Source of the DNA: Parasitella parasitica NRRL 2501
Taxonomy: Eukaryota; Fungi; Mucoromycota
DNA length: 64,000 bases
Reading direction: 5' to 3'
Assembly (NCBI GenBank): GCA_025201805.1
Contig: MU619291.1
Coordinates: 64,451-128,450 of the forward strand
Shown: piece after piece, positions 1-64,000 of the stretch
Layout of the letters: the number at the start of each line of letters is the position of its first letter
How positions within the stretch are numbered: the stretch's first letter is position 1
Notes under the pieces: generated by a model
What the model was told of the DNA's origin: nothing
Databases searched by the model: none
Seen by the model: only the letters and a program-made list of their open reading frames with translations
Translations under genes and position numbers: made by a program

Positions 1-788
1 CGAATTATGTATCTATCACGAACGTCCTTAACAAACACTTCATAAGTAAAAGCATCGATCACTAGACAAGCTTTATTGATAGAATCTTTTGATACAATTG
101 TCATGTACTCAAGGTAGATTAAGAGTAAGCACAAGCCTACGATGAAACTGCAACTGTTCCTTTTAACATAAAAGGCATATGAAAACCAATACTCGGCACA
201 TGTTTCGAGCGTTTTCTAGACAATATCTTTCTCATGCATTAATAAGATAGCCCTGTAACCAAAGATGCACCATTTCTTTCTCATCTTTCAGGTCGTCAAA
301 AATCAAAGACTACTATGTATCCCATAACAGTGCTGCAAGATAGTATAAAAACGTTTGAGATCGGATATCTATTACTGAGATCATTCTGTCTTCAGGTTTT
401 ATGCTCGATGTCAAAGATTTCAAGCTGATTATACTATTGAAATTACTGCTGTTAATCTCACTCATCATCTCCTTCCTGTACAATCCAGCGTATCCGACTA
501 TACAGCACGTCTCGCGAATACAACATCCAATTTAATCAAATGCCAAGTTGTAAATATATTTTGTTTCGGCAGAAGATGAACTCGAAAATAGCACGGCTTG
601 TGAGCACTTTATGGCATTTTATTTTCTACTACTAGCAGTGGCAGTGTGTTGTGCTTCCAAATAAGTGTTTGGGAAAAAGTTGACATGACTAAAATAGCCC
701 AAGTTTGTACCACAACAAGAAAAAAAAAAGGAGGCTGCATCCTGCAGTTGACATTTACAGTGAACCTTTCTTTCCTTTTTTTTACAAA

Positions 789-2185
789 ATGCTTCCAAGC
801 TCGCTTCTGCATTTTAGCAGCAAGCATAAAAGTGATGACAGTGTCAGCAATTATTCAGCTTACGTAGATACAATTGAAGATACAGTAAGAGCACTGTCAC
901 TTCTATTGCCTGGTAGGTACATAGAGAAAGCGAAATCAGCCATAAACCTGCTAAAACCGAGAAATGTAGGCAGATTTGAGGATAGCGACCTTTGCTCGCA
1001 AGCAGGTATTGTCAGCGGGTGTTGCGGACTACATGGTGATTTTAATCCTGGATGTATGCAGTTCTCACAGGGCTGAATTTAGTGTCACTCTACCACACAA
1101 AGTTTTTGGTACGGAAATCAAACTCTCTTAGATTAAAGCAAAACGAAGCAGAAACAGAGACATTCAACGATCGATTTTTGCAGTGTAATGATTCAAACTG
1201 GATCTGTAAATCGGCATCTTTGGTTTTAAGTGTGATCTCGTATTCGGAAGTCGTGATGGAGATGCTATTGAATAAAAAAGTGGCGAAAAATTTGAAATGG
1301 AAATATATTGCAACCTTGGAGGGATTCAAGTAAGTTTATGTGACACATCACAGCTGTCAAAGTGTGATTTTTAATGCGCGTTTGATATGCTCAGAGGAGT
1401 TTTACGGCTTTTACTGTTTTACGGTACAGAACAAAGGATGATATTACATCCAACGCACTTGATTCGAAACGTCGACCCGATTTCACTGGATATTGCATAT
1501 GGAGAAAAATACGAATTAACATCAATTGACCCTCGAACTGGCACAGCGCTATCATCGACGCACGATACCAGTCGGATAGGCACTAGTCAACCTAAAAATC
1601 GCAGAGGATGGGCTCATATGAGTGAGATATTATGGATTATCAGGCCATTTGTATATGGTGAGTAATATCAAGTTAGCTCCAAGGATCGCTATCTGACTGA
1701 TTCTAATTAGCTTTGATGATATTTTTGCAACAAAGGACAGCACGAAAGCATGAGCTGATTCGCAAAAAAGCCAACGGCGAAGGCAGCGACGAAGAGAAGA
1801 ACACCAATGAGGAAGGTATGGAAAAGGACGATGAAGGATTCTGGAAACCATGGCTAGTTTCTTTAGCTGTAGACATGGCATCTAGAATTTCTCGACACAT
1901 GCAAACAATGTCACCTTTAGAAAAAGATGAGTCTAGAAGAAGAGACTATCTATTAATCTACTACTTGCTTAAAGGTCCTTTGTATCTCAAGTTTACAAGG
2001 TAATGTGGAATGGCATGGAATTGATATTTTAAAGATGGTTTGCTTATTTCTGTATATGTAGAAATATCCTTGATGCTTTCTGCAATGCAACAGAGCATAG
2101 ACCACTCATATCTATTGTAACTGCTGCCATCAACGACTATCGTCCATTCTGGGAAGATTCGTATTTTTATACATCTGGTTCTTGA
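789..2185 (+). CDS. PEX16: Peroxin 16 (peroxisomal membrane biogenesis), multi-exon
   Basis: Spliced exons give IEDTVRALSLLLPG/RFEDSDLCSQA/VLTGLNLVSLYH, EVVMEM, LWIIRPFVY, WKPWLVSLAVD, EKDESRRRDYLLIYYLLKGPLYLKFT and terminal DYRPFWEDSYFYTSGS*, all typical of Pex16; GT-AG introns separate the ORF pieces. Confidence 0.9.
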
Positions 2186-2230
2186 GTGCAGTGCAAGTCG
2201 CAAAATTTATCCACAAAAAAAAAATTGGTC

Positions 2231-2367
2231 AAATTTGAAACCCAATTCATACACACCTGATGCTGATGTGGAGCTTACAGCAGTGTTTGTTCCTTTATTC
2301 TTTATTCTTTATAGTTTTTCTTGTGACCATAACATATACAATGAGAATGAAAATAAGGCTATAGATA
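2231..2367 (+). repeat. Left copy of an inverted repeat pair (partner 6027-6239)
   Basis: ctgatgctgatgtggagcttacagcagtgtttgttcc..aaataaggctat matches the reverse complement of 6027-6131; 2231-2258 resembles the reverse complement of 6208-6239. Confidence 0.85.
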
Positions 2368-3239
2368 TATATAACAGTAGAGAGTGTGAGAGAGCATATT
2401 ATGATATGAACTCTAATTCGGTATAAAAGCTAATACTAGATATAAAAGCTAATGATGTGAAACATTTTCTGCTTGAAAATATATGAATGACAGGGATGTT
2501 GTTATAATTTTTGGTTACTCGATGTTGACAATCCGGTGAAGTTCTGGTAGATCTAGAGGGGAGTTTCTTTTGCTTTAATTTATCGAACGAGCGAAGTACG
2601 AAAGTTGATTCCGTAACAGTCAGTCAGACCAAGTTCAAGTTTGTCTGTATTTGATTTTACATAATCAAGTACGGTATTCCAATATCGATGTTTCTGACAC
2701 ATTTGTAAATAACATGCATGGACCAGTCCCTACATTGGCCATTGCATTCCAAATGTGGTTTTGTAGTTCGATTTTCTTTAGTTGGTTCGCAATCAACTAT
2801 GGATGCTTCGCAGTTTCACGCTTATATCTGTTTCGAATGAATAAAGCTGCCCTTCGGGGCCGCCTGTGTACATTGGCGCAGGGTGTCTTATGATCTCAAG
2901 CTGCGAAATCGGAACACCACACTGCTCTTACCAACAATCGACTTGTTGTTTGCCTGTCACTCTTACCCTATCTAGGCAGACTGCAAACATTTGGAGTTAG
3001 ATCAAGCAGGAATTTTGACAATGTTGGTGTGTCCGCGGCCTTGGATGGTAGTAGGATATTCCGTATTCCCTTTGTGCTTTTTCCTTATCCGTTTATTTCT
3101 GGATTACACTTTGCTATTGTCGCGTTAAATAAGAGTTATAATATATTGGATAGCACGTAAAAAAATGAATAAAGCTCGACCAGTAAATATAATCCATCGA
3201 CAGAAACAAAGGTATAAAATGAAAGATAAAATTCTACAT

Positions 3240-4900
3240 CATGATAAATGGTGCAGAGAGTTCCAAGAAAATTTAGAAATTACTTAAGCCTTCTCATCAG
3301 CCTGTAAACTCTTACCAACGACTTGAACTGCAATCATAGTTTTTTACGTTGATTTTTCAATGCATCCTAATATATCTAATACTTGGTTATATAAATTGGT
3401 ATCGAATTTCACGTTTGAATCCATGTATTAGGAATATCTCCATACAGAATTTTCTCATAACTCTTTATTCGATATATTTTTGACCAAGTGCTCATTGTCC
3501 CTACAGCGATAATGGTTTCTATCCGATTCAATGTTCGACTGACCATTGAAGAGGATCGTTGCCATTCACTCTTGTAGTCAGTTGAACGCACTGTCGTGCT
3601 ATCGTCTTTTAATTTTAACATTTTATTTTATCATATTTCTTTATTCTCTTATCCCAGCTTTCCACCTTCTACTCTTGTGGTACGCGGATCAAAAAAAAAT
3701 CCATGTATTCCTCGACGATAGTACTTCGTAGTCTATCCAAGTTTGTAACCCCAAAATGACTGGTTTGCTCATCACCGTATTCACCTTAGTTCGGGGGGGG
3801 GGGGAACTCGTTTTCTTTTAAAAATAGAACATCCGATAGGCATCTATGCAACTAAATGTTAATACCAGTCTTCTTTGTAACTAGGAGCATTTAAAATTAC
3901 AGGATTTCGTGGAAATTGCCATCAACATAAGAACCTTGTCTTTTTTGCTTTAACTTCAACTGCCTTTTTATATTTATAGAATTGCTGTAATATACTAGAA
4001 TCATCTTGCTCATCACAACTTTGTTCATTGAGAGTATCAACAATTTCTTCTTGGCTACTGCTGGCGCTTTCAGAATCAGTATCATTATGTTCATGACCCT
4101 CAGTTCTCTGTTAAACGTTATAAGTATGATATGTACGAATAGTTGCTATACAAGTTTGTATTAATTATAAATTGACAGATAGTATGTTTGCCGACTATAA
4201 AAACAAAGGGATACTATTCAATAATATAATAAATTCGTATAAAAAGGACTAGTTCTCTGTAATGCAAGTAAATATACACTAGAGAGAATGTATGTAAAAT
4301 AATGTAAAGTTAAGTTTACAAGAGAAAAAGGTTGTTTATTATCAATGTTGACATATGCAAAGCATATGCAATCTGCAGTAAGATCGATCAATTACTATAG
4401 AAAGATGTATAACCAAAAATGTACACAACAGCTACTTGCACATATCAAGTACGTGTAAGTTTGATTATATTTTTGCACATTTTATGAGCTGACCCGATTT
4501 GAAACATACTTTTCTTTCGCTTGTAGAACGGAAGCAGCCAAACTTTCCCAGCCAGCTATAGTAATGGCAGTTGCAGCTTTTGCTTTCCAGGCTGATCTCA
4601 ATCCTGGGCTTATTTTCTTTTTCCCGCTCACATTGGTAAAAGCTAATAATCTCATTTTGTTTTGTAAGTTTTTTTTTGCTCCTACTGCGCTTTCGAAATG
4701 GTTGATGTATGCCTTATAAGATTCATGTGAGCAGCACATAATTTTATCAAGCTGGGGTGTCTTTCAGCCTCAACATAATCTTCCAAACTAAAAACATACT
4801 AGAGCTCCTATTGCAAAGTTCGACCCAAAAAAGGCGATATACTTACCTGTTAGTACATCAGACATATTGGTGGTGGTATCAACAATAAACTTGGGCGTTT
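3240..4900 (-). pseudogene. Degenerate spliced gene relic, possibly of the PD-(D/E)xK-like multicopy family
   Basis: Recognisable splice sites (cag/gtaagt near 4845-4905), broken ORFs 4482-4739, 3897-4094 and 3409-3621, and a ILGCIEKST..MIAVQVVG segment near 3320-3380; many stops. Confidence 0.35.
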
Positions 4901-5091
4901 CCTGCGAAATGAGATAAAAAAGAATCATTATGTATTATCCAACGTAAAACTAGTTGGATTTTTTTTTAAAGGTTTTTATTATTTGCTCCACGTATATTAC
5001 AGAGAGTTTGAGTGTAATCAAGCGGCGGGCGCAATCATCAATTATATAAAAAAAGAAGGATAAGATATGAAGAATAAAGTATAATATAGAC

Positions 5092-5376
5092 AAGAACACA
5101 GCAAAATAAACACAATCCAGCGAGGAATAGAGTGTACAAATGCTTTGTTTGGTTTTGTAATTCCCATTCAAGTTTCGAATTTTTGAGAAGTCGGCGTTAA
5201 ATCAAGTATATCTCATTTTGAAAAACTAATTAAAAATATATAGAGAGCTTTAGAAAGATATAAAAAAATATGTGCGTATGCAACAAAGCGTGAAATAAAT
5301 GGTCATGTATTTTGATTTGAAATAAGAGCTCTTTCAACAGAGTAAATCATGTTGAAAGTCGGGCGAAATAGCTTGA
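5092..5376 (+). repeat. Dispersed ~285-bp repeat, copy 1 (left arm of a foldback)
   Basis: Near-identical to 49889-50172 (about six differences by eye); a diverged inverted copy lies at 5582-5790. Confidence 0.9.
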
Positions 5377-5581
5377 CATTTATTAAAATCAGCGCAAGGC
5401 ACAAAATTTTTTTTTACCTTCCCACAGCTTCACAGTATTCTTCTTATATACATGAGCAGAAGGAATCCAACATTGTGTAGTGTGCGACTCCTCTGTTGTT
5501 ACCATGTAAGCGGCTATTTCTGGGCCTTTCTTCTAATCATTACCTTATAACCCTTTTCTATTCACATTTTTATTTGTATAG

Positions 5582-5790
5582 ACTCTGTTGAGAGAGCTTA
5601 TATTTTAAACCGAAATCCATGAGCATTTATTTTATGTTTTGTTTCATACGCACATATTTTACTTATAGTTTTCTGAAGTGTTTAGTTAACGCCATCTTCT
5701 CGAAAATTAGCAAAGTGGAATAGAATTGAAAAAAACAAATAAAGCATCAGTTAACTCTATTCCTTCTTGGTTTATGCTTATTTTGCTTTA
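5582..5790 (-). repeat. Diverged inverted copy of the 5092-5345 repeat
   Basis: actctgttgagagagct..catacgcacatatttt..ttaacgccatcttctcgaaaatt..actctattcct aligns with the reverse complement of 5095-5343. Confidence 0.75.
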
Positions 5791-6026
5791 TTTTCGTTAT
5801 AATTTCTACTAATTATTACTTTTTTCTCCTAATACTCCAGACTCAATTATGAAATCAAAGTCAAGCGGAAAAAGCTTGGTGATATCCAATGCTAGCGCTG
5901 AGGGCAGTATAAATCTCGTTATAGTAAGGCCTTATTAACTTAGTTATTATGGAAGAGCATATTTTTTTGTTGTTTTGGGTTTGTGGCATTTATATCGGTG
6001 ATAAAAGTGTTTCATTTTTTTAGGCT

Positions 6027-6239
6027 CTATCCATAGCCTTATTTTCATTTTCATCGCATATATTATAGTTGCAAGAAAAACTATAAAGAATAAGGGAACA
6101 AACACTGCTGTAAGCTCCACATCAGCATCAGCATCGGATCTTTGATTTGTATATTTGTTGCTCTGGAATCTCACCAATTTAATTTCATGATGTGCTTAAT
6201 TTTTGTTCCAGGCGTATGTGAATTGGTTTTCGCAAATTT
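6027..6239 (-). repeat. Right copy of the inverted repeat pair (partner 2231-2367)
   Basis: Both spurious ORFs translate to DADVELTAVFVPLFFI; this copy carries about 75 bp absent from the left copy. Confidence 0.85.
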
Positions 6240-6542
6240 CACGAAAACTCTCGGTACATGTACAGATTGAGAGTGGAATGACTGTAATAGGAACTGCATT
6301 GAATTAGAATAAATGGCTTACGATCACACCTCAATACCATTAGTCATGCTCGAGTTGCTGATCTCTAAGCAGAATTGCCCTTTCGAGTCACGTTAAGCCA
6401 GCTTGGGAAAAACAAATTGCTGGCAGGCAATTCAATTTATGTAATGCCAAATATATAAAATATATGTATAAATACCACAACGGCAATAAACACTTGCACA
6501 TTTCCTTTTGCCTTTAGTGACAATAACGATTTTAAAGAAAAA

Positions 6543-7899
6543 ATGTCCCCTTTGCCTTATCCCATCACTTTGCCTACTTTGGCTGATTCTCAACTCACCC
6601 GTGTCGGTGTGAAATCTCCTGAAGACGTAGTTGTCGTTTCTGCTGTCAGAACTGCTCTTGCCAAAGGTCGCAAGGGTGGCTTCAAAGACGTCTTGGCTGA
6701 CGGTATGTACACGCTACGATCAGTGCTATGCATGCGCTTGATTTACTGACCGCTTTGTAGAGCTTTTGGTCCATGTTTTTAAGGCTACCATTGCAAAGGC
6801 AGGTATTGATCCTGCCTTGGTCCAAGATATTACAGTAGGCAATGTCAGTGGGAAGGGCGGTCTCGCAACTCCATCCCGTATGGCTGCACTTGCTGCTGGT
6901 TTTCCTGAGACTACCTCTGTCAGCACCTTGAACCGCCAATGCTCCTCGGGCCTTCAAGCCTGTGTTCAGATAGCCTCTGCCATCCAATGTGGCCTCATTG
7001 ATATTGGCATTGGCGCTGGTGTAGAGTCCATGAGTGCTGATTACTTTGGCCGTGTCATTCCTCTTTCTGAAAAGCTGTCAAAAGACCCCATTGTTAATGA
7101 ATGTAAGATTCCTATGGGGTAAGTTATCTAGGAAATGTGATGAATAAGGGACAATATAGACTAATGCGCAATTGATAGTATTACCTCTGAAAACGTAGCT
7201 GCTGATTATGGCATCACTCGTGAAGAACAAGATAGTTTCTCTGCTGAATCACACAAAAAGGCCGCAGCAGCTCAGAAGGCCGGTCTATTCAGGGAGGAGA
7301 TTGTTCCTTGTACTGTTACTACCCTCGGTAAGGACGGCAAGGAAAAGACGATTGTCGTTGATCAAGATGAGGGTATTCGTGCATCTTCCACCGTTGAAGG
7401 TCTTGGCAAGCTGAAGCCTGCTTTCACTCCTACCGGTAGCACTACTGCTGGCAATGCTTCTCAAATTTCTGATGGTGCCGCTGCTGTCTTGTTAATGAAG
7501 CGAAAGACTGCACAAAAGCTGAACTTGCCCATCCTGGGTAAATATATCACTTCTGCTTCTGTTGGTGTACCACCTCGTGTAATGGGCGTTGGCCCTGCTT
7601 ATGCTATCCCTGTTGCTGTTGAGCGTGCCGGCTTGAAACTTTCTGAAGTTGATATCTATGAGATCAATGAAGCTTTTGCCTCTCAAGCACTTTATACCAT
7701 TAAGGTCCTTGGCCTTCCAATGGAAAAAGTTAATCCTAAGGGCGGTGCTATTGCTATCGGACATCCTTTGGGTTGTACTGGTGCTCGTCAAGTTGCCACC
7801 TTGTATCCTGAATTGAAGCGTCAAAACAAGCGTATTGGTGTTACTAGTATGTGTATTGGCTCTGGTATGGGGATGGCTGCTGTTTGGGAAAGAGAGTAA
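6543..7899 (+). CDS. POT1: 3-ketoacyl-CoA thiolase (Pot1/Fox3-like), 3 exons
   Basis: NRQCSSGLQA (catalytic Cys), MG-ITSENV across an intron, AGNASQISDGAAA, EINEAFASQ, GHPLGCTG, MCIGSGMG. Confidence 0.93.
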
Positions 7900-8155
7900 A
7901 ATTTACTCTATTCATACTCTATAATTTATAAAACTCTGTATCAACAAAATAAAAATGGCAATGTATATAGATATAATTTACAAAATGACAGTTTATCCCT
8001 GAATCTAAGTTTAAACCAATTATTTAATTATGTGTCTTTTCAAAAATCATAGCATATTCAAGCAAATGGGAATTTCTATTTTTATAACTTTACATCATCA
8101 TTTTATGTTACATCTATTGAGTCAAGTCAGTATATCCAATATCAAGGAAAGAATA

Positions 8156-8185
8156 TACAGTCGGGACTCTTTATAACGGACGGGT
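8156..8185 (+). mobile_element. Solo pogo/Tigger-like terminal inverted repeat
   Basis: TA followed by CAGTCGGGACTCTTTATAACGGAC resembles pogo/Tigger termini; no partner found; degenerate ORF debris follows to about 9700. Confidence 0.4.
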
Positions 8186-10339
8186 TGGTATACAAAACTG
8201 TGTTTGATATAGCGAGTTATCCGCTATTCAGAATTTGATACTCTACAGCACAGTGTCTGGAACCTGGAATCTACCAGAAGCTTATTATGAAGCTTAAATT
8301 TTGTTAATTAAATTACCTTCAACCTCAATCCTAACCTCTATTTTCCATGCCTAGCATTAGAATCACAAAAATAAGGAACTCTTGAACTGACATCAAGCAT
8401 TACTATATGCAACAATGGTAATAGGGCTTCTCTGTCACTAGCAATTAGCGACTTGTGAATTATTCCTCTTCTGCTTTCAACTCGATGGGCCACACCTGTT
8501 TTATCATATTACTATGAAGAAAGGTACACTTGTGGTATCAAAAAACTTACTTTATAGAGCTGTGTCATGTACTAGAATTGATATTGACGTGATATCATCC
8601 CCAGACAAATATTTTTTTACAGCTTAAAAGCAAAAATTATAGCTTCGTATACCATTTCCGAGTGATTTTTATAATCAAAAGTGTCCTGAAAAGACCAGAA
8701 ATAGTATCCATTGGCAAAAGAATAGATTATATATGATTTTGGTGCAATTTGAGCATGATTTTTTTTCGATGCAAAATCATGGATTTTTTTGATTTTTTCC
8801 TTGTATCCACACATCCAAAATCATTGATTATGCATTATTCTCGATTTTGACCCCAAAAATGAAACTTTTTACTATAGCATATATTAAAGGAAAATGATCG
8901 TAAAAGATCATTCCTTGATCTGAAAGACTAAAAATGCGCTCTGACTAAGCAAAATATTGACTTTTACCTCTTAATCTGCTTTTGAGATTTTCTCGACAGA
9001 ATTTCTTCCATAAGCATACGAGATTCCTGAAAATGATACCAGCTTGTAGAGCGCCCAAAAACACATCTATAATCATTAACTGACAGCCGTGGTATACATA
9101 GTATCGGAAGATGATATCTTGCCTCAAAGGAGTAATTTTGTTTTCGAAATGTCCAAATAAAGTTTCTGAAAGAATTTTTGCTTCCTGATTTTGGACGCGT
9201 TTAATCTCCGCAATCGAAGAAAATAGTGGGTTTTTAAGAAAGCAATAGCTTTGAGAAGCCATAGCTTACCTAATTCAAGAGAAAAACATTTGCAACCTAA
9301 TTCATTCAAATTTTGTGTCTCTTGGCTTTCTAATGATATTACTTGTATGTCTGTACCTAGTCTGAAGGTCCCACGCTCCGATTTTGTAAAATATTTTTCC
9401 GAAAACTCGCTACCTTCATCTGATATCAACTTGAAAAGTATAAAAACTTGCTCAAAACTATGCAAATGTATAATCAAAAGGTGCCTTATAGTCTGATATA
9501 TTACTTCGAATTATTTGTTTTTGTGTTGAAATCGCTAAACATAATTTCCTTACAGTTTTTGTCTTCTTTCTGATAACACACTGAAGTTTGCGTGAACCAA
9601 AAAAAATTAAGCGCCTAAAATCTAAGTACCTGGCTTTGCAAAGACACACATTTTTGTAGAACCATTCTATATTATGGAAAATATGGCACAGGTTTGACTA
9701 GCTGCTCTACTGTACAACTGGATATAGAGAAACCAGCTCGGTTCTTGTCTGACAAGACCTTCTACACTAGCAGACGCCAGATCAACTGAAGGAATAAGAA
9801 AATGCCAGAGAAAAAGAAACAATCTGCCACCAGGATAATACATTTATTAATAAAACATTATCTGTATAAAAATTTATGAGATTCCAAGGATGTAAATGTG
9901 TTTATCTTCAACCTTGCTCTCCGTTCTTGAATTTAATTAAAGGTTTTTGATCCAAAGTCAACAGACACACTTACACCCAGAATCACAGATGTTTGTCAAG
10001 AGACAACCATAACTTTTTTTAAAGACTACCTTGAACTTCAAGATAGCTTATTTTAGGACATATTCTCTTTTTTATTCTTCACATTGGAAAAAAAACAAAG
10101 CAGCTTTTAAATAAAAGGTTTGTTACTAAAAATCTTAATATATATTATCACAATCAGCATAACCTTCTTCAGTTATCTGAAGGCAAACTTTTTCCTCACA
10201 AACGACGATAAAAAGACTTTAATAAGCGTTGCCTCCAGTGTAATAAATAATAAGCAGTAGTAGGGCATTAAATAATGATCTAATTAACAAATTAATAGCT
10301 TTTCACCTCTCAACAACGATGCTTCTTCACCTTTTTTTT

Positions 10340-10780
10340 TTGTTCCAGTTCCAAGCCGTCTTTGAGAGATATTCATCTCTTCCGCTGCAGCACGAATTGA
10401 CATGTCTTTTTCGTTCACGAGATAGAAAAGGTATTCCATGTCTTCCTTTTTGTATTTACTTTGCGTTTTAAGGGTTGAGGCATCATTCTAAGCGGATTCC
10501 TCCATTTTCTTTTTTGCTACTTGTTTCCGTCTTTTCAACTTGTACAGTCGTTACTGTCTCAATTGACGCATATGAAAAACCAATCGGCGAATTTCATAAG
10601 TACAAAAATTATACAGAAAGCCCGCCAATTGAGACGGTAACAACTGTATTGTTTCTTGGAAGGTTATTGTGGTCCTCATCGTAATTGGCTACATTTCCAA
10701 AAAGGAAGTTAGGGCCATCAACTTCTATTTTGAAGCACTAAGGCTTTATCACCATTTTAGTTAAACATTTCACCTTTATC
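10340..10780 (-). mobile_element. Degenerate Tc1/IS630-like transposase N-terminal HTH fragment
   Basis: Minus strand reads KYKKEDMEYLFYLVNEKDMSIRAAAEEMNISQR, homologous to 55555-55893 (LFALIYERGMSARAAALKLQINPR). Confidence 0.6.
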
Positions 10781-10893
10781 ATCTTCAATTATGAATTTTA
10801 ACAAACAAAAAAACAAAAAAACAAAATAGAAATAAATGCACCAAATTTCTTTTGTCAAGCGCCATTATTTTCCGGAAATAGTGTATTATTATT

Positions 10894-12354
10894 TTATTCT
10901 TGCAATTCTTGAATTTGCTTGATGAGAAATGCTTTTTCATCGTTAAACTGCTCATCGTCTGAAAACAAAGAAATTAGCCAACATGATAATATCTATTTTT
11001 CGTGATTTTTCTACCTTGTCTATCATTATGGAAGTTCCCCAGAAAATGAATGAGTTTTTCTTGATTTTTCAATAAGATATCAACAATTTGTTTAGTTTTG
11101 TGCGGGTTGGCGACAAATACTTTAAATACATGGAATGCTTCAAACTGAATGTTTTTACTCTTGTCTCGAAGCAAATTCATCATCAATTTTAAATTTTCTG
11201 CACTGCTAATGTAACGAGTCATGACACTGAAATTTGACCTGTCCAGCAAGATCTCACCCAACAGCTGCAATGGTGCCATTTTCAGTATATGTTTACAAGC
11301 ACTTTTTGGTTAGACAAACTCACCTTTAATGATTGCCTTTTTGTAACGTAATTCTCTGATTGCAGTAGTTCCTTGTATTTCGAAAAGAACTAAAATAACA
11401 ACAAAAAAGGGTTAGAAAAAAGAAAGGAGGCAAGGATTGTCTCGGGGAGACGATGGGGGGGGGGGTTTTTTTTTTGAACAATAGGAGCCATGTTTTACCT
11501 CATCATAGTGAGCGTCCAAGAAATCGGCTACCACTGCCTTGTGTTTTGTCAAAATCTCTTTGAACGAAGCAAATGCGTCAGACGCGATATCGAACGTACT
11601 CATTTCGACGAATTCAAAGAATTTATAGAATTTGAGGGAATACAACAAGATTTTGGCCAGAGCTTCGTGACGGATACACTCCCGTATAATCAAACCGCAA
11701 TTCAACGCAACATCGGCTTTTTCATATCTGTGTGAGCATATATCGACAATAAATAAGCTGCTGGTATCATATTTTCAGCAAAGTAATATATTTACCCATT
11801 CAATAAATCAAAAAGGATTTCTTCTTTGGTACACAAATGTTCGACGGTAGGGAATCGAGATCCAATTTGTCGTTTCAATAAATTGTTGAAAATTTGAGCA
11901 ACGTCTTTCTTTGCCTAATACGATGTCAATGCATACACAATTTACCACATCATCCTTTCTTGTACCTCAAATTGGAGTTTTTGAATATTAGAAACTAGTA
12001 GAGACAACAAATCTGCCTTGTAGATTTCAGTAGCTAATTGCGTAACAAGGTCTGGGTTTGGTTCATGATCTTTTTTTTTTTTTGAATGTGAGGGTTAAGT
12101 ACGCGCACAGCACCAACATGATCGACTAGCTTACCATCTTCACCATAGAGAATATTCTTGATCAGTATCAAGTTTTTCGAAATTTCCTCTGTTGACTAAT
12201 ACAGTTTATTCGAGTCAGCAAAAAATAAACTATTTGCGTTTCTCCAACTCACTTTGCGTTTATCTGGGCCGTCCAATTTCAGGATAGAGTCGTTAACAAG
12301 TTTAACAAGGTCTTTTGGTGTTTTTTGCTTAGGCTTGAAGATATTGAAATTCAT
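10894..12354 (-). CDS. HYM1: MO25/Hym1/CAB39 family scaffold, multi-exon
   Basis: [18 protein letters not shown] start; [19 protein letters not shown]; [19 protein letters not shown]; [17 protein letters not shown]; [15 protein letters not shown]. Confidence 0.95.
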
Positions 12355-12539
12355 TTTCTTTGAGCAAAAACAAGGGGAATAACGAAAAAGAGAAAAGGGA
12401 CAAAAAAGAAAAAACTACCACATAACAACAAACTACTACATCTCAGTACGAAAAAATTGGGCCGGATCATTGATTATCCAATGAGCAGGTGAACCAACCG
12501 ATTGGGGCACTCTTTATTACCATTATATCAAACATCAAT

Positions 12540-15500
12540 TCAAGCAGATGGCTTCTTTTTACCTTTCTTGGTAACAACAACCTTGAATTCATGGTCATCC
12601 TCGTCTTCGAGTCCTGCAGTGACAATGTCCAGTCTACCGGCAATGTCTGCCTTTCTGCGCTTCATGAATTCTTGAGCAAACCGCTTGCCGTCGATACGCA
12701 ACGAGTTAGCATAAATAACATCTTCAATGATCTCGCTTGCGCTTGAATCGGCAGGGAACGATAGCAGCATGCTAAGGATTTCTTCCTGATTGACTCCAGA
12801 ATTCAAATCTCTTAACGCCTTTCTACACCAGCGACGGAAGTCTTGGCTAGGCTCATTAGTACGAGCAGGTGTGGGTGCAGATCGGGTGGGGGGCTTGACT
12901 GGAGTCCACTGGGTTGGCTGAGGAGGGGGAGGAGGAGTAGCAGCAGCAGGTGCAGGAGCTGGAGAAGGCTTGCTTGCGCGAGCATTGGTCACAGTGGTCC
13001 AGGCACCACCAGCAGATGGAGTAGCAGCATAGGCTTTGGATGAAGAAGATGTGTTGGAGGTTGCATTAGCAGCAGCGATTGCAGCGGCAGTAGCAGCAGC
13101 CGCACTCTTTGTAGTCTTTGCGTTCTTCTTCTTCATGGCCAATTCTTCTTCCTGCTGGATCTCTCTCAATGTCTTTTTGGGACCTGTAGGTGCAGTCCAA
13201 GCAGCAGAGTTGCTAGCAGAGGGTGAGGCGCTTGGGGTGATGGAAGAATTAGATTTGCTGTTAGGCACAACGACGCCCCAAGATAAAGTGCTAGGAGTAG
13301 TATTAGCGAGCTGATCTTGCTGAGCTAAATACTGAGCCGCCGAAGCTTTCTTGGCTTCGGCTGCCTGTTTGGATTCTATTTCTTGGATTTCACGAAGCGA
13401 AAGAGGTTTATGAGAAGGTTGAGACCAAGTGCCAGGAACAGCAGAGTTCAAGACAGTGTTTGATGCTTTGCTAGTCATTTGTACAGATTGTTTGGCTTTA
13501 GCTTTCTTCAAATTAGCGATGCGAAGTTCTTCTTCCTGAATTTCACGCAAGGAAACAACAGGCTTAGCGACTGTTGCAGGAGTCATCGGCGCATTAGCTT
13601 TGGGAGAGGTCTCAGCCGTGGCAACAGCATTCTTTGCTTCAGCGGCAAGCTTAGCATCGGCAACAGCTTTGGCATCTGCACCTTTTTGTTGTTCAGCTAG
13701 TTGAATGTCGGCGAAAGATTCAACGATTGTTTTAGTCTTTACCGCTTTCTCGATTAGTCTTTTGGTAGGAGATGAGGGAGCATGAGGAGACTGAGCACCA
13801 GGAGCCTTGGATTGCAGTTCTTCAGAGACTTTATTAGGGATTGCCGTAGAAACAATATGGCCCCAAGGGCTTGAGGAAGCTTCGTTACCAGAAGCAGGCG
13901 AGTCCCAGCCATTAGATAAAATGCTTGATCTCATTACGGGTGACACATGGTTACTGTTAGTCACACTGATATTATTTTCCAATTGGCTATTCTTGAAGGT
14001 ATTTTGAACAGGAGGCGATTGCCTTTGGATTGGTTGCAGCTGTTGATGTTGTTGAGTAGGTTGCTGCTGCTGCTGTTGTTGTTGTTGCTGTTGTTGTGAC
14101 TGATCAGATAGTTGAGCAGGTTGCTGTTGAGCTGCAGGAGAGAACTGTTGCTGTTGTTGTTGTTGTTGGTCAGGTTGAAACTGCATTTGCTGGTATTGTT
14201 GTTGAAATTGCATGGATTGTTGCTGTTGCTTTTGTTGTAACATCAGGTTATACTGCTGGTGCTGATCTATAGGATCCATGATGGACCTTTGATAATCGAA
14301 TAGTCCAGGCGAATTCATATTTGATCCAAACATTGGATTCAAACCAGGCTGTTGCTGGCTCAAAAACGGAGAAGCAAGGGAACTATTACCGAACAATTCA
14401 GGTGTAGTTGGATTTAACCAGGAAGGTGACATTTGAGGCTGGCCATCATTGATGTTGCTCCATCGATTATCTCTCAACAACGAGCTTCCAAAGTTGTTGC
14501 CGTAGGGGCTTTGATAGATCGAATTTGATGGAATCCCACCACCCAAGAAGTTGTCTGCAATACCTCCGCCTGGAGCTGTTGGAGCTACAGATACCCCACC
14601 AAAGGGCATGTATTTGGATTGCAAATCGGGGCCATTTTTAAATAGATTTGTACCTTTCTCAGCAGATCCAAACTTGTCCATAGCGGATAATCCAGTAGGA
14701 GCAAGAGGCACACGAGATGTCAAGAAAGGTTGATCATCATTGCCAACCTTCTGGGTCAAGACCATCAGCGGCTCAAAGGCTGTTTCATCATCCCGACGAA
14801 GCATCAAAGTAGGCGCAAAAAAACCAGCCTTGTACCAGTCCTGCATTTCATGAGCTTCAAAAGGGCCTTGCACTTGCCCAGAAGGATCACGATAGAACCA
14901 CTTGATCTCTTCAGGTTTCCGAACATTAGGCAATGAAGACAAGCCACTTAAATCAGGAGCACCACCAGGGCTGGCAGTAATATCACTGCTAACACCGAAA
15001 AGCGCATCAGACTTGAACGCAGTAGTCTCATTGCCTAGTCCACCACCAAAGTTACCGCGACCAGAACCATCACTGAATGCCCAGCCTGGTTCCTTACCTT
15101 CATCATCCACTTTACTCAATGATAAATTCATGTCCTCGCTATGATCGCGTCTTCTCAACAAATCACTAGTGTCGCCACGCTTAATAGGCTGATCCTTTGC
15201 AAAGTAATCGTTGCGTCCTACTGCACAACATCTTTCAATTGACATATCTCCGAAATGCAAAAGAGATTGTTTACCTTTACGTTGACCCAATCTATTTGCA
15301 CCGGACGGAACAGGGCCATTCTCAAAGGCAGGACTTTGCGTTGGACTAGAGTGCAAATCACTTCCGCCGCGATGTCTTTGAGACTTACGAGACGATGCTT
15401 CCGAATGAACAGGGCCTGAAAGGAGCTACGTGGGTGCAAGACAAACAGATCATGTCAACCAACATGTAGCATTTTATCATGTTTACAAACCTTTTTTTCA

Positions 15501-15866
15501 GTCTCTGTTAATTCTTCAAAAGCCAACGGAGCAGAGCAGCCTTGCATGGTCACGTATTCGTGTTGCTTGAAATCAGAAGGTAATGGTAAGGTAGGATTGT
15601 ATAAACTAAGCATAAATTCCTTGGAATATTTGAATGGATTTTCTTGCTGATTTTGTGGTTGATGTTGGATATGACTATTGTTGTCATCAAAAGACATGAG
15701 GGAATCTAAGATATTGTTAGACGCGAAATCACTGCCGTTGATACTGCTGTGCTTGGACAAATTACCACGCATCCTGTTTTACACCTTAAGATTACATTGA
15801 CAAAAAAAAGAAAAGATAGATGCACAAAGCTTACCATTCGGGTCCAAAGTTCATGTTTGTAGTCAT
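12540..15866 (-). CDS. GYF-domain protein (GIGYF/Smy2/Syh1-like), 3 exons
   Basis: N-terminal MNFGPEW, FKYSKEFMLSLY, GYF domain WFYRDPSGQVQGPFEAHEMQDWYKAGFF, three (S/T)LREIQ repeats, C-terminal FRRWC..IDGKRFAQEF. Confidence 0.92.
14030..14240 (-). repeat. Coding CAA/CAG polyglutamine tract
   Basis: tgc/tgt triplet runs inside the GYF gene. Confidence 0.85.
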
Positions 15867-18042
15867 TTTTCGATTTCGTAATACAAGTGAATTAAGATGT
15901 CAAAGGTTCAAGTTGTTTTTGATAGAGAGAACGTAAAGCTTTTTCTGGTTTGGTTTGAAAAGAAAAAAGACGAAGAAAAATATTTTTCTCAAGTTTTTCT
16001 ATTGCAAGCCAGAAATACTCGCATCTGCCATGATTGGCTTAAAACCTCAATGTCAAATGTCATTTTGGTTGTTCACAGCTCAATTACATTTCATTGTTAT
16101 CTACCTTTACGGTAGAAAAACTTGTATTTAACTGATCTAATAATACATATTTTATATTTAATTAACATTAGCAATAGTGGCAGAACAGAATGTATGTATA
16201 GAACACTTGTTATTGGACTATCACCAATGTACAATTGACTGTTAATTGCTATTGTTCACAACATGCACATCTGACAAGCAATATTCTCTATTTATGTTCT
16301 AATATACTAGACATTCAACAAGCTACATTGTGATGATATACCTGATTTAGTCTCTGATATATAAATCGACCTTTTCTTATTACTTTAGAATGGTTGTTCC
16401 TTGGCGAACATTGCCTTTTCAAATATTGTCTCTCATCTTAATCCGAGTAGCAAGCAAAGTCTAATATTGTTTTGTCATGATTTCGACCATCGCCAAGTAT
16501 TGCAGTCAGTTCATTAGAAAGAACCCTTTATTAAATACGTCAATTTATCAAATCGTTGTACTCGTAAAACTTCAAATACCCTACCAAATATTATCGAAAA
16601 GCTGATTTGTTTACATCCCATAATATTACTTTGCATTACGGTACATGCACTCTTGAGACATACTAGCTTTACGTATAATTTGTATTATTATTCTGATGCA
16701 TCTTGCTCAAAATTCATTATTCCGAGATATATTAATACATCTTGCAGCCTAGTTAAGCTAATAACAAGAATGAGAATGGGAAATCATTTTTATAGGTCTA
16801 CAGCAGAAACATATATTCAGTATGCGTAATATATACATTTTTTCTCTTTTATACATCTGTTAATATGCACTGTGACGCCCTTACTTGTTCATACATGTTC
16901 ATATGTGTATCCGTATGCATCAAGGCTGTATTGAAAATTATTAGCGTTTCTACATTTATACAGTTTATTGTGATTCAATCAAACATTTAAGAATTCAAGA
17001 CATTCTTTCAGCTTCTTACTACATACCCCCAGCTCGAGTCTCCCGAATGCGCACAGGCCTCATCGTATTTAAGCAATGATAAAAGTCTGTTTGATAGCAG
17101 AGAACCCATTTGACATTCATGATTACATCAGCAAGATAACACTGATTTTTCTTAATCATGGCGTGATGCTTTACTAAAATGTATTTTAAGTCTCATTCCC
17201 ATTGGAAAAAAAAAAGAAACAAGCTCTTGGCGTTAATATTCACATTTGTTAGGTTTTGGATCGTTGTTTCCCCTTTTTTGATGTGAGTTTCAATGAATAA
17301 AAAAATACTCTTGTGGAAAATCGTCAATTATAGTACTGGAAAACGGCCAAAGTCCTTATTGCCTTATGATGCTGTTGATTTCGACTAATTGAGCATTTGC
17401 TTTTAATAGCAGGTACCAGATTGTGTAGCACGATCTCTTCCTAGCCATTAAGGACCTTGGTTGTCTGCAAGAAGCTATACATGCTATAAGCCTTTGTTTC
17501 GGTCGAGGGCCACTGTTGAATCAGGTTCTAGATCTAGCAATACGCCAAAGATTGTGCACGTTAAGTTCATGTCTCCCAGTGATGAGCGATATTGTACATT
17601 ACTGGAATCAAAGACATGGCCTATGATCAACAGACCTATTTTACGTTGTCTTGGCTGAAGTATTCAGATATTTTTAGCAACAATTCTGTCCGAAAATACT
17701 CTGACATATCATATTGTTTAAAAACGAACAATGGATGTGATACAAACAAGCAGGGTTCTCCTGTCAGCCATCCCACTATTTTATCGACCATGAAGCACAG
17801 AGAGTCAGAAATTGGCGATAGAAACTAAACTTGTATCAACATCTGGATGAAATTTTGCTGTATCATTACCATCGAAATCTACATCTTTGGAACTAATCTT
17901 ACACCACAACTGATACCCCGCCTAAAATACCCGCATAAATAGAATACTGCAAGAATCAAAAAAGCTTAAATAGGTCAGGAGCTGATCAATCTTTCATTTT
18001 TAGACATTTCTTTCAATTAGACATTTCTTTTTTAAAAGCAAC

Positions 18043-19057
18043 ATGTACTTTCCTTCTCTTTTCTCTATTGCTCTTTTCGGAACCGTGGTTTCTGCCGCTA
18101 GTTTGAACAATTGCACATCTGGTACTACAACATTCTCTAATGGTCTTGGCCATTGGGCCGAAGAAAGAGGTTTATCTAATGGATGGAAAATTACCAATGA
18201 AGGCCTTGTCATGACTCTTGAAGCCCCCAAGCAGATTGTTAGAATGACAAATTCATCCGATAACAGTAATGTATAAAATAGACCCTACTGCAAAATTGAT
18301 TTCACTGAATATCTTTTATGACTTGACAGACAATCCTTACAACAAGTACGAATCCCTTACGTCTCCCAATTTTGTCTATTCCACTCTGTTACACTATGGC
18401 ACTGTGTCTTATATTGTCAAGGTTGCAGGAAAAGCTGGCACAGTTACAGCTGCTTCGCTGATGGCTCCTGGAGGCGATGAGATCGACTTTGAGATGCTTG
18501 GTGGTAAGTAGCTTTTACCGGATCGGCATACATATATGTTTGTTATTCTAACATGTCCATCGTGTACAGCCGAACATAATAAGGTGCAAACAAACTATTT
18601 CTATGGTGCCAACCCTATTTATGTGGTAAATTCTAGGGATACTGAAGTTGCCATAGATACTACTACTGGTTTCCATAACTATACTATTGATTGGTAAGAT
18701 TTCATACAATACCTGTAAAAGCGGAAGCTAATTTGATGTGATTCAGGTCTCCGGAGAGGATCAATTTCATCCTTGATAATAAACTTATCCGAACTGCCAA
18801 AAATGTCAACGATTGCAATAAAGCAGGAGATTGTACCTATCCTACACATGCTACGTAAGTGCTTGTCCATGTTCATGCTTACATTAGCTGACGCATTTTA
18901 CAGTGCTATTGAAATTGGACTTTGGGATGCAAGCACTGTCTCTGGTACTGCTCAATGGGCTAGGGGACCCATTGACTGGACCCCAGGAGAAACCATTAAT
19001 GCCACAGTTAAATCCGTCACTGTCAAGTGTAACTCCAAGTATAACAACGTGAACTAA
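18043..19057 (+). CDS. Secreted GH16 glycosidase/transglycosylase (Crh-like), multi-exon
   Basis: Signal peptide, catalytic DEIDFEMLG, VQTNYF, FHNYTIDW, GLWD..GTAQWARGPIDW. Confidence 0.9.
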
Positions 19058-19931
19058 TAACAACCTATAAATTAATATTGTTGCTTGTATTTTTCATTCT
19101 TTATTTATATATATAAATTTTTTATACTTATTATAGCAACTCTCCTTATTAGTCATATACTATATGCATTACAAAAGGAACCATTGTACACTATGCATTG
19201 TTTGCATGTTCATCGACCAAGTAGACCAAGGGATCGTCCTGATGAGCCCCCCTAGACTAATCAAATATCGTCTATTTGACATTAAAAATTAAATGTCGGC
19301 TGAAGCAGTTTTAGGATGATGATTGTGATGTTAATAGACGGATTCAAGTTGCGATTCTTAATATGATTAATGGCTATTTGCCTCATAGTTGGTTTGAGAA
19401 AAAAAAAAAAAAGGCTTTAAAGATGGCCGCTATGATATTTCTGCTGTTGCATAACAGTATCATTCCTTTATTTGTAATACTTTCGGCACAAATATAGTGT
19501 ATAAATTATAATGCATTACATGTGTTGAAATAATCTACTCAACACAGATGCACAACTAGCATGATTACATTCAAGTACATGATGTGAATTTGATGTCTGC
19601 GGGATAATCACTGAATGGATAAACAAACATTTTTAAAGGCTAAACGCACAATTTCAGAAAAAATAAATAGAGAGTCTAAATGAAATGACACTGTATATCA
19701 GCATATATGGTACAACGCCATGTACCCATCATTTCATAAAATGGTGACAAATTGCTGATGATTGTAGCCGTGGTTGATTCCCGAGCGTTTTAGTTCGTGA
19801 TACAATGACACCAACATAGTAATAGATCAATCTGTTTATGCCTCTTATTCTGTACAATGGCACCTTGAATAAAATGATATATAAATAAAGGGTCATTTTT
19901 CACAGATCTTTTCTCTATATATCTCACAATA

Positions 19932-20925
19932 ATGGCTTCTTGTCGGTTATATATTATCTTTTTATTAAGCGTATTATGTGTTATCGCCCAAGGCTGGACA
20001 CTAGCATCGACCTCAGAAGGCGACTCTTTTTTTGATGCCTTCGATTTCTTTACTGATAGTGATCCCACTCATGGCTTTGTTCAATATGTTGATAAAGCTA
20101 CAGCTTCTAAACAAGGCTTGATTTATACTCAAAACAATCAAGCTATCATCAAAACTGATAATACCACAATAACAACCACAGGAAGGCAATCTGTACGCTT
20201 GGTCTCGACTGTTTCCTACAACACAGGTCTCTTTATCCTCGATTTGGAACATATGCCAACTGGTTGTGGTACCTGGCCAGCTTATTGGATGGTAGGCCCC
20301 AGTTGGCCAAACAGCGGCGAGATTGATGTATACTTCTTTAAATAGCACATATAAAACGCATAACTAAAAAATTTACAAATAGATCATTGAAGGTGTCAAT
20401 ACACAGGCTCAAAACCAAGTTACTCTACATACAAGCGCTGGTTGTACTATGAGAGGTGTAGGACGTACCCAATCATCCACTGTATTAACCAACAATTGTG
20501 ATGTCAATGCTCCTGGACAAGGCTCCAATGCTGGATGTGGTGTGATATCGCCAGATAAGCAAACCTATGGTACTGGTTTCAATAGAAACAAAGGAGGTGT
20601 CTATGCTACTCAGTGGCTGAATGATGGTATTTTTGTCTGGTTCTTCCCTCGTAATTCCATTCCTAAAGATATTGCATCCAATACTCCCAACCCGAACAAC
20701 TGGGGCTCGCCACTAGCAGCGTTTCCATTTGTTATGAGTAAATGTAATTCAAACAAATTTGCCAACTTGCAAATAGTTATCAACTTGACATTCTGTGGTG
20801 ATTGGGCTGGATCTGTTTATCGTACATCGGGTTGTCCATCTGATTGCAATAATTACGTTGGCCAGACGCCTGGTGCTTTTACTGAAGCTTATTGGCGTAT
20901 CAACTCACTCAAAGTCTATCATTGA
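19932..20925 (+). CDS. Secreted GH16 endo-1,3(4)-beta-glucanase (Lam16A-like), 2 exons
   Basis: Signal peptide, DPTHGFVQYV, GRQSVRL, HMPTGCGTWPAYW, GEID/IIEGVN across the intron, NLTFCGDWAG, AFTEAYW. Confidence 0.93.
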
Positions 20926-21079
20926 ATTATGAATGTATAAAATAAACTGAAACCAAAATTCATGCTGGAAAATATTTCCGGCATAATTTTTTTTTTCTTC
21001 TTCTATATAAAAAAAACCCTTATATATAAAGCTTTTTCTTCCCTTTTTTTCTTCCTTCAATCTATTATTTTTCAAATTT

Positions 21080-22765
<1,686 letters not shown>

Positions 22766-23482
22766 GCTCGTTTTGTTCAATCTACTATTATCATGACATC
22801 TTTGCTGTTCCCTGCTTTCTTCTTTGTAATCAAATCTTTTCTATATATATTCTTTTTTTTTTAGCGTAATTATACTCATTATAACTCAAATTGTTGTTTT
22901 TTCGTTATCTTTTTCGGTTTATACCTCCTAGATAAAATTGAATCATGTAAAATAAAACGTTACTAATTCTGCATGTAAAATTTGAATCAGTTCCATCAAT
23001 TACAGATTGGTATTGGCCCATCATGACATCAGGATAAATAAAAAAGGAAATCAAATGTGGGTTAAGTTTGTTGAGAAACCCGTTGATTTTACCAAACAAG
23101 GTTTAGTAAATAAACTTTTAGATACAGAAAATTGCCATTACAGTTTGGGCATGCGACACAGCAGTTTTGATCAGTTGTACAAGAAGCTTATGCCGTGATC
23201 TTTTTGTATTTTTGACATTTATTTTTAGGAAGCGTATCACCATGGTAATCACACATTTGTTCTCATTGAAGAAGAAGTAAAAGCTGATCTGCGTTTGCAG
23301 AACTTTTTTTGATGAAACAGACTAAACAATGGCTCTAGTATGTCTCACCAAAGTGTTGTGGTTGCCAACCATGTGAAGGCGGTGTTTCATTGATTAGGAA
23401 GCAAATGTATATAAATAAGGGTCCTTTTTTCATCACACTGATCTCACTATCCATCTTTTTATCTTTTTTTTTGCCTGTAAAT

Positions 23483-25192
23483 ATGGATTCTCGTGAATTG
23501 AACCTGCCAAAGTATATGGTGTACTGTGGTCTGATTGCAGGTATTGGTGCTTTCTCTAATGGTTGGACCATCGGTTCCCCCAATGTCCCCGGTGATGTGA
23601 CCCATAATTGCCCTACTGGAGATGCTCATACTGTAAATCCTGCCTTTCCTGATTGTTTGCCTATGGACACTGCTTTATGGTATATATTTTCGATCTTAAT
23701 TTTTTTTTTTACCTTCGAAAAGCATATTCAATCATAATTTATGATAGGGGCTTTGCTGTATCTTCCTTTTGTGTTGGTGGTCTGATCGGTAGTGCTATTG
23801 GAGGTGCTATCCAGACCAGACTAGGTCGTAGATTAACAATTATTGTCAACAACGCTGGTTTTATTTCTGGAGCCATTCTGATCGGTTGCTCTGTACATAC
23901 TGCCATGTTCATTATTGGTCGTATTCTATGTGGTTTATCTTGTGGTCTCGGCTCGCTTGTCATCCCGACTTATCTTGGTGAAATTTCTACTCGTAAAGGT
24001 AGAGGTTTGTTAGGGTTCTTTAACCAGTAAGTTGCATATACGGATTTGAAACAATTTTTTTCTTACATGTGTTTATTTCATTTTTAGGTTTTTCGTTGTA
24101 ACCGGCATTCTTTTATCCTCAATCATTGGCTTGCCTACCTCCAATGTTCCACTTTGGCGTCTTAACTACGCCATCGTTGCTATTCCTTCCATCTTTCAGA
24201 TCTTCATGATGGGAACCTGTGTTGAATCTCCTCGTTATTTGATCTCTATTGGTCGCATCGAAGATGCTCTTATTTCTCTTCAAAAGCTTCGTGGTTCTGC
24301 TGATGTTTCAGAAGAGTTCTTTGATATCGTTGCTGGACAAGTCGGTAAAAAGAAAGCTGCTCGACTTTTGAAAGAAAATTCCCATGAAAAGAGTGTCAAG
24401 AATGCTAACAGTAATGTGGATGAAGGTTTTGATAATGCTGATAGTAGCTCTCTTGAACGCAATGCTGATAGCCATAAGGAAGAGCCCAGCGCTCCGGGCG
24501 CAGGTATCAGTGGCAATGGTGACATTGAAAACGACGATAGTGATGAGCAACGTCCTCCCATGAATATTATCGAAATTTTTAGAGACCCTGTTATTCGCAA
24601 GATTGCTCTAATTGTTCTTTTCCACCACACTATCCAACAACTCTCTGGTATGAACGCTGTAATGTATTACTCGACGACTATCTTTGAACAAGCTGTGGAT
24701 AAGCAAAACGCTCAATACATGGCGATCTATACCACTGTTGTCAACTTTGGCATGTCTATTATTGCCATGGGTTTTATCGATCGCTCCGGCCGCCGTCTTT
24801 TATTGCTTTTGTCTGAAATGGGTACATTTATCTTCTCCGTTCTTTTGGTCGTTGGTTACAGATACAACATTGGCAATCTCCTTGTCGCTTCTGTCTTTAT
24901 TTATGTTGCTTCTTTTGCTATTGGCATTGGACCAGTTCCCTGGATGATTACCTCTGAAATGACCCCTATTTACGCTAGTTCTTCTGTCGGCGCAGTTGCT
25001 ACTGCCATGAACTGGGCTATGAATTTCTTAATCGGTCAGGTCTTTCCAGTCATTTTTGCTGCCATCCAAGGTTGGTCTTTTCTCATTTTCGCCATCATTT
25101 GTCTCATTTCTGCTATTGTCACATTCTTCTTTTTGCCTGAGACTAAAAACAGAGCCATTGAGGATATTGTCGATGGCTTTAAGAAGAAGTAA
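23483..25192 (+). CDS. MFS sugar porter (GLUT-like), 3 exons
   Basis: RLGRR, PTYLGEIS, ESPRYL, QQLSGMNAVMYYS, DRSGRR, GPVPW, PETKN. Confidence 0.93.
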
Positions 25193-25831
25193 ATAGACTT
25201 TATTGTTTGTTTATATTGTAAATTAGTTTTCGTTATCCCCTCTCCTCTTTTCACTCTCTTTAGAAACAGTTGATATGTTATGTTATAATTCTATTTTTTT
25301 ATCAGTGTAAATATTAATAAATCATTAAAATATATAGAATAAACCCTTTTAACCCATGCTTCGAAAGCGCCTATAACCCATATAATATAAACTACTGAGC
25401 TTCGCTGTCTTGCCAAAATTTCAAGGAAAATCAAGAATTCACCACAAATACACTGTTTAAGCTCTGAGAATACAATTTAAATTAAAAAAAGCTTATTGAA
25501 GACATACAAAGAATCTCATTGAAGAAGTAAGGATGCGCAATTTTGGCAGATAGTGATGGAAAATATCCTCCAACAAAGCATAATCTAGGCAATTTATGGC
25601 TTTGTATCGTTTGGCAGCTTTTGGAACTACACAGACACTTTCCATTATCGTTAGAAAAACTTTTTAATGCAAGTAAAAGGAAATCGAAAACTCAATGGAA
25701 GGGACATATCTTAAAGGAAACGAAAGCGGCATTTTTGAATGTTTGAATGGCAACCAAACACAACTTTGCGTGTAAGTATTAGGCGTACAAGTAATTTTTA
25801 ATTTATTAAAAGAAGAAAAGAGTAATAGAAC

Positions 25832-26971
25832 CTAGAAATCAGCATCTAAAGAAAAGTTGCGAACCTCCTTACTAGACATTACACCAGCACGTTGATAATC
25901 GGAAACGCGTTTCTCAAAGAAGTTGGTTTTTCCTTGAAGAGAGATCAACTCCATAAAATCAAACGGATTAGAGACATTGTAGTGCTTAGGGAAACCAAGT
26001 GATACCAGGAGACGATCGGCCACAAATCTAACGTATTGACACATCAACTTGTCATTCATACCAATCAAACGCACAGGAAGAGAATCATTAAAATAAGACT
26101 CCTCGATGTCAACAGCTTCAGTGATAATTTGAAGAACAGTTTCATGTGAAGGCTGATCAATCAAATGGTGAAACAAGAGGCAACCAAAATCAGCATGCAG
26201 ACCTTCATCACGAGTAATAAATTCATTCGAAAGAGTCAAGCCAGGCATCAAACCACGCTTCTTCAGCCAAAAAATAGAGGCAAAAGAACCAGAAAAGAAG
26301 ATACCCTCCACGGCAGCAAAAGCAACAATACGGACACCAAAAGATTGGTTTGATTCATTAGAAATCCACTTGAACGCCCAATTAGCTTTGTCCTTGATGA
26401 CTGGGATGGTTTCAATAGCATTAAACAAGAATTCTTTTTCAACGGGATCCTTGATATAAGTATCGATCAAGAGTGAGTACATTTCAGAGTGAATGTTCTC
26501 AATCATGATTTGGAAACCATAGAAACACTTTGCTTCTGCTACTTTGACCTCATCACAGAAATTTTTTACCAAGTTTTCATTGACAATACCATCAGAAGTA
26601 GCAAAGAAGGCCAAAACTCGAGAAATAAAGAATCGTTCATCATCATTTAGCCTTTCTTCCCAGTCAATTAAGTCCTTTGATAGATCAACTTCCTCAACTG
26701 TCCAAAAAGAGGCTTCAGCCTTCTTGTAAAATTCCCAAATCTAAATTATGCATTCAAATATGTTGCATTATATATATAATTTTATTCTGTGCTACGTGTT
26801 CAGACATACCTCATGGAATTTTACTGGAAAAAGACAGAAACGTCTGCTATTTTCCTTCAGAATGATTTCCTCTCCTGACTTCAAATCAACCTTCATCTCT
26901 GCCAAACGTTTCAAGATGGTTGCTCTTAAACCTTTGGTGGCAAGTTCAGATTGAGAATCGAATACTGTCAT
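25832..26971 (-). CDS. RNR2: Ribonucleotide reductase small subunit, copy A (intron 26741-26809)
   Basis: [20 protein letters not shown] (radical Tyr), [26 protein letters not shown]-terminal FSLDADF; GTATGT..TAG intron after FHE. Confidence 0.96.
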
Positions 26972-27153
26972 ATTTAGTTGAAAGAATCTGGGTGATATTT
27001 TAGCAAATCTGGTAATCCCTTTTGCTATACTTTTTATACGCTTTTTACAAGAACCGAGAATCCGCTTATTTGGAGAGGAGGCTGGATTTGGGAGTATCTA
27101 ATGTCATGCCATTCAGAAAATCGTCCATCAAATTTAATATTTGCAACGGATTC

Positions 27154-27181
27154 AATTTTGGTTGCCATGGCAACCAAAATT
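27154..27181. promoter_or_regulatory. RFX/Crt1 X-box within a perfect 28-bp palindrome upstream of RNR2 copy A
   Basis: AATTTTG-GTTGCCATGGCAAC-CAAAATT; the core equals the canonical X-box; about 190 bp upstream of the ATG. Confidence 0.8.
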
Positions 27182-27741
27182 TGCTGGCAGATAGGCACTG
27201 CAACCCATGGTACATTCAAATTCTTTTATAAGATGAAGATATATTCCTTGTTTTTAGTATCACGCGCTTATATGGTATACACATCAGTCCTGGTTTTCAT
27301 AGTAGTAATATAAAATGTTGCAAATTGCGTAGTAATCTATACATAAGATAGTGGAATCGGTTGCTTAATTCAATGTTTCTCTTTTTTAACGTTGCAAGAT
27401 TGATAATGAATGACAAACATTATTTCAAAGTTAAACTCATTGACTTTTTTGGTAAAAATTATAGACTCAATAACTACTCAACTTTGTCAATTGTCCATAC
27501 AAAGCACTTAGCATCCCAATGACTTATTTTTCACAATTTTAATGGAATTTACACTGTCTCTGCCCGATTTAAGTATTTGGAACCGCACCCGGTAGGTTTC
27601 TCAGAACTTGCAATTACTATTCAATGTATTTTCGCTCAAAAAAATTAAAATGACAATTTGATATTAAAGTCGAAAAAAGTAAAATTTATTGATAGAATTA
27701 AATAAAATAAATATATGATAAAAAGTTTAGTAAAGAAAATA

Positions 27742-28812
27742 TTAAAAGTCGGCATCAAGTGTGAAGCTTCGGTCCTCTGTTGCATTCATAACACCAGCAC
27801 GTTGGTAATCAGAAACACGCTTTTCAAAGAAATTCGTCTTTCCTTGTAGGGAAATCAAATCCATGAAATCAAAGGGATTAGAAACATTATAGTGCTTGGG
27901 GAAACCAAGAGAAACCATCAGACGATCAGCGACAAATTCGACATATTGACACATCAATTCATCATTCATGCCAATCAGCCTGACAGGCAATGCTTCTTTG
28001 AAGAAGCTCTGCTCGATTTCGACGGCCTCAGTCAAAATCTGGAGAACAGTTTCATGGGAAGGTTGATTGATCATGTGGTGGAATAAGAGACAGCCGAAAT
28101 CAGCATGAAGACCTTCGTCACGAGTAATGAACTCGTTGGAAAGAGTCAATCCAGGCATCAAACCACGTTTTTTGAGCCAGAAAATAGAGGCGAACGAGCC
28201 TGAAAAAAAGACGCCTTCAATAATAGCAAAAGCACAGATACGAACGGCAAAAGGCTGTTTTGACTCGTTGGCGATCCATTTAAAAGCCCAATCAGCCTTG
28301 GTCTTGATTTGAGGAATGTTCTCTATGGCATTGAACAGGAATTCTTTTTCAACGGGATCCTTGATGTAGGTATCGATCAAAAGAGAGTACATTTCAGAAT
28401 GAATGTTCTCAATCATGATCTGAAAACCATAAAAGCATTTGGCCTCGCCAATCTTAACTTCATCGCAGAAGTTTGCTACTAAGTTTTCATTGACAATGCC
28501 ATCCGAAGTAGCAAAGAAAGCTAATACACGGCCTATAAAGAACCGCTCATCCTTGTTTAGCTTTTCTTCCCAGTCAATTACATCCTTGGATAAATCAACC
28601 TCCTCTACTGTCCAGAAAGAAGCTTCCGCCTTTTTGTAAAATTCCCATATTTCATGGTATTTGAGAGGGAAAAGGCAGAATCGGCGAGGGTTTTCCTTGA
28701 GTATAATTTCTTCTCCAGGTTCGACGTCTACCTTCATTTCGGTCAAGCGTTTCAAGATGGTTTGTCTTAATCCTTGCGCAGCAAGTTCTGATTTGGCATC
28801 AAATACAGTCAT
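27742..28812 (-). CDS. RNR2: Ribonucleotide reductase small subunit, copy B (intronless)
   Basis: Single 356-aa ORF with all diiron ligands, the radical Tyr and C-terminal FTLDADF. Confidence 0.97.
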
Positions 28813-29252
28813 TTTTTTTTTATCAAAGTTAGTTGTGAGAAAAGACTAAAAATTGCTCATGTTTGAATTTGAGCATTTATACATATTGGCGGTAGGTTTC
28901 ATGCGTTAAATCCACGAAATAAATGATTGAATGCTAGAGATAAACCAATCAAGCAGTGAACGAAAAAGTATCCGCTCTAAAAAACACGCGGTTGATAACT
29001 GACATCCTTTGCAATTTTGCTCATTTAGCAGTTTTATGGGCAAATGCATTATTGAGATTCTGCAAATTTGTAATTGTCAGAGTAATTCACAGTTGCTGCT
29101 CATGCTGGGATTCCCTCTCGTATATAAAATTTAGTGACACAAATATGGGTTTTCAAGCTCAAATATGGATCGAAATGATCGAGATTCAAAGAGAAACTTA
29201 ATTTTCGTTCTTTTTTTCCTGTTGGCGCGTGATTACATTAGCAAGAAAAAAA

Positions 29253-30147
29253 ATGTCTGAAAACAAGTTTGTAGCGCAGTTCACAGTGACAGAAGCAGTT
29301 GCAGTACAGCAATTAAAAGATGCCTTACCCAATATTTTAACTGAAGCGTTTGGCACAAACGATGTGTATACCTTGTGGGGTGTACCGCTCGATAAGAGTT
29401 CCGATGATGAGCGCATCAAAGTAGTCTTGATAAAATTCTTAAGAGCGAGGTAAGAACAGCTGCCTCTTATGTAGCATTCTGTCTGACGAGGGCAATAGAG
29501 ATATGGAGATACCTGCTGCCAAAGACATGCTGGTCAATCTGTTGAAATGGAGAAAAGAATTCGCAGCCGACACTGTACTTGACGAGACATTTGATACTAG
29601 TATATTTGATGATAGTGTTGGGTTCTTGTACAAAACAGATAAAGAAGGTCGACCTGTCACATACAACTTTTACGGTGGCCTTGATCAGGACAAAGTGTTT
29701 AAAAATGTCACTACATTTATTCGTTGGAGAGTTCAGCTGATGGAACAAGGTGTGAAGCAAGTTGATTTTGTTAATACAGACGCCATGGTCCAAGTACATG
29801 ATTACCAAGGCGCATCTATCTGGGGCCGTACAGCAAATACCAAAGAAGCTACTAATTTGTTAATCAAATTGATGCAAGACAATTATCCTGAGTTTTTGTC
29901 GAGTAAGCTGTTTGTAAATGTGCCTAAATGGGGCTCCATGATTTTCAAATTGCTTCGCCCGTTATTGCCAGAGGCAACTTTAAAGAAATTTGTCATTTGC
30001 TCAAGGTAAAAGCACACAAGTTCATGATAAATGCGACTGACAGTTCATATATTCATTATGGTTAGTGATGAATTGAGCTCTACTTTACTTGCTCATATCA
30101 ACAAGCAAGATTTACCACCTATTTACGCTAATGCCATCCACAAATAA
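29253..30147 (+). CDS. SFH5: CRAL-TRIO/Sec14-family phosphatidylinositol transfer protein (Sfh5/patellin-like), 3 exons
   Basis: LWGVPL, LIKFLRAR, GRPVTYNFYG, FIRWRVQLME, QVHDY, QDNYPEFL, FVNVP. Confidence 0.85.
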
Positions 30148-30178
30148 AGCCTTTTTCCACTTTATTACTAATTCAAAT

Positions 30179-31421
30179 CTAATATCTTTCCGTAATGACA
30201 AAGTCAGTCTTTTGCTTGCCTACAAGTTTCAAGAATTCAGGAGTGCAGCTCCACCAGTTCTCATCTAGTTAGGTGGTCAGTCAAATACACATGCCAATGT
30301 AATACGAAATAACATACCCATGCTGTCTTTTGGGTCACAACTGCACTTTTCTGCTGCAAGCCATCCAGGTTCACTAGGGCAATTCTTGAAGGGATTATGG
30401 AAATAACCCATATCGTAAAAGAAATGCACTTCTGATTTCTTCAACATCAAAGCAGCAGCAATACTGTGCACAGGAGCATCACCCCACCTTTCATAAAAGA
30501 ATCCGCCAGCTTTATCCAAAAAATTAAAGTAATCCAAATAAGCCTGCGACCTCAGGAATGCCAAGGAAGCGATTTCAAAGTTACTCCAAAAGTGACATAG
30601 ATTATACGTATTTCCACCATCATTGGTAACCCAACTCATCAAACTTTCGGAATCGTTGGCAGGTATAATGTGCTGAGGATATTTGGCCATGAATTGTTTA
30701 GTTGTCTCCCATAATGTTGGAATCGTATTTTCATATTCGTGCAAAGAAATGGCAAAACCGTATTTCAAATTCTTCTCTCTCATCACTTTAAACGGATCAT
30801 AGTCGATATCACATGTAAATTTGACATCGGGTTCTACACGCCAATAATAATCAAATTGGTCCATTAAAGGGTGTCTGAAGAAGAACCCACTTTGAAACCT
30901 ACCAAAACCACATTAGTACAGTTTTACAAGGTCGGCTTAAATCAGACATACCGGCACATGTGGCGATAGGACTCAAGACCACCGTAAATAACCTCTGCTG
31001 CTTGCATAGCGTCTCTCGATTCCTTTGCCTTTTGCTGATCTATCCACTCTGGATATTCCCACATTTCTTGCGCTAATTCACCGTAATAGGTCTTACCAGA
31101 GGCCAAACCCGTTGTCCATTCCTTGAATTTATCGTCAAATGGTTCATTGTTCAGAAAGACCCAAGGGTAGTTGAATTTTTTGTTGAATCTATCTTCCATC
31201 ATTTGCATAGACTCTCGAAGACCATTCAAATCTGAATTGCGGGCTAATACAACAAAAGCAGCATTTTCTCGTTGACTGGAGTTTTTACCTTGGCTTTTGT
31301 AATCATATTTATAGGGAGGATACCTGTTTTGATTATTGTAATACCCGTAGTATATCATTAGCAGAACACAGAATGGTAGCAATATCAGTAGACCTATCCG
31401 TCCATATCTTGCAGTAATCAT
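30179..31421 (-). CDS. KRE2/MNT1 family (GT15) alpha-1,2-mannosyltransferase, 3 exons
   Basis: N-terminal TM, ENAAFVVLARN, YPWVFLN, SYRHMCR, YYWRVEPDV, CHFWSNFEI, YERWGDAPVHS. Confidence 0.95.
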
Positions 31422-31614
31422 TTTTTGTAAAGAAAAGAAAAAAAGAAGAGAGAGAGAGAGAAAAACTAAAAATATCCATTCTCAATCTAATAAATTAGGG
31501 TCTCTTTTTACATTATCTCTACTGAAACGAATTAAAATTCAGATATGTATACATTAACGCATTAAGAGATGAATAGTAGATCTACTACCTGGAATAATAT
31601 GTTACGGCGTTATC

Positions 31615-31960
31615 ACTTTTTAACAAGGCCTGTCGAGACCAAAAGTGAGATTAACATCATATTTTTAGCTGCGTTAACACCTCATTGCCAAATTACAAGA
31701 CACGATGTCCTAAAAAAGTACACTTTGGGCTTTGACATTTGGATCAGGGTCTTGGTGGTACGTCGATTACAAATTCTGGATGTCATAAATTTGTTAATCG
31801 GTACGACTAGAAGGTCACCAGCATCTTCTCTTTTCTTCAAGCAGTGCCACATTATCCCGGCGACGCCATGCGGGTTCAACAAAGGATGTCCCCATCGTAG
31901 GAGGCAATTGTGACATGGCTAGTAGAAGGTATAGTATTTTGAGCGTCGGTTGTCATTATT
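31615..31960 (-). pseudogene. Degenerate Fanzor (TnpB-like) C-terminal fragment, family 1
   Basis: GDLLVVPINKFMTSRICNR (decayed RuvC-II IDEFxTS+CxxC) and C..IWQ*GVNAAKNMMLI (decayed RuvC-III WQRDVNAAKN); catalytic residues mutated, frameshifted. Confidence 0.8.
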
Positions 31961-32374
31961 GAAGTAAGTCGAGCTTTAATAAGACAAGCAGATTCACAAA
32001 ATTGTGTTAGTGGCTCACTGAAGAGAAGAAAGGCGGTGCTTTGGTGAGAGAGCAACAAGGATTTTCGATGGATGAGGAGCCGGAGGACATACACTCATTC
32101 CAAAAAGTGGCTAAACACACTAAACTGCTGGCAAGTTGTTGGTTTCAAAGGTTCAGAATACTCTAAGGTAAATTTGGCCCAGAGACGTAGTCTTTGAAAT
32201 TTATTCAATAAACACAAGCAATAGAAAAAAAAAAAAAAAGTATGGCTTTACTCAGTAATATCTCAATTATAATAATATTTAAATAGATTTTCATCTGAAA
32301 GTCATTAAAGTGAGAAAACGACGGATTAATATATGTAATTTTTTGAGATAAAGTAATTTTTTTTAAAGCGTACG

Positions 32375-33780
32375 CTATCGAGAATAAGCAGGTGGTGGCA
32401 ATTCTGCTGCTTCCGTTTGCTCGCCCGTGTAGGAAGGCAAATTCATCGCGTTGCAGCTGATAGCATCGTTGGGTATATCTTGCTGATGCACACAATGGCT
32501 AGTATTGCTACTGCTACTACTATCACTGGCTGTGCTAGAGTTATCGCTGTGTTGTTCGTATTCTGGTAATATGCCATGATCTGATGCAGAGGTTATTTCC
32601 AAAACATCATCCACAGTTACTCTGCCACTGACTTCTGACGCGACCGCTGCGATAGCTGCTCTAGATCCCATTCGCAATCTACTAATCTCAACATCTAAAT
32701 TTTCATTCACCAAGCAACCATTTGTACGCAAATAAACTTCTAGTGTGATAATCTGATGATCAATCCATTCAATCAGTCTTTGTTCGTAGTGATACTTTGT
32801 GGTTGATAGCTGATTTTCAAAACCGTGCAGTCGAGGATTCACTTGTGTACGCAAAGTATATTCAATCTTGAGCCGATAGCCTCTATAGTTTGTCAGAATA
32901 AACACCACATTTGTTTCGCCCTTTTGAACGCTACTGATTGGTATGTTTGGCACATCATCACAAATAGCATGTGCTTCTTGCACCAATTGATAAGATTGCT
33001 GAGCTATTTTTTCAGCATTTTTAACAGGATCGCCCACAGTGGAAGATATGGCTACAGCTGATTTTCCAAAGATACTGTTGCTATGGTTATTGTTTTGACT
33101 AGCTACAATCGCTTGACGATCCATAAATGTAGATGCGCCAGGAAGTGATTTCATGGCAGTTTCAATGAGTTCTCTTGCTTGATATAGCTTTGTCTGTGCT
33201 AGCGTATATGTTTTTATACTCTGTTTAATATTAGGTATATCACTGGCTAATTGCTCCACATCCTTCTTTAAATGCTGCTCAAATATAAACGACGAGTCCT
33301 CAGGGTCAGGAATAATAACTTGGTCATATAATTGGTGCAGTTGGGCGCATAAATTGTCTAATTTCTGTTTTTCGCCATTCAAGTCGTCCATCACTACTTC
33401 TGCTTGATCAATCTGGGATTGTATTTGTTGAACAGCATTCTCATAAAACTTCACAGACTCTATAATGTTGCTAAAGGATTTGGGAGGGCTGTTGGTTTGA
33501 TGGCCAAACAAAGAGCGTTTTGATGTTGAGCTACTATGATCCTTTTCCATCTGGTAGCTAACTCTATATAGTATTTCAAAAATATTAAAAATAAAAGAAA
33601 AAACATCAGAATCATGCCTTACAGCTCTTTCTCGGAAAACGTCTTTAAATGCATCTGTTTTTCCAGTTTCTTTTTCAAACCTTCGTAATACTTTGAGTGG
33701 GAGGGCAACGATTCTCTAACCCACTGCAGCTGAGTGATATCTTTGACCAGCTGAATATAGCGCGCTTGAATTTCAGCCAT
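32375..33780 (-). CDS. Hypothetical coiled-coil protein with C-terminal PY motifs, 2 exons
   Basis: Exon 33619-33780 plus a 391-codon ORF; helical/coiled-coil composition; LPEY, LPSY and PPPAY near the C-terminus. Confidence 0.8.
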
Positions 33781-33990
33781 TTTCCAATTTGCGTATGAGT
33801 GTGTGTGAAGAAACAGACATAAAAAGGGAAAACTACGAAAAATCACTTCGAAACTCTTTATAATCAGAAAAAAACAGTTAACCCAATCAGGTTATCTTTT
33901 TTTTCCCTCCTTTTTGAATGTGTATTCTGAAATGTATAAATACCACAGCAGGGCGAAAAACTAAACATCTTGTCTTCCCTTGCTTTTCCA

Positions 33991-34155
33991 ATGTTGCTAT
34001 TGAAATCATTGATTTTTATTGCTTTATCCTACATTACTTTCGTTCAAAATGCAAACCTTCCTGAACATGCAGAATTGGGTCTCGATGCATTGAGTGTAAC
34101 AAAAGATCGTGTCCATGATATAATTGAAAAAATACCGGCAATCCATCATAAATAA
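33991..34155 (+). CDS. Candidate 54-aa small secreted protein
   Basis: MLLLKSLIFIALSYITFVQNA signal-like N-terminus; TATAAATA at 33935; AATAAA at 34171. Confidence 0.5.
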   Translation: MLLLKSLIFIALSYITFVQNANLPEHAELGLDALSVTKDRVHDIIEKIPAIHHK

Positions 34156-34233
34156 TATGTTTTCTCGAGAAATAAAACTTTATATGATATTTTATCCGTA
34201 TTTATAATCTATAGTCCTTTCTTTTCTCTTTTT

Positions 34234-34253
34234 NNNNNNNNNNNNNNNNNNNN
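34234..34253. other. Assembly gap (N run)
   Basis: Run of Ns between T-rich flanks. Confidence 0.99.
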
Positions 34254-34709
34254 TTTTTAAACCAGGAATGGTTTCATGTAGTAGTATGCATTGCAAGCAT
34301 ATGATGATGCAAAAAGTAAACAGCTTTTTTCATGTTTTGCTTTGGATTGTTGCTAAAAAATCTGCAATATTATCTTTGGTTTCGCATAAATTAAAGGTTA
34401 TATAGCTTTTTATATATCGACAGGGCTGGATGTATGCTAATGTATTCATTTTGATGTTGTTTGAATGTGAGCCGTGCTGCTTATGTGCCTTGGAAATAGA
34501 AATGATGGATAAAAGTGTGCACCAAAGATTGTGTAGCTTAATTAAATCAGATCTTCCTTGAACGAATGACCAAATCTATTGTATTGAGTGGTAATGTTAT
34601 TCCATTCCTCAGCAGAAGAGCTATCAAGGATATCGTCAACAATACCAACTCAACCAGAGAATCCAGCGCACATGCGCTTTCTTTCTGCATCGACATTGAC
34701 TTGGCTTTG

Positions 34710-34736
34710 TTAGAGCATCTCCAACGGAGATGCTAA
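34710..34736 (+). mobile_element. PIF/Harbinger-type terminal repeat (TTA + GAGCATCTCCAA) at the 3' end of the Fanzor element
   Basis: TTA|GAGCATCTCCAACGGAGATGCTAA; resembles Tourist/PIF termini and folds as a 9-bp hairpin. Confidence 0.65.
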
Positions 34737-34883
34737 TTTTACAAAATTTCCAAAAGAAAATTGGTGAGGAGATGATACTTTCTTTTTTTTTGGACAATTT
34801 TATTCACTTGTAATGGTGTATAGGATAAACCGAATACCCATGGCGTATCAAAGAGTAATATCAATGACATACAATGCTTGCAA

Positions 34884-36060
34884 TTATTCTTTTGATTCAG
34901 AACGCTGGAATGGTGAAAGACGATTGTCATTGTTTCTTGCTGCATGTAAAAATATGTTGAGGATGTTTTTTGCAGCCATTATATCGCGATTCCAAATAAT
35001 ATTATACAAGCGGTTTCTTGACACTGTAATACAGAATATACTCTTCGCTTTGCTGATCGTTGCACAACGTTTTCAACATTTCTTTTTTTGCAGTTGTTGC
35101 AGACTTGACTGGTGAGGTATTCGTCTACTATTTGGACTGTAACACCACGATTTTCTTTACATTTTTGAAGAGCTTTTATGATAGTCTTTGTAGGTCCAGA
35201 TCTTTTGCCTCTCATGGTAGGTGAAAATCTTCCATCTCCATAGGCAATGATGGTTTTATTTGCCTTAACTGATCCATCAAGTGGTGGAGGGCGGGAGTAA
35301 GAATTGTTGTTTCTCGTTGTTGTCTTCACATTGGTGGACGCACCCGAACGATATTTGATGCTATCATGAGTAAACACCTTGACTATTTCGCTGAAGGCTT
35401 TTTGCTTCTTTCTATAACATCTAAACTTTAATTTTGAAGACCTATTCCATTTAGCTAACACATTTTTAAAATATGTACAAGAGTTTGCTACACTTACCAA
35501 AGGCCACTGTTATAAAATTCATACATTGTATCGTAGGATTGTATACGCTTTCTGCAAGCAATCAAGAATTTTGAAACTTCTCCGGTTTTTAATGAATCCA
35601 GTTCTGTTATCATTCTATGAGTGTTTGTGTGCTTCGCTTGATGAATCTTTCGAATGTGAGCTGCATCATTAAACCCACACAAGTGATAATACTCTTTTTG
35701 ACTAAGTGATCCCACTCTACCAGCTTGGTCAACTATAGTAAAAACCGTGCTAATTCCAGGGTCTACCGCCTACACTTGGCACCCATTGTCAATATCTGTT
35801 TTCAGGTCAGGTGGCTTTACGGGAAGAGAGTCTTTCTTCTTTTTTGCTGTAATTCTAGAGAAGAGAAAAGACACTGAATAACCATCCGTGTAGATAACAT
35901 TCCTAATATAACTTGATAAGTTCTAAGGCATTACTAAATTAAAACTATATGAACTCACTTAAAGATCTTCTTTCCATTGTAGAGCTTATCTTTGGTTTTA
36001 AATCCAATTTTAGAAAAATCAAAAAGTTTCAAACAGTTGCTCTACATTTTTAGTTCCTGT
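34884..36060 (-). pseudogene. Intron-containing Fanzor1 nuclease pseudogene, family 2
   Basis: NVIYTDGYSVSFLF; RuvC-I V*AVDPG (TAG for W); LSQKEYYHLCGF; KLKFRCYRKKQKA; IIAYGDG; RuvC-II VDEYLTSQVCNNC; C..C then frameshift to IWNRDIMAAKNIL (RuvC-III); introns GTAAGT..TAG (~35442-35497) and GTGAGT..TAG (~35903-35958). Confidence 0.92.
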
Positions 36061-36705
36061 AGTAACTAAATCTTGTGCTCTTGATTAGAACTGGCTTCAT
36101 AACGTCCATGATCCAAGTCCGTTAAATCGCATTCATCGATAAAGAAACTCACTTCTTCTCCAAGTCTAAATAAATAGCAATCCTTCTATTCAAAACATGC
36201 TCTTACTACCTACGTGCATCAATAAAATCTGCTGAGAACTGAAAAATAGTTTGTGTCTAATCAAAGAATCGATTGCTCAGTAATTATGCCAAGATGTCCG
36301 AAAGTCCAGCTTGCTGCAAAATAAAAACATATCTATCATCTTTATTTGCTTGGAATGGTTTGAAGCAAGCATTTTTATCTAGTTTTTCCTGTTTCTCCTC
36401 AATACTCAATTTGTCAAACCTCATGCCTCCTTTATCAAGCAATAAAAAATCGATCGTGATAGCTTACGGCACAATTGCTTTATACAAAAGTAGCAGAATA
36501 TTTTTACTATACAGCGTTTCGTACATTTTGAGTCTCTATCCAAACTAATCGACAATGGTAACTGTTGATTGAAACGAACTTCAGCCATCATATTGAGTGA
36601 ACTTCTTTAAGCAAAAAAGTCACAAAAATTTTTTCGTATATCATACATTTGAAAGGATGTACTTCATTGCTCTCTCTCTCTTTCATATACTGTCTATTTT
36701 TGACC

Positions 36706-37140
36706 ATGAAGTACCTCGCCTCATACCTTCTTCTCGTTGCTGGTGGTAAGACTGCCCCTACCGCTGCTGATGTCAAGGCTCTCATGGCCTCCGTTGGTGT
36801 GGAAGCCGAGGAGGAACGTTTGAATTCTTTGATCTCTGCCCTTGAGGGTAAGAACGTTGATGAGGTATGCATCTTGTTTTGATAATATGAAAAGGTACCA
36901 ACATCTAGTATTCTATAGCTCACTGCTGAAGGTTTGGAGAAAATGGCATCCGTCCCTACTGGTGGTGCTGCCGCTGCTAGTGGTGGTGCTGCCGCCGCTT
37001 CTTCTGATGCTCCTGCTGCCGAACAAGCCGCCGAAGAGAAGGAAGAATCTGACGATGTAAGTTAACATTTAAAGCATCGCTTATGTGCAATTATAATAAT
37101 ACAAATTAAACAGGATATGGGTTTCGGTCTTTTCGATTAA
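36706..37140 (+). CDS. RPP2: 60S acidic ribosomal protein P2, 3 exons
   Basis: MKYLASYLLL..SVGVE..L..LISALEGK, Ala-rich hinge, EEKEESDD/DMGFGLFD*. Confidence 0.97.
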
Positions 37141-37569
37141 ACAATTTAATTTAAACATTGATTAATCACAAATAAATCGTCTGTCTTCTAAGTCCTTGCC
37201 GCAGAAAACGATAGCAAATGCAATATACTACATTTGGAAGTGATGAAGGCGCACGATCACTCTGAATTTTCATTAGCTCATTAAAAAGAAGTGGTCCCCG
37301 ATCATTCGCAACCTCAAACGTATGAATATCATCTTATTTAAGAAAAGATCATGCAATGAAATCGGCCATCAGATTCATGCTTCAGAAGCTTAACATTGCT
37401 GTGTATTTTGTCAAACCCCAGAATATCTGGAGAAAAAAAAAGAATAATTTACAATAGCAATGATGGCCATGGCTGTCTGCAGTTTGGCTTTTTGGACAAT
37501 CACCAAATATTATATGCAGTTCTGCTTTAGTTCCAGTTGTCGGTAATCTGAGGAAAATAAATCTATATA

Positions 37570-38046
37570 GTAACGGTATATCAAGCTAAATTCCGAAAGA
37601 AGAAACAGATGATTTTGGTTACTTTCTATAAACAATTTATAAGTGGGAATGTCACTTACCCAATAGTATTAAAAGGTCAAAGTCAAAGATGCAGCGCTCG
37701 ATTAATATTAAGTTATATCCACGTTTTATATTTCTTTACTAACCTTCAAAGAGTATTGCCTCCATCGAAAGGCGAGCCCAGTATCTGTTTTCTGTACAAA
37801 AAAGATAGGGCTAAATTGTTGAATTGTATGCGCTTGGCAGTGGTGGGGTTTGGGTCGAAGCAGGGAAAAGTTACTCCAAACAAAAGGCAACCAAGACCAG
37901 CAAGACCAATTGCAAGTGCTGAGACTTGGTCGCGGCACATTGTCTTGAAGGCATTGGGGCATTCTGAATTCAAGCAAAGAAATGAACCGGCTGTTCGCTG
38001 CATTTTGCCATTGAGAGCAGCCACAGGATGAGAAAGCTTGTGGAAG
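37570..38046 (-). mobile_element. Fanzor element 3' stub, family 3 copy 1 (last ~100 codons plus 176-nt 3' end)
   Basis: GSFLCLNSECP..MCRDQVSALAIGLAGL (second zinc-finger pair plus RuvC-III RD); 477 bp with 3 mismatches versus 63506-63982. Confidence 0.85.
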
Positions 38047-38279
38047 GAAATAAAATATTTTTATTTCTAAAAATATTTTTTTTAGTCATGATACTGTGTA
38101 ACATGATTCGAGACTTAGATAACTTGAAAGAGCTATAGATTAATTTGGATGACCCGAAGTATATGAATCTTCATGTATAAATCCGTAGAAGGTTTCTTGA
38201 AAGACATACACTCTACTTGTGTTCTGTAACAGGAGTTAACAAAAACTACTACTAAATAAGTTACGAGTTACGAATTACG

Positions 38280-38370
38280 ATCTTTTTTTTAAAAATTGTT
38301 TTACTGATTGCTCCGTGTATTTAGATCCCCAGGGAATTATCAAGAGGCGGGCGCAATTGCGAATTTATGG
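38280..38370 (+). repeat. Short diverged relative of 4957-5040
   Basis: ttttttttaaa..ttgctcc..tcaagaggcgggcgcaat versus ttttttttaaa..ttgctcc..tcaagcggcgggcgcaat. Confidence 0.5.
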
Positions 38371-40842
38371 TCTATTGAAGTCAGTAAAGAGTTTATACAT
38401 AAAAATGGCTGGTCATGTATTGAGTTACAACCACAAATAAAGGCAAGCGCTTATCAAGTAGTATGTAAAAGAGAGCATAATCATTCATCATATATCTTGA
38501 TGAACTGACATTAGCATTTGCATTTGCATCAAGTAGTAATTTAAAAATGGATATCTTGCAAAAGAATGAGTCATAAAGGAGAGCCCCCATTAAATTAACA
38601 AGGAAAACAGAGAATGATTATTATGTTGATTAACATGTATAAGTTTCATCTATGCAGGACTTAATGTTTAGTCAGTAAGAAAGATTGGACATAGTACCTC
38701 ATGAAACTACAACTACCTTGAATATTTTTACCATAGCAGAGTAAACGTTAATAACCAACACATTTGGTGTCTAATGAGCTAATGATTATGTTTAGAAAAG
38801 CATAGTAAAGAACAAGATACTATCCTTTTAAAGTTCTCAGAGTCTTCGAATAGACGCATATTTGTTGTACCTCGATGGCCATGAATTTTATAGAAGGTGA
38901 AGACTCTCTGATTTGCAATGCTTTGTAAAAAGCAGCTCTGATATATTTATCGTAGCCTATCTAACAAAGAAAGAGACAAAAATAATAAAAATTTCGATGT
39001 GAACATTGCATATTGATGACTAGATTTGGCATCTCAATTTGTAAATAATAAATAAACAGTTATTTGATAAACTTGCCCTCTTGTCTGTTTTGACTCAATT
39101 GAAATTTGTTGTGGTTGATCGTATATATACACTTCTGGTATAACTTTGATGTAATATTTTTTTTATATTGAAAAGGTACCATAAAGGTTATTGTGCCAGC
39201 AAATATTGATTTCATATACAAGGTCTCATTCTGGTGTTTTTATTTGAGGCAAAGCAAGGGTAATCTAGATATACACTCACAAGATTTTGAAATAGTAAAA
39301 TCTTCTTGTATAATGCAACTTATGTGGAAACTTACTCAAAGGATGTATACGTTAATAAAATTGTAATTCTTTGGCAGTTTTATTTAACATCAACATTTTA
39401 AATAATAAATTTATACACGCATAATTTCGGCCATCCTTTTGATTCATGTGTCTCATTTGACGCTTTTCTGTCTAAAATTGTATGCATGTTGGATGTAGGA
39501 CATTTGACGTATGTACTCCGGAAATCACAAAATCTAGTAAGTTCTGTGCCCAAATTTACATAATACCATTCACCAGCTATTTGAATCAGAAGACTGTGTC
39601 GTTTAGCAACATACATGGGTGGTTTTCAATCAATTTATCTTGCAAACGATTTTTAAACATGATTATGTGTGAACGCTTGATTTGCTAACTTGAAACAGCT
39701 CGTTTTCTGAAGCTATATACTTTCATGCACGTTCGAGTTTAATCTGCAATAGAGCCAATACTACATACCACTTGCCTACATCAAATTTATGCTTCTGTTT
39801 CCGTAAAAACTATGAATCTTAAAATCGAGCAAATTTGTTTTCAAATTCTACTTCAACTACCACTAAAAAGATTGAACAAAGCTTCCGAGATACGAAACAT
39901 TAACACTCGTGCAGAACACTTGAAAATACACGAATAACAAGAATTCCTAATGCTTCACATATATAATTAGTAGCTCGAAATATGTGTAGAATGCAACGCG
40001 TAGTAATCGCTTCAAATGGGCAATGTTATTATTTTCATATTAACACATGCAATCAGGACTAAATTCTAGATGCCGATCTTCATTTTAACCCCATCTTTGT
40101 TCATTGATGAGCAGCTTTTAGTACTACACTCGTGAGAGTTAGGTTATTTTTGGAAAAAGAGGCATTTATTCTATACAGCTAGAGAAAACTATATGCTGCA
40201 TCATGTATAAATAACAAAAAGTTGAACACTTGTCGCAGTATATAAATAATCTAATCTTATCTACATGTTTGTGTTTTTAGACAATTTCGGCATCTATCCA
40301 TGGGGATAATGGATTCAAGGGGAAGAGTTTGGTTCCTGTTCCATGGACCATTACATAAATCGAGCGGGAAACCGGAGGTAAATCAGGAATTTTGTTACCC
40401 CACATTTTTAATTTGGATGAGGCTATTGGGCTACTGGGATATTTGTAATATTCTTAGTCAGTTCAACTGCATGGAGAAATGGGTAAACGCTCAATTTTTG
40501 ATTGTGGGTAAAAAAAAAAAAAAAAATTATTCGTTTTGTTACATTTACATTTGGATGTTTCCAATATAGTTGTCTAGCCCCTTTCCATTTGGCTGAAAAC
40601 TAGTTTTCGATAATTTCATATACTACTTGATTTCTATAATAATTATATGGAATAAATCTTTATTAAAGAAACCTAAATAGAAGCATGTCATGAATGACTT
40701 CCCAACATTTATTTTTTCGAAAATGAATTGAAATAAGGTTCAAGGGCAGAGCTACCATATCCCATATAGGATTTATTTTTCTCACGATCTAACCAATAAA
40801 AGTTGCGCCATTTGCGTTTTAGCCATCATAATAGGTAAAGAC

Positions 40843-40851
40843 CTGAGTCAT
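40843..40851 (+). promoter_or_regulatory. Candidate Gcn4/CpcA-type bZIP site upstream of GDH
   Basis: CTGAGTCAT about 165 bp upstream of the ATG, with CCAAT at ~40793 and TATATATA at ~40953. Confidence 0.4.
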
Positions 40852-41014
40852 AGAATATGGAACATGACAACAAAATAGAACGCTTGCAGGGGCTCGCTTC
40901 TTTAAGCTGTGCCCGTACATTATGCTACTAAACAAACTAAAAATAAAAATCGTATATATATAGCTGGGTAGTTTTCGTCTTTTTCTATTATTAAATTTTA
41001 AAATTCAACAAAAA

Positions 41015-44000
41015 ATGAAGGATAATACTACTATTCTAGATAATGAAAGCGGTTATACCGCTAATGTCTATGCTGAAAAGGACAAGCAAATGCTCGAAGT
41101 TAGAGATAACTTGGAGAAACTTGGTTTTCTCCCCAAGGAATTGGTCGAGAATGAGGTGACATGGTTTTACAAGTAAGGGTTACCATGACAACACCATGTT
41201 GATTTTGAATCCAGGTTACTAACATTGACTTTTATCCATAGTAACCTCAATATTGACGACTATTACTTTACTTTGGAAAGTGTTGATACTATCTCTAATC
41301 ATATCATGTCCTTGTACGGTGCCAAAATCTTGGCTTATACCAAGAATGAAAACGTCTTGGACATCAATTTGCAAAAAGAAACCGAAGATTCTGCTGTTTA
41401 TATCCATTCTTCTGAACCTGGTGTGTCTCAAATCTATGGTCCTCAACATGAAAGAGCTATTGATGACAAATTTTTGGACAAGTCTACTCCCTCTGAAGCC
41501 TACCGCGTTGAATCTTATCGTTCAAGCTCCAATGGAGACGGTGTAACTTCACAACTTCGTAGTTACTTTGTTACCAAGTGTGAATTTGGAAATGACTCTC
41601 CTACTCCTGAACAAGAAACTGACATCAAGCAAGTCGCTGATAAGAACTTCTTATTTAAGGCTACTGATTTTACTCTGAAACTCTATGAAGATGTCATGCA
41701 AAATGTGCTCCAACGTACCGGTCCTGTCATTGAAATGTGCGAAGTCAAAGGTTCTCGTGAGCGCCGTCTTATTATTGGTTATCGCCAAAGAAGCACCAAA
41801 GGTTTTTTTTCTGCTGTTAGTGATTTATACCATTACTATGATTTGTATACTACTCGTAAATATGTTGGTAAGTCATTGTGTTTAGACTGAGAAAATAAGA
41901 GTAGTGAACTTATTTCCATTCGAAAATAGAGCAATTCTCCAATGGTGTCACCATCATTGGTTTATACTTGCATCCCGTTCCTCAATCAAAGGCTGCTCCC
42001 ATCGAAAACTCTATTTACCAAGTTATGAAGGAAGCTTCTCTTTTATACTGTCTCCCAAAAACTCCTTTGCAAGAAGATTTCAAAGCCAGTAAACTCTCTG
42101 TTCAAGAAATGGTGTACGGCTACGTTGGTTGGATCTTTGCACAGCACTTTTTGAATCGTTTGGGTAAAGAGTATTTGAGTTTAACCTCTATTTTGGATCG
42201 TGCCAATCCTGTGCATGAAGAAGTTTTGAGCAAGTTGAAGAAGCGACTTCGTCAGGATACTTTCACTCGTGAATATATCCTTGATATCATGAAGAGATAC
42301 CCCGAACTGCTCAAAGTTTTGTACGCAAATTTTGCCACCACACATTACGTCAATCAACGCGAAGCTTCTTTGCAACCTACCATATCCTTCCAACGTTTAA
42401 CCAATATGGAAATACTGTCTGTTGATGATATTAGCAAGCGTATCAAGGCCGTTACTAGCAATGCGCATGAGCAATTGGTCTTTGAATCCTTCTTAACTTT
42501 CAACAAGCATGTCCTCAAGACCAATTTCTATCAAACTACGAAGGTAGCTCTTTCTTTCCGTATGGATCCTAGCTTCTTGCCCGAAATCGAGTACCCTACT
42601 ACTCCCTATGGTTTGTTCCTGGTTGTCGGTTCTGAATTCCGTGGCTTCCACATTCGTTTCAGTGATGTTGCTCGTGGTGGTATCCGTATGATTCGTTCTC
42701 GTAACAGAGAAGCTTATTCTATAAATTTGCGTACCCTGTTTGATGAAAATTATAACTTGGCCAACACGCAACATCGTAAGAATAAGGATATCCCTGAAGG
42801 TGGCTCGAAGGGTACTATTTTATTGGATGTGGATCAACAAGATAAGCCTTTGGTTGCATTCGAAAAGTATGTCGATGCCATGCTTGATTTATTGATCGCT
42901 GGTGAAACTATTGGCATCAAAGACAAGTTGGTCGATCTTACTAAAAAGCCGGAAATTCTCTTCTTTGGTCCTGATGAAGGTACTGCTGAATATATGGATT
43001 GGGCTTCTCAACATGCCCGTAGACGTGGCGCCAGTTTCTGGAAGGCTTTCACCACTGGTAAGAGCCAATGTCTTGGTGGTATTCCTCACGATTTATATGG
43101 TATGACCACTCGCTCTGTTCATCAATATGCTCTGGGCATTTATCGTAAGTTGAACTTGAAGGAAGAAGAGATCACCAAGGTTCAAACTGGTGGTCCTGAT
43201 GGTGATTTGGGTTCAAATGAAATCAAGATTTCCAAGGATAATACTATTGCTGTTGTCGATGGCTCTGGTGTTCTCTATGATCCCGTTGGTATAAATCGCG
43301 CTGAATTGAACCGTTTGGCTCAGAAGCGTGTCATGATCAACAACTTTGACACCACCAAGCTTTCTCCTCAAGGTTTCCGTGTGCTTGTTGATGAAGAAAA
43401 CGTCAACCTGCCTGATGGTTCTGTTGTCGAAAACGGCCTCAGCTTCCGTAATACTTTCCATACCAACAGCTTTGCTCGTTCTCTTATTCTCGTTCCTTGC
43501 GGTGGGCGCCCAGAGTCCATTGGTTTAGATAATGTTAACAAGGTGATTGAAAATGGCCTGTACAAATACATCGTTGAAGGTGCCAACTTGTTCATCACTC
43601 AAGAAGCCCGTCTTCGTCTTGAAAACGCGGGTGTCATCCTCTTCAAGGATGCTTCTGCGAATAAGGGTGGTGTTACCTCGTCTTCTTTGGAAGTTTTGGC
43701 TGCTCTCGCTTTCGATGATGCCGGTTTTGAAGAACACATGTGCATCAAGAATGGTGTTACCCCTGCTTTCTACGAGGCCTATGTCAAGGAAGTTCAAACC
43801 ATCATTGAGCGTAATGCTAATCTTGAGTTTGAAGGTCTTTGGGAAGCAAACCAGAAGACTCGCACCCCTATCTCTATTCTGTCTGATGAGTTATCAATTG
43901 CTATTGTCAAGTTATCTGAGCAGCTTCAAACTACTGGTCTCTGGGATAACGAGAGCTTGAGAAACACTGTGCTGAAACAAGCATTCCCTCAAAGTTTGTT

Positions 44001-44154
44001 GGAGAAGTTGGGTATGGAAACCTTAATGAAGAGAGTGCCTGAAAGTTATGTCAAGGCTATCTTTGGCGCTACTCTTGCTTCTCAATTCGTTTATAAGTAC
44101 GGTGCTCATCCTGATAACTTTGCCTTCTTTGAATTCATGCGTCAAAACTACTAG
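41015..44154 (+). CDS. GDH2: NAD-specific glutamate dehydrogenase, 3 exons
   Basis: FRGFHIRFSDVARGGIR, NKDIPEGGSKG, FFGPDEGTA, TGGPDGDLGSNE, EGANLF, KDASANKGGVTSSSLE. Confidence 0.97.
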
Positions 44155-44235
44155 ATATCTCTTTGCTTTCATCTACTATTTCACTTGTATTATAATATTC
44201 AATCGATCAATCAAATAAATTTATTCAAATAAATT

Positions 44236-46075
44236 TTATAGTTTATCCATAGATACTTGTACTTGATTCTTGATATCTTTCCAAGAAGCGGCGTTCTATC
44301 AATATGTTGGCCATGCATTTTCCTCCAAAAAAATAAATAAATTAATAAAACTTACCTGCTCACAATATACAAGATGTATTTTGGCAAATGCAATCAACAT
44401 TTGCCTTAGCTCAGTCTCCTTTTGTAGTTGCAGTCTGTCAAGGTCCTGCTGTATCTGAACAGACATGTCTTTTAGGTCCTGCCTGGAATTAATTCTCGCT
44501 TGATCCAACTAATAGATAATAATGGATTAACTGCTATTATGTCGAAACGTATACAGAACATACCAAATCAATAGCCTCCCTCAACTTGCTAATTTGATTC
44601 CGTCTTGTTTGCCCTGGGTCTGCGTCCATCATACCCTGGATTGTATCACTTACAGCCGAGAACAATTTCCTTGGAGAAGACCATCTTTTGGTCTGGTTTT
44701 TCGAAGCGCGCAGCACAGATGCGCTTGCATTAATTGGGTAATTGATAGTTGAATTATTTTGCTCAGAATCATCCACCTTAATAATAGCTGAAAATCCATC
44801 CTCAATAGATTCGGTATCTATATTATCATCTTGCTGATCAAACTGATTAGTGCTATGGTCAATGTTGGGTGCTTTTATTGGGTGTTGTACAGTGTTCTCT
44901 TGCTTCAGATCCAATTTTGATGATTCGTCTTCAGTTTTAGCGAGGTTGCGCAGCTGGATTTTCTTGTGGTCAATGGCTTCCTCTATCAACTCTAGTTGCG
45001 CTTCCTTCATACGTCTATAGCGTAGCACTTGTTTAGCTATATATACATACTGAGTATATTCCTGCACATGTTCCGCAAACTCCATTTCAAGTGATTGAAC
45101 CATTGTCCTCGTTGAATGGCTAGTCCCATCAACCGTTTGTCCCATCCTTTCGAGGGAGGTTGCGAGCGTCCCTGTCTCGTTTAGACTGAGCGCATTATAA
45201 GCTGATCCCAACTCGGCATAGTCATCTGACAAGTCTATTTTACTAATTGTTTTAGCATATACGCCCATATTACGTAGTTTTTTAGTCTTGTAAAACTTAC
45301 CCCCAAGACGTCCAAGTATGCGTTTTTGTGATTTCTCAAACTGAAAGGTATATTGCTGAGCTTTCTTATCTACTTTCTGCTCAGACTCTTCGAAATCTTT
45401 ATCAGGGTACTTGAGTGTGTATGATGAGGAGGGTATTGGTATAATGCTGGTAGATGTAGGCAGATTACTGGTAATGGACGTTTTGAAGCTACTGCTTTCA
45501 CTGGCTGACAGTAATGGATCTTTTGGCAAGTCGGATAAGGGACTTGACTGGCGAATTTCAGTCCAAGTTGTGTCTCCATCGAGGAAACGATGAAAGATAT
45601 GCTCTTTCATCAAGATTGGATGCTTCGCCAATCTTTGGAGAAACCTTTGGAGCATTCGTTTTCTCTTTTCTATAGTAGCATAGTCATCCTTTGTATTGGC
45701 GTAATTTACTGCGCAAAAGCAGTTACAGGTGAATGTCAAATCGTTGAACCCAAAACTCACAACCTACCAAGCGAATGTTTTTCTGGTATAGGTGGTATAA
45801 GCAATGCTGGATATAGCTTAACAAGAGATCTTCGAAATGATTCAAATTCGCTATATCTTCTCTTTGCTCGTTTGTTCTATACAGGTATTCTCAATAAGTA
45901 TATGCATCCTCAACTCGAATTTTTCCCAGGCAAATAGTATTGTTACCTCTGCTATTTCAATGGTGTAAACAACAAATGTATTTTTGTTTCCTTCTATTTG
46001 CTTGTTTTCAGCTTCTATTATCTTGATTTTATTGGCTAAATTTATTAAACATTGGCAAGGTGTAGGTGTATACAT
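44236..46075 (-). CDS. PX-BAR sorting nexin (Snx41/Atg20/Snx4 group), multi-exon
   Basis: [49 protein letters not shown], helical BAR C-terminus. Confidence 0.9.
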
Positions 46076-47946
46076 ATTAAATGTGGAAAAGGGAAAGGGA
46101 AAGAAAAAAGAAAAGGAAAAAAGAAAGGATAGGGTCACTCATACAAACAAGCTTTGTAGTATTTATGCAGTAGTACGGTACTTGGGCTGCTGCCAATAAG
46201 AAGCTTGCTTTTAGTTTGTTTGATCCGGGAATAATTACCATCAAGTGTTTGACCAGAATCAATAATCAACCATTACGCATCTAGAATTCTTAATGACCAA
46301 GGTTCACGAAAGACTCAAATTTTATTACAATTGTACTGTAATATTTGAAACTATTTTATATCTCTTGGAGCGTATCATATGTACAAAAGATTTTTCAATT
46401 GTAGGCAAGCTAGCTTCTCCCCACCTTTTTCGTATTATGATCTGTATCATTACGTAGAACATTGTGCAAAAGCATCAGTGCGTGGATGTATATAGCAACA
46501 CCCAATGATGCGCTAATTAAATATAACGATTGAAGCAAGGTTCCATAGCCCAAATATATAGCAAAGCAGAAATTGAAAAGGTATCCCATATCAGTGTACA
46601 TGACAGCTACAGCCTACAGGCGACTTTTCGCTATGATCTGATTGTGTCTAAACAACAACTTTGTTTATTTGGGCCAGTTCATAAATTTACTCGGCAGAAT
46701 TGCAGGTGGCTTCATTCATTCTATTGCACATAAGGAATTTCAAAAGTGAGCTTGGCTACTTTATATAATTTTCAATCGTACTTGTCCAGCATATCCGGAT
46801 CTGTAATATAAAAAGTATTTCACAATTAGTAACAGTATATGTATCATATAGCTCATACAATTAAATATGATGTATAGTCCCACACTGCTAAACATACGGT
46901 ATAGATTGCCAAGTTAAATGCCATGCTCTTATGTTATTTATCAAAATCGATCATATACTTTTATTCTCCATGACGAATAAAATGATAATTTTTATCGACT
47001 TGTATGTGTCTATTCATCACAACAACACAGATGATCTTGCTAAAATGAAATTTATCAAAACAAGATTAGAGAATTGTAAAACTGATAGCTAAATATGCAG
47101 CGTAACTTAACATGAAAAGCCATTTTTACGTAGTTTCATGTTTGGTTAGAATGGATGCCACTTGATCATGACCATTAGCTTTTCCCCCGCTTGCAGGCTT
47201 AATTTGCAATCTCTAATGTCTTTTCACCATTCTACAACATATTCGAGTCTCAAGTACCTCTGACCATTTTTCAGATTTTGCTGTGTTTGGACCCCAAACC
47301 TCATATTCGATTTTCAATTTGAGGTTCAAACTGAGAATACAGGCTAATACCATAATATAACTGTACCTCAATACGTCTTCCGATTCTACACGCCTTTGCT
47401 TCAAAATACTTGAAGAAATAGCCTATACAGTAATAAAAAGGTATGTATCAGATGAGGTTGAATCCAGTATGCCTGATCTTGGATAGTTGGCGGTGTTTTT
47501 AGCAGAAGTCATAGATTGATGAGCTTGAGCAGCTTCACGAAGTGGTGCAAGGTTAGCTCGCGAACTGTGAAATAAGCAAACAGTATTACTATAATTTTAA
47601 ACAGCAAACATGCTAGTTAAATCAGCTCCAAATAAAAAAGCCAACGTTTTCATGTGAAAAAAGTTTTAAGGTGAATGTGGAGAATTGAGCTATTGCAGAA
47701 AAACATTACCCACTTCTTATTTATTCTGAAAAGCATATAACTTGTTAATATGCATAACTTTTCTATCACATGTTCTCGGGTTGATAACGCCAAATTTTCA
47801 TTGCTCTCACCCTATGCTGTAACATTTTAGTTCCATATACAAACATTCTCAGGTTTAGTATAGATTAAACCGAGTGTTTATGACAAAAATCAACACGAAA
47901 ACACTTATTTATTTATGCAACATTATCGTGTAATTATAGCAACACT

Positions 47947-49359
47947 TTAATCAAGAGTGACTCTTGCAGGTAATAAGATAACCTGTTCTTCATCTACAAA
48001 TAATGGACTAATGACCATTTTAACGTGTTTGCCTTCAGTTGTAGTATTCGGACCAACCAGAGCCATGACCCGTTCATCATAGCTACACCCGACAGCAATG
48101 GACTGAATAGTAACATCGGCATCTCCTCCGTGAATTTCAAGAGACAAAGCTGCAGACATTTCCAAGATATCTTCCCAAATATGCATGTGATCTAGTGATC
48201 GGCCAGAAGCTTTAGACATTGTACTCAATAATCTGCTCATCTCTTCAGTTAATCCATTTCGCATGTCTGCCAGGTATTCTTTTGTGGCAGGGTTGAGTGA
48301 TAACGACTGCACAGTCTGTCTTCTATACCACTTTGCAAAGTAGGCACCTAATGTACTGTGAAACCGACGAATTTGGTCTGAATAAGCTGTGTTCAGTAAG
48401 CGCTGATTCTCTGTACCAAATGGAAGTGAATTTAAATAGGACTGTATGATTTGAAGAAACAGAGCCTGCTCAAGTTGTAATCGATATTCTTCATCGACAG
48501 TAGATTGCACAAATCTGGTTAGCGTTTCTGCCAGTTTAGCCAATTTCTGGGTCAAGGTGCGGGCATTGACAATTGGTTGCACTGGATTTGATAAAGGAGA
48601 TGCAGCAGCAAAGTAATTGGGATCCTTTTTCGATTTTTGATTTGCTGGATCTTTGATTTGAGACAGATTCATCGCTTTGCCAAATAACTCGTCATCGCAA
48701 CCAGTCAAGTTTCTTAAATTGCTGATCATTTCTTCTTGATGCTTCTGTGCAAGCTGTGCATTACGCAACTGAGATTGCAATATTTCATTTTCTTCCATCA
48801 GTTCAGCGTAAGATTTATTCACAGTTGCAAAGCTAGGCTGTGGTTGCGGTGGAGCCATGATCTGATCATCCACTATACGATCCTCATCATCACTCGCAAC
48901 GCTATTTTCAAAATCTCCTCTGGCAGAACGAGCTCCATCATCGCCAAACTCTGCAGCATTGGACCGCGAACGCTTGTCGTCATCTTCCTCGTTTCCTTGT
49001 AACAAATGTGTCTTTTCGACCAAGTCACGCTCTGAAAGACGAATATCGTGCAAATGGTCTCGAATAGAAGCTTCCCCATCCAAGGTAGAGCGATCGTCAT
49101 CTGTTTCTCTGTCCATTGTCATACGACTGCTGCTAATAACAGAAGGTGGCCCTCCGCCAAGAGCACTAATCACAGATTCTTGGTCATCAATAGTTGCTGC
49201 TACACTCCAGGTATCTGTATCACGGAGACGACTGGTATCCAAAGTATCCAACAAGTCAGTTTTGCGAAGATACGAATGTCTTGCACTAGGTCCTTCTATA
49301 AAGCTCCTTTGAAAAAAAGAGTCTTTATCACTACCTTCATACGAAGAAACCGAACTCAT
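47947..49359 (-). CDS. Hypothetical protein (acidic disordered N-terminus, coiled coil, helical C-domain)
   Basis: Uninterrupted ~470-codon ORF with ATG in an AAAATG context. Confidence 0.8.
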   Translation of the reverse strand: MSSVSSYEGSDKDSFFQRSFIEGPSARHSYLRKTDLLDTLDTSRLRDTDTWSVAATIDDQESVISALGGGPPSVISSSRMTMDRETDDDRSTLDGEASIRDHLHDIRLSERDLVEKTHLLQGNEEDDDKRSRSNAAEFGDDGARSARGDFENSVASDDEDRIVDDQIMAPPQPQPSFATVNKSYAELMEENEILQSQLRNAQLAQKHQEEMISNLRNLTGCDDELFGKAMNLSQIKDPANQKSKKDPNYFAAASPLSNPVQPIVNARTLTQKLAKLAETLTRFVQSTVDEEYRLQLEQALFLQIIQSYLNSLPFGTENQRLLNTAYSDQIRRFHSTLGAYFAKWYRRQTVQSLSLNPATKEYLADMRNGLTEEMSRLLSTMSKASGRSLDHMHIWEDILEMSAALSLEIHGGDADVTIQSIAVGCSYDERVMALVGPNTTTEGKHVKMVISPLFVDEEQVILLPARVTLD

Positions 49360-49888
49360 TTTTTTTAATCTTTGCAATAGAATAAAGAAGAAAGGGAAAA
49401 AAACGGAGCCAAAAAAAAGAGCTTTCTTAAATAGGGGATCTCGATGTGTGCGTAGCGAAATGTAGCTAGTGACCTAGGAAGGCGTCTTTGTATTCCTTCC
49501 CATCTACGAATACAAGGAACATAGCGTAGTCAATTCAAGGTCAATAGCTCTAAAATGTTGTATGCCCATTCAGATACAAGAGTATTGTCTGGAGAAGTGT
49601 ATTGGTGTGAATATGAATCCGGTGTTTAAACCACTGATTTCCATGGCAAAATGTTTGAGAATCAGTGCAGCGCAAGACTATTTCTGGATGGATACGAGCT
49701 CAAGCTTCTAAAAGTCCATTTCAATCTATGCCAATTACAAATATTAGACTATTTCGTTATTTAACATCCATCAACAAAAGGCAATTTTAAAAGAAAGTAC
49801 AATGAATATCACATTTGAGCCATCTCGAGTTTTCGACTCCGTTTCCTGCATTACACTACGGTTAAAGAAGAATTTTATTAATTAAATT

Positions 49889-50172
49889 AAGAACACAGCA
49901 AAATAAACACAATCCAGCGAGGAATAGAGTGTATAAATGCTTTGTTTGGTTTTGTAATTCCCATTCAAGTTTCGAATTTTTGAGAAGTCGGCGTTAAACC
50001 AAGTATATCTCATTTTGAAAAACTAATTAAAAATATATAGAAGCTTTAGAAAGCTATAAAAAAATATGTGCGTATGCAACAAAGCGTGAAATAAATGGTC
50101 ATGTATTTTGATTTGAATTAAGAGCTCTTTCAACAGAGTAAATCATGTTGAAAGTCGGGTGAAATAGCTTGA
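49889..50172 (+). repeat. Dispersed ~285-bp repeat, copy 2
   Basis: Near-identical to 5092-5376. Confidence 0.9.
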
Positions 50173-50242
50173 ATCAACCAAATTAGGATATTCAAAATCC
50201 AAAAAAGGCGATTTTTTAAGCTGTACACTCCGTTCTAATTAA

Positions 50243-50905
50243 TTAACAAGTTGGGATTACCCCGATCCTGACCCTTTCATAATAAATTTCTCCACAGAAA
50301 TTGAAGATAACATGTTAAAAACTCTTTTTAATATTGAAATGGGTGTTCTTGTCAGCGATCTAATTAATTTTGTTTGAAAAAAGTGAAAATTGAGCTATCA
50401 GGGATTGATTTTCCGGAGGCTGTTTTGCCCGATTTTAATCAGCCCAAATGGGCCGACTTTTCGATTATATATAATTTGTATAGTGTATAACAATTTATTA
50501 AAAAAAAATTTATAGAAATGTACTTAAGCTAGTGTAGAATTATTCAAGAGCTGTTGGCGAGATCAAACTTCTTGTATATGTCTGTCATGACAAGGTTTGC
50601 GGCCGTTGCCATGGTTCATTGATAAATGCTGGTGATTTCCATCACTTCGCAATACCCTTCGATCATTGTAATCACTTCCAGAGGAGAAACCAAAGTTCAG
50701 AGCCTCACAATACTTCAAGAAAGCATAGGCCATGTTATCCTTGAATTGAGAATGATCAATTGTTCTTCCCTCATAAGAGAACACGCGGAAAGAGCTGTAA
50801 GCATTTGCCTCACAAATACCCAAGAAGAAACCAAAGAAGCGCATTTCCCATCTTTCCGTTTTGATGATATCGTGGTATGAGATCTTGTTGTCTCTCAAGT
50901 TGTTA
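50243..50905 (-). mobile_element. piggyBac-like transposase 3' fragment and probable terminus
   Basis: NNLRDNKISYHDIIKTERWEMRFFGFFLGICEANAY..HSQFKDNMAYAFL resembles the PGBD C-terminal core; TTAA-CAAGTT at ~50243 as a tentative end. Confidence 0.6.
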
Positions 50906-51570
50906 GGTGTGAAACACAGTTTACTTCAAGCAAGTACTTGGATTTAAATAAATCTGACTACAGCAACAGTACAATGAAGTACAACGCCGCTCTTGGTTAC
51001 TTCAAAATGTTTAACAATATGGAAATCATAATTGTTGAAGCTTCGAGGTAATAATCACGGATACGACTTTCAAATGCTGATTCCTTTTTTGAATAGTGGG
51101 AAACTCCAAGAGAACACAGTACATACGATTGAAGATTGTCTCAAGTTGCTGGAGTGTGGCATTTCCTCTCTGAGGAAAGAGGCAATCTTAAATAAAAATT
51201 CTTCAATAGCTACGTTTAAAAAGCTCAAGGTTTTTGGCTTGCAAACCAATAAAAATCAAGTAACGTTGTCCGAGTCATCTATGAATAATGTTACAAGCTG
51301 GAACTTTATAGAAAAACGAACAGCAACACTGCCATCTTCCTGGGATGACCGCATCTTACTTATTCAATATCTTGAACTGATGGCCATTATCTTCGTACGT
51401 TTAAATCCCACCCCACCCTAGACCATTTCATTCTCTGATTTTGCTTTTTTTTTTTTTACATGTAGGATGATATTTGCGATACCCATCACTTGTAGAAGCT
51501 ATTGATGGAAGAAAACTTGGGGCTAGCTTCGAATAATGAACCCACATTAAGAACTATATGTGAGGAGTAA
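50906..51570 (+). pseudogene. 5'-truncated spliced gene of a PD-(D/E)xK-like multicopy family
   Basis: KYNAALG..EIIIVEAS/SGKLQENTVHTIEDCLKLL..LKVFGLQT..VTL, with GT-AG introns. Confidence 0.5.
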
Positions 51571-51924
51571 ACATATGTTAAAGGAGATTGCAGGATATGT
51601 AGTTTATGATGTAAGTTAGTATTCAATAAAAAAAGCTGTTTTACTGTACAGGTTAGAATGTAATCTTTAGTAGCTGTCTGAATCCAAGTGAATGAATGAG
51701 CTCAATACTTATAAAGAAGTCTGGAATCTTGTCATCAATTTCATTGATTCGAAGCTGCATACTTTATCACATTGTTCTTAATAGTTTAATTGAACAATCT
51801 TGCGTTAAACTAAATATTTTGTTTGTGGAGCCATATATCGCAAAAAATAAATAAAAAAGAAAGCTTTAATAAAAATGAAGGTATACTATTATATATTATG
51901 AAAAAAAAAGGACTACACGATGTC

Positions 51925-53539
51925 TCACAGACATGAACAAAAGCTGCCAAAACATCTCGAAAGGAAGCCTCGTTTTTGATCATCCAGTAATTCGTTCTGC
52001 TGCTGCTGCTGATGCAACAATAATTGGTGGGTTGAGTCCATCGTACGATAATTTACAATGCCTGCATCACTCAACATGGGCTGAGTTGATCTATACATGT
52101 TCTGTTGGCTGCTGTATCTTTTGTTTGATAAGCGGCGCTGATGTTTTTGCTGTTGCTGCTGCTGCTGTTGTTGTTGTTGCTGTTGTTGTTGCTTTTGCTG
52201 TCTACCTGGACGATCAACCGATACTGCATTGTTCAGGGCAACAATTGCGCTCTGTCGATGAGCATTGCGATATAGGTTGGAGCGAGACTATTACATTATT
52301 AACATACGATCCATTACACGCATAAAAATATCTGAATTGCTTTACCTCCCATCCTTTACCGTCGTTCAGCAACATCCAGTCATAAATGCCGTCGTCTTGT
52401 TCGCCCAATGTATTCAAAACTCTGTCGAATAAATCTTTCATGTACTGGTAATTGGGATTTTCTTCAAAATCAAGTCGTCTCGCATATTGTAAATAGAGAC
52501 CAAATTCTTCTGCATAAGGGAAAATAAAAGCGTTAGAGCCAACTCAACTCAGTGCCTCTTAAAATTCAAAAAATACCAGGAAACCCGTCGCACAAGTCCT
52601 TGACGCTTGTGGTTTGCTTTTTCTCGCCAATTCTTTCATATTTCTGCTTGTTTGTAGCAGCCTTCAGCCCTTGCCAAGGTAATGCACCTCTCAGAAAGTA
52701 CATGAAGACATGACCCAAGGACTCCAAATCGTCACGTCTCGATTGCTCCCTTCCTAAATGGGTATTTACACTCATGTAGCGAGCAGTACCAGATAAGCTC
52801 TTCTTCTCCCTGTATGGAATATGCTGCTTTGTCTTGGGGTCGCGGTATAGTTTGGCCATACCAAAGTCAATCAAGTAAATGGTATTGGCATATTTGGTGT
52901 TGGGTCGTCCTATTAGAAAATTGTCCGGCTTGATATCACGATAGATGAGATTACGTTCATGGATCGATTGCACACGAGTGATCTTTGCATAGGAACGATG
53001 AGTATATATATATATGTGGACAGAAAATTATTAAACTTACCATCTGTTTTGCAAGCATCGCCACTGTCTTTATACTAAATTTACGAGAGCACATGTCGAA
53101 TAAATCCTCTAGACTGGGGCCTAGTATGTCAATCACTAGTATGCTGTGAAGGCCCTCCTGGCCAAAGTAATACGCAGTAGGGATGCCACCTATCACCTGG
53201 CGTTGGTATGTTTACGTATGTTTAGGCGGTGATCACTTACTGATGCCTGTGAGTGTTTTGTAGGCGCGGTATTCTTCTCTCAGCTGTGGAGCGTCCGACT
53301 TTCTTGATTCGAATTTAATGGCGACTTGCTGGTTATTCATCAAATTGATACCTGATGACCTGATGGCTCAAGTAGCTGTTACAAGACACACAAGCAAAAG
53401 AATGCTACCTACCTTCGTAAATAATGCCAAAGCTGCCTTCACCTATTTTTCTTCCCACCTTGTAGTGGACACCAACTACGTTGGATGAAGATACAGAATG
53501 TGTTGAGTTTGAGCGTGTTTGCCGATGTTGACCTGCCAT
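51925..53539 (-). CDS. Casein kinase I (Yck/Cki-type), multi-exon
   Basis: [51 protein letters not shown]; polyQ tail ending [10 protein letters not shown]. Confidence 0.95.
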
Positions 53540-53779
53540 ATTGATTTGTGTGTATGTGCAAGCTGGAGCAGGTCCAAGTGTATTATTTCAAAATGGCAGT
53601 AGTAATAAAAAAAAAAAAAAAGGGTAGAGAGGAAGAACAAACAAAAAATGAGATTTTCTCAGAGAAGGAGGAAACGGAATGCGGCTATTTAAACCAGCGT
53701 AAACTGGCTCAAAGCCCAAATCCTTTCTACACCAACCCCAACAGTGCAGAGACCAGCCCTCTGTCGATCCTACATCTAA

Positions 53780-55550
53780 TCAAGCCTGAAAGCCTGACGC
53801 TGGCAGATGATTTTTATTACTAAATACCAAGCAATGTACCAAAATCATTGCCAAAAGACAGTCTGGGTCCTGTAATGCCAAAGCTCCATTCGCAGGGCCA
53901 TTGCTATTATTACCACAGCTGTTCCTATCGGTGTCTACTACCTCCGTTACATTTACATTACTTGACAATTGTGGCAATGGAGGTGGTGAAAGGGAGGCCA
54001 CGCTGGCTTTTCTAACCATGTAATCTTCCTCATCGCTACCATGTGCATACACCTTTGTCAAACGCCTATTTGCTTTCGCTGCAGCTGTGTTGGCTGGGAT
54101 TGGCGGTAATTGAGCATTTGCATATCTGTTGTGAGTCGGTGGAGGCGGATAGTCAAAGCTATTTAGGCTGCTGCCATAAACACTGCTGTACATCAAGTAC
54201 TGCACTTCAGGATCTATATTAGAGCATCTCCTTCTCCTACTGTTCGAGGACACCATGGGCTGGCCCAATCGAAAAGAGTCGTTTGTCAATGATGGAATTG
54301 AAGATAGTGTAATCTGTCTTTGAGGAGCATTCGTTGTGCGAGGAGAGTGCAATCCAGAAGAGGCTATTGTGTCCATAGCAGGAGACATGGTGGTGTTTCG
54401 TGGAAACAGCTCTTCTACGGCTTAGACGTCTTAAGCATATGGTCTTAGTGCAATGGTGGCAGGCAAACCAGGAGCTGGGCTAGAAGCAGGAGATGGCGGC
54501 CTTGAATGAAGCGTCGTTGGTTGGCTTTTGTTTGCCGAAAGGGTAGCAGAGGAACTAAGACTAGGCGCATTATGACTACTGCGTATGGATATCTCTGAAA
54601 AAATTGATCGCTGGTCGTCAATGCTGACATTATCCACAGGCCCAGCGGTAGCTGTGTCTTTAAATGGCCGACCTTGCCTTGTAGCATTTCTTGATTGCTG
54701 ATAGTCTAGATTGGAAAGCACATCTGCATTGGCTGCTTGTAGTGTTGAAGGTAGCGGTAATGTAGTAGTCTGTGGCGGTGGCGGTGATTGTCGCAAAGAA
54801 GGCTTTGCTTTGAATTGATTTACTTTTTCCCGTTTGCTAGATCGACATCAATGGGCTGCAATTGTTTTCTTTGCACGTGCGATCTCTTTATTGTGGGTAT
54901 TGCCGTTCGCGAGCGCTCTCCAAGCTGTCTTTGATTGTCCAAATGCAATGATTCTTTAGATGTAATGCCTAGATCAAATGCAGACGCAAATTTCTTTATT
55001 TGTCTTTGATTGCTGCTTTGGAGATGTGTTGCAGTCGATGGGAGTGTAGGTGTCAACGCCCTCCGGTCGAAAAAATTACAAGAGTTTACCATGTAAGCAG
55101 TACTTGCGAGCGGCAGTGATGGACTTCCACCAGGAAACATCAACGCAGCGGCTCTTATATCTGTTTGGTGATCTCTTTCTTCGGCATTGTCGTCGCCTAC
55201 AATTGGATGTGTATCCCGGCAAATGCTAACGTTGCCGCCATTGTGCGTGCTACAGTCATCATCGTCGTTGGCATGGTTACTATATTCCGGCTTACAAGGC
55301 AAGATTCGTGATCCGGCTGTTTCTTCAAGCGCATATTTCGTCATCAAGTTCTGTTCTGGCTGCTTTTCATGCGGTACGGATGCAATAATGATGGGCACCT
55401 TGGTCTTGATTTCCTCATGTTTCATCCCAAATTGGAAGGTAATCTCAAGCTGGTGGTAGACGGAGAAAAGAGGAGAGTCCAATGTGTAGCTGAGACGAGG
55501 GTGCAGCTCATGTCGTATCCAACAAGGTTTTTTCCAAGTCGAACAAGATA
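53780..55550 (-). pseudogene. Arrestin-like gene, 3' half (pseudogenised)
   Basis: TWKKPCWIRHELHPRLSYTLDSPLFSVYHQLEITFQFG..KVPIII; one-base frameshift in an A-run at ~54825; two in-frame TAA at 54431-33 and 54422-24. Confidence 0.8.
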
Positions 55551-55554
55551 TACA

Positions 55555-56045
55555 CTACTGATCGTTTTTAAACCATCGCTGCGCTGTGCGTGGGTTGATT
55601 TGAAGTTTTAGTGCTGCAGCTCTGGCACTCATACCCCTTTCATAAATCAAGGCAAACAACTGCTCCTTTTCTGAATTTTTGTGATGTTTGCGAATGTCGC
55701 GAGCTCTTGTATCTTCCTCCAGCTTGACATCTCTGTCGGCTGATTGTCGTTTGAGGTCAAGATACATACAGAAATTCGTCGCCATCTCAATGGGGTACAT
55801 CTCCTCATCTACCTCCATTTCCACTACTGTAACTGCCATGCCTTCGTCGTTATAAAAATTTTCTTGGCTGTCATCATGCACAAAATTATTCATTTTTGAA
55901 GAGAAATTTGTAAATGTAGCGGTCTGTGTGGTTAGTGTGGTTTGTGTGGTGTGAGTGCCACACTGCATTTTCACGTTTGAGGCGCCGAAACCATTACTTG
56001 AATGTCACCAAACAAAAAATGCAGTGTGGTTTTGACGCTCGCCTA
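55555..56045 (-). mobile_element. Tc1/IS630-like transposase 5' fragment with upstream repeats
   Basis: MNNFVHDDSQENFYNDEG..LFALIYERGMSARAAALKLQINPRTAQRW (HTH), truncated at the arrestin junction. Confidence 0.7.
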
Positions 56046-56371
56046 GTGTTCCCCAAAGTTAAAAATCGCTTTTCAAACAAAAAAAAAAGAGCTCTCTTTA
56101 TCTTAAAAATAACGACAATGACGAGAGATAAATTTAGTACCTATTTAAACTCTACTTCGTACATATACACTCAAACAGTAGCTTTGAATATGCATTTTAT
56201 GTCCGTAACTTTTGTAAAGGAATGACGCGTGATCAAGCCCGAGTTTGAAAGGATCCCCTTATTTTCTGTCGTCGGATAAATGTTTAAAGAGAGTGTGGCT
56301 TCGAGTGGTTTTCAAGTGTCATTCACACTCAAAGATTTTTTATTGAATAATGTAAGATAATAACTCTAATC

Positions 56372-57955
56372 ATGTCTGAAACTCCACCTATCGTATATAG
56401 TATAGCTAATATCAAAAATGCGTTGAGCATAATGGCATCGAATCAATCAAGGAAACTAACATTGGATCTAGTAATTTATGTTAAGGCCTCAGTATGGGAA
56501 GCATGTCTATTAAAGATAAACGAATACTGCGGTACCAAATGGACAAAACTAAGAAAATGGAAGAGTAGTGACAAAGTCGTATTCGGAGAAACAATACAAT
56601 ACCATAGAAGTGGAGCATACGAATCCAAGCGATCTGCACATATCGGTCAAAAGGATAGTAAGCGCTGTAGGTGTGCAGCGCTATTGAGTATTGCTAGCTA
56701 TCATGCAAATGTGCCAAGTCATTTAGGATCAGATGTTGTAGAGTTCAAACTTTTGAAAATCACACAAATCACACTCCTGGTGATTTAAATGAACTGGGCA
56801 CGTTGCCAATTAACAGCACGGCTTTTGACACTATCAAGTACCCTTTGGCTTTAGGAAACAAATGCAGAAGTATAAGAATTGCAACCCTAAAAACTTTGGG
56901 TACATTGAAAGAAGAAAACAAAGGATCTCGACGTCCTAGTTATGATGATGTTTACAATTTAATGAAGAAGGTATTGATATACAATTCGTGCTATCGAACA
57001 ATAATGAAAAAATCAAACTTTATAATTAAATGAAATATTACTTGTACAGATATCGAGAGAATGATATTAAATCGTTTTTATTTTGGTTGAATGATAAATT
57101 AGCTTCTCAGGGATATAAAAGTTTTGCTGGCAACCCACAATTGTCTTCACAAGACACAAGCTTGTTTGCTTATGGTTTTCAATCTCAAATTCAATCAAGA
57201 AAAATGGAACAGCATCAATCATTTTGTATAGACGCTACCCATGGCATTTCTTCTAGAAGCATGGAGGTTTTATATACCCTTCTAGTTAAATATTTATTGA
57301 CTGGAAAGGGCTATCCTTTTGCATATATGGTCACTAATGATCAAAGTGTAGGTCCTATAAATCAATGGCTTGTTTATCTGCGAGATAATTGTAATTTAGC
57401 ACCTACAGCAATTACGATTGACTGTAGCTTAGCTGAATTCAATGCCATTAAAGCAGCTTTTAGAAATCAAGTTGTTATCCATTATTGTGCCTTCTATATC
57501 TGGCGATCATGAAAAGATAACTTGGGTGCAAAACTGTCTTTACCTACGAGCATGTCAAACACTGAAGCAACAGAGTACAAACCGGATCTTTTGAACGACT
57601 CGCACTTAATTCTTGCTGAAACGAGGAAAAATTCATTATTTAGAAGAATAGAAAGATTCAAGCTAAAGATCGAAGAACATACTGAAGTCTTAGATTATTT
57701 TACTCGATACTGATTTAACAATGAAGAAGTAGTCAAGAGATGGTCGTCAAAGAAATCCACAAGTCATTTGTAACCAACAACTACATCGAAAGTTGGCATA
57801 ATCAACTAAAAGTCGTTTACTTTGAGGGACTAAGAATTAACAGATTGGACAGATTGGTCTTTGTCCTAACAAACGATGTTGAATATTACTTCACAGAAGA
57901 GTCTAATAGAATACTAGCAAATATTGGACGCATGGGCCCATTACAACTTTTTTAG
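56372..57955 (+). mobile_element. Mutator-like (MULE) transposase pseudogene
   Basis: FCIDATHG, GKGYPFAYM, ITIDCSLAE, HYCAFY (decayed CxFH), TNNYIESWHNQLK (DDE triad); several stops and frameshifts. Confidence 0.9.
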
Positions 57956-57979
57956 AATGTAGTCGAAGGAGACAGCTTG

Positions 57980-59330
57980 ATCTTTTTCGATGGCAGATCG
58001 ATTGCTTCTATATTAAAATCACATGGAAAAAACTGCTCGTTGATTATCAAAATTTACCTGATGAAGAGAAAGCCCTTTGTGGTTTTTGCCTTAACGGTAT
58101 TCTTGACCTCAGCAACAACAACGAATCTGGACAGAAACAATTATTTACCAATGATCAGTGGAAGTATTTGAACAAACACCTTAGGTCAAAAGTGGCAAAA
58201 AGAACACCTAAACTAAGCGATACTACCAAGGAAAGACTTGAAGAAATAATTGGAAAAATCAAAGATGAAGATGAAGAAGAATCATATTACATGGCTTTAG
58301 AAAGTACTAGAGATGCTCACCCGAACGATAAGTGGATGTTCAAAGTCGTTTCTCATGTGTAAGCATTGCATATTTTAGACTTTCAATTAGAGATGGTAAA
58401 TCCTCTATACAGTGTATTAATGTATAATTTTAGAATCAATTCATACAGGGAGCGCTCATATATATTCAATAACTCAACATCTGATGTGAGTGAACTAGAT
58501 TTATGATTAAATTATGGGGTGAGGTCCTGGAGCTCTTGATTGGTGATGACAAGAACCTTTTTATGAAATGGGGAGAGACCTCCACTGACACCACCACAGC
58601 AGTTCGACGCAGCAACAACAACAACTGACCCCACACAATTGGATGCAAGGTCGATGGGAGGATTGTCTGTCAAGTCTCAAAAAACATTGATACATATCAC
58701 ATTGAATCGGCTAGAGCATCAGCTAGCTATAGAAAAGTTATTGATGACAAATTCAAACTTGCTGCTGAGGCAAAATGCACGGTTGATGATATTGTGATCT
58801 CTGGAAATCTCTTCAAAGAACCTTCCGTCTGTTTACAAAGTTTACAAATCTTTGGTTTGCAAGCCAACGTATGTACCTTACACCTTCTCGATCGCGGATT
58901 CTACGTGAATTGCGTTGATCATGACATTTCACTTCATAACAGTCTTAAACGTTTCTCTGACGATTTTATCACTTGGATACGTCACCTAGCTTCATTAAAA
59001 AAAATTGTAAAAGTATTGCCTCATTGTCAAGCCAAGCTTATCATAACCAGCCAGCCACGCTTCCAGAGATGTTTAATTTACAAGATTTTGATGAAAGCCT
59101 TGATAAGTACTGCAACAAAGATTGGGTGACAGGCTCCTTTCTACCACCAACCAGCACAGGGATCTTTTCCCCCCAAACAGTTTCTTACCGTTACATCAAC
59201 AGTAAACAGATCATATAAGAAAGATTATCCAAAAAGTTATCTTGATGATGGAACTGAAGTTGTTTCAATATATAACAAAATGTCTCAAAAGAAATAAAAG
59301 CACCCATCTGCCTCATCTGCCTCCTCATCC
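57980..59330 (+). pseudogene. Broken PD-(D/E)xK-like nuclease-fold gene
   Basis: WGET..IGCKVDGRIV..IESAR..KVIDDKFKLAAEAKCTVDDI..LQIFGLQA..LHLLDRGFYV; frameshifts. Confidence 0.55.
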
Positions 59331-59544
59331 TATAAAAAGATACACAAGAACTAATAAATATGAGTATCTGTAGCATTGAACAAAAACTACAAATAAAAAA
59401 AGCTTTTGATGTATGGCCACGATTCTTCTCTTGTCTTATATCTTAATTGATTTTATTATTATTCCTTTCTTTTCTCCTTGGATTATTCATATAAAAAAGT
59501 AAGATCGTGCTATAGATGTTCTATTAAGTATGTGTTGCTTATCG

Positions 59545-59887
59545 TATATAACATCCAAGCGCTGACCATCACCTCATCAATAACGGTTATCCGGTTTCTC
59601 TATTTGAAAAGCTTTGCGAGAGCAGATTGTCTGTTCACACCGTTCTTTCGTGCTTGTCTTGAGCCTTCGTCTCTCAACCTCTACAACCAAGATGATATTC
59701 CTCAAATACAAGCCATGTTGAGTTTTGCTTCTTTCCGCAAACATCTCGCCATCCAACCGCATGATGTTAATTTTGCTTACAATCACGGACGAACTCGAAA
59801 CTTCCGCAAAATGGTCATTGAAGCGACAACTCGTCGTCTACCTACTACTCCGGTTACATCATGTATCTTCTGGAAACAGTTTTGGGT
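59545..59887 (+). mobile_element. Probable L1-like LINE ORF2 fragment (region just upstream of zf-RVT)
   Basis: LFTPFFRAC..RTRNFRKM..P..FWKQFW, the pattern preceding the C-terminal zinc finger of fungal L1-like ORF2; cut at the arrestin junction. Confidence 0.5.
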
Positions 59888-60365
59888 ATAACGTGGTTTC
59901 AACCAACGGAGACAACTCCTTGCAAGGCAGTAAGTGTCTTTTTAGAATGATGAGGTATTCAGCTGTCATTGTTCTTGTAATGCCAGTAGTGATGGTGACA
60001 ACGACTATGTAGTTGATAGTAGCTCGCTTATTTGAAAAGCTTCTGGGGTAAATATTTGGTACATCCAGCTCCCAAGGGATAATATGGTCTCCCGCTGGTA
60101 GATTTGTTTTACCAAGCAATGGCACTTTTAATTTGGGCAGTAATGAGCATACTGTTTCCACGTTGTATGGCGACTTTAATCTGATACCAATAAAGCCTTT
60201 AAATTTGATGGATATTTGTCTGATTTTTGTAGGTCTGATCAATGTAAATCCAACATGTCCTTGTAATGCTCTGGATTCCTCTGCGGATTGAAGTTTTGCT
60301 GGGCCAATGACTTCAATATAATTTTGTTTTGGGTTAATCTCTATCGACCTGAAATCATCCTTCAT
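59870..60365 (-). pseudogene. Arrestin-like gene, 5' half (arrestin-N fold)
   Basis: LQGHVGFTLIRPTKIRQISIKFKG..LPAGDHIIPWELDVPNIYPRSF..ATINYIVVVTI..IILKRHLLP; ORF ends at foreign sequence. Confidence 0.8.
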
Positions 60366-60566
60366 GATGTTATTTTGCTATTTCAGCAGGCGCAAAGTAG
60401 TAAGGGAAAGCAAGAAAGAAAAGGATTTGGAACTAACGAAGAAAATGCTTGTTTTTCAGGTTAAATACAGCAGTGTTACTCAAAAAGTGGAGTATTAATG
60501 GTTGCACTCTACTTGTAAAACATTATTAATTCTTTTTTTTTTTTTCTTTTATACACAAAAAGTATA

Positions 60567-62402
60567 ATGAAGCTTGCGCTAGGGTGCTTATTTGCACTGA
60601 TGGTCGCAGAAGCTTATTTCGCTCCGTTTACAAAGGTCGAAGAGAGCTTCAATCTACAAGCAACGCACGATATCATACACCAAGCAGATCAGTTTGACCA
60701 TGTACTATTCCCTGGCGTTGTGCCGCGTACTTTTGTAGGTGCATCCTTATTAAGCTTATTCGCATGGCCGTTGATTAAATTCGCTCAATTATCCTCGATC
60801 AACCAACAAGTCTTGGTCCGTGTTATTCTGTCTGCCTTTGTTGTCCTCTCCCTGGGGAGATTCGCTTCTGGTGTCAAATCTCTGCTGGGCCCAACAGCTG
60901 CAAATGTAACTATTATGCTCATCATTTGTCAATTCCACTTCGTGTTTTGGTCTTCTCGCACGTTGCCAAATACATTGGCGTTGCCATGGGTTCAGCAGGG
61001 TCTATCTCATTGGCTGTACAGCCTATCACAATCCAGTGGTCGTACACAACATTTGAACTGGATGATTCGGCTCCTAACATTTGCTGGTGTTGTGTTTCGG
61101 TTTGAAGTAGGCATCTTGCTAGTTGTCTTGCTGATAAGCGAATACATGCATGGGACAATCACAGTATTAAATACTCTAAAGCAAATGTCTGTTACTTTTG
61201 TTGTTAGTTTGCTGATTACGGTACCTCTAGATTCGTATCTTTGGAACGCATGGCTCTGGCCAGAAGGCATGGTCTTTCATTTCAATGCAGTTCTCAATAA
61301 GAGCTCTGAATGGGGAACTCTGCCTTTTTATGCGTATTTCGCCCTATTTCTGCCTCGCTTACTCCTCATTTCATACCCATTGGCATGCTTTTCTTTTGCA
61401 ACAAATGGGCGAGTTCGTCGCATGTTGACACCCATGATTGTTTATATCGCACTATTCTCCTTCTTGCCACACAAAGAATGGAGGTTTATTATCTACGCAA
61501 TCCCTGTATTCACTGCTGCTGCTTCTGCTAGTATTGCAAAGTCTATTCATGCCGCATCTCGTTCCTGGTTACATCGCATTTCACTTTTCGTTATGTTGGC
61601 GGGTGCTGCTGCGTCATTTGCAATTGCCACCACCATGTTTCAAGCATCTCGATTTAACTACCCTGGAGGAGAAGCTTTGCTCGCTTTGCATCAGATTGAA
61701 AAGAATAAGCCCTACGTGCATGTTCATATGGACGCTGAAACTGCCATGACAGGGGCATCTCTCTTCGGTCAATCTAACCCCAACTGGTCTTACTCCAAGA
61801 ACGAAGCACACACGTCTCAAGACGACTTTTTGGACGCCCATTATACACACGTTATCACAGCTCGTCCTGAAATGTTTGACATGACATTGTTCGAAATCAT
61901 TGACAAGACGTATGGATTGGATAAAGTGCAGCTGAAAACATTACATGAATACAAGAAATCTATTCAGAAGCACAACATCTCACCTATTGAATTCATAATG
62001 TCTCCTAAATTATATACACTTCGGTTGATCAACCCTCAAAAGGTTTGGATTCAAATCATGTTGCGCAAATTCCCAGTTGTACTCTACAGCAAAAGCTATT
62101 GGTAAAGTTCATTTTATGTGTATTGTAACGGTAACACAAAGTTCTGATTTCTGCCTTGTTGTTCATATTGCAGTCCATATTGTATGGCGGCCAAGCAGCT
62201 CATCTCGAAATACTGTAAGCATATAGAAGTCATTGAAGTGGATCGTCAAAGAGATGGAAACGAAATACAGGATGCTTTGATTGAATTGACTGGTCAACGT
62301 ACATTTCCAAATCTATTCAAAAGTGGTAAGAGCTTAGGTGGGTATGACCGGCTATCAGCGCTAGACAGAGAAGGAAAATTAGCTGGACTTTGTGATTCCT
62401 AA
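60567..62402 (+). CDS. ALG12: ALG12 alpha-1,6-mannosyltransferase fused to a C-terminal glutaredoxin (intron 62102-62173)
   Basis: PFTKVEESFNLQATHD, FPGVVPRTFVG, SRTLPN, LPHKEWRFI, NYPGGEAL, AMTGASLF, YSKNE; then PVVLYSKSYC/PYC, TGQRTFPNLF, LGGYD. Confidence 0.92.
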
Positions 62403-63505
62403 AATGTATAAACTTGGTTCTCTGTGAGACCATGATAACAAAACAAATGCTGTCCTCTAGTTGCGTTGAAGGAAACTTGTATTTGTTTGATTACAATAGT
62501 CAATAATACGTATTTTATTATAAATGTATCATGTATTGATAGTATTCGTATAAACACTCTACTGCATTGGTACAGCAGTATATATACATTTCATAGTTTC
62601 AAATTAAATGCATCAATAAATCATTCATGAATATCATTAGTGCAATTCATATACCAAAGTTATCGTAAAACTTTTTTAGCAAGATATCTATCTATTCAGA
62701 CATTCATTCATCCTTCAACTCTTCAATGCACAAAGTATCTCTTACGCTGTACTGATTGGTACAAGTAGCCGTATTGTGTGTGCATTTTTAGATTACACAT
62801 ATTTATACACTAATTGATCATATGCAATGCTATACGTTGTCAATGTTAAAGATGTAATAAAATAACCTTTTTCTCTCGTTAACTTGACTTTATATTATTT
62901 TACAAACATTCTTCCCTAATGCAGATTTATTCATACTACAGAAAACTAGTCCTTTTATGCTCGTTTTATAATATATTATGGAATAGTATCCCTTTGTTTT
63001 TACAGTCGTCCACTATAAACATACTACATATTTACCAGAATATTTCCGTATTAACAAAAGCTCGTATATATCACTGCGATAAAGAGCAAATCAAGAACTG
63101 TTTTATGCGCCATAAGATCGGGCAAGATCATCGCTATCTGAGCATAACTTGCTTTCACTCGGCAATGTCTCTATCAAAAGATACATGCAAAAACAGTTTT
63201 ATTTTTCAATATTTATCATGTATTTAATAGATGAAGTATATGTAATGGAAAAAAAATATATAAATGACAGATAAATTCACACAAATTTTCATCTATCTGT
63301 AGTACTAGAAATGAAATCTAATCGACAACTTCATTACCTGAAAATAATATACCGTTTTCTTCCATCTGCATGTTGGGAATACCCTAAACATTTAATTGTC
63401 TATGTTTAGAATAAAAGTGCAGAAATAGTTTTGTTCAAAGACACAGAGTGAGAGACACGAATTGATTTTAAAGAATCACTGAAGAACAACGCAATTCCTA
63501 ATACT

Positions 63506-64000
63506 GTAACGGTATATCAAGCTAAATTCCGAAAGAAGAAACAGATGATTTTGGTTACTTTCTATAAACAATTTATAAGTGGGAATGTCACTTACCCAAT
63601 AGTATTAAAAGGTCAAAGTCAAAGATGCAGCGCTCGATTGATATTGAGTTATCTCCACGTTTTATATTTCTTTACTAACCTTCAAAGAGTATTGCCTCCA
63701 TCGAAAGGCGAGCCCAGTATCTGTTTTCTGTACAAAAAAGATAGGGCTAAATTGTTGAATTGTATGCGCTTGGCAGTGGTGGGGTTTGGGTCGAAGCAGG
63801 GAAAAGTTACTCCAAACAAAAGGCAACCAAGACCAGCAAGACCAATTGCAAGTGCTGAGACTTGGTCGCGGCACATTGTCTTGAAGGCATTGGGGCATTC
63901 TGAATTCAAGCAAAGAAATGAACCGGCTGTTCGCTGCATTTTGCCATTGAGAGCAGCCACAGGATGAGAAAGCTTGTGGAAGCAGAAAACACACGTTTGC
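63506..64000 (-). mobile_element. Fanzor element 3' end, family 3 copy 2 (continues beyond the window)
   Basis: QTCVFCFHKLSHP..GSFLCLNSECP..CRDQVSALAI: both zinc-finger Cys pairs plus RuvC-III; the ORF is open to the window edge. Confidence 0.88.

Follow-up and report, generated by a model that had tools for sequence, protein, structure and literature searches.

Splicing of the non-coding tail in a Fanzor1 family carried by a Pong-type transposon of Parasitella parasitica

In the fungus Parasitella parasitica, the transcripts of one Fanzor1 family are spliced in their non-coding tail. A spliceosomal intron is removed after the stop codon, and a conserved core is joined to the last 20 nt of the TIR of the transposon that carries the gene. 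This transposon, a Fanzor1 element of 3.65 kb, is non-autonomous and is moved by a PIF/Harbinger transposase of the Pong type. The splicing itself was seen in RNA; the leading explanation, which we regard as probable, is that the spliced RNA functions as the Fanzor guide.

The window copy and its Fanzor1 family

The copy under study lies on the minus strand of the window, a stretch of 64,000 nt from contig MU619291.1 of strain NRRL 2501, with the gene of ribosomal protein P2 on one side and an unrelated gene of the host on the other. Protein matches of 92-98% likewise point to Parasitella parasitica, one of the Mucorales. It is a dead, 5'-truncated member of the family and, taken on its own, ordinary. 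The sequence 5' of 36064 is gone, which means that ~60% of the gene is lost and that the left TIR is missing. The features are as follows, in window coordinates.

35959 to 36064, minus strand: remnant of the long Fanzor1 coding exon, with the left break at 36064 and an 11-nt deletion at 36029
35903 to 35958, minus strand: spliceosomal intron A, 56 nt, GT-AG; joint found in RNA, position the same in relatives
35498 to 35902, minus strand: coding exon with the TDG motif, RuvC-I DPG (Asp 35763-35761) and a premature TAG (35772-35770)
35442 to 35497, minus strand: spliceosomal intron B, 56 nt, GT-AG; joint found in RNA
34884 to 35441, minus strand: last coding exon, with RuvC-II DEY (Glu 35122-35120), the zinc finger, a frameshift near 35003, RuvC-III NRD (Asp 34985-34983) and the stop codon (34886-34884)
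34844 to 34871, minus strand: 7-bp stem-loop, candidate SL1 of the omega RNA, with compensatory changes across species and one pair broken here
34808 to 34843, minus strand: remainder of the candidate scaffold exon (optional hairpin, UACAG, then the donor); CAA here, CAG or AAG elsewhere
34733 to 34807, minus strand: third spliceosomal intron, 75 nt, of the non-coding tail, with its donor from the Fanzor cassette and its TTAG acceptor from the Pong end; other copies splice it, and the donor of this one is mutated
34750 to 34751, minus strand: junction of the Fanzor cassette and the Pong right end, within the third intron
34713 to 34750, minus strand: Pong/Harbinger right end, with the TIR (34713-34736), a 9-bp palindrome (34714-34734) and the short last exon (34732-34713)
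34710 to 34712, minus strand: right copy of the TAA target-site duplication
34695 to 34709, minus strand: host flank, putative guide of ~15 nt, its start uncertain by 1 nt
34764 to 34823, plus strand: antisense-strand intron, GT-AG on the plus strand, found in RNA only; it overlaps the scaffold and the third intron

Apart from the 5' loss, the reading frame is interrupted by the TAG, where other copies read TGG, and by two frameshifts, one of them a +2 shift near 35003; an 11-nt deletion lies at 36029. An earlier note on this DNA had recorded the TAG and one frameshift, both of which are present, and had missed the deletion, the 5' loss and the mutated donor of the third intron. The donor of the third intron is also mutated, to CAA-GTGAAT in place of CAG-GTGAGT. 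Because of this mutation, and since all the contigs of RNA run X7 in this region carry the letters of other copies, transcription and splicing of the window copy itself are unsupported.

As is characteristic of Fanzor1, the RuvC triad is of the D-E-D kind, with the Glu shortly before a Cys4 zinc finger; the CxxC..C finger matches PF07282 (E 3e-5). The best structure matches of a profile were SpuFz1 and GtFz1 (E 3e-5), and the identification of a Fanzor with DPG, DEY, NRD and a zinc finger was right in all its parts. Searches of the PDB with single exons recovered no Fanzor; the profile alone did so. The relative at L059:641-3414 is an apparently intact four-exon Fanzor1 gene, open over 864 aa and 50-55% identical to the window exons. 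It is through this relative and the structure matches that the family is assigned to the large (600-900 aa), intron-bearing eukaryotic proteins that stand nearer to Fz1 than to TnpB or Fz2. The same gene stands beside Tc1-like remnants, and three donor-like sites are present in its tail. Among the 15 copies checked, no intact Fanzor was found, the 14 besides the window copy being all broken or partial. Spliced models were searched exon by exon, joined exons being used for the reading-frame check and RNA folding only, and a large protein search added the loci L086-L088 and little more. Relatives from other fungi share the positions of the coding introns, and RNA contigs of the family show the removal of both (run X7, in which host introns are spliced too). 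Fanzor1 proteins bind an RNA that reaches 14-15 nt into the flank, and their DNA cleavage is RNA-guided and TAM-dependent; the family protein may do the same.

SpuFz1, GtFz1 and PpFz1 (PMC10432273, PMC11423790) resemble the present family in the rearranged RuvC with its Glu just before the zinc finger, in an RNA that comes after the stop codon and before the right TIR, and in a first stem of 7 bp. PpFz1 comes from the same host species (PMC11423790). In contrast to these systems, the tail is spliced here, the copy is dead and the host element is Pong-type; PpFz1, moreover, is a separate family (no PDB match at E<=1, and a different RNA sequence).

Some features of the surroundings may also be recorded. 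The P2 gene, for a 60S acidic ribosomal protein, has an RNA contig that extends to 36000 (window 36000-37300) and touches the broken left end; transcription that diverges from the P2 promoter could continue into the remnant. At 34237-34253, ~460 nt past the element end, the assembly has a short gap (N). Further, the window holds a 477-nt repeat of 99.4% identity (37570-38046 and 63506-63982) that had no match to the seven proteins of the Fanzor1 family tried, a MITE-like, 285-nt inverted dispersed repeat of 98% with internal inverted arms (5092-5376 and 49889-50172), and an 864-nt tandem duplication of 80% (25877-26740 and 27787-28650).

The Pong-type host element

In the window copy, the element ends at 34713, which is 171 nt beyond the stop codon, and is followed by TAA; the 9-bp hairpin of the TIR folds at z -5.3. 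Tail, hairpin and TAA had all been noticed earlier, and the expectation that other copies would stop at the same point between TAA or TTA target sites was borne out by a search of the genome. The window copy gave 45 matches, mostly of 86-97% identity, and nearly all of them stop at the point that corresponds to 34713. The window contains the terminal 24-mer once (0/100 shuffles); the count for the genome is 56, while a control gives 0. The same TIR is present at the left end of many copies, 17 of which are two-ended; the window copy has the right end only. The fullest copy, of 3655 bp, carries the Fanzor gene only, in a broken form.

The flanks are TAA or TTA at 26/27 left ends and 30/34 right ends. 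The duplications match exactly in 11 of the 17 two-ended copies; four mix TAA with TTA, and two are mutated. The mixed flanks (L004, L010, L019 and L026) may reflect an exchange of ends between copies or mis-assembly. A TTAA target with a variable overlap of 2, 3 or 4 nt was considered and rejected, as most pairs are plain 3-bp duplications. No empty target site was seen; run X1 contains both junctions of the window copy.

A Harbinger transposase had been anticipated inside full copies, and a decayed one of the Pong type (a DDE transposase, PF04827/PF13359, E 6e-22 and 6e-21) is indeed present in L048, where the same TIRs enclose both it and the Fanzor element's final 245 nt. A second PF04827 transposase sits 0.9 kb from a Fanzor tail, and further copies are found on contigs C98, C49, C87 and C32. 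No intact transposase was found in the copies read. A search for ORF1/Myb-SANT led to broken ORF pieces on the opposite strand of L056, without a Pfam match. The PF13359 matches of the genome have no connection with these TIRs and were rejected as the partner, a role that falls to the PF04827 family.

The same TIRs also bound a Tourist-like MITE family of 590-640 bp, without Fanzor sequence (L044-L047, L050, L052 and L055). The existence of this family would allow an independent MITE to have inserted behind a Fanzor gene, but the alignment of copies refutes this reading and leaves it a negligible chance. The Fanzor tail runs continuously into the TIR in >25 copies at different loci, so that the earlier note was right to treat this TIR as the end of the Fanzor element itself. 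Many copies, moreover, have the left TIR 1.5-3.7 kb upstream, with matching duplications, and what the MITE has in common with the Fanzor element is limited to the TIRs, 111 nt at the left and the terminal 43 nt. From the TIRs, the flanks, the transposase and this sharing of the ends only, it follows that the Fanzor1 cassette lies within a Pong-type PIF/Harbinger element, and not that a MITE landed behind the gene.

The Pong clade of PIF/Harbinger, with its Tourist-like MITEs (PMC2836001), likewise has TIRs, 3-bp TAA/TTA duplications, a PF04827 transposase and derived MITEs. It differs in that a Fanzor1 cassette is carried here, and in that 4/17 copies here have one TAA and one TTA flank. That Fanzor1 occurs in many transposon types is already known, and a 2026 review names Harbinger among the Fanzor hosts, without detail. 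The only other Harbinger case found described in detail in the literature is MCi-5 of Mucor circinelloides (Bao and Jurka 2013, PMC3627910), likewise a Mucorales element with Fanzor1 and a Harbinger-type transposase. MCi-5, however, lacks TIRs, its duplications are of 6 bp, and its link to Harbinger was not settled, whereas TIRs, TWA sites and transposase agree here.

Conserved core and third intron of the non-coding tail

As in Fanzor1 elements, a conserved structured RNA lies after the stop codon and before the right end. Its 7-bp stem (SL1), with a conserved loop, is kept after the stop codon in relatives from other fungi. The earlier note had called for a covariance check of the 3' ends, and this came out in favour of a conserved stem: across ten sequences, 94% of cells are paired and 3/7 pairs are changed on both sides. 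None of 500 shuffles reaches this level and slid controls are lower; such shuffle counts are not probabilities, because the relatives are related sequences. An Rfam search of the tail gave no match. The known Fz1 RNAs are 75-150 nt long, have an SL1 of 7 bp at their start and take in the 3' duplication (PMC11423790, PMC13565253, PMC10432273).

The conservation stops at the UACAG motif, and a splice donor comes next. The donor directly follows the core in eight close relatives, and GTRAG within 120 nt of the stop codon was found at 13/22 foreign loci, where 4.0 were expected and the other strand gave 5, some of the loci being distant and not independent. The sequence past the donor is unconserved between relatives, and among the copies the length of the intron ranges from 39 to 80 nt.

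An intron running from 34807 to the TTAG at 34733 was predicted from the donor motif and then found in RNA run X7, as a 75-nt spliceosomal intron in the family's tail. Of the earlier claim of two spliceosomal introns, both were spliced in the family's RNA, while this third one had been overlooked. Run X7 carries the joint twice, once in the CAG form and once as a one-letter variant that corresponds to the AAG subfamily (seven or eight genomic copies). The intronless junction is absent from all 28 genomic copies read. That the GT-AG sites of the joint are identical in two subfamilies makes it unlikely that a deletion in the genome or a template switch produced it. The evidence for splicing consists of contigs from one RNA run, without strand or level; the tail joint is absent from three other runs, which show no intron joints. 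The spliced contigs extend to the TIR end and the duplication only, and unspliced contigs across the intron are also present. On the other strand, an antisense intron (34764-34823, plus) is deeper in run X7 than the sense joint; antisense transcripts could feed RNAi against the element.

In the spliced model, SL1, a middle hairpin and the TIR hairpin are formed, with ~85 nt up to the element end. The earlier note had taken the whole of 34713-34883 as the scaffold, with the TIR hairpin as its last stem and the guide beginning at the first base of TAA, which amounts to an unspliced RNA of ~170 nt plus guide. Such an RNA would agree with the 150 nt of the GtFz1 RNA, with the unspliced contigs that cover the intron, and with the folding of the unspliced region (z -1.8 to -3.5). 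Since 75 nt are spliced out of the family transcripts, however, the scaffold is probably not the whole 171 nt. The intron part is also of variable length and unconserved across species, and this model is therefore judged very unlikely. What does survive of it is the TIR hairpin, which is retained in the spliced RNA; it is nevertheless a feature of the Pong TIR, being found also on the Fanzor-free MITEs, and is imperfect (mismatch or bulge) in 11/23 right ends. As to the guide, published Fanzor scaffolds, those of solved complexes among them, include the 3' duplication (PMC13565253), so a start after the 3-nt duplication is the most likely, at 34709, or at 34710 if the mariner register were kept.

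Another reading regards the splicing as incidental or antagonistic. A short unspliced omega RNA would have its second stem across the donor and a fixed internal guide, and splicing of the mRNA tail would compete with it, as in IStrons. A 4-bp stem does span the donor in the unspliced fold, unspliced contigs exist, and the PpFz1 RNA made in yeast retains a donor-like motif. Yeast, however, may be unable to splice these introns. Further, a guide taken from within would have its match in the element itself and no means of tracking new insertion sites, the sequence after the donor is unconserved between relatives, and the AG stands at a fixed distance from the end. This reading is judged unlikely; the splicing of the tail in run X7 makes a fixed guide from within the element less probable.

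The published, yeast-defined PpFz1 omega RNA has a consensus donor, CAG-GUAAGC, ~12 nt after its first stem (PMC11423790 Table S3). As it works with this motif in place, an unspliced form can act as a scaffold in another family. [quoted passage not shown]

Exchange of the host element within the intron

The third intron is also the place at which the host element changes. A copy from Cokeromyces recurvatus shares 91% identity with the window copy as far as 34751, beyond which it has another end, ACTG followed by TA. In runs X8 and X11, from two other organisms, the cassette is ~97% identical, and its alignment breaks off, at 34751 and 34771, where it gives way to that same foreign end. These runs have no coverage of the neighbouring Parasitella genes, and the ribosomal protein gene is matched only in short pieces of ~88%. 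Record 22 of run X8 (3956 nt, over 34751-36064) is 97% identical, stands at ~5x background depth and lacks the TAG, the frameshifts and the donor mutation; it is probably a recently active mariner-ended family in another fungus. Five more distant relatives likewise end in ACTG-TA. We take these ends to be those of Tc1/mariner hosts, and their features fit: one of the relatives is bounded by TIRs of 67 nt whose flanks are of the TA type, and another is next to the helix-turn-helix remnant of a transposase.

An AG is found 10-12 nt before the end in all six mariner-ended relatives (~0.1 each by chance), and splicing is predicted for them as well. When it is modelled, UACAG pairs with the terminal ACUG and the TA duplication in 5/6 best folds, the best fold of L059 being the one without. 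The Pong end starts exactly where the similarity to these relatives stops. As this break, at 34751, lies inside the intron, it was the Pong end that supplied the new acceptor. The simplest history suggested by these sequences would be a horizontal spread of the mariner-ended cassette, followed by Pong capture in Parasitella.

The mechanism proposed is one in which a cassette from a Tc1/mariner-type host, moving by horizontal transfer among the Mucorales, would have been captured by a junction inside the intron, with the old donor paired to a new acceptor in the Pong TIR. The junction is observed, and its selective meaning is inferred. Since the old donor finds its acceptor in the Pong TIR, no redesign is needed for the scaffold to be linked anew to another transposon's end. 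Where the donor is intact, transcripts run through the right TIR, and the spliceosome removes an intron of 65-80 nt, joining the core of SL1 and UACAG to the last 20 nt of the TIR. The spliced scaffold, of ~85-88 nt, would end in a stem closed on the target duplication, and the ~15 nt of host flank after it would serve as the guide. Fanzor would then trim and bind this RNA. As in OMEGA homing, the complex may cut the empty site left by the precise excision that is known for Pong (PMC2836001), and repair from the sister chromatid or another nucleus may restore the element.

The cassette may instead be a passenger, whose guide worked in the mariner host and became useless after Pong capture, with the wrong TAM or last stem; it would then have spread by the Pong transposase, the use of TTAG being chance. 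All the copies read are broken, with no intact Fanzor or transposase among them, which favours this account. Many copies with internal deletions have spread without most of the gene, as have the Fanzor-free MITEs with the same TIR, and the frequent imperfection of the TIR hairpin points the same way. Against this, nearly all the deletion copies keep core, donor and acceptor, their deletions falling in the intron or the ORF, and the spliced product rebuilds the layout seen in relatives. On balance, the passenger account is rather unlikely, and a guide made by splicing is still preferred.

A broader reading, to which we give slightly under an even chance, is that Mucorales Fanzor1 guides are assembled by the spliceosome, with the donor of the core as a universal plug; the RNAs defined in yeast, that of PpFz1 included, may then be unspliced stand-ins. 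If this is true, the scaffold could be linked to whatever transposon end has an AG a few bases short of its terminus, and Fanzor1 could switch between mariner, Pong and other hosts. In the literature searched, whose scope left most subscription papers and Repbase outside, no description of a spliceosome-made or spliced Fanzor guide RNA was found. The parts are of known kinds, and what seems new is the way in which the guide RNA is made and re-linked to another transposon.

How a working guide is kept while Fanzor1 moves between transposon superfamilies, whose ends must suit their transposases, is an open question (PMC13565253, PMC10711439). A splice junction that removes the sub-terminal region offers a direct, testable answer to it, and this family records a swap at that very spot. 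The swap inside the intron may explain why Fanzor changes hosts so easily. Further, the Fanzor-Pong pairing is a clean one, as precise Pong excision leaves an empty site of the type that homing needs. If true, this would be a eukaryote-specific way of making a guide RNA, and it would bear on how the scaffold is defined for fungal Fanzor editing tools.

Follow-up and report, generated by a model that had tools for sequence, protein, structure and literature searches.

Two near-identical stretches of the window (the whole 64,000-nt stretch of DNA analyzed) are right-hand ends of one young, multi-copy DNA-transposon family, here called family A. Its element is filled by a gene for a predicted, distant Fanzor1-type nuclease, and its noncoding tail is interrupted by a spliceosomal intron. 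The account that we favor, and consider likely as a whole, is that of a mobile, non-autonomous Fanzor element with a partner transposon (element T), a spliced tail, and a flank-derived guide RNA.

Twin right-hand ends of a transposon family

Positions 37570 to 38046 (copy 1) and 63506 to 63982 (copy 2), 477 nt each, differ at three sites, on which MAFFT and direct comparison agree: 37704/63640 (A/G), 37710/63646 (A/G), and 37717/63653 (A/C). These sites fall in a 14-nt section of the noncoding tail, 29 to 42 nt downstream of the stop codon, where the tail varies most across family A; a sequence-only reading of this DNA had reported the same clustering. It had also placed the sharp end of identity where we found it, the two minus-strand sequences agreeing up to ..GCTTGATATACCGTTAC and continuing as TATATAGATTT.. 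in copy 1 and AGTATTAGGAATT.. in copy 2. Upstream, identity stops at 38046/63982, directly past the first Cys pair (C-V-F-C), while the second pair (C-LNSE-C) and RuvC-III (C-R-D-QVSALAIGL) are present in both copies.

These 477 nt recur at no fewer than 43 sites, spread over many contigs and flanked differently at each, so the twin arose neither by chance nor through assembly. In this genome, which is of Mucorales type and 33 Mb in size, family A has 42 5′ ends and 43 or more tails; it is young and multi-copy, in keeping with the recent activity proposed earlier. An assembly artifact, which the sequence-only reading had itself raised, or a segmental duplication draws on the high identity of the twins and on nothing else, and we give it almost no weight: flanks differ on both sides, internal structures differ, and other contigs carry more than 40 further copies.

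In a BLAST alignment to L034, a full-length copy, copy 1 matches reference positions 3892 to 4384 with its 3′ part and positions 1 to 58 with its 5′ part. Copy 1 consists of the 3′ 482 nt joined by internal deletion to a 51-nt 5′ end, with a 4-nt microhomology (GAAG) at the junction 38046/38047, and is a noncoding remnant. It had been described as cut between the Cys pairs; identity does end after the first pair, but the cause is an internal deletion that kept both element ends. Copy 2, judged by element length, is a full-length-size family A copy. Its reading frame is open up to base 64000, as expected from the earlier claim that it continues past the window edge. Beyond the window, its interior (L031 952 to 4971) reads as N, like the interiors of the other young full-length copies (C40, C52, C25, C9, C132, and two on C28), and among the copies that could be read no intact family A Fanzor gene was seen. 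Left ends were located for both copies (Table 1), that of copy 2 being a family A 5′ end 4.6 kb from its tail.

Table 1. Positions of family A features in the window
Feature	Position	Strand	Remarks
Copy 1, internally deleted non-autonomous family A copy with both termini kept	37565..38097	-	533 bp; BLAST versus L034
Copy 1, 5′ terminal segment	38047..38097	-	Begins ACAGTATCATGAC..
Copy 1, 3′ remnant of the Fanzor ORF (second zinc-ribbon Cys pair, RuvC-III, C-terminal extension, stop)	37746..38046	-	RuvC-III codons 37923-37937; stop TGA 37746-37748
Copy 1, conserved hairpin within last codons	37758..37773	-	GCCUUUCGAUGGAGGC
Copy 1, tail spliceosomal intron	37586..37659	-	74 nt; GTAAGT .. AGTAAC .. 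pyrimidine tract .. TTTAG
Copy 1, terminal segment	37565..37585	-	21 nt; end motif mutated from ACAGTAT to ACTATAT
Copy-1-specific intron in run X1 contigs	37563..37743	-	181 nt; donor GTTAGT, acceptor AG
Copy 2, 3′ end of a 4,613-bp full-length-size element	63501..64000	-	Reaches window-equivalent 68113
Copy 2, tail intron	63522..63595	-	74 nt
Copy 2, terminal segment	63501..63521	-	21 nt; ends in family terminus ACAGTAT (63501-63507)
Copy 2, conserved hairpin in last codons	63694..63709	-	Stop TGA 63682-63684

The family termini were set from 23 3′ ends and eight 5′ ends. In 17 of the 23 copies the 3′ terminus is ..CCGTTACAGTAT, which puts the end 5 nt beyond the boundary noted earlier and gives a tail of 181 rather than 176 nt; the end of copy 1 looks divergent because its terminal motif is mutated. 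ACAGTAT forms both the first and the last 7 bases of the element, and with it the TA or TAA target suggested previously is abandoned. Insertion sites of family A and element T resemble ACAGTAT beforehand, with no further duplication seen, and the comparison with empty sites proposed earlier yielded one paralogous site that already carries ACAGTAG. The 5′ flank of the L027 insertion, sought to complete that comparison, was not found. The family A gene sits in a mobile element whose ends are defined and which is present in many copies. Its deletion derivatives have been amplified: two types recur (junctions 873/3997 and 1121/3393, at least five to six copies each), and the last ~390 nt are retained in every derivative type.

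A DDE transposase of very strict target choice might instead have produced the ACAGTAT repeats as a conventional 7-bp target-site duplication, which would stand against ACAGTAT as a shared core or crossover site. This is a real possibility toward which we do not lean. The putative mobilizer looks Mutator-like, Mutator elements making 8- to 10-bp duplications, and the empty-site paralogues carry a single ACAGTAG. However, in a young T copy (L069) the motifs differ, with TCAGTAT at the 5′ end and ACAGTAG at the 3′ end, a pattern better explained by a crossover inside the motif, giving hybrid sites, than by a fresh duplication. In our reading, moreover, the left ACAGTAT belongs to a 13-nt imperfect inverted repeat whose other arm includes ACGGTAT, inside the right end. 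Two other identities of the element were considered and rejected, an introner, as no GT..AG pair at the ends would excise the element and leave one ACAGTAT, and a Helitron, which the end sequences rule out.

The Fanzor-type protein and its candidate mobilizer

The full element of ~4.4 to 4.6 kb is filled by one intron-containing gene of ~1,300 codons, with no room for a transposase. Profile and structure-model comparisons identify the C-terminal half of the ~1,300-aa product as a predicted distant Fanzor1-type nuclease with RuvC and zinc-ribbon domains, in agreement with the earlier assignment of the ORF to TnpB/Fanzor-type RuvC nucleases. A profile of 14 family members matches SpuFz1 (8gkh) at an E value of 6.8e-8, with PpFz1 and Cas12f weaker. 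The AF2 model of P0019:380-713 (pLDDT 76), a homologue 37% identical to the window's own protein, has SpuFz as its top Foldseek match (E value of 2e-7), followed by PpFz, GtFz, Cas12f, and TnpB. The homologue model and the profile match support a RuvC fold with an inserted zinc-ribbon (TNB) domain. Conserved motifs in this half are GTDNG, TNEHNTSQTCxFC, CxNxxC, and RDxxSALAIGL. Inside the window, RuvC-III is the one of the three RuvC motifs that falls within the visible ORF; RuvC-I and RuvC-II, on which the earlier assignment depended, were found as GTDNG and TNEHNTS in the family copies L034 and L045 and in homologues, where together with RDQVSAL they provide the acidic D, E, and D. The extended C-terminal tail after RuvC-III, also remarked on earlier, is real and typical of family A.

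Searches with single ORF pieces against Pfam, NCBIfam, and PDB gave no significant nuclease match, and only the 14-sequence profile reached SpuFz1. Matches to Pfam PF07282 (Cas12f1-like TNB) stayed below the gathering score (best E values of 0.0007 to 0.024, 15 to 20 bits versus 26.3) because the family is too divergent for a single-domain model, and the profile and fold evidence outweigh this miss. The conserved N-terminal region of roughly 450 aa (AF2 model with a pLDDT of 51) has no Pfam family, no Atlas match, and no recombinase or transposase signature.

Element T, 3.65 kb in length, has its first ~80 nt and last 14 nt in common with family A. It encodes a putative Mutator/IS256-like protein (DUF6729, E value of 1e-15) with an inserted 3′-5′ exonuclease domain (PF01612, E value of 1.7e-17) and the motifs KADHSFK, FTDNVDGD, and TNSIEGG. 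Compared with the Atlas, this protein had feature scores of 0.77 to 0.82 against Mutator clusters, which is below threshold, and gave structural TM values of 0.34 to 0.64 with MULE/IS256 clusters; no Pfam transposase model matches it, and the literature library searched returned nothing on DUF6729. An association between Fanzor1 and MuDR was reportedly described by Bao and Jurka in 2013. Family A is probably non-autonomous, with the T protein, which is encoded between shared ends, as the likeliest mobilizer in trans.

A spliced tail and a proposed guide RNA

The 181-nt tail of family A contains a canonical 74-nt spliceosomal intron followed by the 21-nt terminal segment. Its splice joint (5754>5829 in L034) is present in two contigs of the public run X1, which was examined as assembled contigs and is presumed to be of RNA origin; other GT..AG joints in X1 are 1560>1638 and 4732>4809, the latter in frame. 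Both read-through and splicing of the tail are seen in the X1 contigs. No intronless DNA copy of the spliced sequence was found in the genome, and the one candidate source of this kind, a pattern match with two mismatches (C179), proved unrelated. [quoted passage not shown] The splice signals are kept in most of the 23 copies, and tail layout and intron position are also found in the paralogous family B (11 copies), Mucor circinelloides, and M. hiemalis. Horizontal transfer from Mucor was considered and rejected: an apparent cluster at ≥90% is a 71%-identical M. circinelloides family, which provides no evidence of transfer.

In family A and M. circinelloides, the hairpin at the ORF end belongs to the coding sequence, whereas in family B it is noncoding. 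Its fourth pair is U-A, A-U, or C-G across three lineages, the support for the hairpin being this one compensatory pair. RNAalifold found no covariation and a weak consensus fold in 23 family A tails, minimum free energy folds of unspliced and spliced tails from three families had no convincing common architecture, and an Rfam search of the tail returned nothing.

The sequence-only reading proposed the shared tail as an omega-RNA candidate. On that model, the whole 176 nt would form one uninterrupted scaffold up to ..GTTAC, with TA/TAA as the target and copy 1 supplying a second guide. Nearly identical tails with differing flanks would fit this, as would the Fanzor omega-RNA paradigm, in which the scaffold sits at the right end (PMC10530073). 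We nonetheless find it quite improbable: the tail is interrupted by an intron that is spliced in the X1 contigs, the true terminus of the family, 5 nt more distal, is ACAGTAT, mutated in copy 1, and the sole copy-1-specific contig evidence has the entire tail spliced out into the flank. There, the donor GTTAGT lies 2 bases past the stop and the acceptor AG inside the host flank, and a loose contig end at L034 position 5671 continues as the exact reverse complement of window positions 37533 to 37562. Copy 1 had also been called a guide-only ghost. It is noncoding, as that name implies, but since the only RNA evidence specific to it splices out the whole tail, a working guide-only copy is argued against.

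A second alternative sees in the tail a cis-acting transposon end plus an ordinary 3′ untranslated region, the intron being an mRNA feature unrelated to any guide, for instance for dosage control via nonsense-mediated decay; the Fanzor may then lack activity or rely on RNA from another source. Introns lying >50 nt past a stop codon are a classical decay signal, which the position of the tail intron fits. The presence of the 3′ ~390 nt in all derivative types is as expected of a transposase-binding end, and the lack of a convincing RNA fold of the tail also speaks for this alternative. We judge it unlikely, however. The hairpin is conserved at the nucleotide level, coding in one family and noncoding in another; intron position and a terminal segment of ~20 to 25 nt are kept across families with 45%-identical proteins; and T shares only the last 14 nt with family A, and therefore transposition alone does not need 390 nt.

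In the account that we favor, the element would be mobilized in trans by the T protein, and transcripts reading through the right end into the flank would give rise to an omega RNA with the ORF end and tail as scaffold and the flank as guide. Splicing would remodel this RNA or direct transcripts toward use as either mRNA or guide. An omega-RNA role of the tail is plausible. It is tempting to go further and assume that the conserved tail intron helps to make or control the guide RNA and that ACAGTAT is both integration site and target-adjacent motif (TAM), a proposal that we put forward only tentatively. Splicing would then join the ORF-end scaffold to the 21-nt segment and the flank guide, or act as a switch between mRNA and guide, and would be a eukaryotic, spliceosome-based analogue of the intron/guide conflict in IStrons (see below). 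A TAM within ACAGTAT would leave the occupied site cleavable and so permit self-cleavage, which counts against our favored account.

Fanzors are eukaryotic RNA-guided nucleases under development as compact genome editors. Family A offers a concrete test case for how a guide RNA is made amid nuclear capping, splicing, and polyadenylation: it combines a very long Fanzor1 that branches deeply, a tail intron that Mucorales lineages have retained and that is seen spliced, a 7-nt motif that defines end and target, and a candidate mobilizer of an uncharacterized transposase type (DUF6729 with an exonuclease domain). A link between splicing and guide formation would change the prediction and engineering of Fanzor guide RNAs; should there be none, family A is still a useful, well-delimited example of a non-autonomous Fanzor element and its partner.

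Comparison with known systems

Family A resembles the Fanzor1 systems SpuFz1, PpFz1, and GtFz1 (PDB 8gkh, 9cf0, and 9cer) in the RuvC plus TNB zinc-ribbon fold, in the catalytic layout with its glutamate within the ..TNE..TS..C..C stretch, in the intron-containing gene at the right end of a eukaryotic DNA transposon, and in the noncoding tail between gene and transposon end. The protein is nevertheless distant from SpuFz1 (16% identity), distinct from the characterized PpFz1 (E value of 0.023 to 9cf0), and about twice as long as Fanzor1, with its extra conserved N-terminal region; the spliceosomal intron in the tail is a feature of family A.

As in Mutator/IS256-like DDE transposons, the protein encoded by element T is putatively of the D..D..E type, its nearest Atlas clusters being Mutator, MULE, and IS256, and as with Mutator-like transposons, the non-autonomous partner shares only the termini. 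In contrast to these, T has a fixed 7-nt end motif and the inserted exonuclease domain. Long terminal inverted repeats and a variable 8- to 10-bp target duplication are absent from T, the ends of which carry only a 13-nt imperfect inverted repeat and the fixed ACAGTAT at both ends.

IS200/IS605 and IS607 elements have a fixed left-end target motif that doubles as the TAM. Family A is similar in that its left junction carries a short, invariant motif, conventional duplication is lacking, and the TnpB-type gene points toward the right end. It differs in that the same motif also closes the element, and no HUH or serine recombinase was found.

IStrons are bacterial IS605/IS607 transposons in which TnpB and an omega RNA are combined with a group I intron that overlaps them (bioRxiv 10.1101/2023.11.20.567912). 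Both IStrons and family A carry an intron in the right end of a TnpB-family transposon, where the guide RNA is expected to originate, so that splicing and guide formation could compete. The family A intron, by contrast, is a 74-nt spliceosomal intron within the tail, and its splicing does not remove the whole element.

Twin copies and deletion derivatives of their family

The two 477-nt stretches that close copy 1 (37570-38046) and copy 2 (63506-63982) differ, as the sequence-only reading had reported, at three positions in the non-coding part; these, 37704, 37710, and 37717, fall within the most variable segment of the tail. Their pairwise identity ends at both limits where that reading had placed them. 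Also upheld were its open frame in copy 2, which reaches base 64000 with a translation that includes ..QTCVFCFHKLSHPVAALNGK.., and its break in copy 1 between the Cys pairs, similarity being lost directly past the first pair. A search of the 32.8-Mb, 450-contig Parasitella parasitica genome placed the stretch at at least 43 sites with 79 to 100% identity.

Sequence past the break in copy 1 (38047-38097) was found again 4.6 kb from the tail of copy 2, bordering a block of Ns, so copy 1 is an internal deletion. The full-length gene layout of the transposon family to which both copies belong (family A) was read from older, degenerate copies (loci L034, L036, L037, L039, L045, and L046), in which a single gene of ~1,300 codons fills the element; copy 2 (L031 952-4971) and every other young full-length copy retrieved (L032, L042, L071, L072, and others) have interiors of N. 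Every deletion derivative retains at minimum the last ~390 nt. The breakpoint joining 873 to 3997 is identical in L014, L015, L022, L025, and L026, and that joining 1121 to 3393 in L006, L016, L017, L018, L024, and L030; such recurrence therefore means that non-autonomous forms were amplified in trans.

Elements, tail introns, and tail layouts
Feature	Position	Strand	Tail intron	Terminal segment after intron	Remarks
Copy 1	37565-38097	Minus			533-bp element: 3' 482 nt plus 51-nt 5' end; GAAG 4-nt microhomology at junction
Copy 2	63501 to window-equivalent 68113	Minus			4,613-bp element
Tail intron, copy 1	37586-37659	Minus	74 nt		X1 joint 5754>5829
Tail intron, copy 2	63522-63595	Minus	74 nt		X1 joint 5754>5829
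Family A (window)			74 nt	21 nt, end CAGTAT	
Family B	L044 2802-7200 (G000:C29:215500-223500)	Minus	74 nt, predicted	20 nt, end CAGTAT	45% protein identity to family A; 11 copies
Mucor circinelloides relative			64 nt, perfect ACTAAC branch site	25 nt, end ..CCGTTGCAGTAC	
M. hiemalis relative			71 nt		
Element T	L068 396-4046 (G000:C207)				3.65 kb

The family A protein

Exons of the family A gene were searched one by one and were joined only locally, for a frame check and for RNA folding; single protein pieces gave PF07282 matches below threshold only. An exhaustive profile search recovered 554 relatives, the named ones from Mucor, Lichtheimia, and Halteromyces. A conserved N-terminal region of ~450 aa gave no Pfam family and no Atlas hit. 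Searched as a profile of 14 sequences, the C-terminal half matched the Spizellomyces Fanzor 8gkh (E 6.8e-8) and, weakly, PpFz1 and Cas12f; the AlphaFold model of a homologue (P0019:380-713, pLDDT 76) retrieved SpuFz (E 2e-7, TM 0.56), PpFz, GtFz, Cas12f, and TnpB. On the basis of these matches and of the conserved motifs GTDNG, MFVGDRGxGxGS, TNEHNTSQTCxFC, CxNxxC, and RDxxSALAIGL, the protein is a distant Fanzor1, distinct from the characterized PpFz1. The window holds a different Fanzor family at 34690-36060, separately pointed out in the sequence-only reading.

Splicing and layout of the tail

The single public run that contains this DNA (X1, kept as contigs, its "RNA" label being a guess) was placed on the 4,801 letters of L034:1300-6100. 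Its contigs carry GT..AG joints at 1560>1638 (a leader intron), at 4732>4809 (in frame, from ..NRFQIL to EDTKDAD..), and, in two contigs, at 5754>5829 within the tail. The donor of the tail intron is GTAAGT and its acceptor TTTAG, and between them lie a branch-like site, AGTAAC, and a pyrimidine tract. Because a genome search found no intronless DNA version of the spliced tail, the spliced contigs are best read as RNA. In another X1 contig, a GTTAGT donor 2 bases past the stop codon is joined to an AG at 37563, in the flank of copy 1 itself. Transcription of copy 1 is thereby proven; in this RNA the entire tail is spliced away. The read-through transcript is antisense and heads towards a gene resembling 60S acidic ribosomal protein P2 (plus strand, exons within 36649-37065, C-terminus ..EEKEESDD), ~500 bp from copy 1.

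A short hairpin whose loop reads CGAUG lies in coding sequence in family A and M. circinelloides and in non-coding sequence in family B, a paralogous Fanzor family of the same genome; across these lineages its fourth pair is U-A, A-U, and C-G. In family A, the final 11 codons pass through the hairpin, which accounts for part of the extended C-terminal tail noted earlier. Fold predictions beyond the hairpin were unconvincing, and an Rfam search of the tail returned no match. The 11 family B tails have the layout and CAGTAT terminus of family A, with the ORF stop preceding the conserved hairpin. A seemingly intact two-part homologue (gene calls of 487 and 713 aa) on a 4.8-kb ENA metagenome contig (L063, k141_641928) carries the hairpin, and a GTAAAC donor directly follows its stop codon.

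Termini, target, and a partner element

In our alignment, 23 3' ends agree up to ..GCTTGATATACCGTTACAGTAT and diverge beyond, and eight 5' ends begin at ACAGTATCATAAC, just after a purine-pyrimidine pair. The 3' boundary first proposed proved 5 nt short of the family terminus, because copy 1 has ACTATAT there. From these aligned ends, the family A element carries ACAGTAT at both its start and its end, and no duplication beyond this motif was seen at them. Within the right end, ACGGTAT aligns with the left ACAGTAT as part of an imperfect inverted repeat of 13 nt. The L027 insertion sits in a host repeat of which three uninterrupted paralogues read ..TTATAAC-ACAGTAG-TAGTCAG.., so the motif was already in the target; with ACAGTAT at the element ends and ACAGTAG at the empty site, the TA/TAA target proposed earlier is not borne out.

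With the family A 5' end as query, we found element T, of which a second copy (L069, G000:C254) is 98 to 99.5% identical. T shares its first ~80 nt and last 14 nt with family A, whereas the interior is different. In its protein, DUF6729 is combined with a domain of the 3'-5' exonuclease type (PF01612, E 1.7e-17) and a C-terminal part that is also conserved. The protein contains the motifs KADHSFK, FTDNVDGD, and TNSIEGG; the nearest Atlas clusters are Mutator/MULE/IS256, at lead-level scores only. Motifs and clusters together suggest a DDE transposase, which we infer to be the likeliest mobilizer of family A. The unequal end motifs of L069 (5' TCAGTAT, 3' ACAGTAG) are as expected if crossing over with a TCAGTAG target took place within the motif, and they fit a fresh duplication poorly. 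T relatives are multi-copy in Mucorales and Agaricomycetes, e.g., Mycena and Pleurotus. No mention of DUF6729 was found in the literature searched. A 346-bp tandem duplication of T's first coding exon (L068 740-1463) lies beside a 10-N gap and may be an assembly effect.

Three features merit follow-up: the Fanzor1 itself, which is giant and deep-branching; a tail intron that is both conserved and spliced; and a defined motif common to the ends of family A and of its uncharacterized Mutator-like partner. Our literature search turned up no account of a Fanzor tail with a spliceosomal intron. Fanzor ORFs with introns, and guide RNAs that overlap the right end, are already known (PMC10530073), as is the ATN TAM of PpFz1 (PMC11423790), and in bacterial IStrons a group I intron competes with the omega RNA (10.1101/2023.11.20.567912). 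Both copies are real and belong to an element that is young and of a known kind, the Fanzor-bearing fungal transposon.

What the first reader, a model, noticed from the sequence alone, without database searches (positions are those of the whole stretch)
60567..62402. ALG12-glutaredoxin fusion whose CPYC active site is assembled by splicing
Seen: the ALG12 ORF runs without a stop into a glutaredoxin N-terminus (IMLRKFPVVLYSKSY). A GT-AG intron (62102-62173) splits TG|T so that splicing yields CPYC followed by IQDALIELTGQRTFPNLF and GGYD; intron retention gives W-stop and a Grx-less ALG12. Established: ALG12 acts in the ER lumen and yeast/human enzymes have no Grx domain; CPYC is the classic dithiol Grx motif. 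Inference: a probably luminal redox domain coupled to lipid-linked glycan assembly, possibly switchable by intron retention. I do not know of a description of this fusion.
Basis: partly seen in the sequence, partly recalled or inferred. Interest (0 to 1): 0.8.

Follow-up and report, generated by a model that had tools for sequence, protein, structure and literature searches.

The report
ALG12 mannosyltransferase fused to luminal glutaredoxin
In pin moulds (Mucorales) the enzyme that adds the eighth mannose to the N-glycan precursor carries a glutathione-dependent redox domain at its end, apparently inside the ER, and the clubroot protist shows the same pairing, probably acquired separately; I found no paper describing it, and it hints at a link between redox and glycan assembly.

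Summary
The fusion is real, spliced and conserved. A 2,007-nt RNA-type contig covers the gene and skips exactly 62102-62173, creating CPYC. This is the only ALG12 of the genome (Parasitella parasitica) and keeps all eight published catalytic or substrate-binding residues checked. The architecture occurs in 30 genera of Mucorales and Umbelopsis and in none of the other fungi, animals or plants sampled. A relative's model matches chicken ALG12 and has no membrane helix before the glutaredoxin, so the domain should be luminal. New here: Plasmodiophora brassicae and two unnamed sequences have the same ALG12-CPYC fusion. Their ALG12 half does not group with the fungal one (AU p=0.015), so whole-gene transfer is unlikely; convergence is likelier than ancient origin but not proven. 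The intron-retention switch is not supported. No retained form was seen (contigs only). The stop comes from the GTAA donor and is not conserved. Three free glutaredoxin genes here also have introns inside the motif, and Plasmodiophora has none. The domain was lost or decayed in four lineages, so it is accessory. Best reading: a constitutive, ALG12-anchored ER class I glutaredoxin.

The parts
60567..62101 (+). Exon 1 (coding): complete ALG12 (membrane part to about residue 362, luminal alpha/beta domain about 366-487), then glutaredoxin helix 1 and strand 1, ending in the first two bases of the Cys512 codon
   Evidence: domain borders from the model of the Mucor lusitanicus orthologue
60639..60641 (+). 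Glu25, catalytic base (chicken ALG12 E35); also kept: R54, H124, R178, W249, R264, R306, N364
   Evidence: alignment to 9s6t, PMC13503287
61656..62030 (+). C-terminal luminal domain of ALG12, from NYPGG to the last strand
62034..62101 (+). N-terminal part of the glutaredoxin domain, including the conserved Lys509 three residues before Cys512
62102..62173 (+). 72-nt GT-AG intron, phase 2 in the Cys512 codon; same position in Umbelopsis and across Mucorales
62174..62402 (+). Exon 2 (coding): PYC completing CPYC (Cys515 at 62181), QR-TFP cis-Pro motif (62301), GGYD (62337), extra Cys526 (62214) and Cys585 (62391), stop codon
62403..62612 (+). 3' untranslated region, as far as the RNA-type contig reaches
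59862..60365 (-). Divergent neighbour: first part of an arrestin-domain gene, about 200 bp upstream; same arrangement from Umbelopsis to Rhizopus (context, not part of the fusion)

Best explanation
The gene makes one constitutively spliced 587-aa ER membrane protein: a normal ALG12 (Dol-P-Man:Man7GlcNAc2-PP-Dol alpha-1,6-mannosyltransferase) whose luminal domain continues into a complete class I dithiol glutaredoxin. Shown: the splice, the single ORF, both domain identities, conserved catalytic residues, the distribution and the losses. Inferred with high confidence (about 0.9): the glutaredoxin lies in the ER lumen. Inferred with moderate confidence (about 0.75): it is an active glutathione-dependent thiol-disulfide oxidoreductase, stabilised in fungi by a structural Cys526-Cys585 disulfide. 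Proposed mechanism: ALG12 serves as membrane anchor and address, in place of the type II anchor of Grx6/7-like or GRXC3/C4-like enzymes. Cys512 exchanges glutathione with luminal protein thiols (deglutathionylation or glutathione-driven oxidation) in the part of the ER where the lipid-linked glycan is finished. The domain is accessory, backed up by a free secretory glutaredoxin and an OST3/6 subunit, and mannosyl transfer does not depend on it. The fungal fusion arose once, in the ancestor of Mucorales and Umbelopsis; a similar fusion probably arose separately in the Plasmodiophora lineage.
For: Splice. Sole ALG12 in the genome. Catalytic residues. Topology: PMC13503287 gives 7+4 membrane helices and a luminal C-terminal domain; the relative's model has pLDDT 92 and no membrane helix after residue 362 and matches 9s6t at TM 0.93 by target, rmsd 2.0. 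Class I features: Lys with a short loop, CPYC, no WP, TFP and GGxD conserved across the clade (criteria from PMC7138851). Extra Cys pair in 31 of 33 fused domains, lost together in two Rhizopus rows, and both together in none of 46 free glutaredoxins, which fits a disulfide in an oxidising compartment. Many of the best free single-domain matches are membrane-anchored CPYS/TFP proteins. Losses. Backup enzymes: L008 and OST3/6 with CVPC. Second lineage.
Against: No activity, localisation or substrate data exist. Topology is taken from a chicken structure and a relative's predicted model. The glutaredoxin tree (99 columns) is weak: the grouping with secretory types has support 82, a better tree holds both fused sets together (p-AU 0.62), and exon-wise scores in this genome tie a secretory and a non-anchored paralogue. 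Recurrence with the same partner in two lineages could point to tighter coupling than an anchor role.
Confidence: 0.58

Rival explanations
1. Direct coupling: the glutaredoxin controls ALG12 itself or a neighbouring enzyme of lipid-linked glycan assembly or transfer through reversible glutathionylation or a disulfide, tying C-branch mannosylation to the ER glutathione state. A candidate target is Cys121, three residues before the pyrophosphate-binding His124.
For: The same partner is fused in two distant eukaryote lineages. The active site has been kept in 30 genera. Cys121 is present in 18 of 20 fused versus 16 of 52 unfused sequences. Precedent for redox-assisted glycosylation: MagT1/OST3/6 (PMC4137057). 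In Plasmodiophora the gene is the divergent neighbour of dolichol kinase.
Against: Cys121 is absent in Umbelopsis, is kept in all four lineages that lost the domain, lies in a membrane helix, and the counts are confounded by kinship. The ALG12 luminal domain of this protein has no cysteine. The four lineages without an intact domain keep a full ALG12. Yeast, plant and animal ALG12 work without it.
Confidence: 0.22
2. Tolerated passenger or structural cap: the domain was captured by a chance read-through fusion and now mainly stabilises the luminal domain or retains the protein in the ER, with little redox role.
For: Repeated loss and decay. Cunninghamella keeps the fold but not the motifs. Double mutants of plant luminal glutaredoxins have no obvious phenotype (bioRxiv 10.1101/2023.09.01.555924).
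Against: Lys, Cys1, the cis-Pro, GG and Asp are invariant across 28 sequences of about 54% mean identity, which is selection on catalysis rather than on fold alone.
Confidence: 0.12
3. One reading: regulated intron retention toggles between ALG12 with and without an active glutaredoxin.
For: Intron position is conserved across the clade. Retention would leave a complete ALG12, and natural truncations at this border exist. It is the last intron, so a retained transcript might escape decay (own knowledge).
Against: Only the spliced contig was seen, at depth 190. The stop follows from the consensus donor and is not conserved. Free glutaredoxin genes have introns 2-3 nt from the same spot. There is no intron in the Plasmodiophora motif.
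Confidence: 0.05
4. Annotation artefact: two separate genes, or an unexpressed remnant.
For: Some database models stop at YW (for example P0006), and exon 2 has its own Met.
Against: One continuous spliced contig; intronless fused ORFs in other samples; a protein starting in exon 2 would lack CPYC.
Confidence: 0.01

Closest known systems
ALG12 (GT22, GT-CA fold; chicken structure 9s6t, PMC13503287)
   Same: Catalytic Glu and seven substrate-binding residues, membrane fold and luminal C-terminal domain; single orthologue in the genome.
   Different: About 98 extra residues forming a glutaredoxin after the luminal domain; absent from the animal, plant, chytrid, Mortierella and Glomeromycota proteins sampled.
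Yeast Grx6/Grx7 and the fungal membrane-anchored CPYS/TFP glutaredoxins (PMC4279222)
   Same: Class I fold, secretory-lumen location (inferred here); TFP motif shared with the early-diverging fungal members.
   Different: Those are monothiol and have their own N-terminal anchor; this domain is dithiol (CPYS in only two genera) and hangs on an 11-helix glycosyltransferase.
Arabidopsis GRXC3/GRXC4 (bioRxiv 10.1101/2023.09.01.555924)
   Same: Class I glutaredoxins working on the luminal side of the early secretory pathway.
   Different: Type II single-pass proteins, with no enzyme partner in the same chain.
OST3/OST6/MagT1 thioredoxin-fold subunits of oligosaccharyltransferase (PMC4137057)
   Same: A CxxC oxidoreductase physically attached to N-glycosylation machinery in the ER lumen; the closest functional analogy.
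   Different: Different family, separate polypeptide, acts at glycan transfer to protein; this genome has its own OST3/6 with CVPC.
Known glutaredoxin fusions (PMC2679010)
   Same: Glutaredoxin as a mobile module in multidomain proteins.
   Different: The partners named there are redox or Fe-S proteins; that survey never mentions glycosyl- or mannosyltransferases.

Membership tests
ALG12 | PF03901 above cut-off and closest solved relative is ALG12, not ALG9 | tested here: met
   138 bits vs cut-off 23.8; only PDB sequence hit 9s6t, E 3.9e-79; relative's model E 8.6e-32 to ALG12 vs 1.6e-12 to ALG9
ALG12 | Catalytic base E35 and substrate ligands R67, H140, R185, W256, R271, R312, N370 | tested here: met
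   E25, R54, H124, R178, W249, R264, R306, N364
ALG12 | Membrane module followed by a luminal C-terminal domain | tested here: met
   model of the M. lusitanicus orthologue, TM 0.93 by target to 9s6t; a prediction, on a relative
ALG12 | Alpha-1,6-mannosyl transfer to Man7GlcNAc2-PP-Dol | not testable with these tools
   needs an assay or alg12 complementation
Class I dithiol glutaredoxin | CxxC motif of CPYC type, conserved Lys with short loop, no WP motif, cis-Pro and GGxD | tested here: met
   K509-x-x-C512PYC515, QR-TFP, GGYD; criteria from PMC7138851 and own knowledge
Class I dithiol glutaredoxin | Glutathione-dependent oxidoreductase activity | not testable with these tools
   HED, GSSCys or roGFP2 assay needed
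Grx6/Grx7-type secretory glutaredoxin | Own N-terminal type II membrane anchor | tested here: not met
   anchored by ALG12 instead; the genome's separate gene L008 has such an anchor
Grx6/Grx7-type secretory glutaredoxin | Monothiol CPYS/CSYS site | tested here: not met
   CPYC here; CPYS only in Cokeromyces and Benjaminiella
Grx6/Grx7-type secretory glutaredoxin | Descent from that subfamily | tested here: inconclusive
   shared TFP and many top hits, but tree support 82 and an alternative tree scores higher; exon-wise scores tie
Regulated intron-retention switch | Detectable retained isoform | tested here: inconclusive
   none in the contigs of one run; raw reads not available
Regulated intron-retention switch | Conserved outcome of retention, or features beyond an ordinary intron | tested here: not met
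   stop not conserved; similar introns in free glutaredoxin genes; no intron in Plasmodiophora
OST3/OST6/MagT1 | PF04756 match | tested here: not met
   neither exon hits it; the true member lies on contig C97

The most novel reading that the evidence does not exclude
Two eukaryote supergroups independently fused a dithiol glutaredoxin to ALG12 because C-branch mannosylation of the lipid-linked N-glycan precursor, or a partner step, is under glutathione-dependent redox control in the ER lumen. Other eukaryotes would exert this control in trans through free secretory glutaredoxins, whose substrates are largely unknown.
Probability: 0.2. Interest if true: 0.85.

Novelty: new variant of a known kind. 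Interest (0 to 1): 0.62.

Why it matters
Luminal glutaredoxins (yeast Grx6/7, plant GRXC3/C4) have few known substrates, and one review notes that redox-dependent changes have not been detected in the ER steps of N-glycan synthesis (PMC8113034). A fusion that appears in two distant lineages on the same ALG enzyme is a gene-fusion pointer that makes this testable in one gene, in a tractable fungus (Mucor lusitanicus) or by yeast complementation. It also corrects annotations: several database models stop at the intron or lack the N-terminal third. The architecture is already present in automated annotations, but I found no paper that describes it.

Tried and rejected
Literature: five searches aimed at the fusion found no description, and a survey of glutaredoxin fusions does not mention glycosyltransferases; subscription journals are not covered. 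The ESM Atlas showed no cluster with both families, but it covers only clusters of 50 or more. Two word searches with the glutaredoxin part were underpowered (69 and 13 candidates). A metagenome scan with the Plasmodiophora exon found no further fusion. The idea that the domain replaces a missing OST3/6 was rejected, because OST3/6 with CVPC is present. An obvious luminal cysteine target in ALG12 was not found. Whole-gene horizontal transfer between fungi and Plasmodiophora was rejected for the ALG12 half (p-AU 0.015, quick tree); the glutaredoxin half decides nothing (p-AU 0.62). The careful tree searches did not finish, so quick trees were used; the test on the three non-fungal domains alone did not finish either. 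Operator notes: the spliced model was searched exon by exon by reference and the joined step was left out. The database's own joined record (P0001) came up as a hit but was never used as a query; folding and profiles used relatives' proteins. Locus L076 (labelled human oral metagenome) was not examined and was left out of the script. The costly search was used once, because the distribution claim rested on absence.

Full report
Observation. The ORF at 60567-62102 encodes 512 residues and ends in the first helix and strand of a glutaredoxin. A 72-nt GT-AG intron at 62102-62173 splits the Cys codon TG|T. Splicing gives CPYC and a 587-residue product; retention gives W-stop. No other acceptor in reach opens more than 28 codons. 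Exon 1 is PF03901 and exon 2 is PF00462, both above cut-off. Run X1 (RNA by guess) has one 2,007-nt contig over 60563-62612 that skips exactly these 72 letters, with zero depth on the flanks. Short contigs from other samples encode the fused protein without an intron. The best protein hit is a 587-aa Parasitella parasitica record at 100% identity. The spliced model was searched exon by exon; the joined step was left out.

ALG12 half. This is the only ALG12 in the genome; three other GT22 genes exist. The only solved relative by sequence is chicken ALG12, 9s6t. The catalytic base and seven substrate ligands named in PMC13503287 are all kept: E25, R54, H124, R178, W249, R264, R306, N364. That paper describes eleven membrane helices and a C-terminal domain in the ER lumen. 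An AlphaFold model of the Mucor lusitanicus orthologue (pLDDT 92) ends its membrane helices near residue 362, then forms the luminal domain (366-487) and the glutaredoxin (490-577) with no further membrane helix. It matches 9s6t at TM 0.93 by target, and yeast, wheat and human glutaredoxins at rmsd about 1.5. A luminal location is therefore inferred, not shown.

Glutaredoxin half. It has the class I features: Lys509 with a short loop to Cys512, CPYC, no WP motif, TFP and GGYD (criteria from PMC7138851). These positions are invariant or nearly so across 28 fused sequences; variants are CPFC, CSYC and, in two genera, CPYS. Two further cysteines (526 and 585) occur in 31 of 33 fused domains; two rows flagged negative by the script do show the second Cys in the alignment. 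Both are missing together in two Rhizopus rows. None of 46 free glutaredoxins has both. I read this as a structural disulfide, which suits an oxidising compartment, but it rests on one loss event and I could not measure the distance. Many of the closest free single-domain proteins are membrane-anchored CPYS/TFP types from Sporodiniella, Umbelopsis, Coemansia and Plicaturopsis. The tree is too weak to name the donor.

Distribution in fungi. The fusion is found in 30 genera of Mucorales and Umbelopsis. It is absent from the Jimgerdemannia, Glomeromycota, Mortierellaceae, chytrid, animal and plant proteins among the best 120 hits, and no glutaredoxin lies within 5 kb downstream in Jimgerdemannia. 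The intron sits at the same place in Umbelopsis, and unspliced gene calls from many samples end in SK[ST]YW. The domain has been lost repeatedly. Rhizopus microsporus has no trace of it on the four loci examined, of 24 contigs carrying the same protein. Mucor mucedo has a frameshift and Sporodiniella a stop at the domain border; each keeps a remnant of strand 1 and no exon 2 (one genome each). Cunninghamella keeps a decayed domain without the motifs. ALG12 stays intact in all four, so the domain is accessory.

Second lineage. A search of 1.84 billion representatives with a profile of the C-terminal half found three non-fungal-type proteins with both parts. P0185 lies between the dolichol kinase (PBRA_003168) and histone deacetylase (PBRA_003170) genes of Plasmodiophora brassicae. 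Upstream exons complete its ALG12, and one exon holds the luminal domain and the entire CPYC glutaredoxin. P0204 (631 aa, no organism given) has PF03901 plus PF00462 and is 48% identical to P0185. P0207 is an unnamed third case whose ALG12 pieces lean towards these two. In the ALG12 tree P0204 and P0185 fall outside fungi, and a clade with Mucorales is rejected (p-AU 0.015; quick tree, few protists sampled). Their glutaredoxins have TVP and lack the extra cysteines, but monophyly of all fused glutaredoxins is not rejected (p-AU 0.62). Whole-gene transfer is thus unlikely. Convergence is more parsimonious than an ancient fusion lost in most eukaryotes (my estimate about 0.75), but it is not proven, and losses are clearly frequent. 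Only the best 150 hits were visible, many of them multi-glutaredoxin proteins, so further fusions may have been missed.

The switch idea. No retained isoform was seen, though contigs drop rare forms. The W-stop is what TG plus a GTAA donor spells. Among unspliced records, 21 stop at once and 5 run on; in Syncephalastrum the frame crosses the intron. Three of the four free class I glutaredoxin genes of this genome also have an intron inside the active-site motif, 2 or 3 nt from the same spot. The Plasmodiophora fusion has none. Splicing of CPYC is therefore an ordinary feature of these genes, not a special design.

Mechanism. The best-supported reading (0.58) is a constitutive ER protein in which ALG12 anchors and places an active class I glutaredoxin in the lumen, doing the kind of work ascribed to yeast Grx6 (PMC4279222) and plant GRXC3/C4, near the glycan assembly line. 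A free anchored CPYS glutaredoxin and an OST3/6 with CVPC could provide backup, which fits the losses. Direct control of ALG12 or a partner (0.22) is favoured by the recurrence with the same partner and by the MagT1 precedent (PMC4137057). It is weakened by the lack of a luminal cysteine in ALG12 and by the poor fit of Cys121. A passenger or structural role (0.12) conflicts with invariant catalytic residues. The retention switch (0.05) and an artefact (0.01) are unlikely.

Novelty. Both domains are members of known families; the combination is a new variant. It exists in automated annotations, but five literature searches and a survey of glutaredoxin fusions do not describe it. Earlier notes of this scan held nothing on it. 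Interest 0.62: solid, conserved, recurring in a second supergroup and directly testable, but function is unproven, the domain is dispensable, and the splicing switch does not hold up.

Noticed in passing
window 55549-59870: The divergent arrestin-domain gene is split: homology to relatives stops at about 59871 and resumes at about 55548, across roughly 4.3 kb that holds a decayed RNase H-like, probably Mutator-type transposase ORF (57030-57512, weak PF21056 hit). Its transcript contig has depth 5.8 against 190 for ALG12.
   Followed up: partly
P0001 vs P0002: Two records both named Parasitella parasitica differ by 16% in ALG12 although this genome has one copy; the two assemblies may be different species or one is misnamed.
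   Followed up: no
L033:621-10810: In Plasmodiophora brassicae the ALG12-glutaredoxin gene is the divergent neighbour of dolichol kinase, with an alpha-1,4-glycosyltransferase and a chitin synthase within 10 kb.
   Followed up: partly
L008, L009, L010: Free glutaredoxin genes of this genome carry introns at near-identical but offset positions in the active-site motif (after TG in the fusion, after TGT-C or TGT-G, after TGT-CC): possible intron sliding or repeated gain. L010 appears to encode an unusual CEFC site; L008 is an anchored CPYS secretory type.
   Followed up: partly
L025-L032, window 60365-60567: The head-to-head arrestin/ALG12 pair with a 200-400 bp spacer is kept from Umbelopsis to Rhizopus, suggesting a shared bidirectional promoter; one spliced contig (L002) covers both genes.
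   Followed up: no
P0029, P0043, P0047, P0051-P0055 and similar: Many Mucorales database models are about 420 aa and cover only 68% of ALG12, lacking the N-terminal part with the catalytic Glu; others stop at the intron. Probably gene-model errors.
   Followed up: no
P0132, P0133, P0138, P0141, P0142, P0145: Membrane-anchored proteins with two to four tandem glutaredoxin domains of CPYS/TFP type; P0141 is from Coemansia, the others were not identified.
   Followed up: no
P0018 (L001): The C-terminus IGRAHV looks like translated sequencing adapter (own knowledge), so this record is truncated.
   Followed up: no
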